Shown: in pieces, positions 1 to 32,000 of the stretch | Numbering within the stretch: the first letter of the stretch is position 1 | Layout of the letters: each line of letters starts with the position of its first letter | NCBI GenBank assembly: GCA_004563595.2 | Contig: CP042461.1 | Span: 1,050,001-1,082,000, forward strand | From: Candidatus Saccharimonadota bacterium | GTDB taxonomy: Bacteria > Patescibacteriota > Gracilibacteria > BD1-5 > UBA6164 | Direction of reading: 5' to 3' | Length of the DNA stretch: 32,000 nt | Position numbers and translations under genes: made by a program | Notes under the pieces: generated by a model | What the model was told of the DNA's origin: nothing | Seen by the model: the letters and a program-made list of their open reading frames with translations, nothing else | Database searches by the model: none

Positions 1-87
1 GCTATCAAAGAAGGTGTTGATAAAGCTGAAGGTGAAGAACTTAAAGCTAAATTAGAAGAAGCTGGTGCTTCTGTTGAATTAAAATAA
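1..87 (+). CDS. rplL: 50S ribosomal protein bL12 (L7/L12), C-terminal end (5' truncated by window edge)
   Basis: Frame 1 reads AIKEGVDKAEGEELKAKLEEAGASVELK then TAA (85..87), the conserved bL12 C-terminus. A hairpin terminator follows. Confidence 0.9.
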   Translation, partial: AIKEGVDKAEGEELKAKLEEAGASVELK

Positions 88-100
88 TAATTCATAAAAT

Positions 101-137
101 AAAAACTGAATATTTAAATATATTCAGTTTTTATTTT
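101..137 (+). terminator. Intrinsic terminator after rplL
   Basis: Stem aaaaactgaatat (101..113) pairs with atattcagttttt (120..132), followed by a T-run. Confidence 0.7.
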
Positions 138-146
138 TATTTATTC

Positions 147-220
147 TCTGAGTTCGCCAAGTGGTAAGGCCGGGGACTCTGAATCCCCTATCATAGGTTC
201 GAATCCTATACTCAGAACCA
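147..220 (+). tRNA. tRNA-Gln (anticodon CUG)
   Basis: 74-nt cloverleaf. Acceptor tctgagt/actcaga. D-arm gccaagtggtaaggc (tRNA-Gln-like). Anticodon stem gggga/tcccc with loop c-t-CTG-a-a. T-arm atagg-ttcgaat-cctat. Discriminator a plus encoded CCA. Confidence 0.85.
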
Positions 221-234
221 TGAAAATAAACAAT

Positions 235-268
235 AAAAAAGAATGTATCAAATGATGCATTCTTTTTT
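235..268. terminator. Bidirectional hairpin terminator (tRNA / GIY-YIG gene)
   Basis: aaaaaagaatgtat...atgcattctttttt: an A-run, a stem with one G:U pair, and a T-run. It lies between convergent transcription units. Confidence 0.6.
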
Positions 269-506
269 ATTTAATCAATTTCAACTTCTTATCCCTAGTC
301 AATTTCTTGATCCTGCACTCTTCTTTTGCAGCTTCTGATTTATCAGCAACTTCAACTGAGTATACAAGTTCAACTGGTCTTCTCACTCTGGTATATTTTG
401 CTGCTTTAGGAGAGTTATTATGTTCATCAACTCTTCTCTCTAATTCTGTAGTGATTCATGTATATAAACTTCCATCATTACATCTCACTATATACACATA
501 CCACAT
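267..506 (-). CDS. GIY-YIG nuclease-domain protein (UPF0213-like)
   Basis: Table-25 translation MWYVYIVRCNDGSLYTGITTELERRVDEHNNSPKAAKYTRVRRPVELVYSVEVADKSEAAKEECRIKKLTRDKKLKLIK*. This is the classic GIY..YTG..R..EH..K..YT layout. The one in-frame TGA falls on the G of YTG. Confidence 0.85.
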
Positions 507-510
507 ATTT

Positions 511-981
511 TTATACTGATAGATTTACAAATTCTGTTGTATCAATTGATAATTCTGCTTTGATTTTATGAGACTCTACTTCTTCTATATGTTGTCCAAG
601 AGTGTTCAGGAATATATCCTTCCCTTCTCCAAATGGAATTACAAGCTTTGCTTCAATATTTTCAAATATTTTTGCAGCATCTTTTGTTCATGTAATGATT
701 AATATATCCACATCTCAAAAGAATGATAAGATCTCTTCTTTTAATTCAAAGCTATCATTTGATATGATAACGATATGTTTTGTGTCCACAACAAAATGAT
801 AAAACAATTTATTTGCATACTCTTTTACCTCAAGTAACATTCATGATTTTTCATACTCTCAAGGATATGAAACATTAAAATCATCGACATTAACATCTCC
901 TGAACTTATATTAAAAGTGATATTTTTTTTATCTGAATTTGTAATATTTAGGTTTCATGCTTTGTTATAAACTTCGATCAT
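511..981 (-). CDS. MBL-fold (UlaG/COG2220-like) protein, short form without an obvious HxHxDH motif
   Basis: 156 codons, ATG 981 to TAA 511. Motifs YPGEYEKSGMLLEV, FFGDVDILIITG and AKLVIPFGEG resemble the C-terminal half of MBL-fold hydrolases. Five in-frame TGA codons. Coordinates are solid; the function is tentative. Confidence 0.6.
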
Positions 982-996
982 AGAAAACTGTTAAAA

Positions 997-1449
997 TTAA
1001 ATAAAATATGTTTTATTTCTTGCTATAATAGCTCATAAATCAAACATAACTTCCACATCTTTTATCTTTTCAATAGGAAACCATTCATATCAAACAAACC
1101 TTTCTTCCTTTTGAACATAAGGTTTTTTCTCTCAATGATACCTCACCAGAAAAAGATATACATCTTTATCTATCACGGGGGTATTTTCTAAGTATCAGGC
1201 TGTAAAAGTATAGTTTAACTTTGTAATAAACTTAATTACTTCAAGGTCTTTTTTCATTAATCAGGCTTCTTCACTAATTTCTCTTACTGCTGTATCTTTT
1301 GCTACTTCTCAATCTTCTATATGTCATTTTGGAATCACATAGATTTCTTTATTTCTTGAGTTTAACCATTTCAGTAAAAGAACCTCGATCTTACCTTCTT
1401 TTTTACGATAGACTATACCACCTGAACTCTTTTCATATATTTTTGCCAT
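997..1449 (-). CDS. NUDIX hydrolase
   Basis: MAKIYEKSSGGIVYRKKEGKIEVLLLKWLNSRNKEIYVIPKGHIEDGEVAKDTAVREISEEAGL... contains a complete Nudix box GX5EX7REUXEEXGU. The first G of the box is encoded by TGA. Confidence 0.85.
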
Positions 1450-1615
1450 AAAATTTAAAATAACTCATCTATCTAAAACTATAATTAAATATAACTCAAA
1501 AAACGAAAAATTCAAGTTCTTTTCGAAAGTCCCTCTATATTACACTTCATTTTTTGCATATATTTTTTTTATGTGATAGACTATTGTTAATAAAACAAAA
1601 ATAAAAATAAAAATT

Positions 1616-2632
1616 ATGCAAAACACACATATAAATGAAGATATTTTAAGTGATCTCGAAAACCTAATTGACTCAAATATTGACTCAACACTGGAAAATA
1701 TAAGTAAGATAGATACCCCTTACTCTCCTGAACCCCTTAATAGTTTAAATAAATCAGAAGAAGTAAAATACACTCCTATACTTATAGATTCACAAGACAC
1801 TGAAATAATTCCTGATGAAATAAAAGAAGAGAAAAAATATATAAAAAAATCTTCGAAATTTATTACTTGAATATTATTTCTATTCAAATATATGGCTACA
1901 TCAAGTCTTATATTCGCATTATTACTTGTTACAACAAACTATAGTGCTTATATAAATGTAGCAAAAAGTTATATTTTTCAAGAAGAATTAGAAAATAAAT
2001 CTGCGTGACTTATTAATTCTGTAAAAGCATCAAATATAAAAGAAAAAATTAAAACTGAAGTAGTAGAAAAAAATAGAGCTATCGAAAAAGAAAATACAAC
2101 ACCAGTTGGGAGAAATTCAATAAAAAACTTAGTAGCCCTTTCAAATAAAAATGAACTTGACCTTAACATTGAAATCACACCATATGAAAATAGAATAGTT
2201 ATTCCAAAGATTTGAAAAAATATTCCTCTCTTAGATATTACAAATAGGAAAATATCATGAGAAAATGAACTCAACGATATTTTCATGAAAGAACTTGAAA
2301 ATTGAGTAATTAGATATCCATGAAGTGCTAAACCATGAAAAGATGGGAATGCATTTATTTTTGGTCACTCGTCAAATTTCCCATGGATTAAAGGAGAATA
2401 TAATGATGTTTTTTCACTTCTTGATAAAGTACAATACGAGGATGAAATAATTGTATATTATGGTCAAAAAAAATATACATATAAAATAAGAGAAAAAAAG
2501 GTTATTACTCCTGGTGATATTTCTATTTTAAAAAGAAATAATGATAAATCAGAAATAACTCTTATGACATGTTGGCCAATTTGAACAACCCTCAATAGAC
2601 TTATAGTAACCTGAGAATTAATTGAAGAATAA
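1616..2632 (+). CDS. Sortase-family transpeptidase (membrane anchored)
   Basis: 338 aa with TGA=Gly. N-terminal acidic region and a TM segment (MATSSLIFALLLVTT). Catalytic triad context FIFGHSS, ITLMTCWPIGT (TLxTC) and NRLIVTG. The standard code stops it at 1870. Confidence 0.85.
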
Positions 2633-2655
2633 TATAATTTTAAAACTCATTTATA

Positions 2656-2925
2656 ATGATTTGATTTGAATATAAATACGTAAAAGCTATAGATATTATA
2701 AATAATATATTATTAGTTCCTAAAGATTCAGTCATAGAATATTCTATTATAACTATAATTTTTATATTTTTTTTAGTTTCTCTCTATTATATTATCCCAT
2801 TTGTTAACATATGGAGAGAGCATTTACAAAATGAAAAAGAGAAAAAAAGAAAGAAATTCCTCCTTAAGCAAATTATCCTTCAAAAAGATATGGAGGCTGA
2901 AATAGAAAAAGAATTAAATATATAA
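2656..2925 (+). CDS. Small single-pass membrane protein, hypothetical
   Basis: 89 codons, starting 23 nt after the sortase stop. Hydrophobic core YSIITIIFIFFLVSLYYIIPF followed by a Lys/Glu-rich tail. A terminator follows directly. Confidence 0.5.
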
Positions 2926-2961
2926 AAAGAACTTAGAAGTAATTATCTAAGTTCTTTTTTT
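2924..2961. terminator. Bidirectional hairpin terminator
   Basis: agaacttaga (2928..2937) pairs with tctaagttct (2946..2955), flanked by an A-run and a T-run. It overlaps the last codons of rlmE. Confidence 0.6.
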
Positions 2962-3623
2962 CATATACAAATTACGTATTCTTCATGTGATGAATCTCTA
3001 CAGGCCATCGGTTTATACATTGTCATTTTTGTAAATCTTTTTTTCACCTGCTGAGCTAAGTCATTAAAATCTTCTCATTTAAAAACTTTCAGAATCATAT
3101 CCCCTCCTGGCTTTAAAAAGCTATCACTAAACTTACAGATTTCAATATTAAGCTCAACAGAAGCATATTGATCTACATCAAATCTCCCTGTTGTATTTGG
3201 AGCAATATCAGATGTAATAACATCGAATTGATCATCTCATACAATTTCAATCACATTTTTGCTCAGTGTATCATAATCAAATATATCACACACGAGGGTT
3301 TTTACATTTGGATATGAAAAAGGTTTACATTCTTTTAAATCAACTCAAATAATTTGTTTTTCCCTTACTATATTTCTTATAGCTTGTAAAAAACTCCCTG
3401 GAGCACATCATACATCCATTACACTATGATCTGGCTGTATAAGGTCAAATCTTTCCTGAATTTCAAGAAACTTATAAATTGATCTTGCTCTATACCCTGC
3501 CTTTCTTGCTTTTTCGGAAAATTCATCATTTACTACATAGCTTCATCTTTGCACTTTCTTCTTCCTATGAAAACCTGTTTTCATAACTGTTTTTTTATTT
3601 TGAATTCTGTTTTTCTTTGCCAT
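2943..3623 (-). CDS. rlmE: FtsJ/RlmE-type 23S rRNA 2'-O-ribose methyltransferase
   Basis: 226 aa: ...GYRARSIYKFLEIQERFDLIQPDHSVMDVGCAPGSFLQ...VITSDIAPNTTG...LKPGGDMILKVFKGE. SAM-binding and K-D-K-E context typical of RlmE. Confidence 0.8.
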
Positions 3624-3893
3624 AGAGTCTATTTTAAAAGTATCAAAACATATTTTATTAAAAAAAATATTTATTACAAGGGTTAAATGGTCAATTTTTG
3701 CATATTTTTCAGAATTTTTCCAAAAAAATACAAAATGTACAAAATAAAATTACTTTTATTATTACCTTTAAATAGACGATTTAATTATTTTTTAGTATTA
3801 TTTATTATTTTGTTTGACTTTTATTTGATTTAGTTTTTAAAGTAGTTTATAATTAATTTATAAGTCAATATATTAATTTGTAAATAGCTACAT

Positions 3894-4940
3894 ATGACAG
3901 ACTGAAAAAAAATAAATTTGAGTGCTATGATAAGTTCATCAAATAAAAGTGATACCAAAACCCCCCCTACAGAAACTCCTGTAGAAGAAAAAAAACAGGA
4001 AACACCAAATATTTTATCTGAACAACCAGTTTCAGATAAAATAGAAAAACCTGAGCCAGTTACTGAATCAAAAAAAATAGATATTAAAAGTCTGTCTGCT
4101 TCAGTTTCAAATGAGAAAAAAGATGATGAAACTTCTTCTCAAGATACAACTCAGAAAAATATGATAAAACCTGAAAAAGAAGAAGAAAAAACGTGATTAG
4201 TTACTAAGAAAAAGAAAGTAGATATAAAAAATATCTCTCCTTCTATTTCAAAGACAGAAAAAGAAAATATAGTTCCTGTTCAAGGGGCTCCTAAAAAAGA
4301 GGATATAAAAATTATAGAAAATAAAACAGAAATAAAGGAAGACTCAAAAGAAGTTACAAATCAAGACGATTCTAATAAAACTCTCTTAGAAAATAGTGCT
4401 AATAATGAAGAACTTGAAGAAAAAGCTACAACAAGTGAGATATTTAAAAACTATTCATCTGACTTTAATGGCAAAGCTCAAGGAATTATAAAAGAAATCA
4501 AAAAATTAAAAAACTTAAGAAAAACAAATCCAAAGTTTTTAGGTTTTATAATAATCGTAACTGTTATATGAATATCTTTCCTCTTTTATGTAGATCCTAA
4601 AAATCATTCCTATACAAACTATAAAGCAAGCATCTTAAATGTATATAACAAACAAACAAATCCAAATTATCAAACAAATACTCATAGTTGATCTCAACAA
4701 GAAGAAGATTTAGCAAATAATACTCCAAAAATTAATTGGAATGACCTCTCTATTCATGAATGGTGATTTAATCTAAAGATAGAGAGCCAAACATGAACAG
4801 GATGAACCCTTGTATACAAATTTGAATGAATATTATATACTTCAAAAGAAGACCTAGATCAAGCTGTTGAAGCATCTATTACTTTGCAAAAGACAAGAAG
4901 AATAAAATCTGTAATTTCTGAAAATTTTAAAAGGCAATAA
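3894..4940 (+). CDS. Hypothetical membrane-anchored protein (Lys/Glu/Thr-rich N-terminal region, one TM, ~120-aa C-terminal domain)
   Basis: ATG 3894 is in frame with the track ORF at 3918 via a TGA=Gly codon. It reads through the TGA at 4194 to TAA 4938..4940. TM segment FLGFIIIVTVIGISFLFYV. Alternative starts at 3918 and 3927. A long hairpin terminator follows. Confidence 0.6.
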
Positions 4941-4949
4941 AGCAAGATC

Positions 4950-5010
4950 ACTCTAAAATAAAAAAACAATTTTTTAATATAAAAATTGTTTTTTTATTTT
5001 AGAGTCTTTT
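4950..5010 (+). terminator. Long hairpin terminator
   Basis: actctaaaataaaaaaacaattttt pairs with aaaaattgtttttttattttagagt (arms of about 25 bp), followed by a T-run. Confidence 0.65.
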
Positions 5011-5101
5011 TTAAATAACTGTCAATCTCTTTTCTTTCACTTTTTAAAAAAGACATGATAGAATATAAAGTAAGACGATTTAAATAATAATATACTCTCC
5101 A

Positions 5102-6325
5102 ATGGATTTAGACGCTGATATACAAAAACTGCCAATTAAAAAAGACTTATGAGATGTCGTTGACTATATTAATGCTCTCTTTAAAAAAGCTATTGATTAC
5201 GGAGCATCAGATATACATGTAGAACCAACTGAAGATTTTCTCCTTATCAGGTTTCGTAAAGATGGTGATTTTATGATTATTGACAAAGTTCATCCTGAAA
5301 ATATCAGTGCTATAGTAACCAGGCTCAAAGTACTATCAAAGATAAAAATTGATGAAAATAAAAAACCTCAAGATGGGAAAATTGTATATTTCTATGAAGC
5401 TGATGACATGAATGTAGATATCCGTCTCTCTACCCTTCCAACAACCTATGGTGAAAAAGTGGTTATGCGTATATTAAAACAAGATGCCTCACTTACCAAT
5501 ATTGAAGCTCTATGACTTATTGATATCAATGTAGAAAAGGTAAGAGAAGCTCTCAAAAGTAATTATTGAATTATGCTCGTAGCATGACCAACTGGGTCAG
5601 GTAAATCTACTACCCTATTTGGTATATTAAAACATTTTAATCCTCTTGCATATAATATATCCACTCTTGAAGATCCGATCGAGTATAATATTGAGTATGT
5701 AAACCAATCCCAAGTAAAACCTGAAATCTGATATACATTTTCAACTGGTCTCAGAAGTTTGGTAAGACAAGATCCTGATATTATAATGGTATGAGAAATC
5801 AGGGATAAAGAAACAGCAACCCTTGCTGTTGAAGCCGCTCTTACATGACATTTAGTTTTATCAACTATCCATACCAACTCCGCAGCAGGAACTGTGCAAA
5901 GACTTATAAATATGTGAGTTGAACCATTTCTTTTAGCATCAGCTATGAAAATGGTTATATCTCAAAGACTTTGAAAGAGGCTATGTCAAAGCTGTAAAAA
6001 AGAACATCCTCTGAAAGATTATGAAATGAAAAAAGTAAAAGACTTTCTTGCTCCAATTGTAGAAAAAGATCAATTAGAAAACCTCGTCTTTTACAAATGA
6101 GAATGATGTGATGTTTGTAGACAGACATGATATAAATGAAGATTATGAATCCATGAAGTCCTGATAGTATGAGATTTTCTTGAACCTCTCATATTAAATA
6201 AAGAGAGTGCAAATGCAATGAGAACTATCGCAATCGAAAATTGAATGATTACTATAGTCCAAGATGCATTATTTAAAGCACTCATGTGAGAAACTACTGT
6301 TGAAGAAGCTCTTAAACTAATATAA
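5102..6325 (+). CDS. pilB: Type IV pilus assembly / type II secretion ATPase (PilB/GspE family, short form)
   Basis: 407 aa. ASDIHVEP. Walker A VAGPTGSGKSTT (its first G is TGA 5585..5587). LEDPIEY, RQDPDIIMVGEIRD and GHLVLSTIHTN. Tetracysteine region CQSC...CDVC. Confidence 0.9.
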
Positions 6326-6347
6326 AATTAAATAAAAACGTGAAAAT

Positions 6348-8243
6348 ATGTTTAATATATTCAAGAAAAAGAAAATAAATACTCAGGCTGTAAAGAGTTT
6401 TAATGAAGTTGTGAAAACAATTGATATTTTTATTCGTCTTTCAGAGTGGGAAAAAGCAAGAATGGCTTTGGCTGAGATAAGAAATAAAGAAAAAAAATCT
6501 CTTGCAGATCTTATGATAAAGATTGAGAGTGAAGATAAACTTTTCAGTGAAAAAGAAGTTATCAAACAAAATAAATTTTATAAGAAAAAACTGGTCAGTC
6601 TTGATAAATTAGAAGAGACTTTGATTAAAACTGAAAAAAAATTCCATGATGATATTCAAAATCAAAAATTTAAAATCAGATTTAAGTCTATAAAAACTGA
6701 GATCGAGCTCCTAGCATGAGGGAAAAAACATACAGAAGCAATGAATCTCTTACAGAAATTCCTAGAAGAAAATAAAGAAAAAGATATTGTAATTAAATTT
6801 TTCAATAAAGAAAAGAAGATTCTTTTAAAAAAGCTTGAAAAACACAAAGGACTAGAACAAGAAAAAATCAAAAGAAATGCAAAGTCAGAAGCTATGAATC
6901 TGATATGAGAAAATGTAAACATCGAACCAAAAGAGAAAAAAAAGAAAAAAAGTTCATTTTTTAGTGAGCTTAAAGAAAAAATAAATTTTTATAAAAAAAT
7001 AAAAGAGACTATTAGAAAAAAGAAATTACTCAGTGAAATCAATATCCTCATTGACGAAGATTCAAAAGTGAAAAATGATATCGCAGCAAAAAAATTAGCA
7101 AATATACATAGGTGACTCATCAAGGAAATCACAAATGATCAAATGTTATGATATGAACTCTATGGGAAAATACTCTGAGCAGATAAAATATCATGAGACA
7201 CCTTTTGATTTAATGAAAATACATCAAAATATAACTTCTTCTTATGAGATGCCACTGGTCATGGAATTAGAGCATGATTCATAGTTACACTCCTTAGTAG
7301 ATTCTTTAATAAATATGTCGATAAAAGTAGTTTATCTGAGTTGACTTATGAGATTAACAATGGATTAAAGCAAGATTTAAAAAATAGAAATTTTATCACT
7401 TGAGTATTCTTTGAAATACTCAAAAATAAAATCGGAACCATAAATTTTGTTTGAATGTGACATGAGCCAATGCTTATATTTAGGAAGAAAGAAAATACAA
7501 TTGAAAAAGTAATTCCAGGATGACTCGCAGCTTGAATCAGAATGATTAAAAATAAAGAAGATATTAAAACCAAAGAACTCAATCTAGGTGATGAAGATAT
7601 TCTTATTATCTATAGTGATTGAATGACTGATAGCAAAAATCCTGAAGGTTCTTTCTATTGAATTGATAGATTAAAAGATAGCTTTTTCAACATAGCCTCC
7701 GGTGGTTCTGATATTAAAAATATATATGATTTCCTTATTAATGATATCCAATTATTTAGAGGCTGAAGTAGTTTTGATGATGATGTCAGTATTTTAATGA
7801 TAAAAAGAAACTTCCTCAAAGATATTGTAAGAGAACCTTCTGAATATTTAGATGATCTCTCTAAAAAAGAATGACTCAAAAGAAATGATGTCAAAAAGAT
7901 GGAATGAAAAACCAAAGAAGAAATTAATGTCATACTAGAAAGTATTAAAAAAGAAAAAGAAACAAAGAAAATCATAAAAATTCTTGAAAATCTTTATTTT
8001 ACCTGAGAGATTTTAAAATTAAAGCAAGAAGCTATCCGTTTTATCAAAGCCTGATATATTCATAAAAAAATCAATTATTACCTTAAAAAAGCAATTGATA
8101 ATGAAAAAGGTTATAAGATAGATCAAAAAAATCAAAGAATAGATAGTAAATATACCGTTCTTATGGAACTCTATAAAAAATGAGATTATAAAACAGTTAT
8201 GCAAGAAGTTGAAGATATTATTGCACAAGATTGAAATATATAA
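6348..8243 (+). CDS. SpoIIE/PP2C-family Ser/Thr phosphatase domain protein with long coiled-coil flanks
   Basis: 631 aa with TGA=Gly. Central motifs ISGDTFGF, FFLGDATGHGIRAGFI, FVGMGHEPMLIF, LGDEDILIIYSDGMTDSKNPEG and DDDVSILMIK match the SpoIIE/PPM pattern. The N- and C-terminal regions are K/E-rich heptad-like sequence. It sits 22 nt after pilB and 25 nt before pilC. Confidence 0.8.
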
Positions 8244-8268
8244 AAAATTAATTAATAATATTATAATT

Positions 8269-9483
8269 ATGTTCTGAGGTCGTTTCTATGATAAATACTG
8301 AAATTTTAACAACGATAAGTTCGTTAAGCTTTTAGAGAAAGCCAGAAATGCACAATACAAAAAGCAAAAATCAACAAAAGGTAATATGAATAAAGAAATT
8401 ACCTTATTTGATAGCGCCTCAAAAAAAGAACTTTGGCAAATGATTAACAAACTTTCTATATTTATTAATTCGTGAATTGATGTAAAATGAGCTCTTACCA
8501 TCCTCATAAAACAAACAAAAAACCCATACCTTAAAAGAATTACTATTGAAATGCAGGAAAATATTAATCATGGGATTACTATGAGTGAGACTATGGCTCA
8601 ATATCCAAAAGTATTTGACTGATTAAGTACTGCACTTATCTGAGTATGAGAAAAAACAGGGCAATTATGAAAAATTCTTGCAGAGCTTGATAAGAACCTT
8701 TTAGAGAATATTGAGCTCAAATGAAAAGTAAAATGAGCCATGATCTATCCTGCTGTTCTACTAGTATTAACTCTCTGTATGGTAATCTTTATGATGATTT
8801 TTATTGTACCAAGAATTTCAGAGAGTTTTGAAAAAGCTGGGAGTGAGCTTCCAGGTCTCACTCAGTTTGTAGTAGCTGTTTCAAATTTTTTCATTGAAGA
8901 TTGGTGAAAACTTATCATTTGATTTATTGCAACTATTTCAATATTTAGAATCATCAATTCAACATATCACTGAAAAATGTTCTTTGCTATCATGTATACA
9001 AAGCTCCCTATTTTTTGATATGTAGTGAGGCAATCAAATATAGTATATTTTATTAAATCTTTTACCATTCTTCTTGATTCTTGAGTACTTCTATTAGAAT
9101 CACTGAAAACATCAAGTAAAGTAGTACCAAATCTTGCATATAAAAAAGAGCTTATCAGAATCAAAAATGAAGTTGAAATATGACTTACCATATCAAAATC
9201 TCTCTGATTGAACCTTGATTATGAAGCAAATGTATACTTAAATAATCTCTTTCCTGAAGAATTTGCTTATGTAGTAAGTACTTGAGAAGAAACTTGAAGT
9301 TTGTCAGACTCTCTCAAAAAAGTATGAGCAAACTATAACTGAGAACTAAAAAGATATATCTGAAACCTTTCAAGTCTGATGGAACCAGTTATTATCGTTA
9401 TAGTATGATTTTTAGTTGGTACTATTGTAGTTGCCATTATGCTCCCTTTCTTCGCGATGGGTGAAATTGCAAAAAACTTATAA
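8269..9483 (+). CDS. pilC: Type IV pilus platform protein (PilC/GspF family)
   Basis: 404 aa. Two T2SS-F-like halves (…GITMSETMAQYPKVFDGLSTALIGVGEKTGQL… and …EEFAYVVSTGEETGSL…). Three TM segments. Ends TAATAA. Confidence 0.9.
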
Positions 9484-9484
9484 T

Positions 9485-9511
9485 AAAAAACTGGGTTTTC
9501 CCAGTTTTTTT
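9485..9511 (+). terminator. Intrinsic terminator after pilC
   Basis: aaaaactggg-tttt-cccagttttttt. Confidence 0.7.
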
Positions 9512-9618
9512 GTGTATATGGTTTAAATTCATCCCCTTTTGACTATTCTCAAAAATATCCCAATCCTATAAATAATTAGTATTTTTCGCATAAAGTCCAC
9601 TGAAATGCTGCAAAAAAA

Positions 9619-9647
9619 TTGTATTTAAGGTAAAATTAAGGTACACT
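9619..9647 (+). promoter_or_regulatory. Candidate sigma70-like promoter for the pilin gene
   Basis: ttgtat (9619..9624), a 17-nt spacer, then tacact (9642..9647), about 75 nt upstream of the pilin ATG. In AT-rich DNA such matches arise by chance. Confidence 0.25.
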
Positions 9648-9720
9648 CTACAAGTCTTTAATAAAAGGCAACTAATTTTAAAATTTATTTTGTATTTTAT
9701 TTTCTTAACATAACATATTT

Positions 9721-10467
9721 ATGAGAAATACAAAACAAGCATTCACGTTAGTGGAACTTATCGTAGTTATTACTATTTTAGCTATACTTGGTACTATAGC
9801 CTTTATATCTTTACAAGGGTATTCAGCTGATGCTAGAAACTCTAAAAGAGTAAATGACCTTGGGAATCTTGCTGATTCTGTAAACATTAAGTCTACACAA
9901 GGATCATCTCTATTAAGTTTTGTAACTTCTGATACAAACACTACTCTTACTAATGCTAGTGTTGCTGGTACAGGAACTCTTGCTGCTAATTATAGTGCAG
10001 GTTTCCCTAACTATATCGCTCTTGGAGTAAAAGAAGAAGATTTTAAAGATCCAAATGGTCCAGAATATAGAGTTGCTGCAACTACTAATAAAAATGGTCA
10101 ATTTGAATTTGCTTCTTCTATTGAAAATGGTGCAGGACTTGATACTGCTAAAATAATCGGTAACTATAACAATAGAGGTGTAGCTGCTGGTGATACTGCA
10201 ACTATTACTTCTTCTGGTACTCTTTCAGTTACTCTTGCTGATACTGATATCGGTAAGATAGTAAGAGGAGATACTGTTACTGCTGGTGGTACTGCTGCTA
10301 TAGTAGTTACAAAAGTATCATCTGATGGTACAACTCTTACTCTTAACGCTGCTCATGGTGTAGGTACAGGTGTACTATTATCTGCTGCTGAATCAACTAG
10401 TATAATTGCTTCTACAACTGGTGTAACAACTCCAATTGAAGCTGATACTGAAACAGTTCCTTATTAA
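9721..10467 (+). CDS. pilA: Type IV pilin (prepilin with N-terminal methylation/cleavage motif)
   Basis: MRNTKQA-FTLVELIVVITILAILGTIAFISLQGY is the class III signal peptide plus conserved hydrophobic alpha-1 helix with Glu5. Position -1 is Ala rather than Gly. Thr/Gly/Ala-rich globular part. 248 codons with no TGA at all. Confidence 0.9.
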   Translation: MRNTKQAFTLVELIVVITILAILGTIAFISLQGYSADARNSKRVNDLGNLADSVNIKSTQGSSLLSFVTSDTNTTLTNASVAGTGTLAANYSAGFPNYIALGVKEEDFKDPNGPEYRVAATTNKNGQFEFASSIENGAGLDTAKIIGNYNNRGVAAGDTATITSSGTLSVTLADTDIGKIVRGDTVTAGGTAAIVVTKVSSDGTTLTLNAAHGVGTGVLLSAAESTSIIASTTGVTTPIEADTETVPY

Positions 10468-10492
10468 TAAATTTCTCGTAAATTTAAATTAT

Positions 10493-10526
10493 AAAAAGAC
10501 TTTCGCAAGAAAGTCTTTTTATTTTG
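10493..10526 (+). terminator. Intrinsic terminator after pilin
   Basis: aaaaagactttc-gcaa-gaaagtcttttt followed by attttg. Confidence 0.7.
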
Positions 10527-10563
10527 TGTTATTTTTGAAGAGGTCTCACTATCTACCTCATTC

Positions 10564-10602
10564 AAAAAAAAGGTATCACATATATTATGTGGTACCTTTT
10601 TT
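10564..10602 (-). terminator. Intrinsic terminator after pilT
   Basis: aaggtatcacata pairs with tatgtggtacctt (one G:U). There is a T-run on the minus strand, immediately 3' of the pilT stop. Confidence 0.65.
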
Positions 10603-10605
10603 CTT

Positions 10606-11688
10606 CTATGAAATATTTTCCTTAATCAACTTCGGATTGTTTGAGTACTTCAATCATTCCTCTTGAGTAATATATCAACTATTAATAAAATTAATAATAT
10701 CTGTTTCTAATAATTGCATCCCTTCTCTTGATCACGTTTGTATCACTGAAGGAATTTGATGAAGATCATTTTCTCTTATCAAGTTTGAAATCGCTGAATT
10801 TTTTATCAGTATTTCTTTTGCTAACTTTAATCATGTCCCATCTTCTGTCTTCAAAAGTCTTTGAGAAAAAACAGCGACAAGTGAATCTGCAAGTTGTAAT
10901 CTAATCTGATTTTTATCTTCTGCATTAAAACTATCGAGTATACGTGTTACCGTTTGATAAGCAGAACGAGTATGAAGTGTAGAAAATACCAAATGTCATG
11001 TTTCAGCAAGCCTCAGTGCCATCTCCATTTCTTCTTTTGATCTCATCTCTCCAAAAAGAATAACATGAGGGTTTTGTCTCATCGCCCCCATTAGTGCACC
11101 TTCATATGACAGAACATCTCTTCATATTTCTTTGTGCTCAATAATAGACTTTTTATGTTTGTGAATATATTCTATTGGATCTTCAATGGTAATAATATGT
11201 TTACTTGTATTTGCATTGATATGGTCAATCATCGCAGCAAGTGTAGTTGTCTTCCCTGAACCTGTAGGTCCTGTTACCAAGATAAGTCACTGCCCTAATT
11301 TTGTAACATCCTCATATACACTCGTAAGTCATAGATCCTTAGTACTTGGTATTTTTAATGTTAGAAGTCTTAACACCACCATATAATTTCACATTTGAAA
11401 AGAGATATTACACCTTAATCTTCTTTCTCAAAATGAAAAAGAAAAATCTAGATTTCTATCTGTGATAAGCTTTTTATATTGATCTTCTGTGATAAGTGAT
11501 TGCATAAATTCATAGGTGTCTGTAGCTGTTAAAAGCTCAATTCCATCATCTATTTTTACAATATCTCATCCTATTTTTATTGCAGGATAGGTTCCTACTG
11601 TAATATACATATCTGACCCTTCGTTGTCGATCATTACTTGAAGAAGTTGATCTTTGAATATATGATCTGGTTTTAAAATCTCATTCAT
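10606..11688 (-). CDS. pilT: Type IV pilus retraction ATPase (PilT family)
   Basis: 360 aa. GSDMYITVG. Walker [42 protein letters not shown] and [10 protein letters not shown]. Ends with TAG at 10606..10608. Confidence 0.9.
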
Positions 11689-11751
11689 TCTCTCAAAAAA
11701 TTATGGAAATATTCTATTAATATTATTGTATCATATTCTGGATAAAGCCAC

Positions 11752-11786
11752 AAAAAAAACACTGATTTTTATCAGTGTTTTTTTTA
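11752..11786 (-). terminator. Intrinsic terminator after the surface-protein gene
   Basis: aaaaaaaacactgat-tttt-atcagtgtttttttt. Confidence 0.7.
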
Positions 11787-11798
11787 ATCTATATTATT

Positions 11799-12659
11799 TT
11801 ATTTTTGAAACTTTTTTCTCAGAAATATAAATCCAGTTAACAGTGTAGTAAATAGTAATACTATTCCAGTTTCTGTTCCTGTTTGAGGACTTGCAGCTGC
11901 ATTAAGAGCTACTTCTTCTAAGTTTTCAATTTCTTCTGTAGTTTCTTCAGCGTTGAGTAAATCATCATCTGAAAGAAGTGCATCAATTGAGAGTTCTTCT
12001 TCTTGTACTCCTTCTAATGTATCAGATGTTTCAAAATTGTATAAGTCATCATCTAATACAATTTCAGTTCCCATTATATCTTTTAATGAAAGTACAATAA
12101 TCATATAGTTAAAGTTTTTTTCAAACGTTTCAGCAATAGATAATTGTAATTTATTTTCTGCACTATTATATGTCATTGCATCTACTGTAAGTTCACTTAG
12201 AAGTTTAAATTCAAATTCATCTTCAGTAAGTGCTTCAAAGAAAACAACTTCTAATGTCCTTGTATCTTTTACAATAACTTTTACAATACCTTGTTCAGTT
12301 GGAACTATTTCATTCATAATTTCTACATCCTCAAGTGAATCAGTAGTAGTAAAATCTATATTTCCATCAGCTCCAAAGATACTTAATAAGCTATAGTTAT
12401 TCCCTGTTTTTAAATCTTCATTTAATGTAAGGATTACTTTGCTTGCATCATTAAAGTCTTTTGAAGCAAAAGTTATATTAATATCTTTTAAAACTTTCAT
12501 TTCACCTTCTACCGTATCCCCGAGAGTAATATCTTGTGATAATTGAAGATTTATATTTTTAGTATCTGCTACTTCCACTGTATCAATATTTGCTGCATGA
12601 ACAGAAGTGATACATAAAGTAGTAATAAACATAAATAATAGTGTTCTTATATTTTTCAT
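11799..12659 (-). CDS. Secreted surface protein with C-terminal sortase-type sorting signal (SPQTG + TM + basic tail)
   Basis: 286 aa, intact even in the standard code (no TGA). Signal peptide MKNIRTLLFMFITTLCITSVHA. Acidic body. C-terminus ...AASPQTGTETGIVLLFTTLLTGFIFLRKKFQK has the LPXTG-like tripartite layout. Confidence 0.75.
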   Translation of the reverse strand: MKNIRTLLFMFITTLCITSVHAANIDTVEVADTKNINLQLSQDITLGDTVEGEMKVLKDINITFASKDFNDASKVILTLNEDLKTGNNYSLLSIFGADGNIDFTTTDSLEDVEIMNEIVPTEQGIVKVIVKDTRTLEVVFFEALTEDEFEFKLLSELTVDAMTYNSAENKLQLSIAETFEKNFNYMIIVLSLKDIMGTEIVLDDDLYNFETSDTLEGVQEEELSIDALLSDDDLLNAEETTEEIENLEEVALNAAASPQTGTETGIVLLFTTLLTGFIFLRKKFQK

Positions 12660-12752
12660 ATATATGGTAAGTTATGTGTAATAAATAATGTACTTCTATT
12701 ACATCATATTTTTATTTATGAGTCAAATATATTATGCTCCAAAGTATCTTTT

Positions 12753-12819
12753 TGTACTTAAATTCTAATCCATCCCCTTTCACTTCGTTACAGGTACTTC
12801 CTTTGACAAAGGAAGAAAT
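12753..12819. repeat. Solo copy of a ~60-nt intergenic repeat unit (same family as 28107..28260)
   Basis: tgtacttaaattctaatccatcccct...ggtacttcctttgacaaaggaagaaat aligns with both arms of the 28.1-kb palindrome. It contains the hairpin cttccttt/aaaggaag. Confidence 0.5.
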
Positions 12820-12846
12820 TAAGAGTTACCAATAGCTACTTAATTA

Positions 12847-13845
12847 TTAATTCATAACTACTCCGTAAACTCCTTTTACAACTTCTTTCATTTTAGTAAA
12901 ATCAAGTGTATCAATCGTGTCTTCTAGCGTGTGATAATACTTATTTCTCAAAAAAGATGTATCTGTGATCATATATGCTTTATATCATAGGTCCCAATAA
13001 CTTCTATGGTCTGAGAATGATACTCCATGAATGAAATCTGGTGCATTTATCGACCAGACATCAATCTCTGAATTTGCAAGCATGTTATATTTTATATCTT
13101 TTAGGCTCATATCTCATAATTGTCAGATAAGAGCTATAAAATCTCATTTACTCGGGTAGATCCGGCTTAAAAATCTCAATGGATACTTCTGGATTTTTTC
13201 ATCACTAAAATATCAAATCATTTCAAGTGAAATCATATATTGTATATCAATATTCTGGTCTTTTAAAGATTTTGCATGTATATAGCTTCACATATTATTC
13301 CCTGCAAAATAAGGGAGTTCTTCCAATGTATACGCTACAAATTCGATACTATTCTTCAAATTATTTTTATCTTTTCCTACGAGTCTTGTAAGTTCCAAGA
13401 GTCCTGCTACTCATGATGCATTATCATCAGCTCACCTAAAAGTTAAGCCCTCAGGATTTTCATCTAAATATCAACTCCCATCAACATCATAATGTGCTCA
13501 TATAACGATTTTCTGAGGATTTTCTCCATCAAAACTACAAATTACATTTTTATATTCATCTTTTCAGATTGTATATGGTTGATACGTTACTGAATCACAG
13601 CCTGATTCTTGAAAGTGTGTAAATATGTACTGTGCAATTTCATTGAGTCTTTTTGTATTTTTATAATCTCTTTGTTCAACTGTCTCTGTTAAATATGAGA
13701 CATGTTTTTTAAGGTTTTCTTCGCTTATATCTATCTTAATACTACTCTTTGTTACTCATAAGTAGATTGGATTTATGAGTAGATGGAGAATAATAAGGAT
13801 TGTTAGTATAAATGAGGTGTAGATAAGGAGTTTTATTTTTTTCAT
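12847..13845 (-). CDS. M28-family zinc aminopeptidase, N-terminally membrane anchored
   Basis: 332 aa. TM LLIYTSFILTILIILHLLI. Motifs IVIGAHYD, RGADDNASGVAGLLEL and SFSDHRSYW are typical of M28 peptidases. Confidence 0.85.
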
Positions 13846-13925
13846 GGGGATGGTGTGGTTAAGGTTAATTTTATATCAAAAATATTATATGAATAACTTT
13901 CAATTGATGCTTTTTCAAGAAAAGC

Positions 13926-15563
13926 CTACTTATCAGAATCTTTATCTACTAATAAATTTTCCGAAAGTATCTTCAATTCATTTATAAATGAAGGAATAAA
14001 TCAATAATCTTTAAATTTATCCACCATCAAACTTGCTTTTACAGATTTAGATCTAGTTAAAAGATTTACTTCATCTTTCATAGCTTGTAACTCTTCTTTT
14101 TCATTATTTTTTAAAAATTCTTTTTCAATAGTCTCTTCAAAATCTCATTCTAATATTACTAAATTTCCATTACTAATATTCTTATTTTTAAAAAGATTTA
14201 TATTTTCTGTAATATCTGTAATAGGAATATTAAAACATTTAGAAATTAACTCATTAGATTTTTCTTTACCATTTGTGCTATCATTATCAAAAATACAAAT
14301 TACAGGAATTCAAAATTTATGAAATAATCTCCAATATTTTGGAATTTCACCTTTTCCACCTACTCATAAAATTGAAATTCAAAGTGAATTATAGTTAAGT
14401 CATATCGTTTCAAAATATTTGGGAATAGTAATTTCTTCTGTAGATCATTCTCATAATATTATTAATCTACTGAAAAATCATTCAGTTAAACGATAATTTG
14501 ATATCGATTTATAGAAATTTCTCACTTTATCTTCACTATTTCAATGAGGTCATCATGTATTATTTGTAAAATCTAATAGTTCAGAGCATGTTAGCTTACA
14601 AATTTTAGAGTATGTTCTTCATTCATTTTCTTCATCATCAACTTTATAAATTCTTCTAATAGATTCAAAGTTATATATCTCTAAAAAATTTGAATCATGA
14701 GTTGTGTAAATTACCTGTAATCAACGATCTGCAATTTCTTTCAATATTTCAAATAAATGCTTCCTAGCCTGTGGATGTAAATATATTTCAGGCTCTTCTA
14801 TTGCAATAATTCATGATGCTCAACGAAAGTTTTTAGCATAACTTCTTAATAAAGAAATGATTGTTAGATTTTTAGCTCAATCTCATAGTTCTTCAATATC
14901 TATATTATTTCCAACATTAGGGTCACTAGCAAGTATGTTAATTGTCTTAAAATAATTATTTGGAGTGAAAGGCTTAAAATCAATATCTAATTTATAAGGA
15001 GAATCTGATTGCATCTCATTAAAAAAAGATTTAAAATCTCTTTCAAAGTTAGAAAAGCTCTCAACTTCATTAAAAATATCTTTAACACTATCAAAATGAG
15101 TTGCTAGTTTTAATTTTTGCTCATCATTTATTGATTTGTTAAAACTTTTTGAAATTTTTGACATCAAAGACCATTTATTAAATGATGTATCTTTAGATAT
15201 GCTTCTCTCTGCTGATAAGTATGTGCAAGGGAATTCATCTTTTATACTTGTATAAATTTTTCATCAAGAAGAATCACAATATTCTGGCCACTTTTCTCAA
15301 CTATCAAATGTGACATAGCTTCAATTATCAAATACTATTTTTATTAAAATAACTTTTTTTGTATCTCAACAATAATAATCATATTCCTCTAGCCTATCTC
15401 CATTAACCCAACTCTCTCATAGAACTAAATCAATTGCCCTCAAAAAATTTGATTTTCATGCATTATTTGCTCATATTATTGATACAATTCAATTTTCAGG
15501 GAATTCTAAGACTTCATCCTTTATACTTCTAAAATTTTTAATATGTACTTTTTTTATTTTCAT
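13926..15563 (-). CDS. OLD-family nuclease (ABC-type ATPase fused to Toprim domain)
   Basis: 545 aa. N-terminus IKKVHIKNFRSIKDEVLEFPENGIVSIIGANNAGKSNFLRAIDLVLGE, where both Walker A glycines are TGA. LGDGAKNL, Walker B IIAIEEPEIYLHPQ and YTTHDSNFL. C-terminal Toprim IILGEGSTEEI ... GISILGVGGKGEI ... PVICIFDND. Ends with TAG at 13926..13928. Confidence 0.85.
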
Positions 15564-15689
15564 AATAGATTTTTATAAATTACCTATTTACACTCTTCAC
15601 TCACAACGTATTGAATTTCAACCATTTCTTCATTTTATAAAAGTTAATAATTATTTGTTTAATGAAAATTAAGTTAAATACCAAAAGAT

Positions 15690-15730
15690 ATAACAATAAT
15701 ACCATGACTTCGCCTTGGTGTTATTGTTAT
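15690..15730 (-). terminator. Hairpin at the 3' end of the rhs/orphan/immunity unit
   Basis: ataacaataatacca pairs with tggtgttattgttat (one wobble). On the minus strand it is followed by atcttttgg. It overlaps the stop of the immunity gene. Confidence 0.45.
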
Positions 15731-16077
15731 ACAGACATTAGTATTCATAAATATGTTCATCATACAATTCATGATAATATAGCAATAATAAATGAAATTC
15801 TCAAAATATATTTTTTTGTAAATAATGAAACATTATAAAGAAAAACCATTAATAAATAATTATAAATAGTGATAATTATAGCTTTTATTTCATCTACTCA
15901 ACTCGGTAATATTTCAGCTAACCAAAAAGAATTATTAAAATTATAAACAAAAATTAAATTTATATAATTCCATTTATAGCTAGTTGAAAGATCAATTATA
16001 GTAAAAAGTATTGGAATGATACTTAACCATAAAAATCAAAAAATAATTTTACTGTTTAATATATTTTTTTTATTCAT
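15727..16077 (-). CDS. Putative immunity protein for the orphan Rhs toxin cassette (small polytopic membrane protein)
   Basis: 116 aa, ATG 7 nt after the orphan cassette stop. MNKKNILNSKIIFGFLWLSIIPILFTIIDL...FIIAILSGIVGGTYLGILMSV. It has several hydrophobic segments. Its size and position match the gene at 16874..17227. Confidence 0.6.
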
Positions 16078-16083
16078 AATAGT

Positions 16084-16887
16084 TTAGTTATTATTTAAAG
16101 TATTTCACCACTCAAGATAAGTATCTACATCATAATCTTTATGTAATCCAGGGTTTAAAATTGGAGAATAAAAATTATATGTTCATATGTATTTATCATT
16201 CGTCAATTTTTCTGAATTTTTATAAAAAATTATTTCTCTATGTCAATTAGGTGAGACAAATTTTCTCTCTATTCATCATACATTATAATCTTGATGAAAA
16301 AAGGCTCAAAGATATGCCGATCAACGAAATTTAGGTTCCTCCCATAATTCATCTTTAGCATGATCAATAGATGTAGGTAAATTAATATTATATCTATTCC
16401 TATCATAATGTAATTGTTTAGCTATTTTTTCTGCAGGTAATAACTCATCATATGCAATTTTTCTTGTTTCCTGAAGTCTCTGTATTAAATTATTTTTACC
16501 TGTTATCATTGGGTATTTATAAGCTTCTGTAATTTTTTGGTTAATTGACTTAAATATAAGTTTTTTTTCTAAATAATCATCATAAGCTTTCACAAATTCC
16601 TTAGCAGCTAACCCCATTCTATCAACAAACCCAACTGGATTATTCCCAACATACGCATACAAATTCACATCATCACTTATATCTATAGGATCTCTACTTA
16701 TAAATCTCCCCAGTTGTGGATTGTAATATCTTGCTCTGTTGTAGTAGAGCTTGAGTTCTTTTTCATATTCATGATCTGTATACAGTCTTGTGTTTCAAAT
16801 CGCTCATTTTTCATTGTATCTTTTGAAAAAATAAAACCAAGACAGTTCTAATATCTTAGTTTTATTTAGAATATTAAGCTGTAATAT
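16084..16887 (-). CDS. Orphan Rhs C-terminal cassette (core-end fragment + variable toxin domain), no canonical start codon
   Basis: The frame is open from the TAA at 16888..16890 down to TAA 16084..16086. It reads ...IGNTRLYTDHEYEKELKLYYNRARYYNPQLGRFISRDPIDISDDVNLYAYVGNNPVGFVDRMGL followed by a ~174-aa CT domain. The first in-frame ATG is the M of DRMGL, so this is probably a silent or displaced cassette. Confidence 0.7.
16567..16801 (-). repeat. 235-bp direct repeat (Rhs core-end), copy in the orphan cassette
   Basis: Colinear with 17715..17949 at a constant offset of 1148 bp. The central part (…aaccccattctatcaacaaaccc…ctccccagttgtggattgtaatatcttgctctgttgtagta…) is nearly identical. Confidence 0.85.
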
Positions 16888-17227
16888 TTAGAAAGAAGAA
16901 TCAAAATATAGAAGATAATATTCATAAAATGAGAGTATACATATATATATTGTTTACTTTAGCATTTATCATAATTTTAGTATAAATAAAAACTAATATA
17001 AAATTAAATATAAATAAAATAATAATATAGAATATTGTATCTTGAATACTAAATGGTATTGGTAAAAATAGGTTTCATAGAAGTCACCCTAAATATGTTT
17101 TATAAACAAATAATATATCATGATTTTTATATCATTTTTCAAATAAAATTGTACTTATTGAAGCAAGTAATGGTATAAAATTTATTAAACCAAAATTAAT
17201 ACTTGTTTCTTTTATATATTTTCACAT
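16874..17227 (-). CDS. Putative immunity protein for the main Rhs toxin (small polytopic membrane protein)
   Basis: 117 aa, ATG 17 nt after the Rhs stop. MGKYIKETSINFGLINFIPLLASISTILF...IFYIIILFIFNFILVFIY...LILGILSSIFGFFFLNITA*. Its stop (16874..16876) lies within the open orphan-cassette frame, which reaches up to 16887. Confidence 0.6.
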
Positions 17228-17243
17228 AAATTATTAGTTAAAA

Positions 17244-20200
17244 TTAAAATCAGGTTTTTCTTCATAATAATGAAGTATTATCATTATATGAATTTCACCA
17301 TTCATAATAAGGACTTATATCATATTTACTATGTAATATAGGCTCATCCACAGGACTAAAAAAATTATAAGTTCATATATCTTCATCATCAGTTTCTAAA
17401 TACCCTCTGTGAGTATATACAACTTCTTGATGTCAATCAAAAGATACAAACTTTTTATTTGGTACATGCAACGGTGCAGTTTGTTGATGATATAATGCTT
17501 TTCAATAAGATAATTGATTCCATTTATCTTTATCTAAATTTTTTAATTCATATGATTGATTTAAAGTGTTAAAATCATTTCTATTATAATGCAAATCTCT
17601 TGCTAACTTTTGTTTTCTATTAAATTCATTTGTTAATTGTTGCTTTTTATATGAATTCAAAAATAAAAATCAAAGATCTTTACCTCATCAAAAATTATAT
17701 ATTTTTGATTTTATTTCCAAATAATCATCATAAGCCTTCACAAACGCCTTAGCAGCTAACCCCATTCTATCAACAAACCCAACAGGATTCCCTCCAACAT
17801 AAGCATACAAATTCACATCATCACTAATATCAATCGGATCTCTACTTATAAATCTCCCCAGTTGTGGATTGTAATATCTTGCTCTGTTGTAGTAAAGCTT
17901 TAATCCCCTATCATATTCTCTTCCAGTATACAATCTCGTGTTTCAAATCTTGGACTTCTTGAGTCTGGTTATTTTTCCATTCTCTTCTTTTGTATACGGT
18001 TTTCAAAATACATCATATGCGTACTCCTCAACTATACTACCAGTTTCATCTGTGATTGCAATAATACTTCATAGGTGGTCTTTTTGGTAGTAATAGGTAT
18101 TGGTTTCTACGTAACTTTCTTTGATCTTTCTGGTCTTTGCCTTACCATTTGCGTTTATATATTCTTCTTCTATCTTTCTTGTCTTGTAAGCTATTATATT
18201 CATAGAAATGATGTCATCTATTGAGTTTCAATAAATAAACTCTTTTGAATTCTTTAGCTTGTCTTTTTTAGAGTAGTTTTCTTCTCAGATGATGTCTTGG
18301 TTTGAGTAATAGTATTTTCTATAACTTCCGTTATTTAATTTCTTTTCGATTCTTCTTCATAGGACATCATAGCTTATTTCTACTATTCTTTTGATCTGCT
18401 CTATTTCTTCTGTTTCAATATCATTTACCTTTTTGTAGATATTTTTTTCTACTTTAATTAATCTATTTTTGTAATCATAGCTGTAGATGTATTGTCTTTT
18501 ATTATTCAGATTATTTCAAATGAGATTTCCATTATTATCATAGATGAGTCTTCATTCAAGTTCTATTTCTTCTGTTTCTTCGAGGCTTTCCTCAATAGCG
18601 TCTGATTCTTCTTCTATGAATTCTGCTTCTGTAATAATTTCAGTGCTAATTATTTCTATTGTTCCCGTTCCTGTTGGAGTTTCTATTGTGCCTGTACTGG
18701 TTTCTTCTTCTATTTCTTCTATGTCTACATAGATTGATCTATCAAGGTATTGGTTCAGATTATTTGTAGCATAAGCAAATTTCTTTTCTCTTTGAGTTCC
18801 GTTTTTTGTGAGTTTTGTTAGGATTTCTCTGCTTCTGTTTCACATCAAATCATATTCAAAACTTTCTGATGATTTGTTTTTGTGTTTTGTTTGGTAGTTT
18901 GTAGTGGTAATTCTGTCTTGAGTATCATAGCTATATGAATCTACTCCGTTTGAAACGATATTTCATTGAGTGTTGTATGTGTAGTTATAGTTTCAGAGTG
19001 AACTTAATCTTGAGAGAGCATCATAACTGTAATTTGTTACTACTCAATTTCAGAGTGTTTTACTGAGTTGTGTGAAACTATCATATGTATAGTTTGCTAT
19101 ATTTTGGTCATTTCTTGTAATACTTGTTCATCTGTTTGCTCCATCATATGTATAGTTTGTAGATATGGCTTCTACTCCCTCTCCTGCAGGAGAGGGTTGG
19201 GGTGAGGTTATACTTGTTCTATTTCATGAAATGTCATGTGTATATGTTATCGTTTTATCTGAATTTGTTTCATTTACGAGTCTTCATAAACTATCATATT
19301 CAAATCATAGATCATTTCACTCATTATCAGTGGCACTTATGAGTCTTCATAATGCATCGTATTCATATATTTCACTGGTTACTCATCATACTCATACTCA
19401 TGTTTGAATATCTCTTTGTTTGAGTCTGTTGAGTCTATCATAATTGTTTACAACAACGGTTCCATTTGGATCTGTTGTTTTGTTGAGGTTTCATGATATA
19501 TCATATTCATATCTCATTACTTGTTGATCTGGATATGTGATTGTAACAAGTTGTCAGAGGTCATTATAATCATAGAGAGTAATATTGTCATTTGCATCTG
19601 TTACTTTTTCAAGATTTCAATTGATATCATAACTATAATTTATTGTTCTTCATTCATGAGATTCTGATAATATATTTCAACTATAATCATATGTATAATG
19701 GGTTATTCATCCATCTTTATCAGTTTTTGTGATAACTTGATTGAGTTTATTATATGCATAGCCCTCAAAATCTCCATTATTATCTATTTCTTTTATGAGC
19801 CTTGAATCTGTATCATATTCATAACTCGTTCCTATAGTCTTCCCTGTTGTTCAAACTATTTTTTTCTCTGTTATTTTATCATTTTTATTATAACTGTGGG
19901 TGATAATATTACCGAGTGTATCTGTAGCTGTTGTTAGTCTATTGAGAGTATCATAACCGTACAGTGTAGAGTTCCCTTTTGGGTCTACTGTTTCTATAAT
20001 ATTTCATATGGCATCATATTTTGTTTTTGTTGTTATTGTTTCATTTATGGCTAAGAGTATTTTTTTATTTTCAATCACTCTTCATAATATATCAAATGTG
20101 TTTTGCTCTTTTAATACTAAAGTATTATTTCCATCAGAAACTCGTGCTTCTGTTATTCCTCATAATGCATCATACTCTAACTGAGTAGTTGTAAAGTGTG

Positions 20201-23200
20201 GATCTATTTGTTTCTCGATCCTATCAAAGAGATCATATTCAAATTTTGTCTGCGTCTCGTTTGGATGAATTTGAGTGATGAGTCTATTATTTATGTCATA
20301 GACATATTTTGTAATGATATTTTGATTGATTCCTGCCTCCGTAGGAATGACTGTTTTTTTAATAATAAATCATGCTTCATTATATTCAAACTTCTGAGTG
20401 GCATTATTTCCATCAGTTATTTCGGTAATATTTGAATTTTTATCATACTGAGTCACTGTTATTTTTTGCCTACTTGCATCTATGTCTGTTGTGATTTTTG
20501 TAGGATTATCTAAAATGTCATATTCATAACTACTGTCTATAGTTTCAGTTCCTGATAATATTATTTTCTCGTTTGTCTTTTTATTCAGTTTATTATATAC
20601 ATATTCACTTACGATTCCCTCTGGAGTGGTAAGCTTTTTAAGCATATTAAAATCATCATAACTGAGATTTGAAATATTTCATTCTGCATCTGTTATACTG
20701 GTAATATTTCACTTATTGTCATAGCTATAGTTTGTAGCTATTTCCTCTCATGAAAGAGACTTAACAGTTTTTAATAAATTTCCATTCTGATACTCAAAAC
20801 TTGTTTCGGATCCATTTCCATCAATCTTTTTTATAAGTTCTCAGAGTGTGTTGTATTCAAACTCTTCTATAACTATTATAGTATTTCCATCATAATCTTG
20901 CACTCAAAGTACTTCTGTTTTTGTGATGTTTCCATTACTATCGAGTTCAAAGTTTGTAACTCTTCCATTTGGAGCAATAGCTTGAGTTATTTTATTAAAG
21001 ACGGGGTGGTAGGTATAGCTATATACTATATCTTCTGCTGAGTCAGCTGACTGAACATCTTGTTTCATTCTCTTTTCTATGAGGTTTGATCTCGTATCAT
21101 AGTCATATGTATATCCATTTCAAAGTGGTAAGATTTCTTTTGATATATAGTTATTATTATCATATTCATAAGTGTATATACTGTCTCAAGTATATTTTTT
21201 CACTATCTTCCCAATGGTATTTCAGTTTGAATCATATGTATAGATGACATTGTTTCCTTCCCTATCTAAGACACTGTTTTGAGTTATTTGATTCTCTGCA
21301 TCAAGAGTATAGGTATATCAAATAGTTCCTTCTCAAAACTTTTGTGTTGCAACTCTATCATCTCCATTATATGTATTTTCTACATAGATGTTATTTTCTG
21401 AATCTATAAGTTGTAGTATATTATGAGACGATTCAAAAGTATCTCACATCGTATATGTGAAACTAATTTCTTTTGAGCTTATAGTATTCGTAGTTGTAAT
21501 AGTTTTTAAATCAAATTCATCTCCATCAGTTTCTCCTGTTCAGAAATATATAAACTCAACGGTATCTCCGTTAAAATCAGTTATATCTTTGATTCTCGAA
21601 TGACCATAATATGTCAGATTATATACTCTCGAGTTTGTATCTATTATTTGCGTTAATGCATTGTTTGCATCATACATAAAACTCATAGTATTTGAGAAAT
21701 TATCTGTGATACTTTGTAGTCTTAGGTTATTATTAAAACTGAGAGTTGTAGTGTTATTTAAGTTCACAGAGTATGTTCCATTTGCTAAGCTGAGGGTTCA
21801 TTTAAGAGTCTCATTTCCTAAAAATCAAGTTCATGATTTTATAAATTGGAATACTCCAAGCTTCCCATTGTGGTAGTTTATATTTCCATCATTGTCTTCA
21901 ACTAAAAATTGATTGTAATTATAATCAAAATTATTTCAGAGGGGTCCGTTATAATAGGATTGATTTTGGTAGTTTATTTTAAACTCAAATGGAAATCAAA
22001 CAGACTTGTATTGCATAAGAGTGTTATCATATACAAATTCTCATGTGTTGAGGTTTACAGGATCTCATGCTGTTGCTTCTGTATTTATTTCTTGGGATAC
22101 TGTGTTATTCGTACTCTGAGTACTTGTTTCTTGGATCGGTCAGATAAAAATCTCTTCTCATGATGGAATGTTATTCTGAACGAAAATATTTCCATTATTT
22201 TCTACATAATTAGAGTATGAAAAATCTGGAGTAAAATTCTCATTTATTACATTCACTTGATAAGTAGTCGTAGCATCTGATAGATTTCCATCTGCATAGA
22301 CTCATCTTACATACCAGTTATATGTTCCTGTAGGAAGTGAAGCTATTTCAAGTTCATAATAACGCTCTACTACTTGTATAGCACTATCATCCTTAAGATA
22401 GAAATTATATGATACGGCATTTTCTATGCTATCCCAAATAAGGTAGGTATATCATTGTTTGTAATCTATGTTTAAAACATCTCATCATGTGCTTACTTGT
22501 TCCACTTGTTGTACTATTTCTTCGATAACCGTAGCATCAACATTTTCGATAGTTTGATCTACTATTACATCTCAGCTAATAGTTGTTGTTGTGATATCTA
22601 TTTCATAGTTTGATGAAATAATCACGATGTCTGCTTGTATATTTCCAGATACTGTTTGCGTAATTACAGCAGGTCAACCACCACCCGTATTACTTGGTGT
22701 ACTCGGAGCTAAGTTCACTGTTTTTACAACTACTTTATTTACTGTAGTATCTCCTATTGTTTGTGTCGTAATACTTTGCGTTACTTCTAGATTTTCTATT
22801 TCAATTACTATTGGTGCTGTATCCTGAGTAATCGTTTTAATAGTAATACTTTCTCAGCTTCATTCTCAATTTGAGGATACTATTGCTCCATGTCAGCTAA
22901 TTCATCAAAGAGATATTTGTTTTGTTCCATCTACATATAATGTATACCCGTTTAAATAAATAACTCCATCATAAACAAAGTCTCCATCTATAGTAATGTT
23001 ACTTTGTAAGTTCATGTCTGATGATATTGGTGTCGATCAATTGATAGTTCTCGCTTGGGTACCATTTACATATAACTGAGTAACATCAAAGCTTCAATTA
23101 TTTTCTATATTTCATTTTGCTGTTATTTTTGAAGTTCATCCTGATGAAGTGAGTATAGTTCAATTATTTACTACATTCCCTTCTACTGTTATATTTGCCC

Positions 23201-26200
23201 CATTTAAAAGATTATATTCTTCTTGATTAGCTATAAGTAAATCTCAGTTTATAGTAATTGGGTCTGGGAGAGTATTTTTATTTAAAGTAAGAGTTGCTAT
23301 ATTTGAATCAGCGATTCCATCATTTACTTTTGCATAAATAACTACTGCTCCATCTTCTAGGTTTGAGAGATCTAAATTGAAATTAAATTCTCAATTCTCC
23401 ATTGGAGTAGATCATGTGGAACTGAAATTTATATAATTTGTTCCATCAAGTGAATAAGAAAAAGTGAGAGTTTGATCTGCATCAAGATCTTTAATTCAAG
23501 CGATTTTGAAATTAATAAATTCTTGGTTTATCAGGGTTATAGAAGTTTGTGTAGAAGTGAGGCTTCCTATAAGTGGAGCCACTTGATCGAGTCAAATTCA
23601 TTGAATACATCATGGGACGTTGATACATTTAGCTTCTGTCCAATCAGAATCGGATAAAATACCATCTCATTTTACTCTCCAGTAAAGATTCGTTCAAGTT
23701 TCTTTGATCGCCGTTGGAAGTAAATATTGAGTTGAGTTATTGACACTTATATCTTCTTCTCATGTGATTGAAAGGATGTAGTCAGAGTATGAATCTATTG
23801 GAGCCCATTTTAGGTAGGTGTTTGTAGAGATGTTTCCGTTTATGTTGTCTAATGCTCCATACAAATATGCTTGCGATACATAACTCAATGAACCATTATT
23901 AATTACATCTCATTTAAAATGAACATAAAATAATTTTGCAGCATTGTTGTTGTATCATCAAATAATACCATTATTCTCTATACCTCCATCTACTGTTAAC
24001 GTATAATAATTATACGTTAATTCTGTTTTCCTTAATATTCCATTTCAGGTAAGTACTACATCTCAGTTTAATATAGTGTTTCACATAATTATTGATGTTC
24101 CATCTAATGTTAATCTGTCAAATGTTGATGTATTTACTATATTTCATTTTGCCAGTACTTTTCTTCATGTGAATCCATTCAAATTATACAACACTTCTGT
24201 ATTCTCTATATTTGTTTCTGTATTATAAATACTTCATACTTTGATTATTTCTCCATCTCAGTTAATATTTGAACTTAGTATTTTTCATACATACGGATAG
24301 TTCAAATATATATCCTTTGCCCCATCTACATACAATGTATAATTCTGTAAATATGTTGTAAATTGAAAATTGATGTCTCATAATAGTTCAACATCTCAGT
24401 TTAAATAAAGATTTGGTTTGAAATTATCAGATGAAGTAATAGTTCTGACTCCATCTGTTTCAGTATCTTGAATATAGGTGTTTCATGACCATCATGAATC
24501 TGATCCATTTGTAACATCTCAATACAAATATGCTTGCGATATATAACTTAATGAACCATTATTCAGTACATCTCATTTAAAATGAATATAAAATAATTTT
24601 GCAGCATTGTTGTTGTATCATCAAATAATACCATTATTCTCTACATTCCCATTCACTGTTAATGTATAATAATTATACGTTGATTCTGTTTTTCTCAATA
24701 TTCCACTTCAGGTAACTACTACATCTCAATTTAAAAGAGTATTTCATGTAATTTTTGATAACCCATCTAATGCTAATATATCAAATGTTGATGTATTAAC
24801 GATATTTCATTTTGCTAGTACTTTTCTTCATGTAAAGCCATTTAAATTAGATCATACTTCTATATTCTCTATATTTGTTTCTACATTGTAAATGCTTCAT
24901 ACTTTGATTGCTTCTCCATCTCAATTTGTATTTGAACTCAATACTTTTCATACATATGGGTAGTTCAAATATATATTCCTCGTTCCATCTACATACAAGG
25001 TATGGTTTTGTAAATATGTTGTAAACTGAAAATCTATGTCTCAGAGTAATTCAACGTCTCAACTTAAATAAAGGTTTGGTTTGAAATTTGGTGATGAGGT
25101 AATAGTTCTAACTCCATCTGTTTCAGTATCTTGAATGTAGGTATTTCACGACCACGATGAATCAACTCAGTTTGTAACATCTCAATATAAATATGCTTGT
25201 GATATATAACTCAATGAACCATTATTCACTACATTTCATTTAAAATGAACATAAAATAACTTTGCAGCATTGTTGTTGTATCATCAAATAATACCATTAT
25301 TCTCTATACCTCCATCTACTGTTAATGTGTAATAGTTGTACGTTGATTCTGTTTTTCTCAATATTCCACTTCAAGTAATTATTACATCTCAATTTAATAT
25401 AGTGTTTCATGTAATAATTGATGCACCATCCAATGTTAATCTATCAAATATTGATGTATTAACAATATTTCATTTTGCTGTTACATCTCTTCATGTAAAT
25501 CAATTCAGATTTAATCATACTTCTGTATTTTCCATGTTTGTTTCTACATTGTAGATACTTCATACTTTGATAGTCTCTCCATCTCAGTTTCCATTTGAAC
25601 TTAGTATTTTTCACACATACGGATAGTTTAAATATATATTCTTCGTTCCATCTACAAACAATGTATAATTTTGTAAATATGTTGTGAATTGAAAATCTAT
25701 ATCTCATAACAGTTCAACATCTCAGTTTAAATAGAGATTTGGTTTGAAATTTTCTGATGAAGTAATGGTTCTGACTCCATTTGTTTCAGTATCTTGAATA
25801 TAGGTGTTTCATAACCATGATGAACCTGATCCATTTGTAACATCTCAATACAAATGTGCCTGACTAACATAACTCAAACTCCCATTATTAATTATATCTC
25901 ACTTGAAATGAACATAAAATAACTTTGCAGCATTGTTGTTGTATCATCAAATAACCCCATTATTCTCTACATCCCCATTCACTGTTAATGTATAATAGTT
26001 GTACGTTGATTCTGTTTTTCTCAATATTCCACTTCAAGTAATTATTACATCTCAATTTAATGTAGTATTTCATGTGATTTTTGATAACCCATTTAATGTT
26101 AATGTATCAAATGTTGATGTATTTACTATATTTCATTTTGATGATACCTTTTTTCATGTGAATCCATTCAAATTGTACAATATTTCTGTATTCTCTATGT

Positions 26201-26933
26201 TTGTCTCCACATTATATATATTTCAAACTTTGATTGATTCTCCATCTCAGTTAGTATTTGATGATAATATTTTTCATACATACGGATAGTTCAAATATAT
26301 ATTCTTTGTCCCATCTACATATAAGGTATGGTTTTGTAAATATGTTGTGAATTGAAAATCTATATCTCATAACAGTTCAACATCTCAGTTTAAATAGAGA
26401 TTTGGTTTGAAATTTTCTGATGAAGTAATGGTTCTGACTCCATTTGTTTCAGTATCTTGAATATAGGTGTTTCATAACCATGATGAACCTGATCCATTTG
26501 TAAGATCTCAATACAAATGTACCTGACTAACATAATTTAAACTCCCATTATTAATTACATCTCACTTGAAATGGACGTAAAATAACTTTGCAGCATTATT
26601 ATTATATCATCATATAATCCCATTATTCTCTACATCCCCATTTACTATTAATGTATAATAATTGTACGTTGATTCTGTTTTCCTCAATATACCATTTCAC
26701 GTAATACTCACCCCTCCCACCGTAGTATTTCATACAATATTAACTAATCAATTCACCTCAACAACATCATCAACATCTGGAACGACTCCTTCCACCCAAG
26801 TTGATACACTATTCCAATTCCCTCAAGCTGACGTTGAATGGATAGTTGGCTCTAATACAGCCCAAGCGCTCGCAAAACTAAACGCAAAAAATAAAGACAT
26901 TATCACAAATATCCTCAAAACAATCCTCCTCAT
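17244..26933 (-). CDS. Giant Sec-dependent Rhs/YD-repeat polymorphic toxin (WapA-like), 3,229 codons
   Basis: ATG 26931..26933 and TAA 17244..17246 share a frame, and all track fragments with YD sequence (17688, 20370, 21540) share it too. No TAA/TAG appeared in the parts translated by hand (26933-25800, 23880-23340, 22450-17244). Signal peptide MRRIVLRIFVIMSLFFAFSFASAWA. 221-aa tandem repeats. FN3/Ig-like modules. DPVNLNTGEF, many YD repeats, and core end ...YYNPQLGRFISRDP...NPVGFVDRMGL plus a ~170-aa CT domain. Confidence 0.85.
17715..17949 (-). repeat. 235-bp direct repeat (Rhs core-end), copy in the main rhs gene
   Basis: See 16567..16801. It encodes IGNTRLYTGREYD...NPVGFVDRMGLAAKAFVKAYDDYLE. 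Confidence 0.85.
23810..26745 (-). repeat. In-frame tandem repeat array, period 663 bp (221 codons), ~4.4 copies, inside rhs
   Basis: The same landmark (antisense ttgtacgtt(g/a)attctgtttt) recurs at 24010, 24673, 25336, 25999 and 26662. 25681..25840 is identical to 26344..26503 over 160 nt. It encodes GN/GD-rich beta-helix-like units (ITGNGILRKTESTYNYYTLxVNGDVENNG...). Confidence 0.9.
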
Positions 26934-27071
26934 AGATACAAAAATTTAGAAAAATAAAGCCGATTAGCACAATAATCTCCATTAGTATACTCACATGATA
27001 TTAACAGGACATTAATTTTTAAATAAAAAACTTTTTTCTTCTTTACAATTCTTCAAAACATCATATCAAAC

Positions 27072-28103
27072 ATGAAGTATCACCCGAAAATTAAAGCTTT
27101 CAGAAAAAAACTATTATTTTATATATTTTTATCTATAATCTCTACAATTATTTACTTTCCTTACTTCAAATACATGGAATATTTATTTCTGATCATCTGA
27201 TTTATCCTTCTCATTAAATGAGCTGACATGCTCGTTGATGGAGCAAGTTCTATTGCAAAGAAATTTTGAATTTCAGCTCTGGTAATCTGACTTACAATAG
27301 TTGCATTTTGATCATCAGCACCTGAGCTCGTGATTAATCTCATATCATGATATTCATGAAATACAGATTTGGCTGTCTCAAATATAATAGGAAGTAATAT
27401 ATCAAACCTGCTCTTAATCCTATGAATAACTGCTATTCTATATCCTATTAAACTTCCTCAAACAACTATAAAAAGAGAAATACCTTTTTTGATTTTCTCA
27501 GCTATTGTACTCATTCTTATATTACTTGACTGAGTTATATCAAGAGCAGATGCAGGGATATTATCTGTGTTATTTTGAATTTTTCTTTATTATACATTCT
27601 CTATTGCAAAAAGTTCAAAAGATTCAGAAACTGAAAAAATTGAACTTATGAGTAATATAAAAGCAACTCTTTTTGTTCTTTTATGACTTTGTTGACTTGT
27701 TTGATGAGGAAAATTAATAGTTGATAGTGCTGTTTGAATCGCTCAAGCACAATGACTTCCTGAGGCATTTATATGAGTAACTATTGTCGCTATTTGAACT
27801 TCTCTCCCAGAGCTTGCTGTGAGTGTTATAGCTGCATTTAAGAAAAATACTGATATCGCTATTTGAGCTGTAGTATGATCAAATATATTCAATACTCTAT
27901 GGATTCTCTGAGCAACTGGTCTTATGACTCCTCTTCCCTCATATACATGAATACATTTTGATTTATGAATCAACCTGATCGCAAGTATTTACCTATTTCT
28001 CTTTGCGTTTAGTTTTAAAAAACATCATATTGATAAAAAAGAAGGTATTATTTTTATCACATTATATGTATTTTATATTATATTTTTGGTTTCGAAGATA
28101 TAA
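27072..28103 (+). CDS. Ca2+/cation antiporter, CaCA (YrbG-like) family
   Basis: Table-25 + strand reads ...LLIKGADMLVDGASSIAKKFGISALVIGLTIVAFGSSAPELVINLISGYSGNTDLAVSNIIGSNISNLLLILG ... LPEAFIGVTIVAIGTSLPELAVSVIAAFKKNTDIAIGAVVGSNIFNTLWILG. These are the two alpha-repeats GxSxPE of the CaCA family. The longest ORF starts at ATG 27072. The in-frame ATG 27174 (MEYLFLIIGFILLIKGADMLV) fits family N-termini better. Confidence 0.85.
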
Positions 28104-28106
28104 AAA

Positions 28107-28260
28107 TGTGTACTTAGGTTTTAATCCCTCGTACCTCGGGTACTCCCTTTGAAAAGGGAGAAATAAAACATATACATATATATAGTATTATAGAAGGATT
28201 TCTTCCTTTTTCAAAGGAAGTACCGAGATACGAGGGGATGGATTCGTATTCAAGTACACA
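28107..28260. repeat. 154-bp imperfect palindrome made of two inverted ~60-nt repeat units (MITE/REP-like element)
   Basis: The left arm tgtgtacttaggttttaatccctcgtacctcgggtactccctttgaaaagggagaaat is mirrored by the right arm atttcttcctttttcaaaggaagtaccgagatacgaggggatggattcgtattcaagtacaca. Termini are tgtgtactt/aagtacaca. A third unit lies at 12753..12819. Confidence 0.55.
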
Positions 28261-28294
28261 AAAAAAGAATACATTATAATGTATTCTTTTTTTT
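28260..28294. terminator. Bidirectional hairpin terminator (antiporter / ruvX)
   Basis: aaaaaaagaatacat-tataa-tgtattctttttttt. It overlaps the last codons of ruvX. Confidence 0.6.
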
Positions 28295-28672
28295 ATTTAT
28301 ATAACTCTCTAATATAAGAGCTGCTGAGATATCATCTTTTTGTCATTGTTTATCTTTGATACCAATAGTATCCAAAATATTATCTGCTTCAAAACTGGTG
28401 AATCGTTCATCTATTCCTACTATTTTTTTATCTGGAAAAATATTCTTGAGCTTCTCAATAAAGACTTTTGTCTTATCTAATTGCCTCAGTTTTTTTCCAT
28501 ATAAATCATATGGGAGTCCTACTACTAACTCTTCAACTGAGTATTCTTTTACAAGCTTCCTGAGTTCAGAAACAAGCTTTGGTCTCAGGATGATAGCTTT
28601 TGGTAAGACTATCCCTTGAACATAAACTGCTACTCAACATCTTTTATCTCATAGATCTATTCAAAGGTACAT
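28274..28672 (-). CDS. ruvX: Holliday-junction-resolvase-like nuclease YqgF/RuvX
   Basis: 132 aa. MYLGIDLGDKRCGVAV...VVGLPYDLYGK...IDERFTS is the YqgF signature. Several of its G positions are TGA. Confidence 0.85.
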
Positions 28673-28675
28673 ATT

Positions 28676-29131
28676 TTATGAATTAGATGAGCTAAGGATA
28701 ATTTTCATTTTTGCCATAGAATCTTTTCCAAGATTAATATACACATCTGATTCTCATATTTTTTTAATGTGTCCTGCAGGTAAATCAATATGTTTTTTTG
28801 TAAGCTCTATATTAAATTTCTTTTTAATTTCTCCGATAATATCTTTTTCTCAAATTCATCCGAAAACCTTTCCATTTGCTCATGTTTTTAAAGCAAATGC
28901 TAACTCTTTATGGTTGAGTATTTCTGATAGGTTATGTTTATTTTCTATAAGTTCTCTTCTATGACTATCTTTCTTTTTTAATCTATCCTTATATTTCCTT
29001 TCCTCTGCTGCAGTAAGTTCTACTGCAAATTTCTTTGGAAGTAAGAAATTTTGAGCATATCATGACTTTACTTCTTTTATTTCTCCTTCTTTTCAGACAT
29101 TAATTACGTGTTTTAAAAAAAGTACTTTCAT
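28676..29131 (-). CDS. rplI: 50S ribosomal protein bL9
   Basis: 151 aa. [40 protein letters not shown] matches the conserved bL9 N-domain. Its stop lies 3 nt before the ruvX start. Confidence 0.9.
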
Positions 29132-29147
29132 ATTTTTTTATTAAAAA

Positions 29148-30257
29148 TTATTTTTCTTCTTCTACTTTATTTTCTTCTTTTATTTCTTCTTCTTTCACTT
29201 CTATATCTTCAATTGAAATTCTATATCATGTCAGATTTGAAGCAAGATTTACATTGAGACCATTTTTCCCAACTGCTTTTGCTCTTTCTGTAGGAAGTAT
29301 AAAGACTGTTGCATGCTCTTGTTCTTCATTAATTTCAACTTTTAATACTTGAGCTGGAGAAAGAGACCTTTTAATAATATCATGAATATCTCCACTATTT
29401 GGAATAATATCTATTTTTTCTCATCCAAGCTCTTCCATTACTCACTTTACTCTGATACCTTTTTGACCAATCAAGGTTCCTACTGGATCAATTTCTTCAT
29501 AATTTGATGATACAAGAAGTTTTGTTTTCACCCCTGGTTGACGAACAACATTATCGATAGAAATAATACCTTCTCAAATTTCCGGTACAAATTCAGCAAA
29601 TATAGCAGGAACACTTTCTGCTCTTTTTCTACTCAAAATAACCTTTGGTGATCACGTTTCACTTTTTGATACTTCAGCAACATACAAGAAAAATCTTGCT
29701 CATGCAACATATTCATCTCTTGAAACTTGTTCTGATTTTGGAAGTACTACTTGGTTTCCATTATAATCGAATATAATTTTTCATCATTCTACAATTTCTA
29801 CTTTCATATTAATAACTTGTCCTTCTTTTCATACAAAAAGATCATATATTTTTTCTTTTTCAGTATCCCCTATTTTTTGAATAATCACTTGTCTTGCAGC
29901 CTGAGAAGCGATACGTCAAAAAGCTTCACTATTATCACCCTTCATAACCTCATCAGTTACGTCTATTTCTATAATATCTCATTCTTTAAAACCTTCGGCA
30001 TCATCTCATAGTTCTTCAAAACTAATCTCAAGTGAAGAATTTGTTACCTCTTTTACAATTGTTTTTTCAACACTAATTTCAATGTCTCCTTTTTCAATGT
30101 TCAATTTTACATTTACTTCTTCATCTCTATTTCAATAATCTTTTTTATATGCAGTTCTAATCGCTGCTTCAATAATTTCTACTAACTTTTCTTTTGGAAT
30201 ATTTTTTTCGGCTGAAATCATGTTGATAGCTGATTCTATTTGTTTTAAGTCTAACAT
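29148..30257 (-). CDS. nusA: Transcription termination/antitermination factor NusA
   Basis: 369 aa. MLDLKQIESAINMISAEKNIPKEKLVEIIEAAIRTAYKKDYG (N-terminal domain). An S1-like region. KH regions ...RQPGVKTKLLV...[29 protein letters not shown]... An acidic tail. Confidence 0.9.
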
Positions 30258-30296
30258 AAATTATGTATTAATTATAAATTCTTTCTTATTTCTAAA

Positions 30297-30335
30297 AGAA
30301 AACGAGAATTCGCTTTCGCAAATCCTCGTTTTTAA
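30297..30335 (-). terminator. Intrinsic terminator after ftsZ (minus-strand specific)
   Basis: On the minus strand acgaggatttgc-gaaa-gcgaattctcgt pairs fully if two G:U wobbles are allowed, followed by tttctttt. Confidence 0.6.
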
Positions 30336-30396
30336 TTTTTAAAAACAGTACTCTTTTATAGTATGATATTTTTTGAAAAAATCAAATTTTTATAAA

Positions 30397-31578
30397 TTAC
30401 ATTTTTTTTCTTAAAAATGATGGTACATCTAAGTCATCCTTTGGTGCTGTTGCTTGAGAAGCAGGAATAACTCTTGAGTCAGCAACTGATCTTCTTCCAA
30501 ATGCATTCCCTTTTGGTGTTTCAATTTTTGCTTCTGCAAATTGAGTATTTGATGTTTCGTCAAACCCAGTAGCAACAACTGTAATTTTTAATTCACCATT
30601 ATATTCTTCATTAATAGTAGCACCAAAGATAATATTTGCATCACTATCAACTGATTCAGTAATGATTCTTGCAGCTTCATCAACTTCAAACATACTTAAG
30701 TCAGTTCACCCTGTAATATTGAATAAGAGTCCTTTTGCTCCTGCAATTGATAGTTCTAAAAGTGGACTATCAATTGCTGATCTAGAAGCTTCTACTGCTC
30801 TGTTTTCACCAGAACCATATCCAATACCCATTAATGCTGAACCTGCATTTTTCATAACTGATCTTACATCGGCAAAATCGACATTAATAAGACCTGGTTG
30901 TGTTATAAGATCTGATATTCCTTGTACTCACTGATTTAATACTTCATCAACAATTGAGAAAGCATCAAGTAAAGGTGTTTTTTTATCAATAATAGTAAGA
31001 ATTTTATCATTAGGGATTGTGATAAGTGTATCTACTTTTTCTTTCAAAGCTGTAAATCCATCAATAGATTTTGACATCCTATTTTGTCCTTCAAATGCAA
31101 ATGGTTTTGTAACCACTCATACTGTAAGAGATCCCACTTCTTTTGCTATTTCTGCAACAACTGGAGCAGCTCATGTACCTGTTCCACCTCATAAACCACA
31201 AGTAATAAAAATCATGTCTGCTCATTCTAGAACAGCTTTAATTTCCTCTCTTGATTCTTCAGCAGCTTTTTTCCCAACATCTGGATCTGATCCTGCTCAT
31301 AAACCTGAAGTAATTATTTTTCAGATATTTAATTTTGTTGGAGCAAGAGAACTAAATAATGCTTGAGCATCAGTGTTAATAGAAATGAATTCTACTCACG
31401 CTAAACCTCATTCGATCATTCTATTCACTGCATTTTGTCATCCACCCCCTACTCATACAACTTTTATTTTTGCTACTGGTGAAATTGAATTTCAAATATT
31501 CACTTCTTCTGGACCCGTTGGAGCTACAATACTTCCTCCTGAAAGTAAGCTTTTTAATTTATCTTCTCTTTTTGTCAT
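30397..31578 (-). CDS. ftsZ: Cell division GTPase FtsZ
   Basis: 393 aa. KVVGVGGGGQNAVNRM. Tubulin signature [49 protein letters not shown], where that G is TGA 30928..30930. C-terminal [13 protein letters not shown] peptide. The standard code breaks it into 3 or more pieces. Confidence 0.95.
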
Positions 31579-31625
31579 TTTTTTTATTATTAGAAAATTA
31601 AATATATGATTTTAAAATCTGGTAA

Positions 31626-32000
31626 CTATGGTAAGAGTTTTTTAAATGTTCTTATTATAGAATCAAAGAATCAGGATACATTCAAAGAAAAAACATTTGA
31701 AGAAACCGAATATCTATTTGATAGTATCATAGTTCATATCACTGCTGCAAATACTGGATCACTTATTGATGCATCTGCCAAATCATCTTTTGATGCTGGG
31801 AGTCATATGAATACTGGTAACTTTAAGTTCTTCTTTCATAACTCTATAAATCACTTCATTTTTACTCATCCTCATACACAAACTGCTCATTCTGGTAACA
31901 TCCCATCTTTTCAAACTTTTTTTAATTCTTGTCTCACAAAGTAAAATATTTCTTCATACCTTGCAGTAACAATTTGAGAAAGGTAAAGTAAAGATAACTT
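31626..32000 (-). CDS. ftsA: Cell division protein FtsA, C-terminal part (5' end beyond window)
   Basis: In frame to the window edge. ...IVTARYEEIFYFVRQELKKVGKDGMLPEGAVCVGGGVKMKGFIELGKKNLKLPVFIGLP...DPVFAAVIGTMIL... with TAG at 31626..31628. It lies directly upstream of ftsZ. Confidence 0.85.

Follow-up and report, generated by a model that had tools for sequence, protein, structure and literature searches.

UGA has been known since 2013 to encode glycine rather than stop in the SR1 bacteria and Gracilibacteria, an arrangement catalogued as translation table 25. In translation table 4 the same codon is assigned to tryptophan, as in the Mycoplasmatales, several insect endosymbionts and a list of genera that includes Hodgkinia, Zinderia, Nasuia, Stammera and others. 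The hallmarks of the UGA = Gly clade are a tRNA-Gly whose anticodon is UCA and loss of release factor 2 (PMC8629427; gTranslate preprint), and a closed Gracilibacteria genome of 1.343 Mb, the genes of which were predicted with code 25, has a detectable prfA but no detectable prfB (Sieber et al. 2019, PMC6851277). Support for glycine as the inserted residue comes from proteomic analysis of another BD1-5 bacterium, in which 97 peptides were unique to the reading of UGA as glycine, three to tryptophan and none to stop (Hanke et al., PMC4032931). In the Absconditabacteria, the sister lineage, where UGA has likewise become a glycine codon, the codons CGA and CGG have in addition been reassigned to tryptophan (Shulgina and Eddy 2021, PMC8629427).

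Here we describe the analysis of a 32,000-nt stretch of bacterial DNA (the window) with a GC content of 28.6%, for which a first-pass annotation, made from the sequence alone, had proposed that TGA is a glycine codon throughout and that the contig belongs to a CPR lineage of the Gracilibacteria/Absconditabacteria type. The second of these proposals is borne out by exact protein matches: translated with TGA as glycine, the FtsZ and GIY-YIG proteins of the window are identical to QFR39556.1 and QFR39534.1, respectively, both from Candidatus Gracilibacteria bacterium 28_42_T64, placing the window in the BD1-5/Gracilibacteria or Absconditabacteria (GTDB class JAEDAM01). Among GTDB representatives the nearest is a metagenome-assembled genome from uncultured Ca. 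Gracilibacteria, with an FtsZ that is 85% identical. The window is almost certainly an ordinary segment of a BD1-5 Gracilibacterium chromosome that uses table 25, with UGA as glycine and UAA and UAG as the only stops. It agrees with table 25 in having TGA at conserved glycines, stops limited to TAA and TAG, low GC and CPR/BD1-5 affiliation, and we find no difference in kind. The TGA-as-glycine finding is therefore correct but not new, since the Gracilibacteria genome to which the window belongs was published in 2019 with its genes called under code 25. Features of the window are listed in Table 1. A search for phage sequences between positions 28000 and 32000 gave no match, and a phage origin is rejected on that ground.

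Table 1. Features of the 32,000-nt window, with in-frame TGA codons counted for each gene
Feature	Position	Strand	Remarks
tRNA-Gln(CTG)	147..220	+	sole tRNA in window; not a UGA decoder
GIY-YIG nuclease	267..506	-	79 aa, 1 TGA
Nudix hydrolase	997..1449	-	7 TGA; both invariant Nudix-box Gly are TGA (1324-1326, 1261-1263)
RlmE/FtsJ methyltransferase	2943..3623	-	6 TGA
PilB/GspE-type ATPase	5102..6325	+	17 TGA including Walker A Gly
SpoIIE/PP2C phosphatase-domain protein	6348..8243	+	23 TGA
PilC (T2SSF)	8269..9483	+	23 TGA
Type IV pilin-like protein (N_methyl)	9721..10467	+	248 aa, 0 TGA, 25 GGN (18 GGT); intact in table 11
PilT-type ATPase	10606..11688	-	11 TGA
Secreted/anchored protein, no known family	11799..12659	-	0 TGA, 11 GGN; intact in table 11
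M28 peptidase	12847..13845	-	12 TGA; carries the only CGG in window
OLD-family ATPase/TOPRIM nuclease	13926..15563	-	27 TGA including Walker A glycines
Giant RHS/YD-repeat protein (9.7-kb toxin gene of first-pass annotation)	17244..26900	-	3218 aa, 163 TGA
Na+/Ca2+ exchanger family	27072..28103	+	23 TGA
RuvX/YqgF	28274..28672	-	4 TGA; CGA on Arg of DER motif
Ribosomal protein L9	28676..29131	-	6 TGA
NusA	29148..30257	-	13 TGA
FtsZ	30397..31578	-	13 TGA
FtsA, C-terminal 124 codons (continues beyond window)	31626..32000	-	9 TGA

The structure of the reading frames shows that TGA is a sense codon. Under table 11 the window contains 21 stop-to-stop frames that reach 100 aa or more, the longest of 290 aa. 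When TGA is freed as a sense codon the longest stop-to-stop frame grows to 3233 aa (3229 aa from start to stop), whereas freeing TAG leaves the maximum at 290 aa and freeing TAA raises it to 335 aa only. By our own estimate from the base composition of the window, which assumes about 0.068 stops per codon, the chance that 3233 consecutive codons of a frame include neither TAA nor TAG is about 1e-99. When ORFs no shorter than 100 aa are counted from start to stop, coverage of the window is 12.4% in table 11 versus 91.9% with TGA as sense, in line with the earlier statements that most of the biology would be lost to a pipeline run with table 11 and that the sense reading yields long ORFs ending in TAA or TAG: the 25 genes of the window terminate at TAA (22) or TAG (three) and none at TGA, and all 16 genes in the flanking DNA likewise end in TAA or TAG. 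Re-calling the genes by table, as the first-pass annotation had suggested, gives short ORFs with table 11 and the same ORF map with table 4 as with table 25. The window holds 402 in-frame TGA codons. The claim that every housekeeping gene is cut at TGA goes too far in that two genes of the window, those for the pilin and the secreted protein, contain none. In-frame TGA outnumbers GGN (402 vs 329), making up 4.07% of the 9884 codons in the window and 55% of its glycine codons. GGN alone would account for 3.3% of codons; together with TGA the figure is 7.4%, a normal glycine content.

The motifs that had been named as carrying TGA at conserved glycines were examined individually (X denotes the TGA codon). 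The codon at 5585-5587 on the + strand is the TGA of the PilB Walker A motif VA-X-PTGSGKST, and 30928-30930 reads TCA on the + strand, hence TGA on the - strand, within FtsZ. The FtsZ motif GL-X-GGTGT-X-AAP (TGA at 31189-31191 and 31171-31173), the OLD motif II-X-ANNA-X-KS (15471-15473 and 15456-15458) and the GIY-YIG motif LYT-X-IT (456-458) are all present. Only the Nudix motif required amendment: the TGA at 1324-1326 is as described, but the second glycine, written as an ordinary one in HIEDGE, is also TGA (1309-1311), giving PK-X-HIED-X-E.

Comparison with homologous proteins identifies the residue opposite TGA as glycine. In solved structures, glycine lies opposite 11 of 12 TGA codons in Bacillus subtilis FtsZ, opposite 11/17 and 13/17 PilB TGA codons in GspE and PilF, respectively, and opposite six of 12 in Thermotoga maritima NusA, with no tryptophan in any of these. 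Alignment of FtsZ, PilB and NusA with their orthologues was among the checks set out beforehand, and its outcome in all three is glycine rather than tryptophan. In a set of 29 FtsZ orthologues that are themselves free of TGA, 287 of the 342 residues opposite TGA (84%, against a background of 11%) are glycine and none is tryptophan; 12 of the 13 FtsZ TGA codons could be aligned in this set and ten of the 12 fall on columns that are at least 83% glycine. Across 56 TGA-free FtsA orthologues, glycine makes up 64% of the residues opposite TGA (background 6%) and tryptophan a single residue in 1281 (0.08%). Some TGA codons fall on non-glycine columns, as is expected at variable positions: the TGA of PilB QRL-X-K faces valine, and that at FtsZ position 57 faces alanine, serine or histidine. 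Seven related genomes carry 56 TGA codons in their ftsZ genes; 54 of these face either TGA or GGN in the window, and exchange between TGA and TGG is never seen.

The same conclusion emerges from a substitution test, limited to two proteins (FtsZ and PilB) and to seven residues plus X, in which Pfam bit scores were summed over both. Glycine scored highest (677.8), followed by serine (623.7), alanine (622.3), cysteine (611.3), arginine (601.1), tryptophan (584.5) and leucine (579.3), whilst masking TGA as X gave 611.0. Glycine thus surpasses serine, the next best, by 54 bits, cysteine by 66 and tryptophan by 93; better profile scores with table 4, which would have told against the original proposal, were not seen, and the view that TGA matches glycine rather than tryptophan or selenocysteine is upheld.

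How UGA is decoded can be proposed from what is known of the clade. UGA would be read by a tRNA with the anticodon UCA that is charged by glycyl-tRNA synthetase, its glycine identity elements presumably being G1:C72, C2:G71, G3:C70 and U73. The factor that would normally end translation at UGA, release factor 2, has probably been lost, leaving RF1 to handle UAA and UAG, and strong AT pressure may then favour GGA to TGA changes. A tRNA scan of the window plus 10 kb on each side (~52 kb) found tRNAs for Gln(CTG), Glu(CTC), Leu(TAG), Tyr(GTA) and Thr(TGT) only and no tRNA-Gly(UCA), and no tRNA(UCA) was found in a scan of 32 related loci. A pattern scan of metagenomes for a glycine-type tRNA(UCA) returned at least three tRNA(UCA) genes among at least 120 stretches, and among the matches listed none is from the organism of the window and a glycine-type tRNA(UCA) is seen on an unrelated contig of 32% GC. 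No table of tRNAs or prfB was found in the supplements of Sieber et al.

The use of TGA differs sharply between genes. Within the ~52 kb examined, the ribosomal-protein, pilin and FtsZ genes strongly avoid it: TGA accounts for 0 of 25 glycine codons in the pilin gene, 0/14 in the genes for both L7/L12 and L10, 1/14 in that for L11 and 13/45 in ftsZ, as against 79-84% of glycine codons in the MiaA, OLD and Na+/Ca2+ exchanger genes (Fisher's exact p = 5e-18 for the contrast between genes). In the ftsZ gene of the closest relative only two of 44 glycine codons are TGA. UGA is the commonest glycine codon overall and yet is nearly excluded from presumably highly expressed genes, against a share of about 80% in genes taken to be of low expression, and we lean slightly towards the reading, confined as it is to ~52 kb, that decoding of UGA as glycine is slow or error-prone and under translational selection, possibly serving to tune expression. 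No report of TGA avoidance in highly expressed Gracilibacteria genes was found in the literature searched.

Avoidance of this kind in presumably highly expressed genes could also be taken to mean that UGA is dual or ambiguous, that is, a costly codon read mostly as glycine but inefficiently or according to context, with some termination or, through U34 wobble, some Trp/Gly ambiguity. It has indeed been noted that a tRNA with U34 could read both UGA and UGG (PMC8629427). We consider this very improbable: no gene in the window requires TGA as a terminator, codon bias alone (with GGT optimal) accounts for the avoidance of TGA without any ambiguity, and the BD1-5 peptides described by Hanke et al. 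(PMC4032931) are overwhelmingly specific for glycine.

Even less credible is that the window uses table 4, with TGA as tryptophan throughout. The likeness is that the same codon is reassigned in an AT-rich, reduced genome, with RF2 lost (probably so in the organism of the window), and that table 4 opens exactly the ORFs that table 25 opens, and the FtsZ of the window appears in the JGI/IMG, ENA and Logan collections with tryptophan at all 13 TGA positions. The difference lies in the amino acid, and here the alignments already refute tryptophan: it is absent opposite TGA in the solved-structure homologues and almost entirely so in the orthologues described above, the relatives swap TGA with GGN but not with TGG, and the tryptophan-substituted Pfam sum falls below even that of the masked sequence.

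The reading of TGA as a stop after all, with the genes being pseudogenes or fragments or else expressed through selenocysteine insertion or programmed readthrough, agrees with the standard code, in which TGA is a stop or selenocysteine codon, and with the label 'SeC' that ARAGORN gives to every tRNA(UCA), but is the least probable of all. Both the abundance of TGA (up to 163 per gene) and conservation across TGA sites already refute it: it would break the essential FtsZ, FtsA, NusA and L9 genes, whilst no TGA interrupts the open, conserved frames, and the Pfam and PDB matches are strong and span the full length. Selenocysteine recoding shares with the glycine code a sense reading of UGA through a tRNA that has the anticodon UCA, but it is rare, needs a SECIS element and aligns with cysteine or selenocysteine, whereas UGA in the window makes up 4% of codons and aligns with glycine.

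With UGA as glycine, the organism can be compared further with the Absconditabacteria. CGN codons are very rare in the window too (two CGA, one CGG and no CGC among its 9884 codons). Whilst the Absconditabacteria read CGA as tryptophan, the CGA codons of this organism align with conserved arginines, in the DER motif of RuvX, in the RIN-R and TWF-R motifs of MiaA and at position 247 of FtsA, which is arginine in 45 of 56 orthologues. An Absconditabacteria-type use of CGA for tryptophan was therefore not found.

The scientific content of the glycine assignment is established but its practical consequence, the choice of translation table, is still worth keeping in view. Table 11 destroys nearly every gene, whereas falling back on table 4 silently places tryptophan at each recoded glycine, and downstream work on the window, the giant RHS toxin gene included, must use table 25. 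Large public protein collections hold table-4 mistranslations of genes from the window, and a Prodigal-style fallback to table 4 leads to Gly-to-Trp errors in such proteins. ORFs on the strand opposite real genes in the window (for example 118-522 and 30362-31615 on the + strand, 3830-4450 on the - strand) are AT-rich antisense frames without family matches and were rejected as spurious. In public table-4 gene calls the Na+/Ca2+ exchanger gene is missed, with two antisense ORFs called in its place.

Read with the standard bacterial code (table 11), the window (28.6% GC) is almost without long ORFs: 21 frames between stop codons reach 100 aa or more, the longest being 290 aa. Freeing TGA as a sense codon produces frames of up to 3233 aa. 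Freeing TAG or TAA brings no comparable gain (maxima of 290 and 335 aa, respectively) and the probability of a 3233-codon frame lacking TAA and TAG arising by chance, computed from base composition, is roughly 1e-99. The first-pass annotation, which had read TGA as glycine (table 25), proposed a comparison of gene calls under tables 25, 11 and 4. For ORFs of 100 aa or more, counted from start to stop codon, the share of the window covered rises from 12.4% under table 11 to 91.9% once TGA is a sense codon. The resulting 25 back-to-back genes end in TAA (22) or TAG (3). A partly ambiguous UGA, which sequence alone leaves as an unlikely reading, need not be invoked; TGA terminates none of the 25 genes. 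Together they contain 402 in-frame TGA codons (4.07% of codons); GGN codons make up only 3.3% of the window's codons and glycine content becomes normal, at 7.4%, once TGA is counted with GGN. Both TGA codons located in the first-pass annotation, and all the motifs it quoted, are present in the window, although in the Nudix motif the second glycine is likewise TGA rather than GGN. A second small correction is that the pilin and secreted-protein genes lack TGA altogether (see table).

With TGA masked as X, strong full-length family matches were obtained for FtsZ, T2SSE (PilB, PilT), T2SSF, SpoIIE, M28, OLD, Na_Ca_ex, NusA, FtsJ, L9, RuvX, Nudix and GIY-YIG. In alignments with solved structures of homologues from standard-code organisms, glycine lies opposite TGA at 11/12 positions in Bacillus subtilis FtsZ, 11/17 in Vibrio GspE, 13/17 in Thermus PilF and 6/12 in Thermotoga maritima NusA, and tryptophan at none. 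Among 29 TGA-free FtsZ orthologues, glycine accounts for 287 of the 342 residues that align with a TGA of the window (84%, against a background of 11%); across 56 FtsA orthologues the figure is 64% (background 6%), with tryptophan at 0.08%. When TGA was replaced by each of seven residues in FtsZ and PilB and the Pfam bit scores were summed, glycine scored highest (G 677.8, S 623.7, A 622.3, C 611.3, R 601.1, W 584.5, L 579.3; masked, 611.0). Reading UGA as tryptophan (table 4) leaves the ORF map the same as for glycine, but none of the alignments or scores bears it out: not one of the 342 FtsZ residues is tryptophan, and tryptophan lies near the bottom of the substitution scores. TGA as a stop, as a sign of pseudogenes or as selenocysteine fails too, the codon being too frequent (up to 163 in one gene) and conservation running across it. 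An independent evolutionary comparison agrees: FtsZ from seven related genomes has 56 TGA codons, and 54 of them align with a TGA or GGN of the window, so TGA acts as one of the synonymous codons for glycine. UGA is therefore a sense codon meaning glycine here, with termination by UAA and UAG only; the first-pass observation is confirmed and its table 25 interpretation, glycine and not tryptophan, is supported.

In Absconditabacteria, CGA and CGG encode tryptophan, as possibly does CGG in some Gracilibacteria (Shulgina & Eddy, PMC8629427). Apart from CGT, the CGN codons hardly occur in the window (CGA 2, CGG 1 and CGC 0 among 9884 codons). In contrast to Absconditabacteria, CGA falls on conserved arginines, for example in the RuvX DER motif, at FtsA position 247 (arginine in 45/56 orthologues) and at two MiaA sites. 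As the alignable CGA sites are arginine, there is no recoding of CGA to tryptophan of the Absconditabacteria type.

By analogy with the clade literature, UGA would be read by a tRNA-Gly(UCA) and RF2 would have been lost. In a closed 1.343-Mb Gracilibacteria genome prfA is present and prfB was not detected (Sieber et al. 2019, PMC6851277), and proteomics of another BD1-5 bacterium found 97 glycine-specific, three tryptophan-specific and no stop-specific peptides (PMC4032931). The tRNA genes of the window and its two 10-kb flanks are those for Gln(CTG), Glu(CTC), Leu(TAG), Tyr(GTA) and Thr(TGT); tRNA(UCA) is not among them. Among the matches listed in a metagenome pattern scan, a textbook glycine-type tRNA(UCA) is found on a 32%-GC contig (L179); that of the window's organism is absent from these matches. 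Anticodon-UCA tRNA genes with glycine-type acceptor stems (GCGGG...CGCU) are also seen on two GC-rich contigs, PJEL010153803.1 (L144, 53% GC) and Ga0209488_10042658 (L185, 62% GC), for which one would not expect a UGA = Gly code; these could be suppressor or mobile-element tRNAs.

The window agrees base for base with JGI contig Ga0239576_1000037 (11.6 kb compared) and, over its first 20.5 kb, with ENA ERZ510998 NODE_17. Translated with glycine, FtsZ and GIY-YIG match QFR39556.1 and QFR39534.1 exactly (Candidatus Gracilibacteria bacterium 28_42_T64); among GTDB species representatives the nearest, at 85% FtsZ identity, is likewise a Gracilibacteria MAG. A search with 28000-32000 gave no phage match, and a phage origin was excluded. 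Both the genome (33 tRNAs, 28.87% GC), for which protein prediction needed UGA as sense and code 25 was applied (Sieber et al. 2019, PMC6851277), and the UGA = Gly phenomenon are already published and the genome is correctly annotated at NCBI, and the value of the finding here is mainly practical. Table 4 versions of the window's proteins are present in the public collections: in a collection of assemblies, FtsZ (P0003) has tryptophan at all 13 TGA positions, indicating gene calls made with table 4 and hence proteins of this genome mistranslated from Gly to Trp. These calls also lack the Na+/Ca2+ exchanger gene, which scores 168 bits with Pfam, and have two antisense ORFs in its place.

TGA usage varies strongly between genes in the window and its flanks (Fisher's exact test, p = 5e-18). 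TGA accounts for 79-84% of glycine codons in MiaA, OLD (27/34, the window's highest count per glycine codon) and the Na/Ca exchanger, about 80% in the DUF218 gene and 13/45 in FtsZ, and is nearly absent from the pilin (0/25), L7/L12 (0/14), L10 (0/14), L11 (1/14) and secreted-protein genes, where GGT is preferred. The closest relative (L003), of equal GC content, has only two TGAs among 44 glycine codons in FtsZ. This unevenness looks like translational selection, that is, expression-linked avoidance of the reassigned codon, of which no prior account was found in the literature searched. Two called ORFs just past the window's right end lack TGA and show a GGC preference unusual for the genome; they may be of foreign origin or simply miscalled.

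Features of the window and of loci L083 and L085
Feature	Position	Strand	Remarks
Pilin gene	9721-10467		uneven TGA use
Secreted-protein gene	11799-12659		uneven TGA use
FtsZ gene	30397-31578		uneven TGA use
Locus	L085 10420-11548		uneven TGA use
Locus	L083 3232-3699		uneven TGA use
Called ORF	L083 701-1336		211 aa
Called ORF	L083 1421-2167		248 aa
OLD-family ATPase/TOPRIM nuclease gene	13926-15563	-	AAA_15 + OLD-like_TOPRIM
Apparent RHS toxin array	15727-26900	-
Giant RHS/YD protein	17244-26900	-	first in array; 3218 aa; signal peptide; ~5 tandem repeats (~190 aa each) in the N-terminal part
Membrane ORF	16874-17227	-	117 aa; after giant RHS gene
Orphan RHS-core/toxin tip	16084-16887	-	repeats giant gene's core motif LKLYYNRARYYNPQLGRFISRDPIDISDDVNLYAYVG
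Second membrane ORF	15727-16077	-	116 aa; after orphan tip
Na+/Ca2+ exchanger gene	27072-28103	+
Antisense ORF	27161-27514	-
Antisense ORF	27590-27973	-
CGA codon	RuvX codon 90
CGA codon	giant RHS gene codon about 2253		counted from 26900 start
CGG codon	M28 gene codon 228

Within the apparent RHS toxin array no Pfam family matches the orphan tip, and both membrane ORFs are candidates for immunity proteins; the adjoining OLD-family gene is a candidate defence gene. ENA NODE_17 departs from the window at 26331 (leftwards), inside the N-terminal tandem repeats of the giant gene, which is 221 aa (663 bp) shorter in the ENA assembly than in the JGI contig (L083 versus L084); the difference looks like a tandem-repeat unit collapsed in one assembly.

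What the first reader, a model, noticed from the sequence alone, without database searches (positions are those of the whole stretch)
6348..8243. Coiled-coil SpoIIE/PP2C phosphatase inserted between pilB and pilC
The pilus operon runs pilB (5102..6325), then a 631-aa protein, then pilC (8269..9483), with gaps of only 22 and 25 nt, so co-transcription is likely. The middle protein has an unmistakable SpoIIE/PPM core (GDTFGF, GDATGHGIRAG, GMGHEP, YSDGMTD, DDDVSIL). The core is flanked by ~250 aa and ~150 aa of K/E-rich coiled coil. I know of no canonical type IV pilus operon with a PP2C phosphatase at this position. It may couple pilus assembly or retraction to Ser/Thr phospho-signalling or partner-switching. 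Alternatively, the coiled coils may act as a cytoplasmic scaffold replacing the missing PilM/N/O. No kinase or STAS partner is present in this window.
Basis: partly seen in the sequence, partly recalled or inferred. Interest (0 to 1): 0.65.

Follow-up and report, generated by a model that had tools for sequence, protein, structure and literature searches.

The report
Pilus-machine phosphatase between PilB and PilC
A probably active serine/threonine phosphatase gene always sits between the motor (PilB) and platform (PilC) genes of the type IV pilus in Gracilibacteria, and is fused to PilC in Peregrinibacteria, which points to an undescribed phospho-switch built into the pilus these tiny symbiotic bacteria are thought to use to attach to hosts.

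Summary
Under genetic code 25, window 6348..8243 (+) is one 631-aa ORF with 23 in-frame TGA codons and one TAA stop. It has a full-length SpoIIE/PPM domain (PF07228, E=3.5e-32). All four metal-binding aspartates are invariant. PilB lies 22 nt upstream and PilC 25 nt downstream.

The gene is not an incidental insertion. In about 23 independent loci, down to about 36% identity, the order is PilB–PPM–PilC. A scan anchored on PilC instead found the phosphatase upstream in 4 of 4 loci.

In standard-code relatives labelled Peregrinibacteria, the phosphatase and PilC form one ~1060–1125-aa polypeptide. There are at least 12 divergent representatives, and the ORF was verified in 4 loci, each with PilB directly upstream.

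The flanks are conserved helical domains, not plain coiled coil. The C-terminal domain is the most conserved part. It occurs in every split form.

No STAS protein or kinase lies in the window or the flanks examined. No paper found describes this arrangement.

Best reading: a dedicated regulatory phosphatase docked on PilC that gates pilus dynamics or reports machine state. The substrate is unknown. I rate it a new variant of a known kind, interest about 0.65.

The parts
3894..4940 (+). Conserved upstream gene 'UpsX' (348 aa). It has an S/T/K/E-rich N-terminal region, one TM helix (about aa 215-235) and a C-terminal domain of about 110 aa. It has no Pfam family. It may be a pilus-machine component, which is not shown.
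   Evidence: There is no Pfam or NCBIfam hit. BLASTP finds homologues in the same position upstream of PilB in L002, L004-L006, L008, L009, L012, L091 and L094.
5102..6325 (+). PilB-type extension ATPase (407 aa) that lacks the N-terminal GSPII/N1D regulatory domain.
   Evidence: PF00437 T2SSE scores E=2e-117. The protein aligns to TIGR02538 PilB only at model positions 174-560 of 564. PilB is 394-420 aa in all related loci.
6348..8243 (+). The 631-aa PPM/SpoIIE-type phosphatase gene (code 25).
   Evidence: The ORF has 23 TGA codons and 1 TAA. PF07228 scores E=3.5e-32. There are 252 homologues, and the top 120 are almost all full length at 49-62% identity.
6393..6899 (+). N-terminal helical domain (aa 16-184). 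This is the variable putative input domain.
   Evidence: The AF2 model has helices 18-30, 34-61, 67-124, 128-141 and 146-184, with pLDDT about 75-88. Mean pairwise identity is 46%. Relatives carry N-terminal extensions of 150-590 aa, one with weak, sub-threshold TPR hits.
6900..6983 (+). K-rich disordered linker (aa 185-212).
   Evidence: pLDDT is below 50. The segment is 29% K and has 38% mean pairwise identity.
6984..7118 (+). Conserved long helix leading into the catalytic core (aa 213-257). It is a putative signalling or dimerisation helix, as in sensor-linked SpoIIE/RsbU phosphatases.
   Evidence: Mean pairwise identity is 66%. The AF2 helix spans 213-254 but has low pLDDT. The nearest non-CPR cores are HAMP-SpoIIE and PAS-SpoIIE proteins. 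Fusion proteins align from about residue 200-250 onwards.
7119..7808 (+). PPM catalytic core (aa 258-487). The metal ligands are D284 (nt 7197-7199), D301 (7248-7250), D424 (7617-7619) and D478/D479 (7779-7784).
   Evidence: The core aligns to B. subtilis SpoIIE (5MQH/3T91), with the four aspartates in register. These aspartates are invariant in 64 sequences and in all fusions and divergent split forms. Foldseek gives E=1e-10 to RssB PP2C, SpoIIE, the Rv1364c RsbU domain, RsbX and SiaA.
7914..8240 (+). C-terminal helical domain (aa 523-631), ending in K/Q-D-G-N-I. It is a putative PilC-docking domain.
   Evidence: It is the most conserved region, at 69% mean pairwise identity. pLDDT is 85-90 in the full model and 82 when modelled alone. 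Its HMM hits every split form end-to-end, and P0147 at aa 620-726 directly before the PilC moiety. It does not hit the standard-code fusions. It has no PDB or Pfam match.
8269..9483 (+). PilC/GspF-type platform protein (404 aa).
   Evidence: PF00482 T2SSF occurs twice, E=1.7e-47. TIGR02120 and the PilC NCBIfam models also match.
8281..8307 (+). Conserved N-terminal peptide of PilC (aa 5-13, R-F-Y-D-K-Y-G-N-F; consensus F-[YF]-D-x-x-G-N-F). It may be a docking peptide, which is speculative.
   Evidence: It is conserved in 20 of 20 split-lineage PilCs. It lies upstream of where most canonical PilC/GspF profiles begin to align, at about residue 36-46. It is missing at the P0147 fusion junction.
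9721..10467 (+). Type IV pilin (248 aa).
   Evidence: The PF07963 N_methyl motif is at aa 3-28. A pilin occupies this position in most related loci.
10491..10522 (.). Bidirectional terminator-like hairpin closing the pilB-PPM-pilC-pilin unit and the convergent pilT.
   Evidence: It is a 14-bp stem with T-runs on both strands. It is the only such site between 5830 and 11752.
10606..11688 (-). PilT retraction ATPase (360 aa).
   Evidence: TIGR01420 pilT_fam scores 401 bits against a cut-off of 319. Its position is syntenic in relatives.

Best explanation
The 631-aa protein is a dedicated regulatory subunit of the type IV pilus machine of Gracilibacteria. It is probably a catalytically active, Mn/Mg-dependent Ser/Thr phosphatase.

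It is made from the same transcript as PilB and PilC. It sits at the cytoplasmic face of the platform protein PilC. In Gracilibacteria it is a separate polypeptide that carries a conserved C-terminal helical domain. In Peregrinibacteria-type relatives the same phosphatase core is covalently fused to the cytoplasmic N-terminus of PilC.

Its layout resembles sensor-linked RsbU/SpoIIE phosphatases: a variable N-terminal helical domain, then a conserved helix, then the PPM core. The N-terminal part would therefore control phosphatase activity.

The phosphatase would remove a phosphate from a component at the motor/platform interface. Candidates are PilB, PilT, PilC or the conserved upstream membrane protein. 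This would gate pilus extension against retraction. It would supply the post-translational control that other bacteria exert through the PilB N1D domain and c-di-GMP, a domain this PilB lacks.

Shown: the enzyme family, intact catalytic residues, operon position, conserved synteny, and fusion to PilC.

Inferred: physical docking through the C-terminal domain, the identity of the substrate, and the effect on pilus dynamics.
For: Enzyme identity:
- PF07228 at E=3.5e-32 with full model coverage.
- PP2C fold, Foldseek E=1e-10 to RssB, SpoIIE, the RsbU domain, RsbX and SiaA.
- The four metal-binding aspartates align with SpoIIE. They are invariant in 64 family members and in all fusions and the most divergent split forms.

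Operon:
- The gaps are 22 and 25 nt.
- There is no terminator-like site until 10491-10522.

Synteny:
- PilB-PPM-PilC lie on one strand in every locus where the contig extends. These are L001-L019, L089 and L090, with PPM identity down to about 36%.
- A PilC-anchored scan gave 4 of 4 loci with PPM upstream.

Rosetta-stone fusion:
- SpoIIE+T2SSF single polypeptides of 1026-1125 aa are seen in at least 12 mutually divergent standard-code representatives.
- The ORFs were verified in the DNA of four standard-code loci, L084-L087. In each, a 394-420-aa PilB lies immediately upstream.
- One recoded end-to-end fusion was also found, L088, with 52 TGA codons and 1 TAA.

C-terminal domain:
- It is the most conserved region.
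- It is present in all split forms. In P0147 it lies directly before PilC. It is not detectable in the standard-code fusions.

Context:
- PilB here lacks the N1D regulatory domain, which the review PMC11656802 describes as typical of assembly ATPases.
- The nearest non-CPR cores are sensor-output phosphatases, HAMP-SpoIIE and PAS-SpoIIE.
Against: - No substrate, kinase, FHA or STAS protein is encoded in the window or in the ±6-8 kb examined in about 28 loci. The phospho-relay is therefore incomplete.
- SpoIIE-family phosphatases with known substrates mostly act on STAS-type proteins rather than on machine subunits (established knowledge). This favours the partner-switch rival for the substrate step.
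- Docking of the C-terminal domain on PilC is inferred only. That domain has no detectable homologue in the main fusion family. The only fusion that contains it is a singleton.
- Activity and expression are untested. The supplements of the one Gracilibacteria metaproteome paper had no hit for this protein.
- In the related class JAEDAM01, one pilB-pilC pair is reported as contiguous (PMC11393006). The arrangement is therefore not universal in the wider group.
Confidence: 0.55

Rival explanations
1. Machine-anchored signal transducer, in a SpoIIE-like or partner-switching mode. The phosphatase is docked on PilC, but its substrate is a soluble STAS-type (RsbV/SpoIIAA-like) or other protein encoded elsewhere in the genome. 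PilC would then serve as anchor and sensor. The activity state of the pilus, such as host contact, tension or retraction, would switch the phosphatase on. The output would be a change in gene expression or in another process. This parallels SpoIIE, which couples completion of the division septum to sigma-F activation.
For: - The core belongs to PF07228. Its fold neighbours include phosphatases that act on STAS-type substrates: SpoIIE, the RsbU domain and RsbX.
- The relatives list includes all-in-one STAS + GHKL kinase + SpoIIE proteins.
- The layout of input domain, conserved helix and core resembles regulated RsbU/SpoIIE-type enzymes.
- The fusion and synteny evidence for localisation at PilC applies equally to this model.
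Against: - No STAS protein, GHKL kinase or sigma/anti-sigma gene lies in the window or in any examined flank.
- Whether these roughly 1.3-Mb genomes encode such partners at all could not be tested with the tools available.
Confidence: 0.22
2. Structural scaffold. The protein is mainly an architectural part of the cytoplasmic platform, standing in for PilM/N/O or the missing PilB N1D domain. The PP2C fold would serve as a binding module, as in E. coli RssB, rather than as an enzyme.
For: - The best Foldseek hit is the RssB PP2C-like domain.
- No PilM/N/O gene is in the window.
- The helical flanks are large and conserved.
- The fusion to PilC is compatible with a structural role.
Against: - All four metal-ligand aspartates and the D-x-x-G-H-G motif are conserved across lineages with only about 25-30% identity. 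Pseudo-enzymes usually lose these residues.
- The flanks show no sequence or fold similarity to PilM, PilN, PilO or GspL.
- Heptad periodicity is weak.
Confidence: 0.1
3. Hitch-hiker. The protein is a general-purpose cellular Ser/Thr phosphatase that merely shares a transcript with pilB and pilC and has no specific role in the pilus.
For: - Databases name it generically as PP2C, SpoIIE or RsbU.
- No pilus-specific substrate is known.
- Small genomes often pack unrelated genes into operons (general knowledge).
Against: - The exact position between PilB and PilC is kept in every locus examined, across about 36-62% identity.
- The gene is fused in frame to PilC in a sister lineage, in at least 12 divergent representatives.
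- The C-terminal domain is specific to this family and highly conserved.
Confidence: 0.08

Closest known systems
RsbU / RsbP / SpoIIE-type bacterial PPM phosphatases (Pfam PF07228), including HAMP- or PAS-linked sensor-output forms
   Same: - The catalytic domain is the same, with the same four metal-binding aspartates and the D-x-x-G-H-G motif.
- The fold is the same.
- The general layout is the same: an N-terminal regulatory domain, then a conserved helix, then the PPM core.
- SpoIIE also works while anchored to a cell-envelope machine, the division septum (established knowledge).
   Different: - This protein has an extra, highly conserved C-terminal helical domain after the core. In its nearest relatives the core is the C-terminal end.
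- No STAS substrate or partner kinase is encoded nearby.
- It is embedded between pilB and pilC, and in a sister lineage it is fused to PilC.
PpkA / PppA / Fha1 threonine-phosphorylation pathway of the Pseudomonas aeruginosa H1 type VI secretion system
   Same: A PP2C-family phosphatase is encoded inside the gene cluster of a membrane nanomachine and controls its assembly post-translationally (established knowledge). PppA is among the fold matches (6JKV).
   Different: - The machine is different: T6SS rather than the type IV pilus.
- PppA is a small stand-alone PP2C encoded together with its kinase PpkA and the FHA substrate.
- Here no kinase or FHA protein is in the cluster.
- Here the phosphatase has large helical flanks and can be fused to the platform protein.
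Known post-translational controls of the PilB motor: the c-di-GMP-binding N1D/MshEN domain, PilZ-FimX, and the PilM/N/O alignment complex
   Same: They occupy the same functional niche. They are cytoplasmic factors at the PilB/PilC interface that decide when the pilus is built (review PMC11656802).
   Different: - None of them is a phosphatase. That review has no occurrence of 'phosphatase' or 'PP2C'.
- The PilB here lacks N1D.
- No PilM/N/O or PilZ gene is in the window.
Archaellum regulatory network of Sulfolobus (ArnA/B with Ser/Thr kinases and phosphatases)
   Same: Ser/Thr phosphorylation controls a member of the type IV filament superfamily (review PMC4307647, found; details from established knowledge).
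   Different: - It acts mainly on transcription, through FHA/vWA regulators.
- It uses other phosphatase families.
- It is archaeal.
- It is not encoded between, or fused to, the motor and platform genes.

Membership tests
PPM / SpoIIE-type Ser/Thr phosphatase (PF07228) | Profile match above the curated threshold over the whole domain | tested here: met
   The score is 112.3 bits against a cut-off of 25, E=3.5e-32, covering model positions 4-191 of 192.
PPM / SpoIIE-type Ser/Thr phosphatase (PF07228) | Four metal-coordinating aspartates and the D-x-x-G-H-G motif | tested here: met
   D284, D301, D424 and D478/479 align with the SpoIIE motifs SGD, SDGMGNG, SDG and EDD. They are invariant in 64 sequences and are kept in all fusions and divergent forms.
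PPM / SpoIIE-type Ser/Thr phosphatase (PF07228) | PP2C fold | tested here: met
   The AF2 core has pLDDT of about 85-94 over most blocks, dipping to 61-73 in a few. Foldseek gives probability 1.0 and E=1e-10 to 1e-7 for RssB, SpoIIE, the Rv1364c RsbU domain, RsbX and SiaA.
PPM / SpoIIE-type Ser/Thr phosphatase (PF07228) | Metal-dependent phosphoprotein phosphatase activity | not testable with these tools
   This requires a biochemical assay.
Partner-switching module (RsbU-RsbV-RsbW / SpoIIE-SpoIIAA-SpoIIAB type) | STAS-domain substrate encoded with, or near, the phosphatase | tested here: not met
   No PF01740 or PF13466 is found in any window ORF. None appears in the called genes of the flanks of L001-L003 and L084-L090. 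A genome-wide search was not possible.
Partner-switching module (RsbU-RsbV-RsbW / SpoIIE-SpoIIAA-SpoIIAB type) | GHKL anti-sigma-type Ser kinase partner | tested here: not met
   No PF13581 or PF02518 is found in the window or the listed flanks (same calls). The genome-wide status is unknown.
Type IV pilus (T4aP-like) machinery gene cluster | Extension ATPase, platform protein, pilin with N-methylation motif, and retraction ATPase | tested here: met
   T2SSE (PilB), T2SSF (PilC), N_methyl pilin and a PilT-family protein (401 bits, above the cut-off) are all present.
Type IV pilus (T4aP-like) machinery gene cluster | PilM/N/O alignment proteins and the prepilin peptidase PilD in the cluster | tested here: not met
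   No PilM, PilN, PilO or A24 peptidase hit is found in any window ORF, even at permissive E-values. They may be encoded elsewhere in the genome.
T6SS-like threonine phosphorylation pathway (PpkA/PppA/Fha) | Hanks-type kinase and FHA-domain substrate in the same cluster | tested here: not met
   No Pkinase or FHA domain is found in the window or the listed flanks.
   The model predicts helices of 28-58 residues. The best-register a/d occupancy is only 0.45-0.62 against 0.29-0.40 elsewhere. The models show helical hairpins or bundles. No dedicated coiled-coil predictor was available.

The most novel reading that the evidence does not exclude
The type IV pilus of Gracilibacteria and Peregrinibacteria carries its own built-in phospho-signalling enzyme. 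In this reading, a PPM phosphatase bound or fused to PilC reads the mechanical or occupancy state of the motor/platform, for example on host contact or retraction. It converts that state into a dephosphorylation signal. The pilus would then act as a contact sensor whose output is Ser/Thr phosphorylation. This would take the place of the c-di-GMP/N1D and Pil-Chp routes used by other bacteria. It would be analogous to SpoIIE, which couples septum completion to sigma-F activation.
Probability: 0.22. Interest if true: 0.85.

Novelty: new variant of a known kind. Interest (0 to 1): 0.65.

Why it matters
Type IV pili are essential for host adhesion in a cultured Saccharibacterium (Xie et al. 2022, as cited in PMC11452946). 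They are presumed to serve attachment and DNA uptake in Gracilibacteria and Absconditabacteria. How these minimal cells control pilus extension and retraction is unknown, and the PilB here lacks the usual N1D regulatory domain.

A conserved, probably active Ser/Thr phosphatase lies between the motor and platform genes. In a sister lineage it is fused to the platform protein. This gives a concrete, testable candidate for that control. It would be a mode of type IV pilus regulation absent from the current review literature.

The natural fusion proteins offer a ready-made construct for structural work on a PilC-regulator complex. The catalytic aspartates, the C-terminal domain and the PilC N-terminal motif are obvious targets for mutagenesis.

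If the phosphatase turns out to report pilus state to the cell, it would be a new type of surface or host-contact sensing.

Tried and rejected
1. Naming the flanking domains led nowhere.
- Pfam and NCBIfam gave no significant hits, even at E<=5. The only signal was a sub-threshold TPR_6 hit at aa 124-141.
- A profile search of the C-terminal domain against PDB sequences gave a best E of 0.33.
- Foldseek with the whole model returned only PP2C hits.
- Foldseek with a separate C-terminal domain model gave a best E of 1.5, with vague TPR, 14-3-3 or Fis1-like hairpins.

2. Homology of the Gracilibacteria flanks with the connector and N-terminal regions of the main Peregrinibacteria fusion family was tested and rejected. 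hhalign gave probability below 1%, and the C-domain HMM did not hit them. The BLAST and HMM extensions to residues about 614-624 seen for P0178, P0179, P0230 and P0237 are therefore attributed to K/E-rich helix bias.

3. The recoded end-to-end fusion P0147 proved to be a singleton whose nearest relative is a split form. It is kept only as weak support.

4. The promoter scan was uninformative in this AT-rich DNA: 57 sites found against 46±8 expected.

5. Nine literature searches and targeted reading of five CPR, Gracilibacteria or pilus papers found no description of the arrangement. The supplements of the Gracilibacteria metaproteome paper had no hit for RsbU, SpoIIE or PP2C.

6. The genome contigs pattern scan cannot see Gly encoded as TGA. 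It found only 16 full-length loci and under-counts. Presence in Absconditabacteria could not be decided.

7. Read-through or frameshift fusion of PPM and PilC within the window itself was considered and rejected. PilC is in a different frame, and a TAA stop plus 25 nt separate the two genes.
Full report
**1. The observation**

Under table 11 the stretch 6348..8243 is broken by stops. All 23 internal stops are TGA and the only other stop is the terminal TAA. The stretch reads as one 631-aa ORF under code 25, in which TGA encodes Gly.

Code-25 ORF calling over the whole window gives these neighbours:
- PilB at 5102..6325 (T2SSE, E=2e-117).
- PilC at 8269..9483 (two T2SSF domains, E=1.7e-47).
- A pilin at 9721..10467 (N_methyl motif).
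- A convergent PilT at 10606..11688 (TIGR01420, 401 bits, above its cut-off).

The middle protein matches Pfam SpoIIE (PF07228) over the whole model: aa 294-487, E=3.5e-32, 112 bits against a cut-off of 25. The intergenic gaps are 22 nt and 25 nt. The only terminator-like hairpin in the unit is a bidirectional one at 10491-10522, between the pilin and pilT.

**2. Is it a real, active-looking phosphatase?**

phmmer against PDB sequences aligns aa 277-486 with the B. subtilis SpoIIE phosphatase domain (5MQH, 3T91). This places D284, D301, D424 and D478/479 on the SGD, SDGxGxG, SDG and EDD motifs.

These aspartates are invariant in a 64-sequence family alignment. They are also kept in the most divergent split forms and in all fusion proteins, which share only about 25-32% identity with the window protein.

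An AlphaFold2 model has mean pLDDT 76, with the core mostly at about 85-94. It shows a PP2C fold. The best PDB neighbours are the RssB PP2C domain, SpoIIE, the RsbU-like domain of Rv1364c, RsbX and SiaA, at E=1e-10 to 1e-9 and probability 1.0. The T6SS regulator PppA is also among the matches.

The nearest non-CPR relatives of the core are HAMP-SpoIIE and PAS-SpoIIE sensor-output phosphatases.

**3. Anatomy of the flanks**

The model gives this layout:
- An N-terminal helical domain, aa 16-184.
- A disordered K-rich linker, aa 185-212.
- A long helix, aa 213-254, running into the core.
- The core, aa 258-487.
- A connector.
- A C-terminal helical domain, aa 523-631, with pLDDT 85-90.

Mean pairwise identity across the family differs by region:

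| Region | Mean pairwise identity |
|---|---|
| N-terminal domain | 46% |
| K-rich linker | 38% |
| Pre-core helix | 66% |
| Catalytic core | 62% |
| C-terminal domain | 69% |

The C-terminal domain and the pre-core helix are thus under stronger constraint than the enzyme core. A generic spacer would not look like this.

Neither flank has any significant Pfam, NCBIfam, PDB-sequence or PDB-fold match.

Some relatives carry N-terminal extensions of 150-590 aa, and one has weak, sub-threshold TPR hits. This fits a variable input end.

**4. Is the position conserved?**

A search of 5.8 billion proteins returned 252 relatives. The top 120 are almost all full length (about 630 aa) at 49-62% identity. 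Those that carry names are called PP2C, SpoIIE or RsbU proteins of Candidatus Gracilibacteria.

Genomic context was examined in five ways:
- Three distant members.
- Sixteen species-representative genomes.
- Two very divergent recoded contigs.
- Four metagenome loci found by searching with PilC rather than with the phosphatase.
- Code-25 ORF calls compared by BLASTP with the window's proteins.

In every one of about 23 distinct loci the phosphatase lies immediately upstream of PilC on the same strand. Wherever the contig extends, it also lies immediately downstream of a 403-420-aa PilB.

The wider neighbourhood is largely syntenic too. The usual order is pilin, upstream membrane protein, PilB, PPM, PilC, pilin, PilT, a secreted protein, RuvX, L9, NusA and FtsZ.

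The phosphatase evolves faster than its neighbours. Within L001-L019 it shares 43-60% identity with the window protein, against 63-81% for PilB and 61-79% for PilC.

**5. The key new result: fusion to PilC**

A profile search of 1.84 billion cluster representatives found ~1020-1125-aa proteins whose match extends beyond the core. Pfam shows these proteins are SpoIIE followed by T2SSF in one polypeptide.

BLAST against the window's proteins identifies at least 12 mutually divergent standard-code fusion representatives. Their PPM part is 25-32% identical to the window protein, and their PilC part 29-42%.

A second large-database search shows a coherent family of eight full-length fusions, including the query, of 1059-1125 aa. 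They share 42-44% identity with the query and come from independent NCBI, JGI, ENA and Logan assemblies. NCBI labels them Candidatus Peregrinibacteria. JGI auto-names one 'PulF/RsbU'.

In four standard-code loci (L084-L087) the fusion ORF translates exactly as recorded, and a 394-420-aa PilB lies directly upstream. L087 also carries PilT and a pilin downstream.

One recoded contig, L088, holds an end-to-end fusion that is a clean ORF under code 25, with 52 TGA codons and 1 TAA. It is a singleton whose closest relative is a split form, so I give it little weight.

NCBI taxonomy treats Gracilibacteria (Ca. Altimarinota) and Peregrinibacteria as separate candidate phyla. From my own knowledge, GTDB places both in one class.

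PilC's N-terminus is cytoplasmic (established knowledge of PilC/GspF topology). The fusion therefore places the phosphatase at the cytoplasmic face of the platform, where PilB and PilT engage.

**6. A refinement on the C-terminal domain**

An HMM of aa 523-631 hits every split form end-to-end, at E=1e-18 to 1e-36. It also hits P0147 at aa 620-726, directly before the PilC moiety. It does not hit the standard-code fusions. hhalign finds no homology between the Gracilibacteria flanks and the fusion family's connector.

The first 13 residues of PilC carry a motif, F-[YF]-D-x-x-G-N-F. It is conserved in all 20 split-lineage PilCs. It lies upstream of where most canonical PilC profiles start to align. 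It is missing at the P0147 junction.

My inference, which is not shown, is that the C-terminal domain is the non-covalent docking module for PilC, perhaps for this peptide, in lineages where the two proteins are separate.

**7. Mechanism**

Four things are shown:
- The protein has a PPM enzyme domain with intact catalytic residues.
- It is encoded in the pilB-pilC unit.
- Its position is conserved.
- It can be fused to PilC.

The rest is inferred. The phosphatase would be a dedicated regulatory subunit at the PilB/PilC interface. Its N-terminal domain and pre-core helix would control activity, as in sensor-linked RsbU/SpoIIE enzymes. Dephosphorylation of a machine component would gate extension against retraction.

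This would fit with the PilB here lacking the N1D domain. It aligns to TIGR02538 only at positions 174-560 of 564. In other bacteria N1D receives c-di-GMP and other inputs (review PMC11656802).

The main rival keeps the localisation but makes the substrate a soluble STAS-type partner. The pilus would then act as sensor and the phosphatase as transducer, in a SpoIIE-like manner. SpoIIE-family enzymes with known substrates mostly act on STAS proteins, which favours this rival for the substrate step. Against it, no STAS protein, GHKL kinase, Hanks kinase or FHA protein lies in the window or in any examined flank. Genome-wide searches were not possible.

A pure scaffold role is disfavoured by the invariance of the metal ligands. 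A hitch-hiker role is disfavoured by the fusion and by the strict positional conservation.

**8. Comparison with what is known, and novelty**

The catalytic domain is an ordinary member of PF07228. Three things are not ordinary:
- The conserved C-terminal domain after the core.
- The strict placement between the motor and platform genes of a type IV pilus.
- The fusion to PilC.

The closest functional analogue is the PpkA/PppA/Fha1 pathway of the T6SS, but its defining kinase and FHA partners are absent here. The closest conceptual analogue is SpoIIE, a phosphatase anchored to a morphogenetic machine.

Nine full-text searches and reading of the main Gracilibacteria, Absconditabacteria and pilus-regulation papers found no description of this arrangement. 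Databases carry only generic names.

One paper notes that in JAEDAM01, formerly part of Gracilibacteria, one pilB-pilC pair is contiguous. The feature is therefore not universal in the wider group. Whether Absconditabacteria have it is undecided.

I rate it a new variant of a known kind. It is solid as a genomic finding, with the substrate and physiological effect still open. Interest is about 0.65.

Noticed in passing
window 17244-26933 (-), 16084-16617 (-), 16874-17227 (-), 15727-16077 (-): A giant 3229-aa protein ends in an RHS-core-like motif (…YNPQLGRFISRDPIDISDDVNLYAYVGGNPVGFVDRMGLAAKAFVKAYDDYLE…) followed by a C-terminal tip of about 190 aa. The downstream 177-aa ORF starts MGLAAKEFVKAYDDYLE…, which repeats the junction. 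It looks like an orphan alternative toxin tip of a polymorphic toxin locus. The two small multi-TM ORFs beside them are candidate immunity genes (no Pfam hits).
   Followed up: partly
window 12660-28273: In several relatives (L001, L007, L010, L014, L015) the secreted protein downstream of PilT is followed directly by RuvX. In the window about 15.6 kb lies between them. It carries an M28 peptidase (12847-13845), an OLD-family AAA_15+TOPRIM nuclease (13926-15563), the RHS-like toxin locus and a Na/Ca exchanger (27072-28103). This appears to be a variable island holding defence and competition genes.
   Followed up: partly
window 11799-12659 (-) and 1616-2632 (+): The conserved 286-aa secreted protein next to PilT ends with …SPQTG, then a hydrophobic stretch, then RKKFQK. 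This resembles a sortase sorting signal. A sortase-domain protein (PF04203, E=6.5e-24) is encoded at 1616-2632. The secreted protein is syntenic with the pil cluster in most relatives.
   Followed up: no
window 3894-4940 (+): This is a conserved gene with no family assignment upstream of PilB. It has about 210 aa of S/T/K/E-rich low-complexity sequence, one TM helix and a C-terminal domain of about 110 aa. Homologues sit in the same place in many relatives. It could be a PilN/O-like component or a phosphorylation substrate. Neither possibility was tested.
   Followed up: partly
window 5102-6325 (+) and PilB of all related loci: PilB is a short form (394-420 aa) without the N-terminal GSPII/N1D domain, both in the Gracilibacteria loci and in the Peregrinibacteria fusion loci. 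Whether this is general in CPR bacteria or correlates with the phosphatase was not examined.
   Followed up: partly
database homologues of window 6348-8243 (alignment A1): Many public translations of this family show Trp where the window has Gly, for example WDATGHGIRAW. Those genes were evidently called with code 4 instead of code 25. This artificially lowers apparent conservation at glycines and could mislead motif searches.
   Followed up: yes
window 267-506 (-): A small 79-aa GIY-YIG nuclease-domain ORF (PF01541, E=1e-19) lies near the left end of the window.
   Followed up: no
L087 11205-12809 and 13932-14555; L090 3629-7641: In divergent pil clusters that carry the phosphatase, extra genes without family assignment sit between PilC and PilT or after PilC. 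They encode proteins of 534 aa and 207 aa in L087, and 437 aa, 630 aa (with a faint NHL hit) and 263 aa in L090. They may be further lineage-specific pilus components.
   Followed up: no

Follow-up and report, generated by a model that had tools for sequence, protein, structure and literature searches.

We identified a cluster of four consecutive genes on the minus strand of the window (the whole 32,000-nucleotide stretch of DNA that was analysed) that probably forms a polymorphic-toxin system of an organism using genetic code 25, in which a Sec-exported Rhs protein would carry an envelope-acting enzymatic toxin at its tip, accompanied by membrane immunity and a swappable orphan cassette. In order of transcription, the genes encode the giant Rhs protein with its C-terminal toxin region (CT), a small membrane protein (imm1), an orphan module and a second small membrane protein (imm2) (Table 1). 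Neighbours of this locus within the window include type IV pilus, FtsZ and OLD-ATPase genes. The DNA of the window has a GC content of 25%, at which promoter and terminator scans were uninformative.

Table 1. Coordinates of the features of the Rhs locus (window positions; TM, transmembrane segments).
Feature	Position	Strand	Description
Giant Rhs/YD polymorphic toxin gene	17244..26933	-	3229 aa, code 25, 163 in-frame TGA codons
Main CT	17247..17756	-	170 aa after DRMGL; N-terminal linker (FVKAYDDYLE..) followed by the toxin core
Main CT conserved core	17289..17606	-	~106 aa; LHYNRN .. YHQ .. KFVSFDGHQE .. IGTYNF .. HSKYD .. EWGN; family profile, invariant columns
imm1	16874..17227	-	117 aa, polytopic (3-4 TM); begins 16 nt past the Rhs stop
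Orphan module	16084..16887	-	open frame without ATG; Rhs-core remnant and diverged CT of the same family
Orphan Rhs-core remnant	16609..16806	-	TIGR03696, E 7.5e-23
Orphan CT	16087..16608 (core 16099..16425)	-	homologous to the main CT
imm2	15727..16077	-	116 aa, polytopic; begins 6 nt past the orphan stop
Direct repeat copy 1	17709..17949		Rhs-core end and CT start
Direct repeat copy 2	16561..16801		within the orphan

TGA was read as glycine (code 25) because TGA codons occupy invariant glycines in FtsZ (GGGTGTG) and in the PilB/PilT Walker A motif, and because a homologue has GGN in the ..KWGN motif where the window has TGA; an earlier note on this DNA had assumed the same reading. Under table 11 the open reading frames (ORFs) are fragmented, those of 100 aa or more covering 8.4 kb, against 45.8 kb with TGA read through, and in the Rhs gene the TGA codons stand beside 133 GGN codons. 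Public protein sets render this contig with code 4, which places Trp at the positions of Gly and thereby conceals such families from word-based searches. Known members of this TGA-recoded lineage have been reported as epibionts or predators.

The giant Rhs protein is composed of a Sec-type signal peptide, five 221-aa tandem repeats, a DUF6531 domain, an RHS-repeat shell, an Rhs core ending in VDRMGL (the canonical autoproteolysis motif being DPxGL) and the C-terminal toxin domain. Pfam searches detected RHS_repeat in four stretches (E 3.1e-80) and DUF6531 (E 5.7e-10), a TEN_YD-shell is annotated on the public gene call of the same contig, and the TIGR03696 Rhs_assc_core model matched the orphan remnant, the sequence of which is the same in the main copy. 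TRF reported no tandem repeat in the gene, since the 663-nt unit is longer than its maximum period. No PAAR/VgrG-binding N-terminus and no T6SS genes were found in the window, the N-terminus of the protein being taken up by the signal peptide and the repeats.

The main CT, whose previously proposed extent coincides exactly with the region after DRMGL, shares 36% identity with the orphan CT over 173 columns (BLASTP E 3e-26). This bears out the proposal of the earlier note that the two are diverged homologues, and each of the six sequence blocks it listed as shared was found in both copies. The two copies of the direct repeat (241 nt, 88% identity) each span the end of the Rhs core and the start of the CT, and, judged from their sequence, are likely a homology handle for the exchange of the tip-immunity cassette. 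Rhs/WapA-type loci, which are Sec-exported and have no link to T6SS, resemble this locus in their YD/RHS shell, Rhs-associated core and variable C-terminal toxin, and also in having a downstream immunity gene and a start-less orphan module of core remnant, CT and immunity gene with a homology handle. In contrast to those loci, the toxin domain described here is uncatalogued, its putative immunity protein is polytopic rather than cytoplasmic and globular, the core carries DRMGL instead of DPxGL, the host uses code 25, and the window is devoid of PAAR, VgrG and T6SS genes.

Both proteins encoded downstream of the CTs are hydrophobic (GRAVY ~1.0) and display three strong and one weaker hydrophobic segment each, in keeping with their earlier description as small multi-TM proteins. 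Pairwise, imm1 and imm2 show a weak likeness (E 0.058); their alignment is in register, both to one another and to the proteins paired with homologous CTs in other places. Imm1 is 45% identical to the ORF located after P0014 (locus L010), a CT of another code-25 genome with 59% identity to the main CT, and imm2 is 40% identical to the ORF located after an orphan-type CT (L009). Imm1 and imm2 are presumed to be the cognate immunity proteins of the main and the orphan CT, respectively.

No match to the CT was found in Pfam, NCBIfam or the PDB sequences, which agrees with the failure of the earlier note to place it in any known family, and profiles built from 2 and from 6 sequences likewise had no match among the PDB sequences; neither Pfam nor NCBIfam has a model of the family. 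When the Gly-translated main CT was used in a word-indexed search, nothing matched, public entries having TGA as Trp; the orphan, searched in the same way, retrieved two relatives besides its Trp-version (P0001). Scans of genome contigs with back-translated peptides, and then with a degenerate DNA pattern (TGA or GGN), produced chance matches only, and tblastn against phage genomes produced none. An exhaustive profile search identified 358 representative clusters (counted at 50% identity) at E<=1e-3, 46 of them at <=1e-10; the inputs of this search and of the structure models were Trp-version database entries and correctly translated homologues rather than the code-25 translations of the window. 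The family has a core of ~115 aa and spans at least Proteobacteria, Firmicutes-like contigs and code-25 lineages. Its carriers include Rhs proteins (P0007, P0019, P0046, P0086 and P0087), a protein with a MafB N-domain and a MafA neighbour, proteins with eCIS_core or DUF7211 domains, PG_binding_1 fusions, and a CdiA-like "hemagglutinin repeat-containing protein" on a Psychrobacter plasmid, while a family locus of Moraxella bovis adjoins a VENN pre-toxin gene. In several of the toxins, a TM helix lies just upstream of the domain. What had been described as an Rhs toxin domain is, therefore, neither Rhs-specific nor lineage-specific, being instead a widespread polymorphic-toxin module. Our searches found no characterised member of the family, and no paper was found on AMOP domains with polymorphic toxins, on Rhs proteins in Gracilibacteria or under the DUF names. 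Two sub-threshold similarities to Pfam were not relied on: DUF6756 in P0081 (E 7e-5), most of which lies ahead of the core, and DUF3114, seen at E >= 0.02 in 6 of the 81 members.

The family signature is HYxRN .. H .. NxK(F/Y)VSxDGxE .. GTYN .. HxxxDVxP(Y/W)xxWGN. Across 81 sequences, one Arg, Glu, Asn, His and Asp each are invariant within a conserved set made up of H7, R10, N11, H41, N51, K53, S56, E62, N82, H93 and D97. Among the His, Glu and Asp residues pointed out previously as conserved, the His of the "GH.E" string is not conserved, being replaced by Asp in L009 and by Lys, Arg, Phe, Tyr or Val in other homologues. Resemblance to GH-E/HNH-EndoVII nucleases is confined to this superficial string in the two copies of the window, and such a nuclease was rejected: no Pfam match was obtained even at E<=1, the His is variable, the predicted fold is not HNH and the partners are extracytoplasmic.

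An AlphaFold2 model of P0014 confidently predicted a compact alpha/beta domain (pLDDT 95.8, pTM 0.87), and a second model, of a close homologue, predicted a globular alpha/beta domain as well (pLDDT 93.7). Both sequence and models (pLDDT 94-96) present a hydrophilic core devoid of a hydrophobic hairpin, on which grounds a pore former or ionophore was discarded. A colicin M-like enzyme was likewise rejected, the colicin M motif being absent, as was a LAS metallopeptidase, for which HxxxD is present but HxH and a fold match are missing; a PLD/HKD enzyme was also considered and rejected.

The top and sole meaningful match in the PDB was the AMOP domain of human Isthmin-1 (PDB 9c6t; profile E 0.23). 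Foldseek retrieved it with the first model (probability 0.96, TMq 0.57), and with the second model it was not among the best 50 matches; hhalign to AMOP gave 83% and 73%, Foldseek against viral structures returned nothing, and none of the 81 members matched Pfam AMOP (PF03782) at E<=10. The toxin family and the AMOP domains of Isthmin-1 (ISM1), MUC4 and SUSD2 share a GTxN..HxxxDVxP(W/Y) block, and the toxin core would, like AMOP, be an extracellular domain with terminal helices and a central sheet. In the AMOP fold, the central strands make up a half-barrel and helices lie at the termini; AMOP has eight conserved cysteines forming four disulfides (PMC12000326). In contrast, the family alignments contain no conserved Cys column and the toxin family is without the four AMOP disulfides, and the conservation of toxin residues R10, S56 and E62 does not seem to extend to ISM1. 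Taken as a similarity between models and profiles, the AMOP resemblance of the toxin core is suggestive. We know of no enzymatic or toxic activity of AMOP, a binding and adhesion module, and the GTxN and HxxxD motifs, which are common to it and the toxins, may be structural rather than catalytic.

A partner gene lies immediately downstream of the toxin domain at every one of the 15 loci examined, and its product is polytopic, TM-anchored or a lipoprotein in 15/15; no cytoplasmic-type partner occurs among them. Small polytopic partners account for nine of these loci (the two of the window, L008, L009, L010, L015/16, L018, L019 and L020). Others possess an N-terminal signal-anchor followed by ankyrin repeats (L012 and L017, with a fragment in L011) or by a soluble domain (L021/22 and L023), the signal-anchored type besides ankyrin being a beta-rich protein, and L014 has a lipoprotein. 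It should be noted that these topologies were derived from hydropathy and the positive-inside rule rather than from a dedicated predictor, and that the L021 partner gains its TM anchor only via an upstream alternative start. The small membrane ORFs, whose lack of conservation beside homologous CTs the earlier note had named as evidence to the contrary, do recur, as polytopic partners, in other genomes. Partner type varies together with lineage; the two closest toxin pairs are also the two closest partner pairs, and the identities of toxins and partners over five code-25 pairs are not significantly correlated (Spearman 0.33, p 0.35). The pattern is informative because, according to Zhang et al. 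(2012, PMC3482391), almost all of the immunity proteins known are cytoplasmic.

Since the partners are polytopic, TM-anchored or lipoproteins at all loci, the toxin probably attacks the cell envelope or the outer face of the cytoplasmic membrane. Membrane or exported immunity is known for envelope effectors, including colicin M (Cmi), TelC (TipC), the pore-forming colicins (immunity proteins of 3-4 TM) and CdiA-CT of EC93 (CdiI). The partners described here are likewise membrane-embedded, anchored or exported, but no sequence or fold similarity of the toxin to these effectors was detected, and it differs from helical pore formers in being a hydrophilic alpha/beta globule of ~115 aa. The toxin is also probably an enzyme, as suggested solely by its invariant polar residues, since no catalytic fold or motif known so far was recognised in it. 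We propose that the exported Rhs/YD-shell protein would present the toxin domain beyond its Rhs core, and that the toxin would work outside the cytoplasm, where the invariant Arg, Glu, Asn, His and Asp would act on a membrane-associated or wall-precursor substrate. The polytopic imm1 would shield the producer and its kin, most likely by capturing the toxin at the membrane. The orphan cassette, with its core remnant, diverged tip and own membrane immunity, would remain silent until it replaced the active tip through recombination across the 241-nt repeat.

A different view of the same partners, which we regard as improbable, is that the toxin acts on the envelope without catalysis, either by binding or sequestering an essential membrane-embedded or lipid-linked molecule or by perturbing the bilayer, and is caught inside the membrane by its polytopic partner, as in pore-forming colicins and the CdiA-CT of E. 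coli EC93. Polytopic immunity is a hallmark of membrane-targeting toxins, so that the nine polytopic partners could be compatible with a mechanism inside the bilayer, a TM helix precedes the domain in some members, and AMOP, the sole structural resemblance, has no known catalysis. However, the domain is predicted to be a compact alpha/beta globule with a hydrophilic core and no hydrophobic hairpin, five strictly invariant polar residues over distant lineages are more typical of catalysis, and partners that are soluble and extracytoplasmic (ankyrin, lipoprotein) imply that neutralisation is of the ordinary protein-protein kind.

We consider it quite unlikely that the toxin is a nuclease or other enzyme acting in the cytoplasm, with the membrane partners stopping its translocation across the inner membrane. 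The conserved His, Glu and Asp would suit many cytoplasmic enzymes, Zhang et al. (2012, PMC3482391) proposed that Imm-CdiI and Imm17, immunity families with two TM, block uptake, and the earlier note had raised import blocking next to an action at the membrane or envelope. Of these two, the envelope is favoured by the non-polytopic partners, all of which are extracytoplasmic: three unrelated partner types expose a soluble domain outside the membrane, which fits a toxin bound directly at that site and not the blocking of a particular importer. Moreover, no nuclease, deaminase, ADP-ribosyltransferase or peptidase model matched, the "GH-E"-like His varies, and the peptidoglycan-binding fusions point to the wall. 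It is very unlikely that the domain is no toxin at all but an AMOP-like adhesion or host-binding tip by which an epibiont attaches to its host, with unrelated small membrane ORFs as neighbours. The weak AMOP similarity in sequence and fold and the giant surface-type Rhs protein with its signal peptide and repeats would accord with it, but the domain occupies the exact toxin position of Rhs, CdiA, MafB and eCIS proteins, it shows polymorphism along with an orphan cassette, a small partner gene of lineage-dependent type always follows directly, the AMOP similarity was not retrieved again with the second model, and the AMOP disulfide cysteines are missing.

The toxin tips of Rhs, CDI, MafB, type VII and eCIS systems are a rich source of new enzymology and antibacterial targets. 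The uniformly membrane-bound or exported partners mark the present family as a probable envelope-directed weapon, envelope targets being the most useful ones for antibiotic discovery, and a Sec-exported Rhs protein with such a tip could serve in attack on a host or on competitors. It is conceivable, if doubtful, that the domain represents a new class of enzymatic toxins directed at the envelope, whose fold would be new among characterised toxins, and at the same time a bacterial relative, possibly the source, of the metazoan AMOP domain; the teneurin C-terminus, which descends from Rhs toxins, offers a parallel. Should this link be true, these toxins would be the first prokaryotic relatives of that animal domain, and the molecular function of AMOP could be approached via a catalytic bacterial homologue.

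The toxin region comprises the gene for a giant Rhs protein, a diverged copy of its C-terminal toxin region (the tip) in a start-less orphan frame, and two small membrane-protein ORFs, imm1 and imm2, which lie behind the main and orphan tips and presumably encode their cognate immunity proteins; all four genes are on the minus strand. The RHS repeats of the giant protein match Pfam with E 3.1e-80 and its Rhs core terminates in ..NPVGFVDRMGL, and the orphan frame retains 66 residues of core (TIGR03696, E 7.5e-23). The earlier note had described the two tips as homologous but diverged, and they are 36% identical (BLASTP E 3e-26), with all of its listed blocks common to both. A direct repeat of 241 nt (88% identity) spans the end of the core and the start of the tip in both copies, a layout typical of expressed Rhs genes that are accompanied by a silent, swappable orphan cassette. 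The architecture of the locus, Sec-exported and with an orphan cassette, is classical for Rhs/WapA-type polymorphic toxins. The five tandem repeats that precede the YD shell (marker GILRKTE at residues 81, 302, 523, 744 and 965) match no Pfam model and probably form a beta-helix-like surface stalk.

Features of the toxin region and its neighbourhood
Feature	Coordinates	Strand	Description
Giant Rhs gene	17244..26933	-	3229 aa; Sec-type signal peptide, five repeats, DUF6531, RHS repeats
Tandem repeats	23469..26753	-	five, exact 221-aa period; Rhs residues ~61-1155
Main tip	17247..17756	-	170 aa; after Rhs core
imm1	16874..17227	-	117 aa; starts 16 nt past Rhs stop
Orphan frame	16084..16887	-	open, without ATG; overlaps imm1 end
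Orphan tip	16087..16608	-	174 aa
imm2	15727..16077	-	116 aa; starts 6 nt past orphan stop
OLD-family ATPase/TOPRIM gene	13926..15572	-	545 aa; public call Pfam AAA_15, AAA_21, OLD-like_TOPRIM
Type IV pilus / T2SS-like cluster	5084..12671		two T2SSE ATPases, T2SSF platform protein, N-methyl pilin, SpoIIE-domain protein
PilB-like ATPase	5084..6325	+	TGA at Walker A glycine
Acidic surface protein	11799..12659		286 aa; no TGA codons
FtsZ	30397..31611	-	TGA at invariant glycines

The gene directly downstream of imm2 is typical of OLD-family anti-phage defence nucleases, so that toxin cassette and defence gene stand side by side. The N-methyl pilin gene of the pilus cluster has no TGA codons.

Reading through TGA raises the length covered by ORFs of 100 aa or more, over the six frames of the window, from 8.4 kb to 45.8 kb; under the bacterial code the toxin region breaks up into short scattered ORFs. 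Invariant glycines in the GGGTGTG motif of FtsZ are encoded by TGA, as is the glycine of the PilB/PilT Walker A motif, glycine positions of the giant Rhs gene carry 163 TGA and 133 GGN codons, and the ..KWGN glycine, TGA in the window, is GGN in a homologue on another contig. The window therefore uses code 25 (TGA = Gly), as the earlier note had assumed. The same DNA, reverse-complemented, is part of NODE_17 (412,643 bp) of ENA assembly ERZ510998, where public gene calls translate TGA as Trp (e.g., P0001, with Trp at conserved Gly positions). Because of these calls, an initial protein database search with the Gly-translated tip found no match; such translation masks homologies in word-based searches.

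Neither tip matched Pfam, NCBIfam or PDB sequences, in line with the earlier view that they fit no known toxin family. The orphan tip retrieved its own Trp-translated entry and two relatives, and a profile of these three sequences, run exhaustively against 1.84 billion representatives, identified 358 clusters at E<=1e-3. The conserved unit (~115 aa), which no Pfam or NCBIfam model covers, occupies the C-terminal end, or a position close to it, in many kinds of carrier, including Rhs proteins of organisms rich in GC or in AT, a MafB N-domain protein adjoining a MafA gene, eCIS-core (DUF4157) and DUF7211 proteins, proteins with peptidoglycan-binding domains, a CdiA-like hemagglutinin-repeat protein of a Psychrobacter plasmid, and a protein whose gene adjoins a VENN pre-toxin gene on Moraxella bovis plasmids. 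This range of carriers marks the domain as a true polymorphic-toxin module of wide distribution.

Sub-threshold matches to Pfam DUF6756 (P0081 residues 67-174; E 7e-5; 23 bits, cut-off 27) and DUF3114 (6/81 members, e.g., P0062 residues 83-146; E about 0.02-0.07) may mark distant relatives, or may correspond to the pre-toxin part of the Firmicutes subfamily. The domain occurs twice in P0025 (residues 35-146 and 219-340) and in two stretches of P0112 (2960 aa), and is internal in P0051, P0071, P0080 and P0112, which hints at multi-effector proteins; a Lipase_3-like domain lies beside it in P0067 and P0080. On a related code-25 contig (L008, 1926..7748 and 9651..10043), the tip of the expressed Rhs is of another type, with a GHSFG lipase/esterase-like motif, and small ORFs come after it; the present family occurs there only as an orphan behind it, with a further lipase-type orphan after, which shows that cassettes are shuffled between tip families.

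Across 81 correctly translated members (numbered on the core of P0014), R10, E62, N82, H93 and D97 are invariant, and H7, N11, H41, N51, K53, S56, G59, G79, T80, Y81, P100, G105 and N106 are at least 90% conserved. The His of the 'GH.E' block listed in the earlier note is not conserved. An AlphaFold2 model from an 81-sequence alignment headed by P0014 (59% identical to the main tip) reached pLDDT 95.8 and pTM 0.87. In order along the chain, the model has an N-terminal helix with H7/R10/N11; a short strand and helix, with H41 at their end; two strands with K53/S56 and E62; the GTYN turn; a long helix on which one turn separates H93 from D97; and a helix at the C-terminus.

Foldseek against PDB gave this model a single meaningful match, the human Isthmin-1 (ISM1) TSR-AMOP crystal structure (9c6t; prob 0.96, query-normalised TM 0.57, E 0.03). 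Independently of the fold search, the same chain was the best PDB match of the family profile (E 0.23), with GTxN..HxxxDVxP(W/Y) paired, and hhalign against an ISM1 sequence residue-for-residue identical to that chain gave 83% over 42 columns for the family profile and 73% over 77 for a second profile. The link to AMOP is suggestive. Against it, the family lacks the AMOP disulfide cysteines, the Pfam AMOP model matched none of the 81 members, and 9c6t was not among the Foldseek top 50 when the query was another model (pLDDT 93.7), whose alignment had a Firmicutes-type member at its head. The structure's authors regard AMOP as a distinct fold without known enzymatic role (PMC12000326).

The hydropathy of imm1 and imm2 (GRAVY about 1.0; three strong hydrophobic segments and a weaker fourth in each) agrees with the small multi-TM proteins proposed from the sequence. 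We surveyed 15 loci for the gene that follows the domain. On three code-25 contigs (L008, L009, L010) the partner is always polytopic, of 113-119 aa and homologous to imm1 or imm2; it is also polytopic on a non-recoded 29% GC contig (L015/16; 102 aa) and on Psychrobacter/Moraxella plasmids, as an unannotated ORF of 148, 128 or 84 aa. These plasmid ORFs (L018 2994..3440; L019 2929..3315; L020 2099..2353) are missing from gene tables that are incomplete, so they may be annotated in the original records. On two Firmicutes-like contigs (L012, L017) the partner has about 280 aa and consists of ankyrin repeats behind a lysine-rich N-terminus and one TM helix, a topology that puts the repeats on the extracellular side; L011 has a fragment of this type behind a truncated copy. 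Other partners are a lipoprotein after an Rhs fragment (L014, 52% GC), a beta-rich protein after a complete 1823-aa Rhs (L021/22; TM anchor only if started slightly upstream) and, after the MafB-type protein, a protein of 380 aa that begins with a TM helix (L023). [quoted passage not shown] Among five code-25 pairs, the closest toxins (main/L010, 59%; orphan/L009, 58%) also have the two closest partners (45% and 40%), and the overall toxin-partner identity correlation is not significant.

Several family toxins have a TM helix immediately before the domain, and there are fusions to peptidoglycan-binding domains, which, with the 15/15 non-cytoplasmic-looking partners, favours the membrane or envelope action suggested earlier. 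From this context we infer the toxicity, protection and site of action of the tip-imm pairs, and the simplest reading places both the action of the tip and its neutralisation on the outer side of the cytoplasmic membrane or in the wall compartment. The tip would be an envelope-directed enzyme whose substrate is membrane-associated or a precursor and which uses the invariant Arg, Glu and Asn, the helix-borne His-x3-Asp pair and possibly also H7 and H41. The tip could instead be a non-catalytic binder or membrane perturbant, to be weighed against these invariant residues; an enzyme that acts in the cytoplasm and is countered by blocking its entry, to be weighed against the partner survey; or a non-toxic adhesion tip, to be weighed against the range of toxin carriers.

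As far as our searches of libraries and literature show, this envelope-directed candidate belongs to an uncatalogued and uncharacterised toxin family. New too are its possible relationship to AMOP, its uniformly membrane-bound or exported partners and its presence in a TGA-recoded lineage.

Follow-up and report, generated by a model that had tools for sequence, protein, structure and literature searches.

A start-less rhs tip and immunity module behind a full-length rhs gene in Gracilibacteria: a probable reserve for activation by recombination

[quoted passage not shown] The locus raises the question of what a frame that lacks a start codon upstream of its core end is for. We interpret the locus as the 3' end of a polymorphic Rhs toxin system, in which the orphan is probably a reserve tip with its immunity gene that can be activated by recombination.

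The window, which is the whole stretch of 32,000 nucleotides analyzed here, has a GC content of 28% and also harbors type IV pilus genes and genes for an OLD nuclease, an M28 peptidase, a Na/Ca exchanger, NusA, and FtsZ. Its reading frames were intelligible only with genetic code 25, in which TGA encodes glycine. TGA codons occupy positions of invariant glycine in two FtsZ motifs (GGGTGTG and GGGG) and in the PilB Walker A motif, and NCBI's own translation of the orphan has G at its TGA codons. An open reading frame list made with translation table 11 contained no long frame across this locus, and the frames were re-derived by script in code 25, with only TAA and TAG as stops. Gracilibacteria are members of the CPR with genomes of about 1.3 Mb and TGA read as glycine.

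The delivery gene and its repeat region were located as follows.

17244..26933, minus strand: main rhs gene (open frame 17244..26945, ATG at 26933, TGA as sense)
23855..26806, minus strand: five tandem repeats of 663 nt (221 aa), from a repeat search, 66-89% identity

The product of the main gene has 3,229 aa, including 163 glycines encoded by in-frame TGA, and is ordered from the N- to the C-terminus as signal peptide, five repeats, DUF6531, YD/RHS shell, core end, and the tip CT1. Pfam searches identified RHS_repeat (PF05593, E = 3.1e-80, six stretches) and the N-terminal plug DUF6531 (PF20148, aa 1623-1690, E = 5.7e-10) and no PAAR domain, and a TEN_YD-shell was precomputed for the JGI product of this gene. 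Rhs_assc_core (TIGR03696) was matched at positions 1-76 of 76 with E = 3e-23. The main core contains the upstream aspartate motif RDPID and ends at the tip boundary NPVGFVDRMGL, a variant of the PxxxxDPxGL-type motif. On its sequence, the main gene product is a bona fide Rhs/YD-repeat protein with shell, core, plug, variable tip, and an adjacent small gene. The conserved aspartates are what was seen of autoproteolysis, and release of the tip inside the shell is putative. The 221-aa repeats, which precede the shell, belong to no known family, and the gene call in another assembly is one unit shorter (2,997 versus 3,218 aa).

At the N-terminus, a putative Sec-type signal peptide, MRRIVLRIFVIMSLFFAFSFASAWA, was recognized by inspection (MRR, a hydrophobic core, and ASA-WA). 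Neither T6SS genes nor a PAAR-VgrG linkage were found in the 32-kb window, which does not place the protein among T6SS-delivered Rhs effectors, and parts of a T7SS or of two-partner secretion were likewise absent from the window. These results suggest that the Rhs protein is probably exported by the Sec pathway to the cell surface in a WapA-like manner, where the YD-repeat shell would carry the CT1 tip of about 170 aa.

Downstream of the main gene and its immunity gene, the orphan module lies in the same orientation.

16084..16887, minus strand: orphan open frame (TGA as sense; upstream stop TAA at 16888-16890)
16802..16873, minus strand: spacer from the imm1 stop to the start of the main/orphan homology, from the alignment
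16618..16825, minus strand: orphan Rhs core remnant (TIGR03696 positions 11-76)

The initial annotation proposed an orphan rhs-CT/immunity, or displaced-tip, layout, which is borne out by gene order, orientation, the core remnant, and the orphan's own tip and immunity gene. It also described a frame without ATG ahead of a re-encoded Rhs core end. Indeed, the frame of 267 sense codons and a stop has no ATG, GTG, or TTG between 16887 and 16669; its first canonical starts (GTG 16668, TTG 16662, and ATG 16617) are all within the conserved core end, and no export region of its own precedes them. The re-encoded core end corresponds to the TIGR03696 match of the remnant, which keeps both aspartate motifs, RDPID and VDRMGL, in about 70 codons. 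At its 5' end (16802-16825, EKGAIGN, and then EYEKELKLYY), the remnant resembles core lineages of other genomes and not its own main core, and the segment 16826-16899 had no match in any related locus. In a population check that covered assemblies, P0096 gave an identical locus. The locus is identical base for base in an independent ENA assembly (L160, window 12084-20668), and an assembly artefact was rejected on this ground.

The two tips were located as follows.

17247..17765, minus strand: CT1, toxin tip deployed at present by the main Rhs protein, with the M of DRMGL as its first residue, last codon included
16087..16617, minus strand: CT2, orphan tip

CT1 (170 aa) carries a domain of about 115 aa with the pattern HYxRN...HQ...KFVSxDGHxE...GTYNF...HxxYD...WGN, and CT2 (174 aa) shares 36-37% identity with it (E = 4e-28) and retains every invariant and near-invariant residue of the family. 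The two tips belong to one toxin family, for which Pfam and NCBIfam have no model: searches of Pfam (E up to 10) and NCBIfam returned no match for either tip or for either of the immunity proteins, imm1 and imm2. DUF7211 was rejected as the toxin domain, being an unrelated N-terminal motif of 25 aa in six family members. In other bacteria, the domain forms the C-terminal end of Rhs, MafB, and PAAR proteins, and a word-indexed search with the domain profile gave 11 unnamed proteins. Two proxies served for the protein search and structure prediction, namely P0001, a code-4 product from JGI, and P0012 from locus L088, a relative whose translation is correct. The structure model of the toxin domain was confident (pLDDT 90), and neither a PDB profile search nor Foldseek with this model found a significant match. 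The top match in these two independent searches was the AMOP domain of ISM1 (Isthmin-1, 9c6t), with E = 0.05 in the profile search and E = 0.23 in Foldseek, which is too weak to use; in the paper on the ISM1 structure, the fold is presented as one for binding and not as an enzyme.

A small gene follows each tip.

16874..17227, minus strand: imm1, 117 aa, three predicted hydrophobic segments
15727..16077, minus strand: imm2, 116 aa, three predicted hydrophobic segments

The initial annotation listed them as an immunity gene and a second, immunity-like gene, and both were recovered as frames in code 25 that encode one family of small membrane proteins. The gene imm1 begins 16 nt past the rhs stop, and imm2 begins 6 nt past the orphan stop. 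The same arrangement was found in the 18 Gracilibacteria modules with a readable downstream ORF, where the ORF directly after the toxin domain encoded a small membrane protein each time (86-157 aa, mostly 110-125 aa, with 2-4 hydrophobic segments), at a spacing of -100 to +25 nt, mostly 2-25 nt. The products of these ORFs form a single family that includes imm1 and imm2, and the similarity between toxins varies together with that between immunity proteins (Spearman 0.46). CT1/imm1 are closest to L088 (59% and 46% identity, respectively), in which the nearest imm1 homologue sits behind the nearest CT1 homologue, and CT2/imm2 are closest to L112 and L091 (43-46% and 34-38%). With 28% identity between imm1 and imm2, the comparisons identify the tips and the immunity genes as members of the same families but clearly different alleles. 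We infer that imm1 and imm2 are the cognate immunity genes for CT1 and CT2, respectively. Since the toxin is paired in every case with an integral membrane protein for immunity, it may act at or in the cytoplasmic membrane or the envelope.

Alternatively, the orphan might be an independently expressed gene that starts inside the remnant, with CT2 and imm2 as an internal pair resembling a toxin-antitoxin system. Initiation at GTG 16668, TTG 16662, or ATG 16617 would be possible by sequence; ATG 16617 would yield MGLAAKEF..., essentially a free tip, and the JGI and NCBI gene callers agree on a 194-aa protein from GTG 16668. A Shine-Dalgarno signal was sought and the genome has none, so that ribosome-binding sites cannot serve to judge its starts. 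In Salmonella, internal promoters additionally drive the expression of Rhs tips, the orphan included, which act as type II TA modules (PMC7043789). However, each of the 21 genes called with confidence in the window begins at an ATG behind an AT-rich leader, with no GTG start among them, and the M of DRMGL recurs in the main-gene core and widely in other Rhs cores, which indicates that it is kept as core sequence and not as a start. The product would have no export signal. Moreover, a cytoplasmic antitoxin binds its toxin, and an immunity protein with several membrane segments does not resemble this type. Promoter-like sites were not enriched (18 versus 21.5 expected), and no terminator-like site was found between the four genes, in scans that are uninformative at 28% GC. 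We consider an independent gene improbable and retain the reading of a silent tip that could be activated by recombination.

A region of homology, referred to here as the handle, is present in both genes.

17709..17949, minus strand: main-gene copy of the handle, from repeat search and alignment
16561..16801, minus strand: orphan copy of the handle, from repeat search and alignment

In the main gene, the handle comprises the last 63 or so codons of the Rhs core (IGNTRLY...FVDRMGL), followed by roughly 18 codons from the beginning of the tip (AAKAFVKAYDDYLE). The initial annotation gave a colinear repeat of 235 bp at an offset of 1148; the offset and a high identity (88.1% over 235 nt) stand, and the true span is slightly longer, at 241 nt, ungapped and 87-88% identical. 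Its near-identical center, also noted there, was found on alignment at 16599-16746 (94%), with a perfect run of 59 nt at 16688-16746, and the outer blocks are 73% (16747-16801) and 87% (16561-16598) identical. Exact runs within the handle are 59, 37, 23, and 17 nt at most, and identity drops to 23-24% in the flanks on either side. A chance repeat was rejected, because in 20 sequences simulated from the window with a second-order Markov model the longest exact repeats reached only 14-18 nt. The two copies are mutually nearest, with 87% DNA identity versus at most 82% to any other retrieved handle, and the codon identity at identical residues is 0.80 between them versus 0.60-0.70 to others. Similarly, dS is 0.37-0.44 in the handle, against roughly 0.9 for the tips. 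Protein conservation together with codon bias accounts for a large share of the DNA identity, as handles from other genomes that match in amino-acid identity still reach about 80-82% at the DNA level. As the handle is only 241 nt long and 12% diverged, with short exact runs, recombination is expected to be rare.

In another explanation, the orphan is a decaying relic of an earlier tip replacement, only imm2 matters as acquired immunity, and the handle reflects conservation of the core protein with no ongoing role in recombination. The moderate identity of the handle (88%, dS about 0.4), set beside the 80-82% reached between genomes in any case, is consistent with it. Moreover, within-locus handle identity in many other related loci is 90-100%, hence the handle here looks old, and the two to three assemblies of the organism show the parental arrangement only and no main-CT2 recombinant junction. 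Against a relic stands a frame that has remained intact, as the chance that 268 codons stay open at the local base composition of 28% GC is about 4e-10. The invariant toxin residues and both aspartate motifs of the core are all kept, and at synonymous sites the two handles are more alike than either is to any other retrieved handle. The perfect 59-nt run is also longer than the minimum of about 25-30 nt commonly cited for RecA recombination. We regard a relic as unlikely, slightly more so than an independent gene, and continue with the reserve tip as the preferred interpretation.

Related loci provide insight into the origin of the module. Among 59 related low-GC loci, 38 contained truncated core-end modules downstream of an Rhs gene, 58 modules in all, and L020 has one main and three truncated modules. 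Cassettes of this type are common in the lineage. Each CT/immunity pair of the present locus is nearer to pairs of other Gracilibacteria than to its neighbor: L088 is collinear with the core end, CT1, and imm1, and L091 and L112 are collinear with CT2 and imm2. Handles that are mutually nearest while the cargo pairs are nearest elsewhere constitute a recombination signature, and the comparison shows that handle and cargo, as read from their sequences, had different evolutionary histories.

A local tandem duplication of a 1,148-nt unit of core end, tip, and immunity gene, followed by rapid divergence of tip and immunity gene with no incoming module, would explain why both tips and both immunity proteins fall into one family each, why their lengths are nearly equal (170 versus 174 aa, and 117 versus 116 aa), and why the order is strictly collinear. 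The nearer relatives of both pairs in other genomes and the collinearity of L088 and of L091/L112 argue against it, and a recent duplication in situ was judged unlikely on these grounds. In addition, the 5' part of the orphan remnant derives from a different core lineage (EYEKELKLYY, GKGxIGN type). A duplication origin is thus highly improbable; it bears on origin only, and the predicted mechanism would be unchanged.

In the mechanism that we favor, imm1 as a small polytopic membrane protein would protect the producer from CT1, and the silent cassette downstream would consist of the core remnant, the intact CT2, and imm2. The latter may be co-transcribed with the operon and protect against relatives that deploy CT2-type tips, while the orphan tip would not be produced as such. 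RecA-type recombination between the handles could activate CT2 by deleting 1,148 bp with CT1 and imm1. A simulated crossover in the handle yielded an in-frame Rhs-CT2 chimera of 3,233 aa with imm2 directly after it, and lost exactly CT1 and imm1. The deletion would thus cost imm1, and activation might alternatively proceed through a prior duplication that retains imm1. The initial annotation expected a switch in toxin specificity. The allele of toxin and immunity gene would indeed change, but not the kind of toxin, because CT1 and CT2 are homologous (37% identity).

Orphan Rhs tips are a textbook reserve of toxins and immunities that are swapped through recombination. The closest known case is Salmonella Typhimurium LT2, with rhs-main (STM0291), an rhs-CT orphan (STM0292), and rhsI genes, in which activation of the orphan by recombination over a repeat of 522 bp and 95% identity was demonstrated experimentally and the loss of the main immunity gene on deletion was already discussed (Koskiniemi et al. 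2014, PMC3967940). Both loci have a full-length rhs gene, an immunity gene, and a start-less core fragment that carries a tip unlike the main one and is followed by a separate immunity gene, and in both a direct repeat between main and orphan serves as the crossover site, where deletion of the main tip and immunity gene yields a chimera; this was proven by experiment in Salmonella and simulated only in Gracilibacteria. The handle of 241 bp and 88% identity is shorter and more diverged than the Salmonella repeat. Unlike in Salmonella, whose Rhs is delivered by the T6SS, the Gracilibacteria Rhs has a putative signal peptide, the window contains no T6SS parts, the two tips come from one family, and each immunity protein is a polytopic membrane protein.

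Rhs 'C-terminal displacement' in enterobacteria was reportedly described by Jackson et al. in 2009. Orphan cdiA-CT/cdiI and rhs-CT/rhsI modules are known to form arrays in enterobacteria (Poole et al. 2011, PMC3150448). Tandem truncated cassettes of tip and immunity gene with a short stretch ahead of the tip were similarly found in L020, L077, L095, L103, and L110, but here in CPR/Patescibacteria with code 25, another secretion route, and toxin and immunity families outside Pfam and NCBIfam. WapA of Bacillus subtilis is said to be a Sec-exported, wall-associated contact-dependent toxin of the YD/Rhs family (Koskiniemi et al., in 2013), and it resembles the present protein in having a YD/Rhs architecture with a putative signal peptide, a polymorphic tip, and an adjacent immunity gene, in a cell that lacks an outer-membrane secretion machine. 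WapA has tRNase tips and cytoplasmic immunity proteins, and it carries wall-binding repeats. The Gracilibacteria protein has membrane immunity partners and, at its N-terminus, the five 221-aa repeats. The YD-repeat shell with a C-terminal aspartyl autoprotease motif and an enclosed variable tip is also reminiscent of TccC and the BC-component of Tc toxins, and the genome paper of the organism has 'TccC' as annotation on large proteins (PMC6851277). However, no TcA/TcB partners are present in the window, and the adjacent immunity genes, together with the orphan cassette, favor a polymorphic toxin system directed at bacteria over an insecticidal complex.

The orphan Rhs layout as such is already known; what is new is the unusual lineage and the unannotated toxin family. 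The results also correct the public annotation, in which the orphan appears as a hypothetical protein of 194 aa with a GTG start, and JGI gene calls put the wrong amino acid at TGA. The toxin/immunity pair, without a Pfam or NCBIfam model and with a confident structure prediction, is directly testable in the laboratory. The Gracilibacteria hosts are presumed episymbionts. That an uncultured, recoded CPR bacterium with a reduced genome has this layout, and that 38 of 59 related loci share it, suggests heavy investment in contact-dependent antagonism without a T6SS. More tentatively, Gracilibacteria may run a lineage-wide, Sec-dependent exchange of tips, in which start-less cassettes are shuffled via the core-end handle and an undescribed envelope-acting toxin family, which Rhs, MafB, and PAAR proteins of other phyla carry as well and which is maybe distantly related to the AMOP domain of animals, is paired with immunity proteins of 3-4 transmembrane segments.

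When ORFs were listed under table 11, none exceeded ~100 aa at the site where the initial annotation had placed a 3,000-aa gene, and in-frame TGA was abundant throughout the window (28.6% GC). Re-translation with TAA and TAG as the only stops gave a 3,229-aa frame (17244..26933, minus strand) containing 163 TGA vs 133 GGN and 14 TGG codons. TGA encoded invariant glycine positions in FtsZ (the GGGTGTG and GGGG motifs) and in the Walker A motif of PilB, so the window is read in code 25 (TGA = Gly). TGA accounted for 44-100% of glycine codons in most window genes and for only 29% in FtsZ, and was wholly avoided in a pilin-like gene (9721-10467, plus strand; 25 GGN, 0 TGA) and a neighboring 286-aa secreted-looking protein (11799-12659, minus strand; 11 GGN, 0 TGA). 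This may reflect a foreign origin, or selection against the reassigned codon that is linked to expression. The JGI contig Ga0239576_1000037 was identical to the window, and its genes were called in code 4, with W at every TGA glycine (P0001, the JGI product, vs P0095). The only tRNA in the window was tRNA-Gln (CTG; 147-220, plus strand).

The coordinates proposed in the initial annotation were all correct in code 25, with the following ORF features:

17244, minus strand: stop of the main Rhs gene, which ends in the toxin tip CT1 at 17247-17765
16874..17227, minus strand: imm1, 117 aa, the adjoining putative immunity gene
16084..16887, minus strand: orphan stop-to-stop frame, an Rhs core remnant plus the tip CT2 at 16087-16617
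15727..16077, minus strand: imm2, 116 aa, the putative immunity gene of CT2

An independent ENA assembly was identical over 8.6 kb across the locus. The stretch 16826-16899, made up of the final ~25 nt of imm1 and a ~50-nt spacer, was the sole part of 15722-18100 without DNA similarity to any related locus, and is possibly the scar of an insertion that displaced an older tip. Directly downstream of imm2 lay a stand-alone OLD-family ATPase/TOPRIM nuclease gene (13926-15563, minus strand; PADLOC 'Old' 2.4e-52, GajA-like; Pfam AAA_15 and OLD-like_TOPRIM), with no GajB-like partner visible in the window.

The orphan frame was start-less as claimed, with no ATG, GTG, or TTG from the upstream stop to 16669; the earliest candidates (GTG 16668, TTG 16662, and ATG 16617) lie within the conserved core end. 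In both NCBI (A9Q91_04995/QFR39549.1, Candidatus Gracilibacteria bacterium 28_42_T64, likewise translated with G at TGA) and JGI, the orphan is annotated as a hypothetical protein of 194 aa with its start at GTG 16668 (16084-16668), probably a gene-caller artefact because this start is located within the Rhs core remnant. Internal translation from 16617 or 16668 for a TA-like use, which has a precedent in internally started tips (PMC7043789), seems improbable: although the genome lacks Shine-Dalgarno signals (none ahead of any of 21 confident gene starts in the window) and promoter scans were uninformative, all 21 genes start with ATG after AT-rich leaders, and an immunity protein located in the membrane suits an exported toxin better.

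As for the reading as a displaced tip, the main protein matched RHS repeats (3e-80), DUF6531, and the complete Rhs-associated core TIGR03696 (positions 1-76), and the orphan matched positions 11-76 only, in agreement with the proposal that it re-encodes the core end. The aspartate motifs RDPID and VDRMGL, which in studied Rhs proteins serve C-terminal self-cleavage, were kept in both. By inspection, the main protein carries a putative Sec-type signal peptide at its N terminus; it has no PAAR domain, and no T6SS, T7SS, or CdiB genes were found within the window, where the neighbors were type IV pilus genes, the OLD nuclease, and housekeeping genes. The N-terminal part contained five tandem 663-nt (221-aa) repeats (23855-26806, 66-89% identity), and the calls for this gene in the JGI and ENA assemblies (3,218 and 2,997 aa, respectively) differed by exactly one unit, reflecting either copy-number variation or assembly collapse.

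The repeat proposed as a recombination handle had been described as 235 bp with a nearly identical center; the offset of 1148 and the center (148 nt at 94%) were borne out, and the length was actually 241 nt (16561-16801 vs 17709-17949, ungapped, 88% identity). It included a perfect run of 59 nt, vs longest exact repeats of 14-18 nt in simulated sequences, and identity fell to 23-24% on both sides. Recombination between the handles would remove 1,148 bp and join the main Rhs to CT2, with imm2 next; an in-silico crossover within the perfect run deleted exactly this length and yielded the predicted fusion in frame (3,233 aa), followed by imm2. The same event has been proven experimentally for Salmonella LT2, with a 522-bp repeat of 95% identity (vs 241 nt at 88% here); a prior duplication was proposed there to keep the main immunity gene (PMC3967940). 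In the present locus the switch is only predicted, because no recombinant junction was found in the assemblies, including that of ENA, the handle has diverged by 12% and is short, and loss of imm1 would be costly.

CT1 and CT2 were homologous (37% identity, E = 4e-28), whereas such tips are usually regarded as unrelated. An exhaustive search retrieved 94 relatives with a common ~115-aa domain (HYxRN...HQ...NxKFVSxDGHxE...GTYNF...HxxYDVxPY...WGN), located C-terminally in Rhs, MafB, PAAR, LysM, DUF7211-headed, and other carriers from many bacteria (P0002-P0104). The domain had no Pfam or NCBIfam model, and the structure predicted for a close relative (pLDDT 90) had no significant PDB neighbor. 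The AMOP domain of human Isthmin-1 (9c6t) was the top match twice (sequence profile, E = 0.05; Foldseek, E = 0.23, probability 0.63), a repeated but weak lead. In 18 Gracilibacteria modules with a readable downstream ORF, this ORF either overlapped the toxin end briefly or began shortly after it (mostly 2-25 nt), and it encoded 86-157 aa (usually 110-125) including 2-4 hydrophobic segments. These ORFs formed one family joining imm1 and imm2, and toxin and immunity similarities co-varied across modules. Given this conserved pairing, imm1 and imm2 may be read as cognate immunity genes, and the toxin target would be the envelope or membrane, since the partner was an integral membrane protein in every case.

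The closest relative of CT1/imm1 was a module in another locus (L088; 59%/46% identity, DNA-collinear with 16900-18041), and those of CT2/imm2 were in two others (L112 and L091; 43-46%/34-38%, collinear with about 15940-16800), vs 36% identity between CT1 and CT2 and 28% between imm1 and imm2. The two handles showed the reverse: when 101 Gracilibacteria core ends were compared, they were mutually nearest (87% vs ≤82% to others), had the same codons at 80% of identical residues (vs 60-70% with other handles of similar protein identity), and showed a dS of 0.37-0.44 (tips, about 0.9). This excess similarity is modest; protein conservation and codon bias account for much of the 88%. At its 5' edge (to about 16825; EKGAIGN, EYEKELKLYY), the orphan remnant was nearer to core lineages of other genomes than to the resident main core. 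Together, these patterns show that cargo and handle have separate histories, as expected if recombination at the core end exchanges modules. A recent duplication in place is unlikely, as the cargo pairs are closer to other genomes and the orphan 5' edge belongs to another core lineage.

The initial annotation had also suggested surveying related genomes for alternative tips. Among 59 low-GC (Gracilibacteria-type) loci retrieved via the core end, 38 had a long Rhs frame with truncated core-end modules downstream of it, 58 in total, and 30 of these 58 had no in-frame ATG before the core motif. The architecture is thus common, and the window exemplifies it with a single cassette and a comparatively old handle. 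Arrays of 2-4 start-less cassettes (core end, tip, and immunity gene) occurred in other Gracilibacteria loci (L020 4771-10068, L077, L082, L095, L103, and L110) at spacings of about 1.1-1.5 kb; their handles reached 100% identity, and their tips came from several families. L020 has one main gene and three cassettes at spacings of 1,164-1,487 nt, likewise with handle identities of up to 100%.

Taken together, the observation of an orphan rhs-CT/rhsI module with a homology handle was confirmed, and its interpretation as this already known layout is supported. The genome paper speaks only of large proteins annotated as 'TccC', with Rhs orphans and immunity genes unmentioned (PMC6851277), and our literature search returned no paper in which RHS repeats or polymorphic toxins are linked in such a sense to Gracilibacteria/Absconditabacteria. 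The interest of the locus lies in its host, a CPR lineage with code 25 and no T6SS genes within the window, in the prevalence of the layout in the Gracilibacteria lineage, and in an unannotated toxin/immunity pair.

Follow-up and report, generated by a model that had tools for sequence, protein, structure and literature searches.

A probably complete Sec-exported, WapA-like Rhs polymorphic-toxin system in a code-25 bacterium of the Gracilibacteria type

WapA, wall-associated protein A, stands for the Sec-exported Rhs toxins of monoderm bacteria. In B. subtilis and S. suis, WapA has a signal peptide instead of a PAAR domain, exceeds 3,000 amino acids and joins a YD shell with a PxxxxD..GL core end to a polymorphic C-terminal toxin; an immunity gene lies directly downstream, and truncated orphan cassettes of core end, toxin and immunity gene are present (PMC12704120). 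Each of these features has a counterpart, for immunity a candidate, in or beside a giant gene in the window, that is, the whole 32,000-nucleotide stretch of DNA analyzed here (Table 1). The giant toxin belongs to this known kind of WapA-like Sec-Rhs proteins; it is the host that is unusual. The locus as a whole very probably represents a complete Sec-exported, WapA-like Rhs polymorphic-toxin system, with a caged tip, immunity and a spare cassette, in a code-25 bacterium of the Gracilibacteria type (CPR). A preliminary description of this DNA had compared it to the WapA/Rhs layout, and the comparison is apt, with signal peptide, shell, core end and tip in place. In the literature on Rhs and polymorphic toxins in Gracilibacteria/Absconditabacteria and Patescibacteria, we found no description of such systems.

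The giant gene is one frame from ATG to TAA of 9,690 nt with 3,229 sense codons. As the preliminary description proposed, this single frame exists only when TGA is read as sense: translation with table 25 runs unbroken through 163 in-frame TGA codons and encounters no TAA or TAG, for which base composition gives P ~1e-100. The longest run free of TGA is 102 codons, so that the gene is invisible under table 11. The earlier statement that the gene is hidden by recoding thus holds for table 11 but not for the source record, JGI 3300030037, in which contig Ga0239576_1000037 (413 kb) already bears a 3,218-aa gene call at the locus with matches to the RHS/YD shell. In that record, the protein of the neighboring orphan gene (P0002) has TGA rendered as Trp, and the same Trp-for-Gly signature of table-4 calls marks 37 of the 153 best toxin-family matches. 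Among the glycine codons of the giant gene, 163 of 296 are TGA. Within the toxin tip, TGA sits at the G of DGH, GTYN and WGN, columns at which glycine is invariant or nearly so in family members from standard-code genomes. Judged from these sequence comparisons, TGA in this host is glycine, neither tryptophan nor stop. Code 25 gives a readable frame for all genes in the window, and the neighbors FtsZ, NusA, PilB/C/T, OLD, M28 and others likewise require TGA as a sense codon. There is a practical warning in this: calling with table 11 loses such genes entirely, and calling with table 4, as in the source record, places Trp where Gly belongs.

Table 1. Features of the giant toxin gene and of the adjoining orphan cassette, with positions in the window
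Feature	Residues	Position	Strand	Basis or remark
Giant toxin gene	1-3229	17244..26933	-	ATG to TAA, code 25
Sec-type signal peptide, predicted (MRRIVLRIFVIMSLFFAFSFASA, cut before WA)	1-24	26862..26933	-	by eye and hydropathy
Conserved N-terminal head (…HSTSAGGNWNSVSTWVEGVVPDVDDVVEVNG…)	25-75	26709..26861	-	homologue comparison
Stalk, tandem 221-aa (663-nt) repeats, ~4.3 copies	79-1036	23826..26699	-	repeat search
Middle region	1037-1618	22080..23825	-	sequence reading, sub-threshold Pfam
Rhs/YD-repeat shell	1619-3059	17757..22079	-	profile matches
N-terminal plug DUF6531, with D1624-PVNLNTGE	1623-1690	21864..22067	-	Pfam 5.7e-10
Acidic low-complexity insertion (E/T/I-rich)	2735-2800	18534..18731	-	direct reading
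Rhs-associated core/aspartyl-protease plug, end D3055-RMGL3059 before A3060	2973-3059	17757..18017	-	TIGR03696 7.1e-22
C-terminal toxin tip (170 aa), family without a name	3060-3229	17247..17756	-	profile search
Immunity candidate 1, 117-aa multi-pass membrane protein		16874..17227	-	16 nt after toxin stop
Orphan Rhs core-end and toxin cassette, no ATG		16084..16801	-	repeat and sequence comparison
Recombination handle of the orphan cassette		16561..16801		counterpart in main gene 17709..17949
Orphan toxin		16087..16608		
Immunity candidate 2, 116-aa multi-pass membrane protein		15727..16077	-	6 nt after orphan toxin stop

The precursor is ordered as signal peptide, a repetitive N-terminal region of ~1,600 aa, a YD shell plugged by DUF6531 and the Rhs core, and the 170-aa tip. 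Profile searches substantiate the Rhs/YD shell claimed earlier, with matches to RHS_repeat (PF05593, 3.1e-80), YD_repeat_2x (TIGR01643, 2.6e-59) and RHS_core (NF041261, 7e-52) in addition to the Rhs_assc_core match of the plug; 19 strict YxYD motifs are present. The best solved relatives are the Rhs cocoons 8h8a (2.9e-56), 7q97 and 8qja, followed by Tse15, Tse5, teneurin-like proteins and TccC. An insertion comparable to the acidic one of the shell is found in the Rhs of a related locus (L005).

At the shell entry, DPVNLNTGEF lies at 22035..22064, where the preliminary description had placed it, and D1624-PVNLNTGE fits the N-terminal cleavage signature D-PVxxxTGE of P. laumondii Rhs1, in which the Asp is required for N-terminal cleavage (PMC8636562). 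That description had not touched on the autocleavage meaning of this motif. It had assigned a canonical core end with DRMGL at 17757..17771; the position is exact, and the core plug can be aligned from end to end with the terminal parts of solved Rhs cores that carry the cleavage site (…IDPFGL in 8qja). The core end NPVGFVDRMGL corresponds to PxxxxD(R)xGL, the Pro of DPxGL being replaced by Arg. Asp3032 (DPIDI) precedes Asp3055 (DRMGL) by 23 residues, an arrangement that matches Rhs1 with its two DPLGL motifs and its catalytic Asp (PMC8636562). By sequence, both aspartyl autocleavage signatures, D1624-PVNLNTGE and D3055-RMGL before A3060, are in place.

The predicted signal peptide, already noted at the N terminus, was called by eye and hydropathy: a basic n-region (MRR) and a hydrophobic core precede ASA at the presumed cleavage point, a hydrophobic segment on the Kyte-Doolittle scale spans residues 1-27, and homologues of the giant protein bear equivalent leaders. 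The head behind it recurs in homologues from Gracilibacteria, Thiomargarita and Bacteroidales and in an ENA metagenome protein, with S, GGNW, TW, G, P, V and G as invariant residues, and a related Rhs, that of L003, has it too.

For the stalk, the earlier period of 221 aa is recovered, with five repeat starts at residues 79, 300, 521, 742 and 963 and ~4.3 copies, close to the ~4.4 first estimated. The copies are 84-89% identical in DNA sequence, the first one 66%. The beta-helix label given to them was not borne out: no family in Pfam or NCBIfam matches the repeat above noise, the AF2 model of a close homologue is all-beta with short strands at low confidence (mean pLDDT 55), and every Foldseek match to that model has E>0.6. 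One homologue (P0011) is 50% identical to the giant protein in the stalk. The Rhs of L003 has the same order of signal peptide, head, repeat, module and shell with ~1.5 repeats, and copy number differs among relatives. The middle region combines two W…Y…YxWxV(K/R)G modules with an Ig-like stretch and a single, degenerate further copy of the stalk repeat. It had been described as FN3/Ig modules; its Pfam matches all fall below threshold (Ig-like E 0.07-0.16, Fil_haemagg E 0.04). The module 'YL.W..ID.YSDYILS…YWRVKG…C.NV.GC' is kept in the L003 Rhs and in another homologue (P0012).

Assemblies are often broken or mis-joined at Rhs genes and tandem repeats, and both relatives from genome collections stop at contig edges. 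The gene could on these grounds be a chimera assembled across repeats, a pseudogene in decay or an adhesin of the teneurin type without toxicity. We consider this highly improbable. The frame is intact over 9.7 kb, the repeats have diverged enough to assemble and lie in a contig of 413 kb, the catalytic and structural motifs are all intact, and toxin and immunity candidate are co-conserved in other MAGs.

The stalk contains no recognizable wall-binding or anchoring domain: Pfam and NCBIfam give no match to LysM or CWB2 in the giant protein, even at E<=1-10, and no LPxTG-like signal was found. Autocleavage at D1624 would also free shell and toxin from the stalk. Both observations would suit a toxin that is released and diffusible, the loaded cocoon entering the medium in the manner of a bacteriocin and acting without contact. 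This is rather unlikely, given that the Rhs proteins studied keep their three fragments associated after cleavage (PMC8636562), that S. suis WapA is found in the wall fraction and is absent from the supernatant (PMC12704120), and that a large conserved stalk would serve no purpose.

The variable C-terminal domain of ~170 aa noted before is the tip, which directly follows DRMGL. Searches of Pfam, NCBIfam, PHROGs and PDB sequences gave zero matches to it. An exhaustive profile search collected 1,306 family representatives at E<=1e-3, including 509 at E<=1e-10. In 132 of 153 matches the domain occupies the C terminus, and its fusion partners include RHS (10/28), eCIS_core (4/28), DUF7211, MafB and others. 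Conserved residues are H3115, R3118, N3119, H3149, K3161, E3170, T3188-Y-N3190, H3201, D3205 and G3213-N3214, and the invariant His/Arg/His/Lys/Glu/His/Asp set suggests an enzyme-like tip. A confident AF2 model of the domain (pLDDT 88, pTM 0.84) has no significant match among PDB folds. The Foldseek top match, below significance, is the AMOP domain of ISM1 (9c6t, E 0.46, probability 0.77), which is also the sole PDB match of a 40-member tip profile, again below significance (E 0.18, aligning GT.N…H…DVLPW); one family member reaches AMOP PF03782 at E 0.2, and subfamily profiles reach E 0.9 or nothing, likewise sub-significant. These pointers allow the tentative suggestion that the tip represents a large superfamily of envelope-acting toxin domains that is the bacterial counterpart of metazoan AMOP (isthmin, MUC4, SUSD2). 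The superfamily would then comprise at least 1,300 representative clusters, carried by scaffolds of the Rhs, MafB, eCIS-core and phage-borne DUF7211 types, and the motif GT.N…H…D(V)xP(W/Y) would mark a common, possibly catalytic or ligand-binding, site. A toxin-tip ancestry of animal domains has been argued for Wnt, Hedgehog-HINT and teneurin; if the suggestion is true, AMOP would be another animal extracellular signaling or adhesion domain derived from the tip of a polymorphic toxin.

The preliminary description ended at the stop codon and did not mention the putative immunity gene beyond it. By its sequence and position, the 117-aa membrane protein with its three to four hydrophobic segments is the candidate for cognate immunity. 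It is 45% identical to a 119-aa protein encoded directly 3' of P0001, the closest toxin homologue, in a Gracilibacteria MAG, and 27% identical to immunity candidate 2. A small multi-TM ORF lies 6-30 nt 3' of the toxin in all seven code-25 cassettes of the subfamily (two each in the window and L006, one each in L001, L003 and L009). At 43 standard-code loci, the next gene encodes an ankyrin protein with a signal, lipobox or TM anchor in 15 cases, a small multi-TM protein in eight and another protein with a signal or anchor in 11; by simple hydropathy and lipobox rules applied with only two subfamily probes, 34 of 39 non-toxin partners are exported or membrane-embedded. That TM or lipoprotein immunity implies toxin action in the periplasm or membrane is the principle used for Lipocone toxins (PMC12419801). 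From these partner genes we infer that the target of the tip is most likely the membrane or cell wall, outside the cytoplasm.

It might instead be an enzyme acting in the cytoplasm, for example a His/His/Lys RNase, with the membrane protein blocking entry rather than binding the toxin. The invariant H, H, K, E and D are compatible with the active sites of many nucleases, the His/His/Lys set also suits a metal-independent RNase, and some family members are eCIS-core multi-toxin proteins that also hold the cytoplasm-acting AHH nuclease and TNT NADase modules. We regard this as unlikely: the exported or membrane-embedded partners include lipoprotein ankyrin-repeat proteins, in which the binding domain would be located outside the cytoplasm, and the tip is similar to no nuclease family or fold.

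The orphan toxin/immunity cassette is likewise an addition to the earlier account. Its recombination handle of 242 nt is 88% identical to the counterpart in the main gene, and its toxin is a diverged member of the same family, the two tips being 34% identical. Its earliest potential start codon, a GTG, comes only after the first catalytic Asp, so that the cassette is unable to make a shell. Orphan cassettes of C-terminal toxin and immunity gene are also found in L003, L005 and L006, and the orphans of S. suis WapA are an experimental analogue (PMC12704120).

The giant gene has OLD, M28, pilus and Na/Ca exchanger genes as neighbors. A functional link with the pilus and sortase genes, drawn from proximity in the preliminary description, is not supported. 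These genes are 5-15 kb off on mixed strands, behind the OLD nuclease, the M28 peptidase and another gene; the only sortase in the window is ~14.6 kb from the 3' end of the giant gene and shares no operon with it; the toxin lacks an LPxTG-like signal, and the P0001 cassette adjoins a ribosomal-protein operon.

The same description saw in the toxin a candidate weapon for host attack or competition. In the host-attack reading, an epibiotic or predatory CPR cell would use the stalked Rhs to break through the envelope of the bacterium it lives on, and not for competition with related strains. Predators occur among the code-25 CPR relatives, and their giant surface proteins have been proposed to serve in attachment to the host (PMC8080830); an envelope-acting tip would suit host lysis, and a long repetitive stalk whose length varies could bridge the gap between cells. 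Nevertheless, tight coupling to immunity, the orphan cassette and the arrays of alternative tips in relatives are a hallmark of competition at the strain level, and toxins directed at prey or hosts usually have no immunity gene (framework cited in PMC12419801). Host attack is possible but doubtful as the main role, and that part of the earlier claim is speculation; cognate immunity genes and an orphan cassette are a signature of self-protection and strain competition that is compatible with host attack. The two roles are not mutually exclusive.

By analogy to solved Rhs and TcC proteins, the shell would enclose the tip following Sec export and the protein would cut itself at both ends, the fragments remaining together. 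The N-terminal stalk may hold or present the loaded cocoon on the cell surface, from which the tip would be released onto a neighboring cell. If, as the partner genes suggest, the tip works on the membrane or cell wall outside the cytoplasm, a producer without a T6SS would be spared pushing it across the cytoplasmic membrane of the target. The small, putatively four-helix membrane protein encoded directly downstream would shield the producer. The orphan cassette could be a stored alternative warhead that swaps in for the current tip by recombination via the handle, its immunity gene meanwhile still guarding against neighbors that deploy this variant.

In conclusion, our results indicate that code-25 CPR of the Gracilibacteria type carry full Rhs toxin systems with immunity and orphan cassettes, a pattern seen in at least five other contigs, and suggest that reduced-genome epibionts engage in toxin-mediated antagonism via plain Sec export. 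They also point to a widespread toxin domain outside Pfam, NCBIfam and PHROGs, for which the localization of the partner proteins suggests the envelope as a concrete target for biochemistry. Compared to WapA, the giant toxin has an unnamed head and a stalk of 221-aa repeats instead of a LysM/CWB2-type domain, no adjacent cognate sortase, a code-25 CPR host, a tip of an unnamed family and an integral-membrane immunity candidate.

T6SS Rhs effectors (P. laumondii Rhs1/Tre23, P. protegens RhsA, P. aeruginosa Tse5 and A. baumannii Tse15) share homology of the shell at E 1e-29 to 1e-56, an N-terminal plug bearing the cleavage signature D-PVxxxTGE, and a C-terminal plug of the aspartyl-protease type that contains two Asp motifs and in which the cut, predicted for the giant toxin, follows GL. 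The toxin of Rhs1 also begins with Ala, and Tse5 is partnered by a membrane immunity protein, as may be the case here. Assignment to this group was rejected: a Pfam scan of the whole giant protein found no PAAR, VgrG, TPS or LXG domain, prePAAR is lacking, the window contains no vgrG, Eag chaperone or other T6SS genes, and export is by a predicted signal peptide. The tip is polar and resembles an enzyme, in contrast to Tse5, a hydrophobic pore-former.

TccC2/TccC3, YenC2 and teneurin-like proteins align with the core end at E 1e-6 to 1e-11, and the TcB-TcC cocoon and teneurins probably have the logic of encapsulation and autoproteolysis in common with the giant toxin. The latter has no TcB half, TcA partner, SpvB or beta-propeller, and no eukaryotic target is implied; its locus has candidate immunity genes and an orphan cassette, whereas Tc toxins have neither. 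CdiA was rejected as well, given the absence of a TPS domain, CdiB and a VENN or pretoxin motif and a Fil_haemagg match of 15 bits against a cut-off of 21.5. CdiA/CdiB systems nevertheless resemble the locus in their long repetitive extracellular stalk, polymorphic C-terminal toxin, downstream immunity gene (here a candidate) and orphan modules, to which the giant protein adds an Rhs shell predicted to cage the toxin.

The giant Rhs gene (17244..26933, minus strand) extends from ATG to TAA over 9,690 nt and comprises 3,229 sense codons, including 163 in-frame TGA but no TAA or TAG codons. Based on base composition, the probability of 3,229 codons without TAA or TAG is about 1e-100. Translation with table 25, in which TGA is read as Gly, thus bears out the single open reading frame put forward in the preliminary description as readable only in this code. 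TGA accounts for 163 of the 296 Gly codons of the gene. In the C-terminal toxin, here termed the tip (aa 3060-3229; 17247..17756), TGA codons fall on the G of DGH, GTYN and WGN, Gly positions with no or almost no variation among toxin-family members from standard-code organisms. Judging by this conservation, TGA in the giant Rhs is Gly, and neither Trp nor a stop. Recognizable neighbors, namely FtsZ, NusA, PilB/C/T, OLD, M28, sortase and a Na/Ca exchanger, contain 9-27 in-frame TGA codons each. The G+C content is about 28%, at which a promoter and terminator scan is uninformative (93 versus 89.8 expected and 2 versus 2.4, respectively, i.e. background).

The longest TGA-free run in the frame is 102 codons, so that under the standard bacterial code (table 11) the gene is visible only in fragments. 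The description of the gene as hidden by recoding is correct in this respect, but it does not apply to the source record: contig Ga0239576_1000037 (413,421 bp) of JGI metagenome 3300030037 already contains a gene call with a 3,218-aa product and RHS/YD-shell matches. The JGI translation of the orphan ORF of the window (P0002) has W at every Gly-TGA. More generally, public protein collections contain code-25 genes translated with TGA as Trp (P0002-P0009; 37 of the 153 best matches of the toxin family). Such translation places Trp in conserved Gly columns and distorts profiles built from these sequences.

Profile searches confirmed the YD repeats and the Rhs core (RHS_repeat, 3.1e-80; YD_repeat_2x, 2.6e-59; for TIGR03696, see table). 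Solved Rhs cocoons are homologs of the shell (8h8a, 2.9e-56; 7q97; 8qja; Tse15; Tse5), and teneurin-like and TccC/YenC proteins are more distant relatives. As had been described, a canonical core end is followed by a C-terminal domain of 170 residues. This core end aligns residue-for-residue with solved constructs ending at the cleavage site (…IDPFGL), and the Pro of DPxGL is replaced by Arg (DRMGL). Its layout, D3032-PIDI, 18 residues, D3055-RMGL3059 and then A3060, matches that of Photorhabdus laumondii Rhs1, which has two DPLGL motifs, with a catalytic Asp in the second and a toxin starting with Ala (PMC8636562). The motif DPVNLNTGEF, previously termed a shell entry motif, is located at the DUF6531 plug. 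By sequence, GD1624-PVNLNTGE is the N-terminal autocleavage signature, which is D-PVxxxTGE in Rhs1 (PMC8636562). An acidic low-complexity insertion interrupts the shell; on L005 (3136-5292), a code-25 relative of the giant Rhs has a longer, Gly/Ser/Glu/Thr-rich insertion in its shell.

Features of the giant Rhs protein (aa) and of its surroundings in the window (nt)
Feature	Position	Strand	Description
Sec-type signal peptide	aa 1-24		MRRIVLRIFVIMSLFFAFSFASA, then WA; hydrophobic segment over residues 1-27
Conserved head			…HSTSAGGNWNSVSTWVEGVVPDVDD…; just after signal peptide
Stalk	starts at aa 79, 300, 521, 742, 963		221-aa tandem unit, ~4.3 copies; DNA period 663 nt
Middle region	aa 1037-1618		two W…Y…YxWxV(K/R)G modules, Ig-like stretch, degenerate extra repeat
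DUF6531 plug	aa 1623-1690		5.7e-10
Acidic shell insertion	aa 2735-2800; 18534-18731	-	Glu/Thr/Ile-rich, low complexity; ~260 residues before cleavage site
Rhs-associated core	aa 2973-3059		TIGR03696, 7.1e-22
Immunity candidate 1	16874..17227	-	117 aa; 3-4 membrane-spanning segments; 16 nt past giant Rhs stop
Orphan core-end handle	16561..16801	-	first 242 nt of start-less frame; 88% identical to 17709..17949
Immunity candidate 2	15727..16077	-	116 aa; multi-pass membrane; 6 nt beyond orphan toxin; 27% identical to candidate 1
OLD-family nuclease	13926-15563	-	545 aa; AAA_15/AAA_21 ATPase and OLD-like TOPRIM; directly after orphan immunity gene
286-aa secreted protein	11799-12659	-	no TGA, no Pfam match; C-terminal SPQTGTETG, hydrophobic stretch, RKKFQK
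Type IV pilus cluster	5102-11688		PilB, PilC, pilin, PilT
Sortase	1616-2632	+	~9 kb from gene of 286-aa secreted protein

Upstream of the shell, the N-terminal signal peptide proposed earlier was recovered as a Sec-type leader, and the repeat array of about 4.4 copies was measured at five starts and slightly fewer copies. A signal peptide likewise precedes this head in proteins labeled Gracilibacteria, Thiomargarita or Bacteroidales, as well as in one unlabeled ENA metagenome protein. DNA identity among the stalk repeats is 84-89%, and 66% for the first copy. Tandem Repeats Finder returned nothing for the stalk, whose period exceeds its 500-nt limit; a repeat search found the array. Neither the stalk repeats nor the putative FN3/Ig modules of the preliminary description matched a Pfam or NCBIfam family above threshold (best Ig-like E 0.07-0.16; Fil_haemagg E 0.04), and the FN3/Ig assignment is therefore not supported. 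The same applies to the proposed beta-helix-like fold. A structure model of P0011, the closest admissible stalk homolog (50% identical), has a mean pLDDT of 55, is confident only at about positions 35-150 and shows short beta-strands throughout. Foldseek matches to this model were mostly beta-helix proteins, but all had E>0.6, and we thus make no beta-helix claim; a beta-solenoid stalk is a reasonable guess from the model, not a result. On L003, a related code-25 contig of 25% GC, the signal peptide, head, repeat, YL.W..ID.YSDYILS…YWRVKG module and GDPVNLNTGEF shell recur in an Rhs protein that has only about 1.5 repeats; its identity to the giant Rhs is 40% over the stalk and 42% over the shell. 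Comparison of the two sequences shows that the head-stalk-shell layout belongs to a lineage family in which the length of the stalk varies.

The 170-residue tip had no match in Pfam (E<=1), NCBIfam, PHROGs or PDB sequences, 40 toxin-family members gave nothing significant against Pfam at E<=10, and a fold comparison of the tip model with the PDB returned no significant neighbor. ART, PLD (HxK…D), M23/LAS (HxxxD…HxH), colicin M, TelC/Lipocone and a pore-former were each considered as the identity of the tip, and none had a sequence or fold match. A word-indexed search found one relative and a three-sequence profile found 10; the closest, at 59% identity, is a partial Rhs encoded in a Gracilibacteria MAG. 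Searching 1.84 billion representatives with a ten-sequence profile gave a family of 1,306 proteins with E<=1e-3, of which 509 reach E<=1e-10. Of the 153 best matches, 132 carry the core domain, about 120 residues long, at the C terminus. Among 28 sampled carriers, we observed RHS repeats in 10, DUF7211 in five and eCIS_core/DUF4157 in four, in addition to MafB and others; the domain also occurs inside multi-toxin proteins of about 3,000 aa, beside AHH and TNT modules. Nearly invariant positions are H3115, R3118, N3119, H3149, K3161, E3170, T3188-Y-N3190, H3201, D3205 and G3213-N3214 (window numbering). An AF2 model of the closest tip homolog is confident (pLDDT 88, pTM 0.84) and shows a helical hairpin that leads into a small alpha/beta core. 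The same domain is present on short proteins starting with a DUF7211 motif (HYGVKGMKWGVRRW; L029, L031-L033, L038, L065-L068). Such DUF7211-type toxin-like genes follow one another on metagenomic and IMG/VR contigs with a viral classification, an arrangement suggestive of a series of polymorphic toxins carried by phages.

Three independent pointers lead to the AMOP domain. The best Foldseek match to the tip model was human isthmin-1 (ISM1), at its AMOP domain (9c6t; E 0.46, probability 0.77, 105 columns, 21% identity). Isthmin-1 9c6t is also the sole PDB match of a 40-member family profile (E 0.18), aligning GTYNf…H…DVlPY with GTPNL…H…DVLPW, and one family member matched Pfam AMOP in a co-linear region (E 0.2). 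Each pointer is sub-significant and alone would be noise, and subfamily profiles gave isthmin-1 at E 0.9 or no match, so that this weak lead was not robustly reproduced. AMOP is described as a distinct fold of which the biochemistry is not known (PMC12000326), and a literature search found no paper connecting AMOP with toxins. The convergence of the three pointers makes homology of the tip family to the metazoan AMOP domain possible, if rather doubtful and unproven.

Beyond immunity candidate 1, a start-less frame (16084..16801, minus strand) encodes GNTRLYT…YYNRARYYNPQLGRFISRDP…VDRMGL, the last ~64 residues of an Rhs core, and then a second member of the toxin family, which shares only 34% identity with the main tip. 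By its sequence organization, this core-end/toxin frame with its membrane-protein gene is a classic orphan toxin/immunity arrangement, of which the WapA loci of Streptococcus suis are an experimental analog (PMC12704120). Orphan cassettes are also present on the related code-25 contigs L003, L005 and L006, sometimes as arrays with unrelated tips. Both L005 and L006 carry Rhs ends in addition to core-end/toxin cassettes. On L005, the tips of several cassettes are unrelated to one another, and a membrane or anchored protein comes after each; the two cassettes on L006 are of the same toxin family. Based on these arrays, tip turnover seems to be active in this code-25 lineage.

The genes next to the toxins bear on where the tip would act. 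Each of the seven code-25 subfamily cassettes (window x2, L001, L003, L006 x2, L009) is followed, after 6-30 nt, by a gene for a multi-pass membrane protein of 113-177 aa. The membrane protein paired with the closest tip homolog (P0001) is 45% identical to immunity candidate 1. For a wider survey, 55 metagenomic and four viral loci were fetched with two standard-code subfamily probes, and the count covered the 43 loci in which an ORF of 80 aa or more lies no further than 250 nt downstream of the toxin. The downstream ORF was an ankyrin-repeat protein with a predicted N-terminal signal, lipobox or anchor in 15 loci (repeats confirmed by Pfam in 3/3 tried), an ankyrin protein lacking a visible anchor in one, a small multi-pass membrane protein in eight, another protein with a predicted N-terminal signal or anchor in 11, the next toxin gene in four and unclassifiable in four. 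Thus, 34 of 39 non-toxin partners are predicted to be exported or membrane-embedded. According to reasoning applied to Lipocone toxins, immunity proteins so placed encounter the toxin either extracellularly or within the membrane (PMC12419801). From the partners and this reasoning we infer that the tip targets the envelope, the candidates being a membrane lipid, a lipid-linked precursor and a wall polymer. A Sec-exported cocoon would then need no drive of its cargo across the cytoplasmic membrane of the target, which would suit a producer without a T6SS.

A Na/Ca exchanger gene is located upstream of the giant Rhs, and the cassettes are followed downstream by the OLD-family ATPase/TOPRIM gene, an M28 peptidase and the 286-aa secreted protein. 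The OLD gene and the Rhs locus suggest a small conflict/defense island. Further downstream are PilT, pilin, PilC, a SpoIIE-type phosphatase and PilB, with the sortase much further away. The phosphatase, a 631-aa PP2C protein with a long coiled/charged N terminus, separates PilB from PilC, and no TGA codon occurs in the pilin gene (9721-10467), unlike in its neighbors. In S. suis, export of WapA needs a sortase encoded beside wapA (PMC12704120). The preliminary description pointed to the proximity of pilus and sortase genes, yet these are cut off from the giant Rhs by unrelated genes on mixed strands, a search of the giant Rhs protein for an LPxTG-like motif found none, and the cassette of the relative on L001 precedes MscL and a ribosomal-protein operon. 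The link to the giant Rhs is thus not upheld. Instead, the 286-aa protein, with what looks like a sortase-type sorting signal, is a plausible sortase substrate of the window.

The giant Rhs lacks PAAR, a TPS domain and a TcB half, and hence belongs neither to T6SS Rhs proteins nor to TPS systems or Tc toxins. Compared on sequence features, it would work like WapA, the layout suggested in the preliminary description, although the wall-binding domains of WapA are absent. Databases already label relatives as 'RHS repeat-associated core domain-containing protein [Candidatus Gracilibacteria]'. Our literature search on Rhs and polymorphic toxins in Gracilibacteria, Absconditabacteria and Patescibacteria found no specific paper; for the predator Vampirococcus, giant surface proteins are mentioned and Rhs is not (PMC8080830). 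In conclusion, the giant Rhs carries every defining feature testable on its sequence and is in these terms a bona fide Rhs polymorphic toxin. What is new here is a widespread, probably envelope-directed toxin domain and a repeat stalk, both without a name so far.
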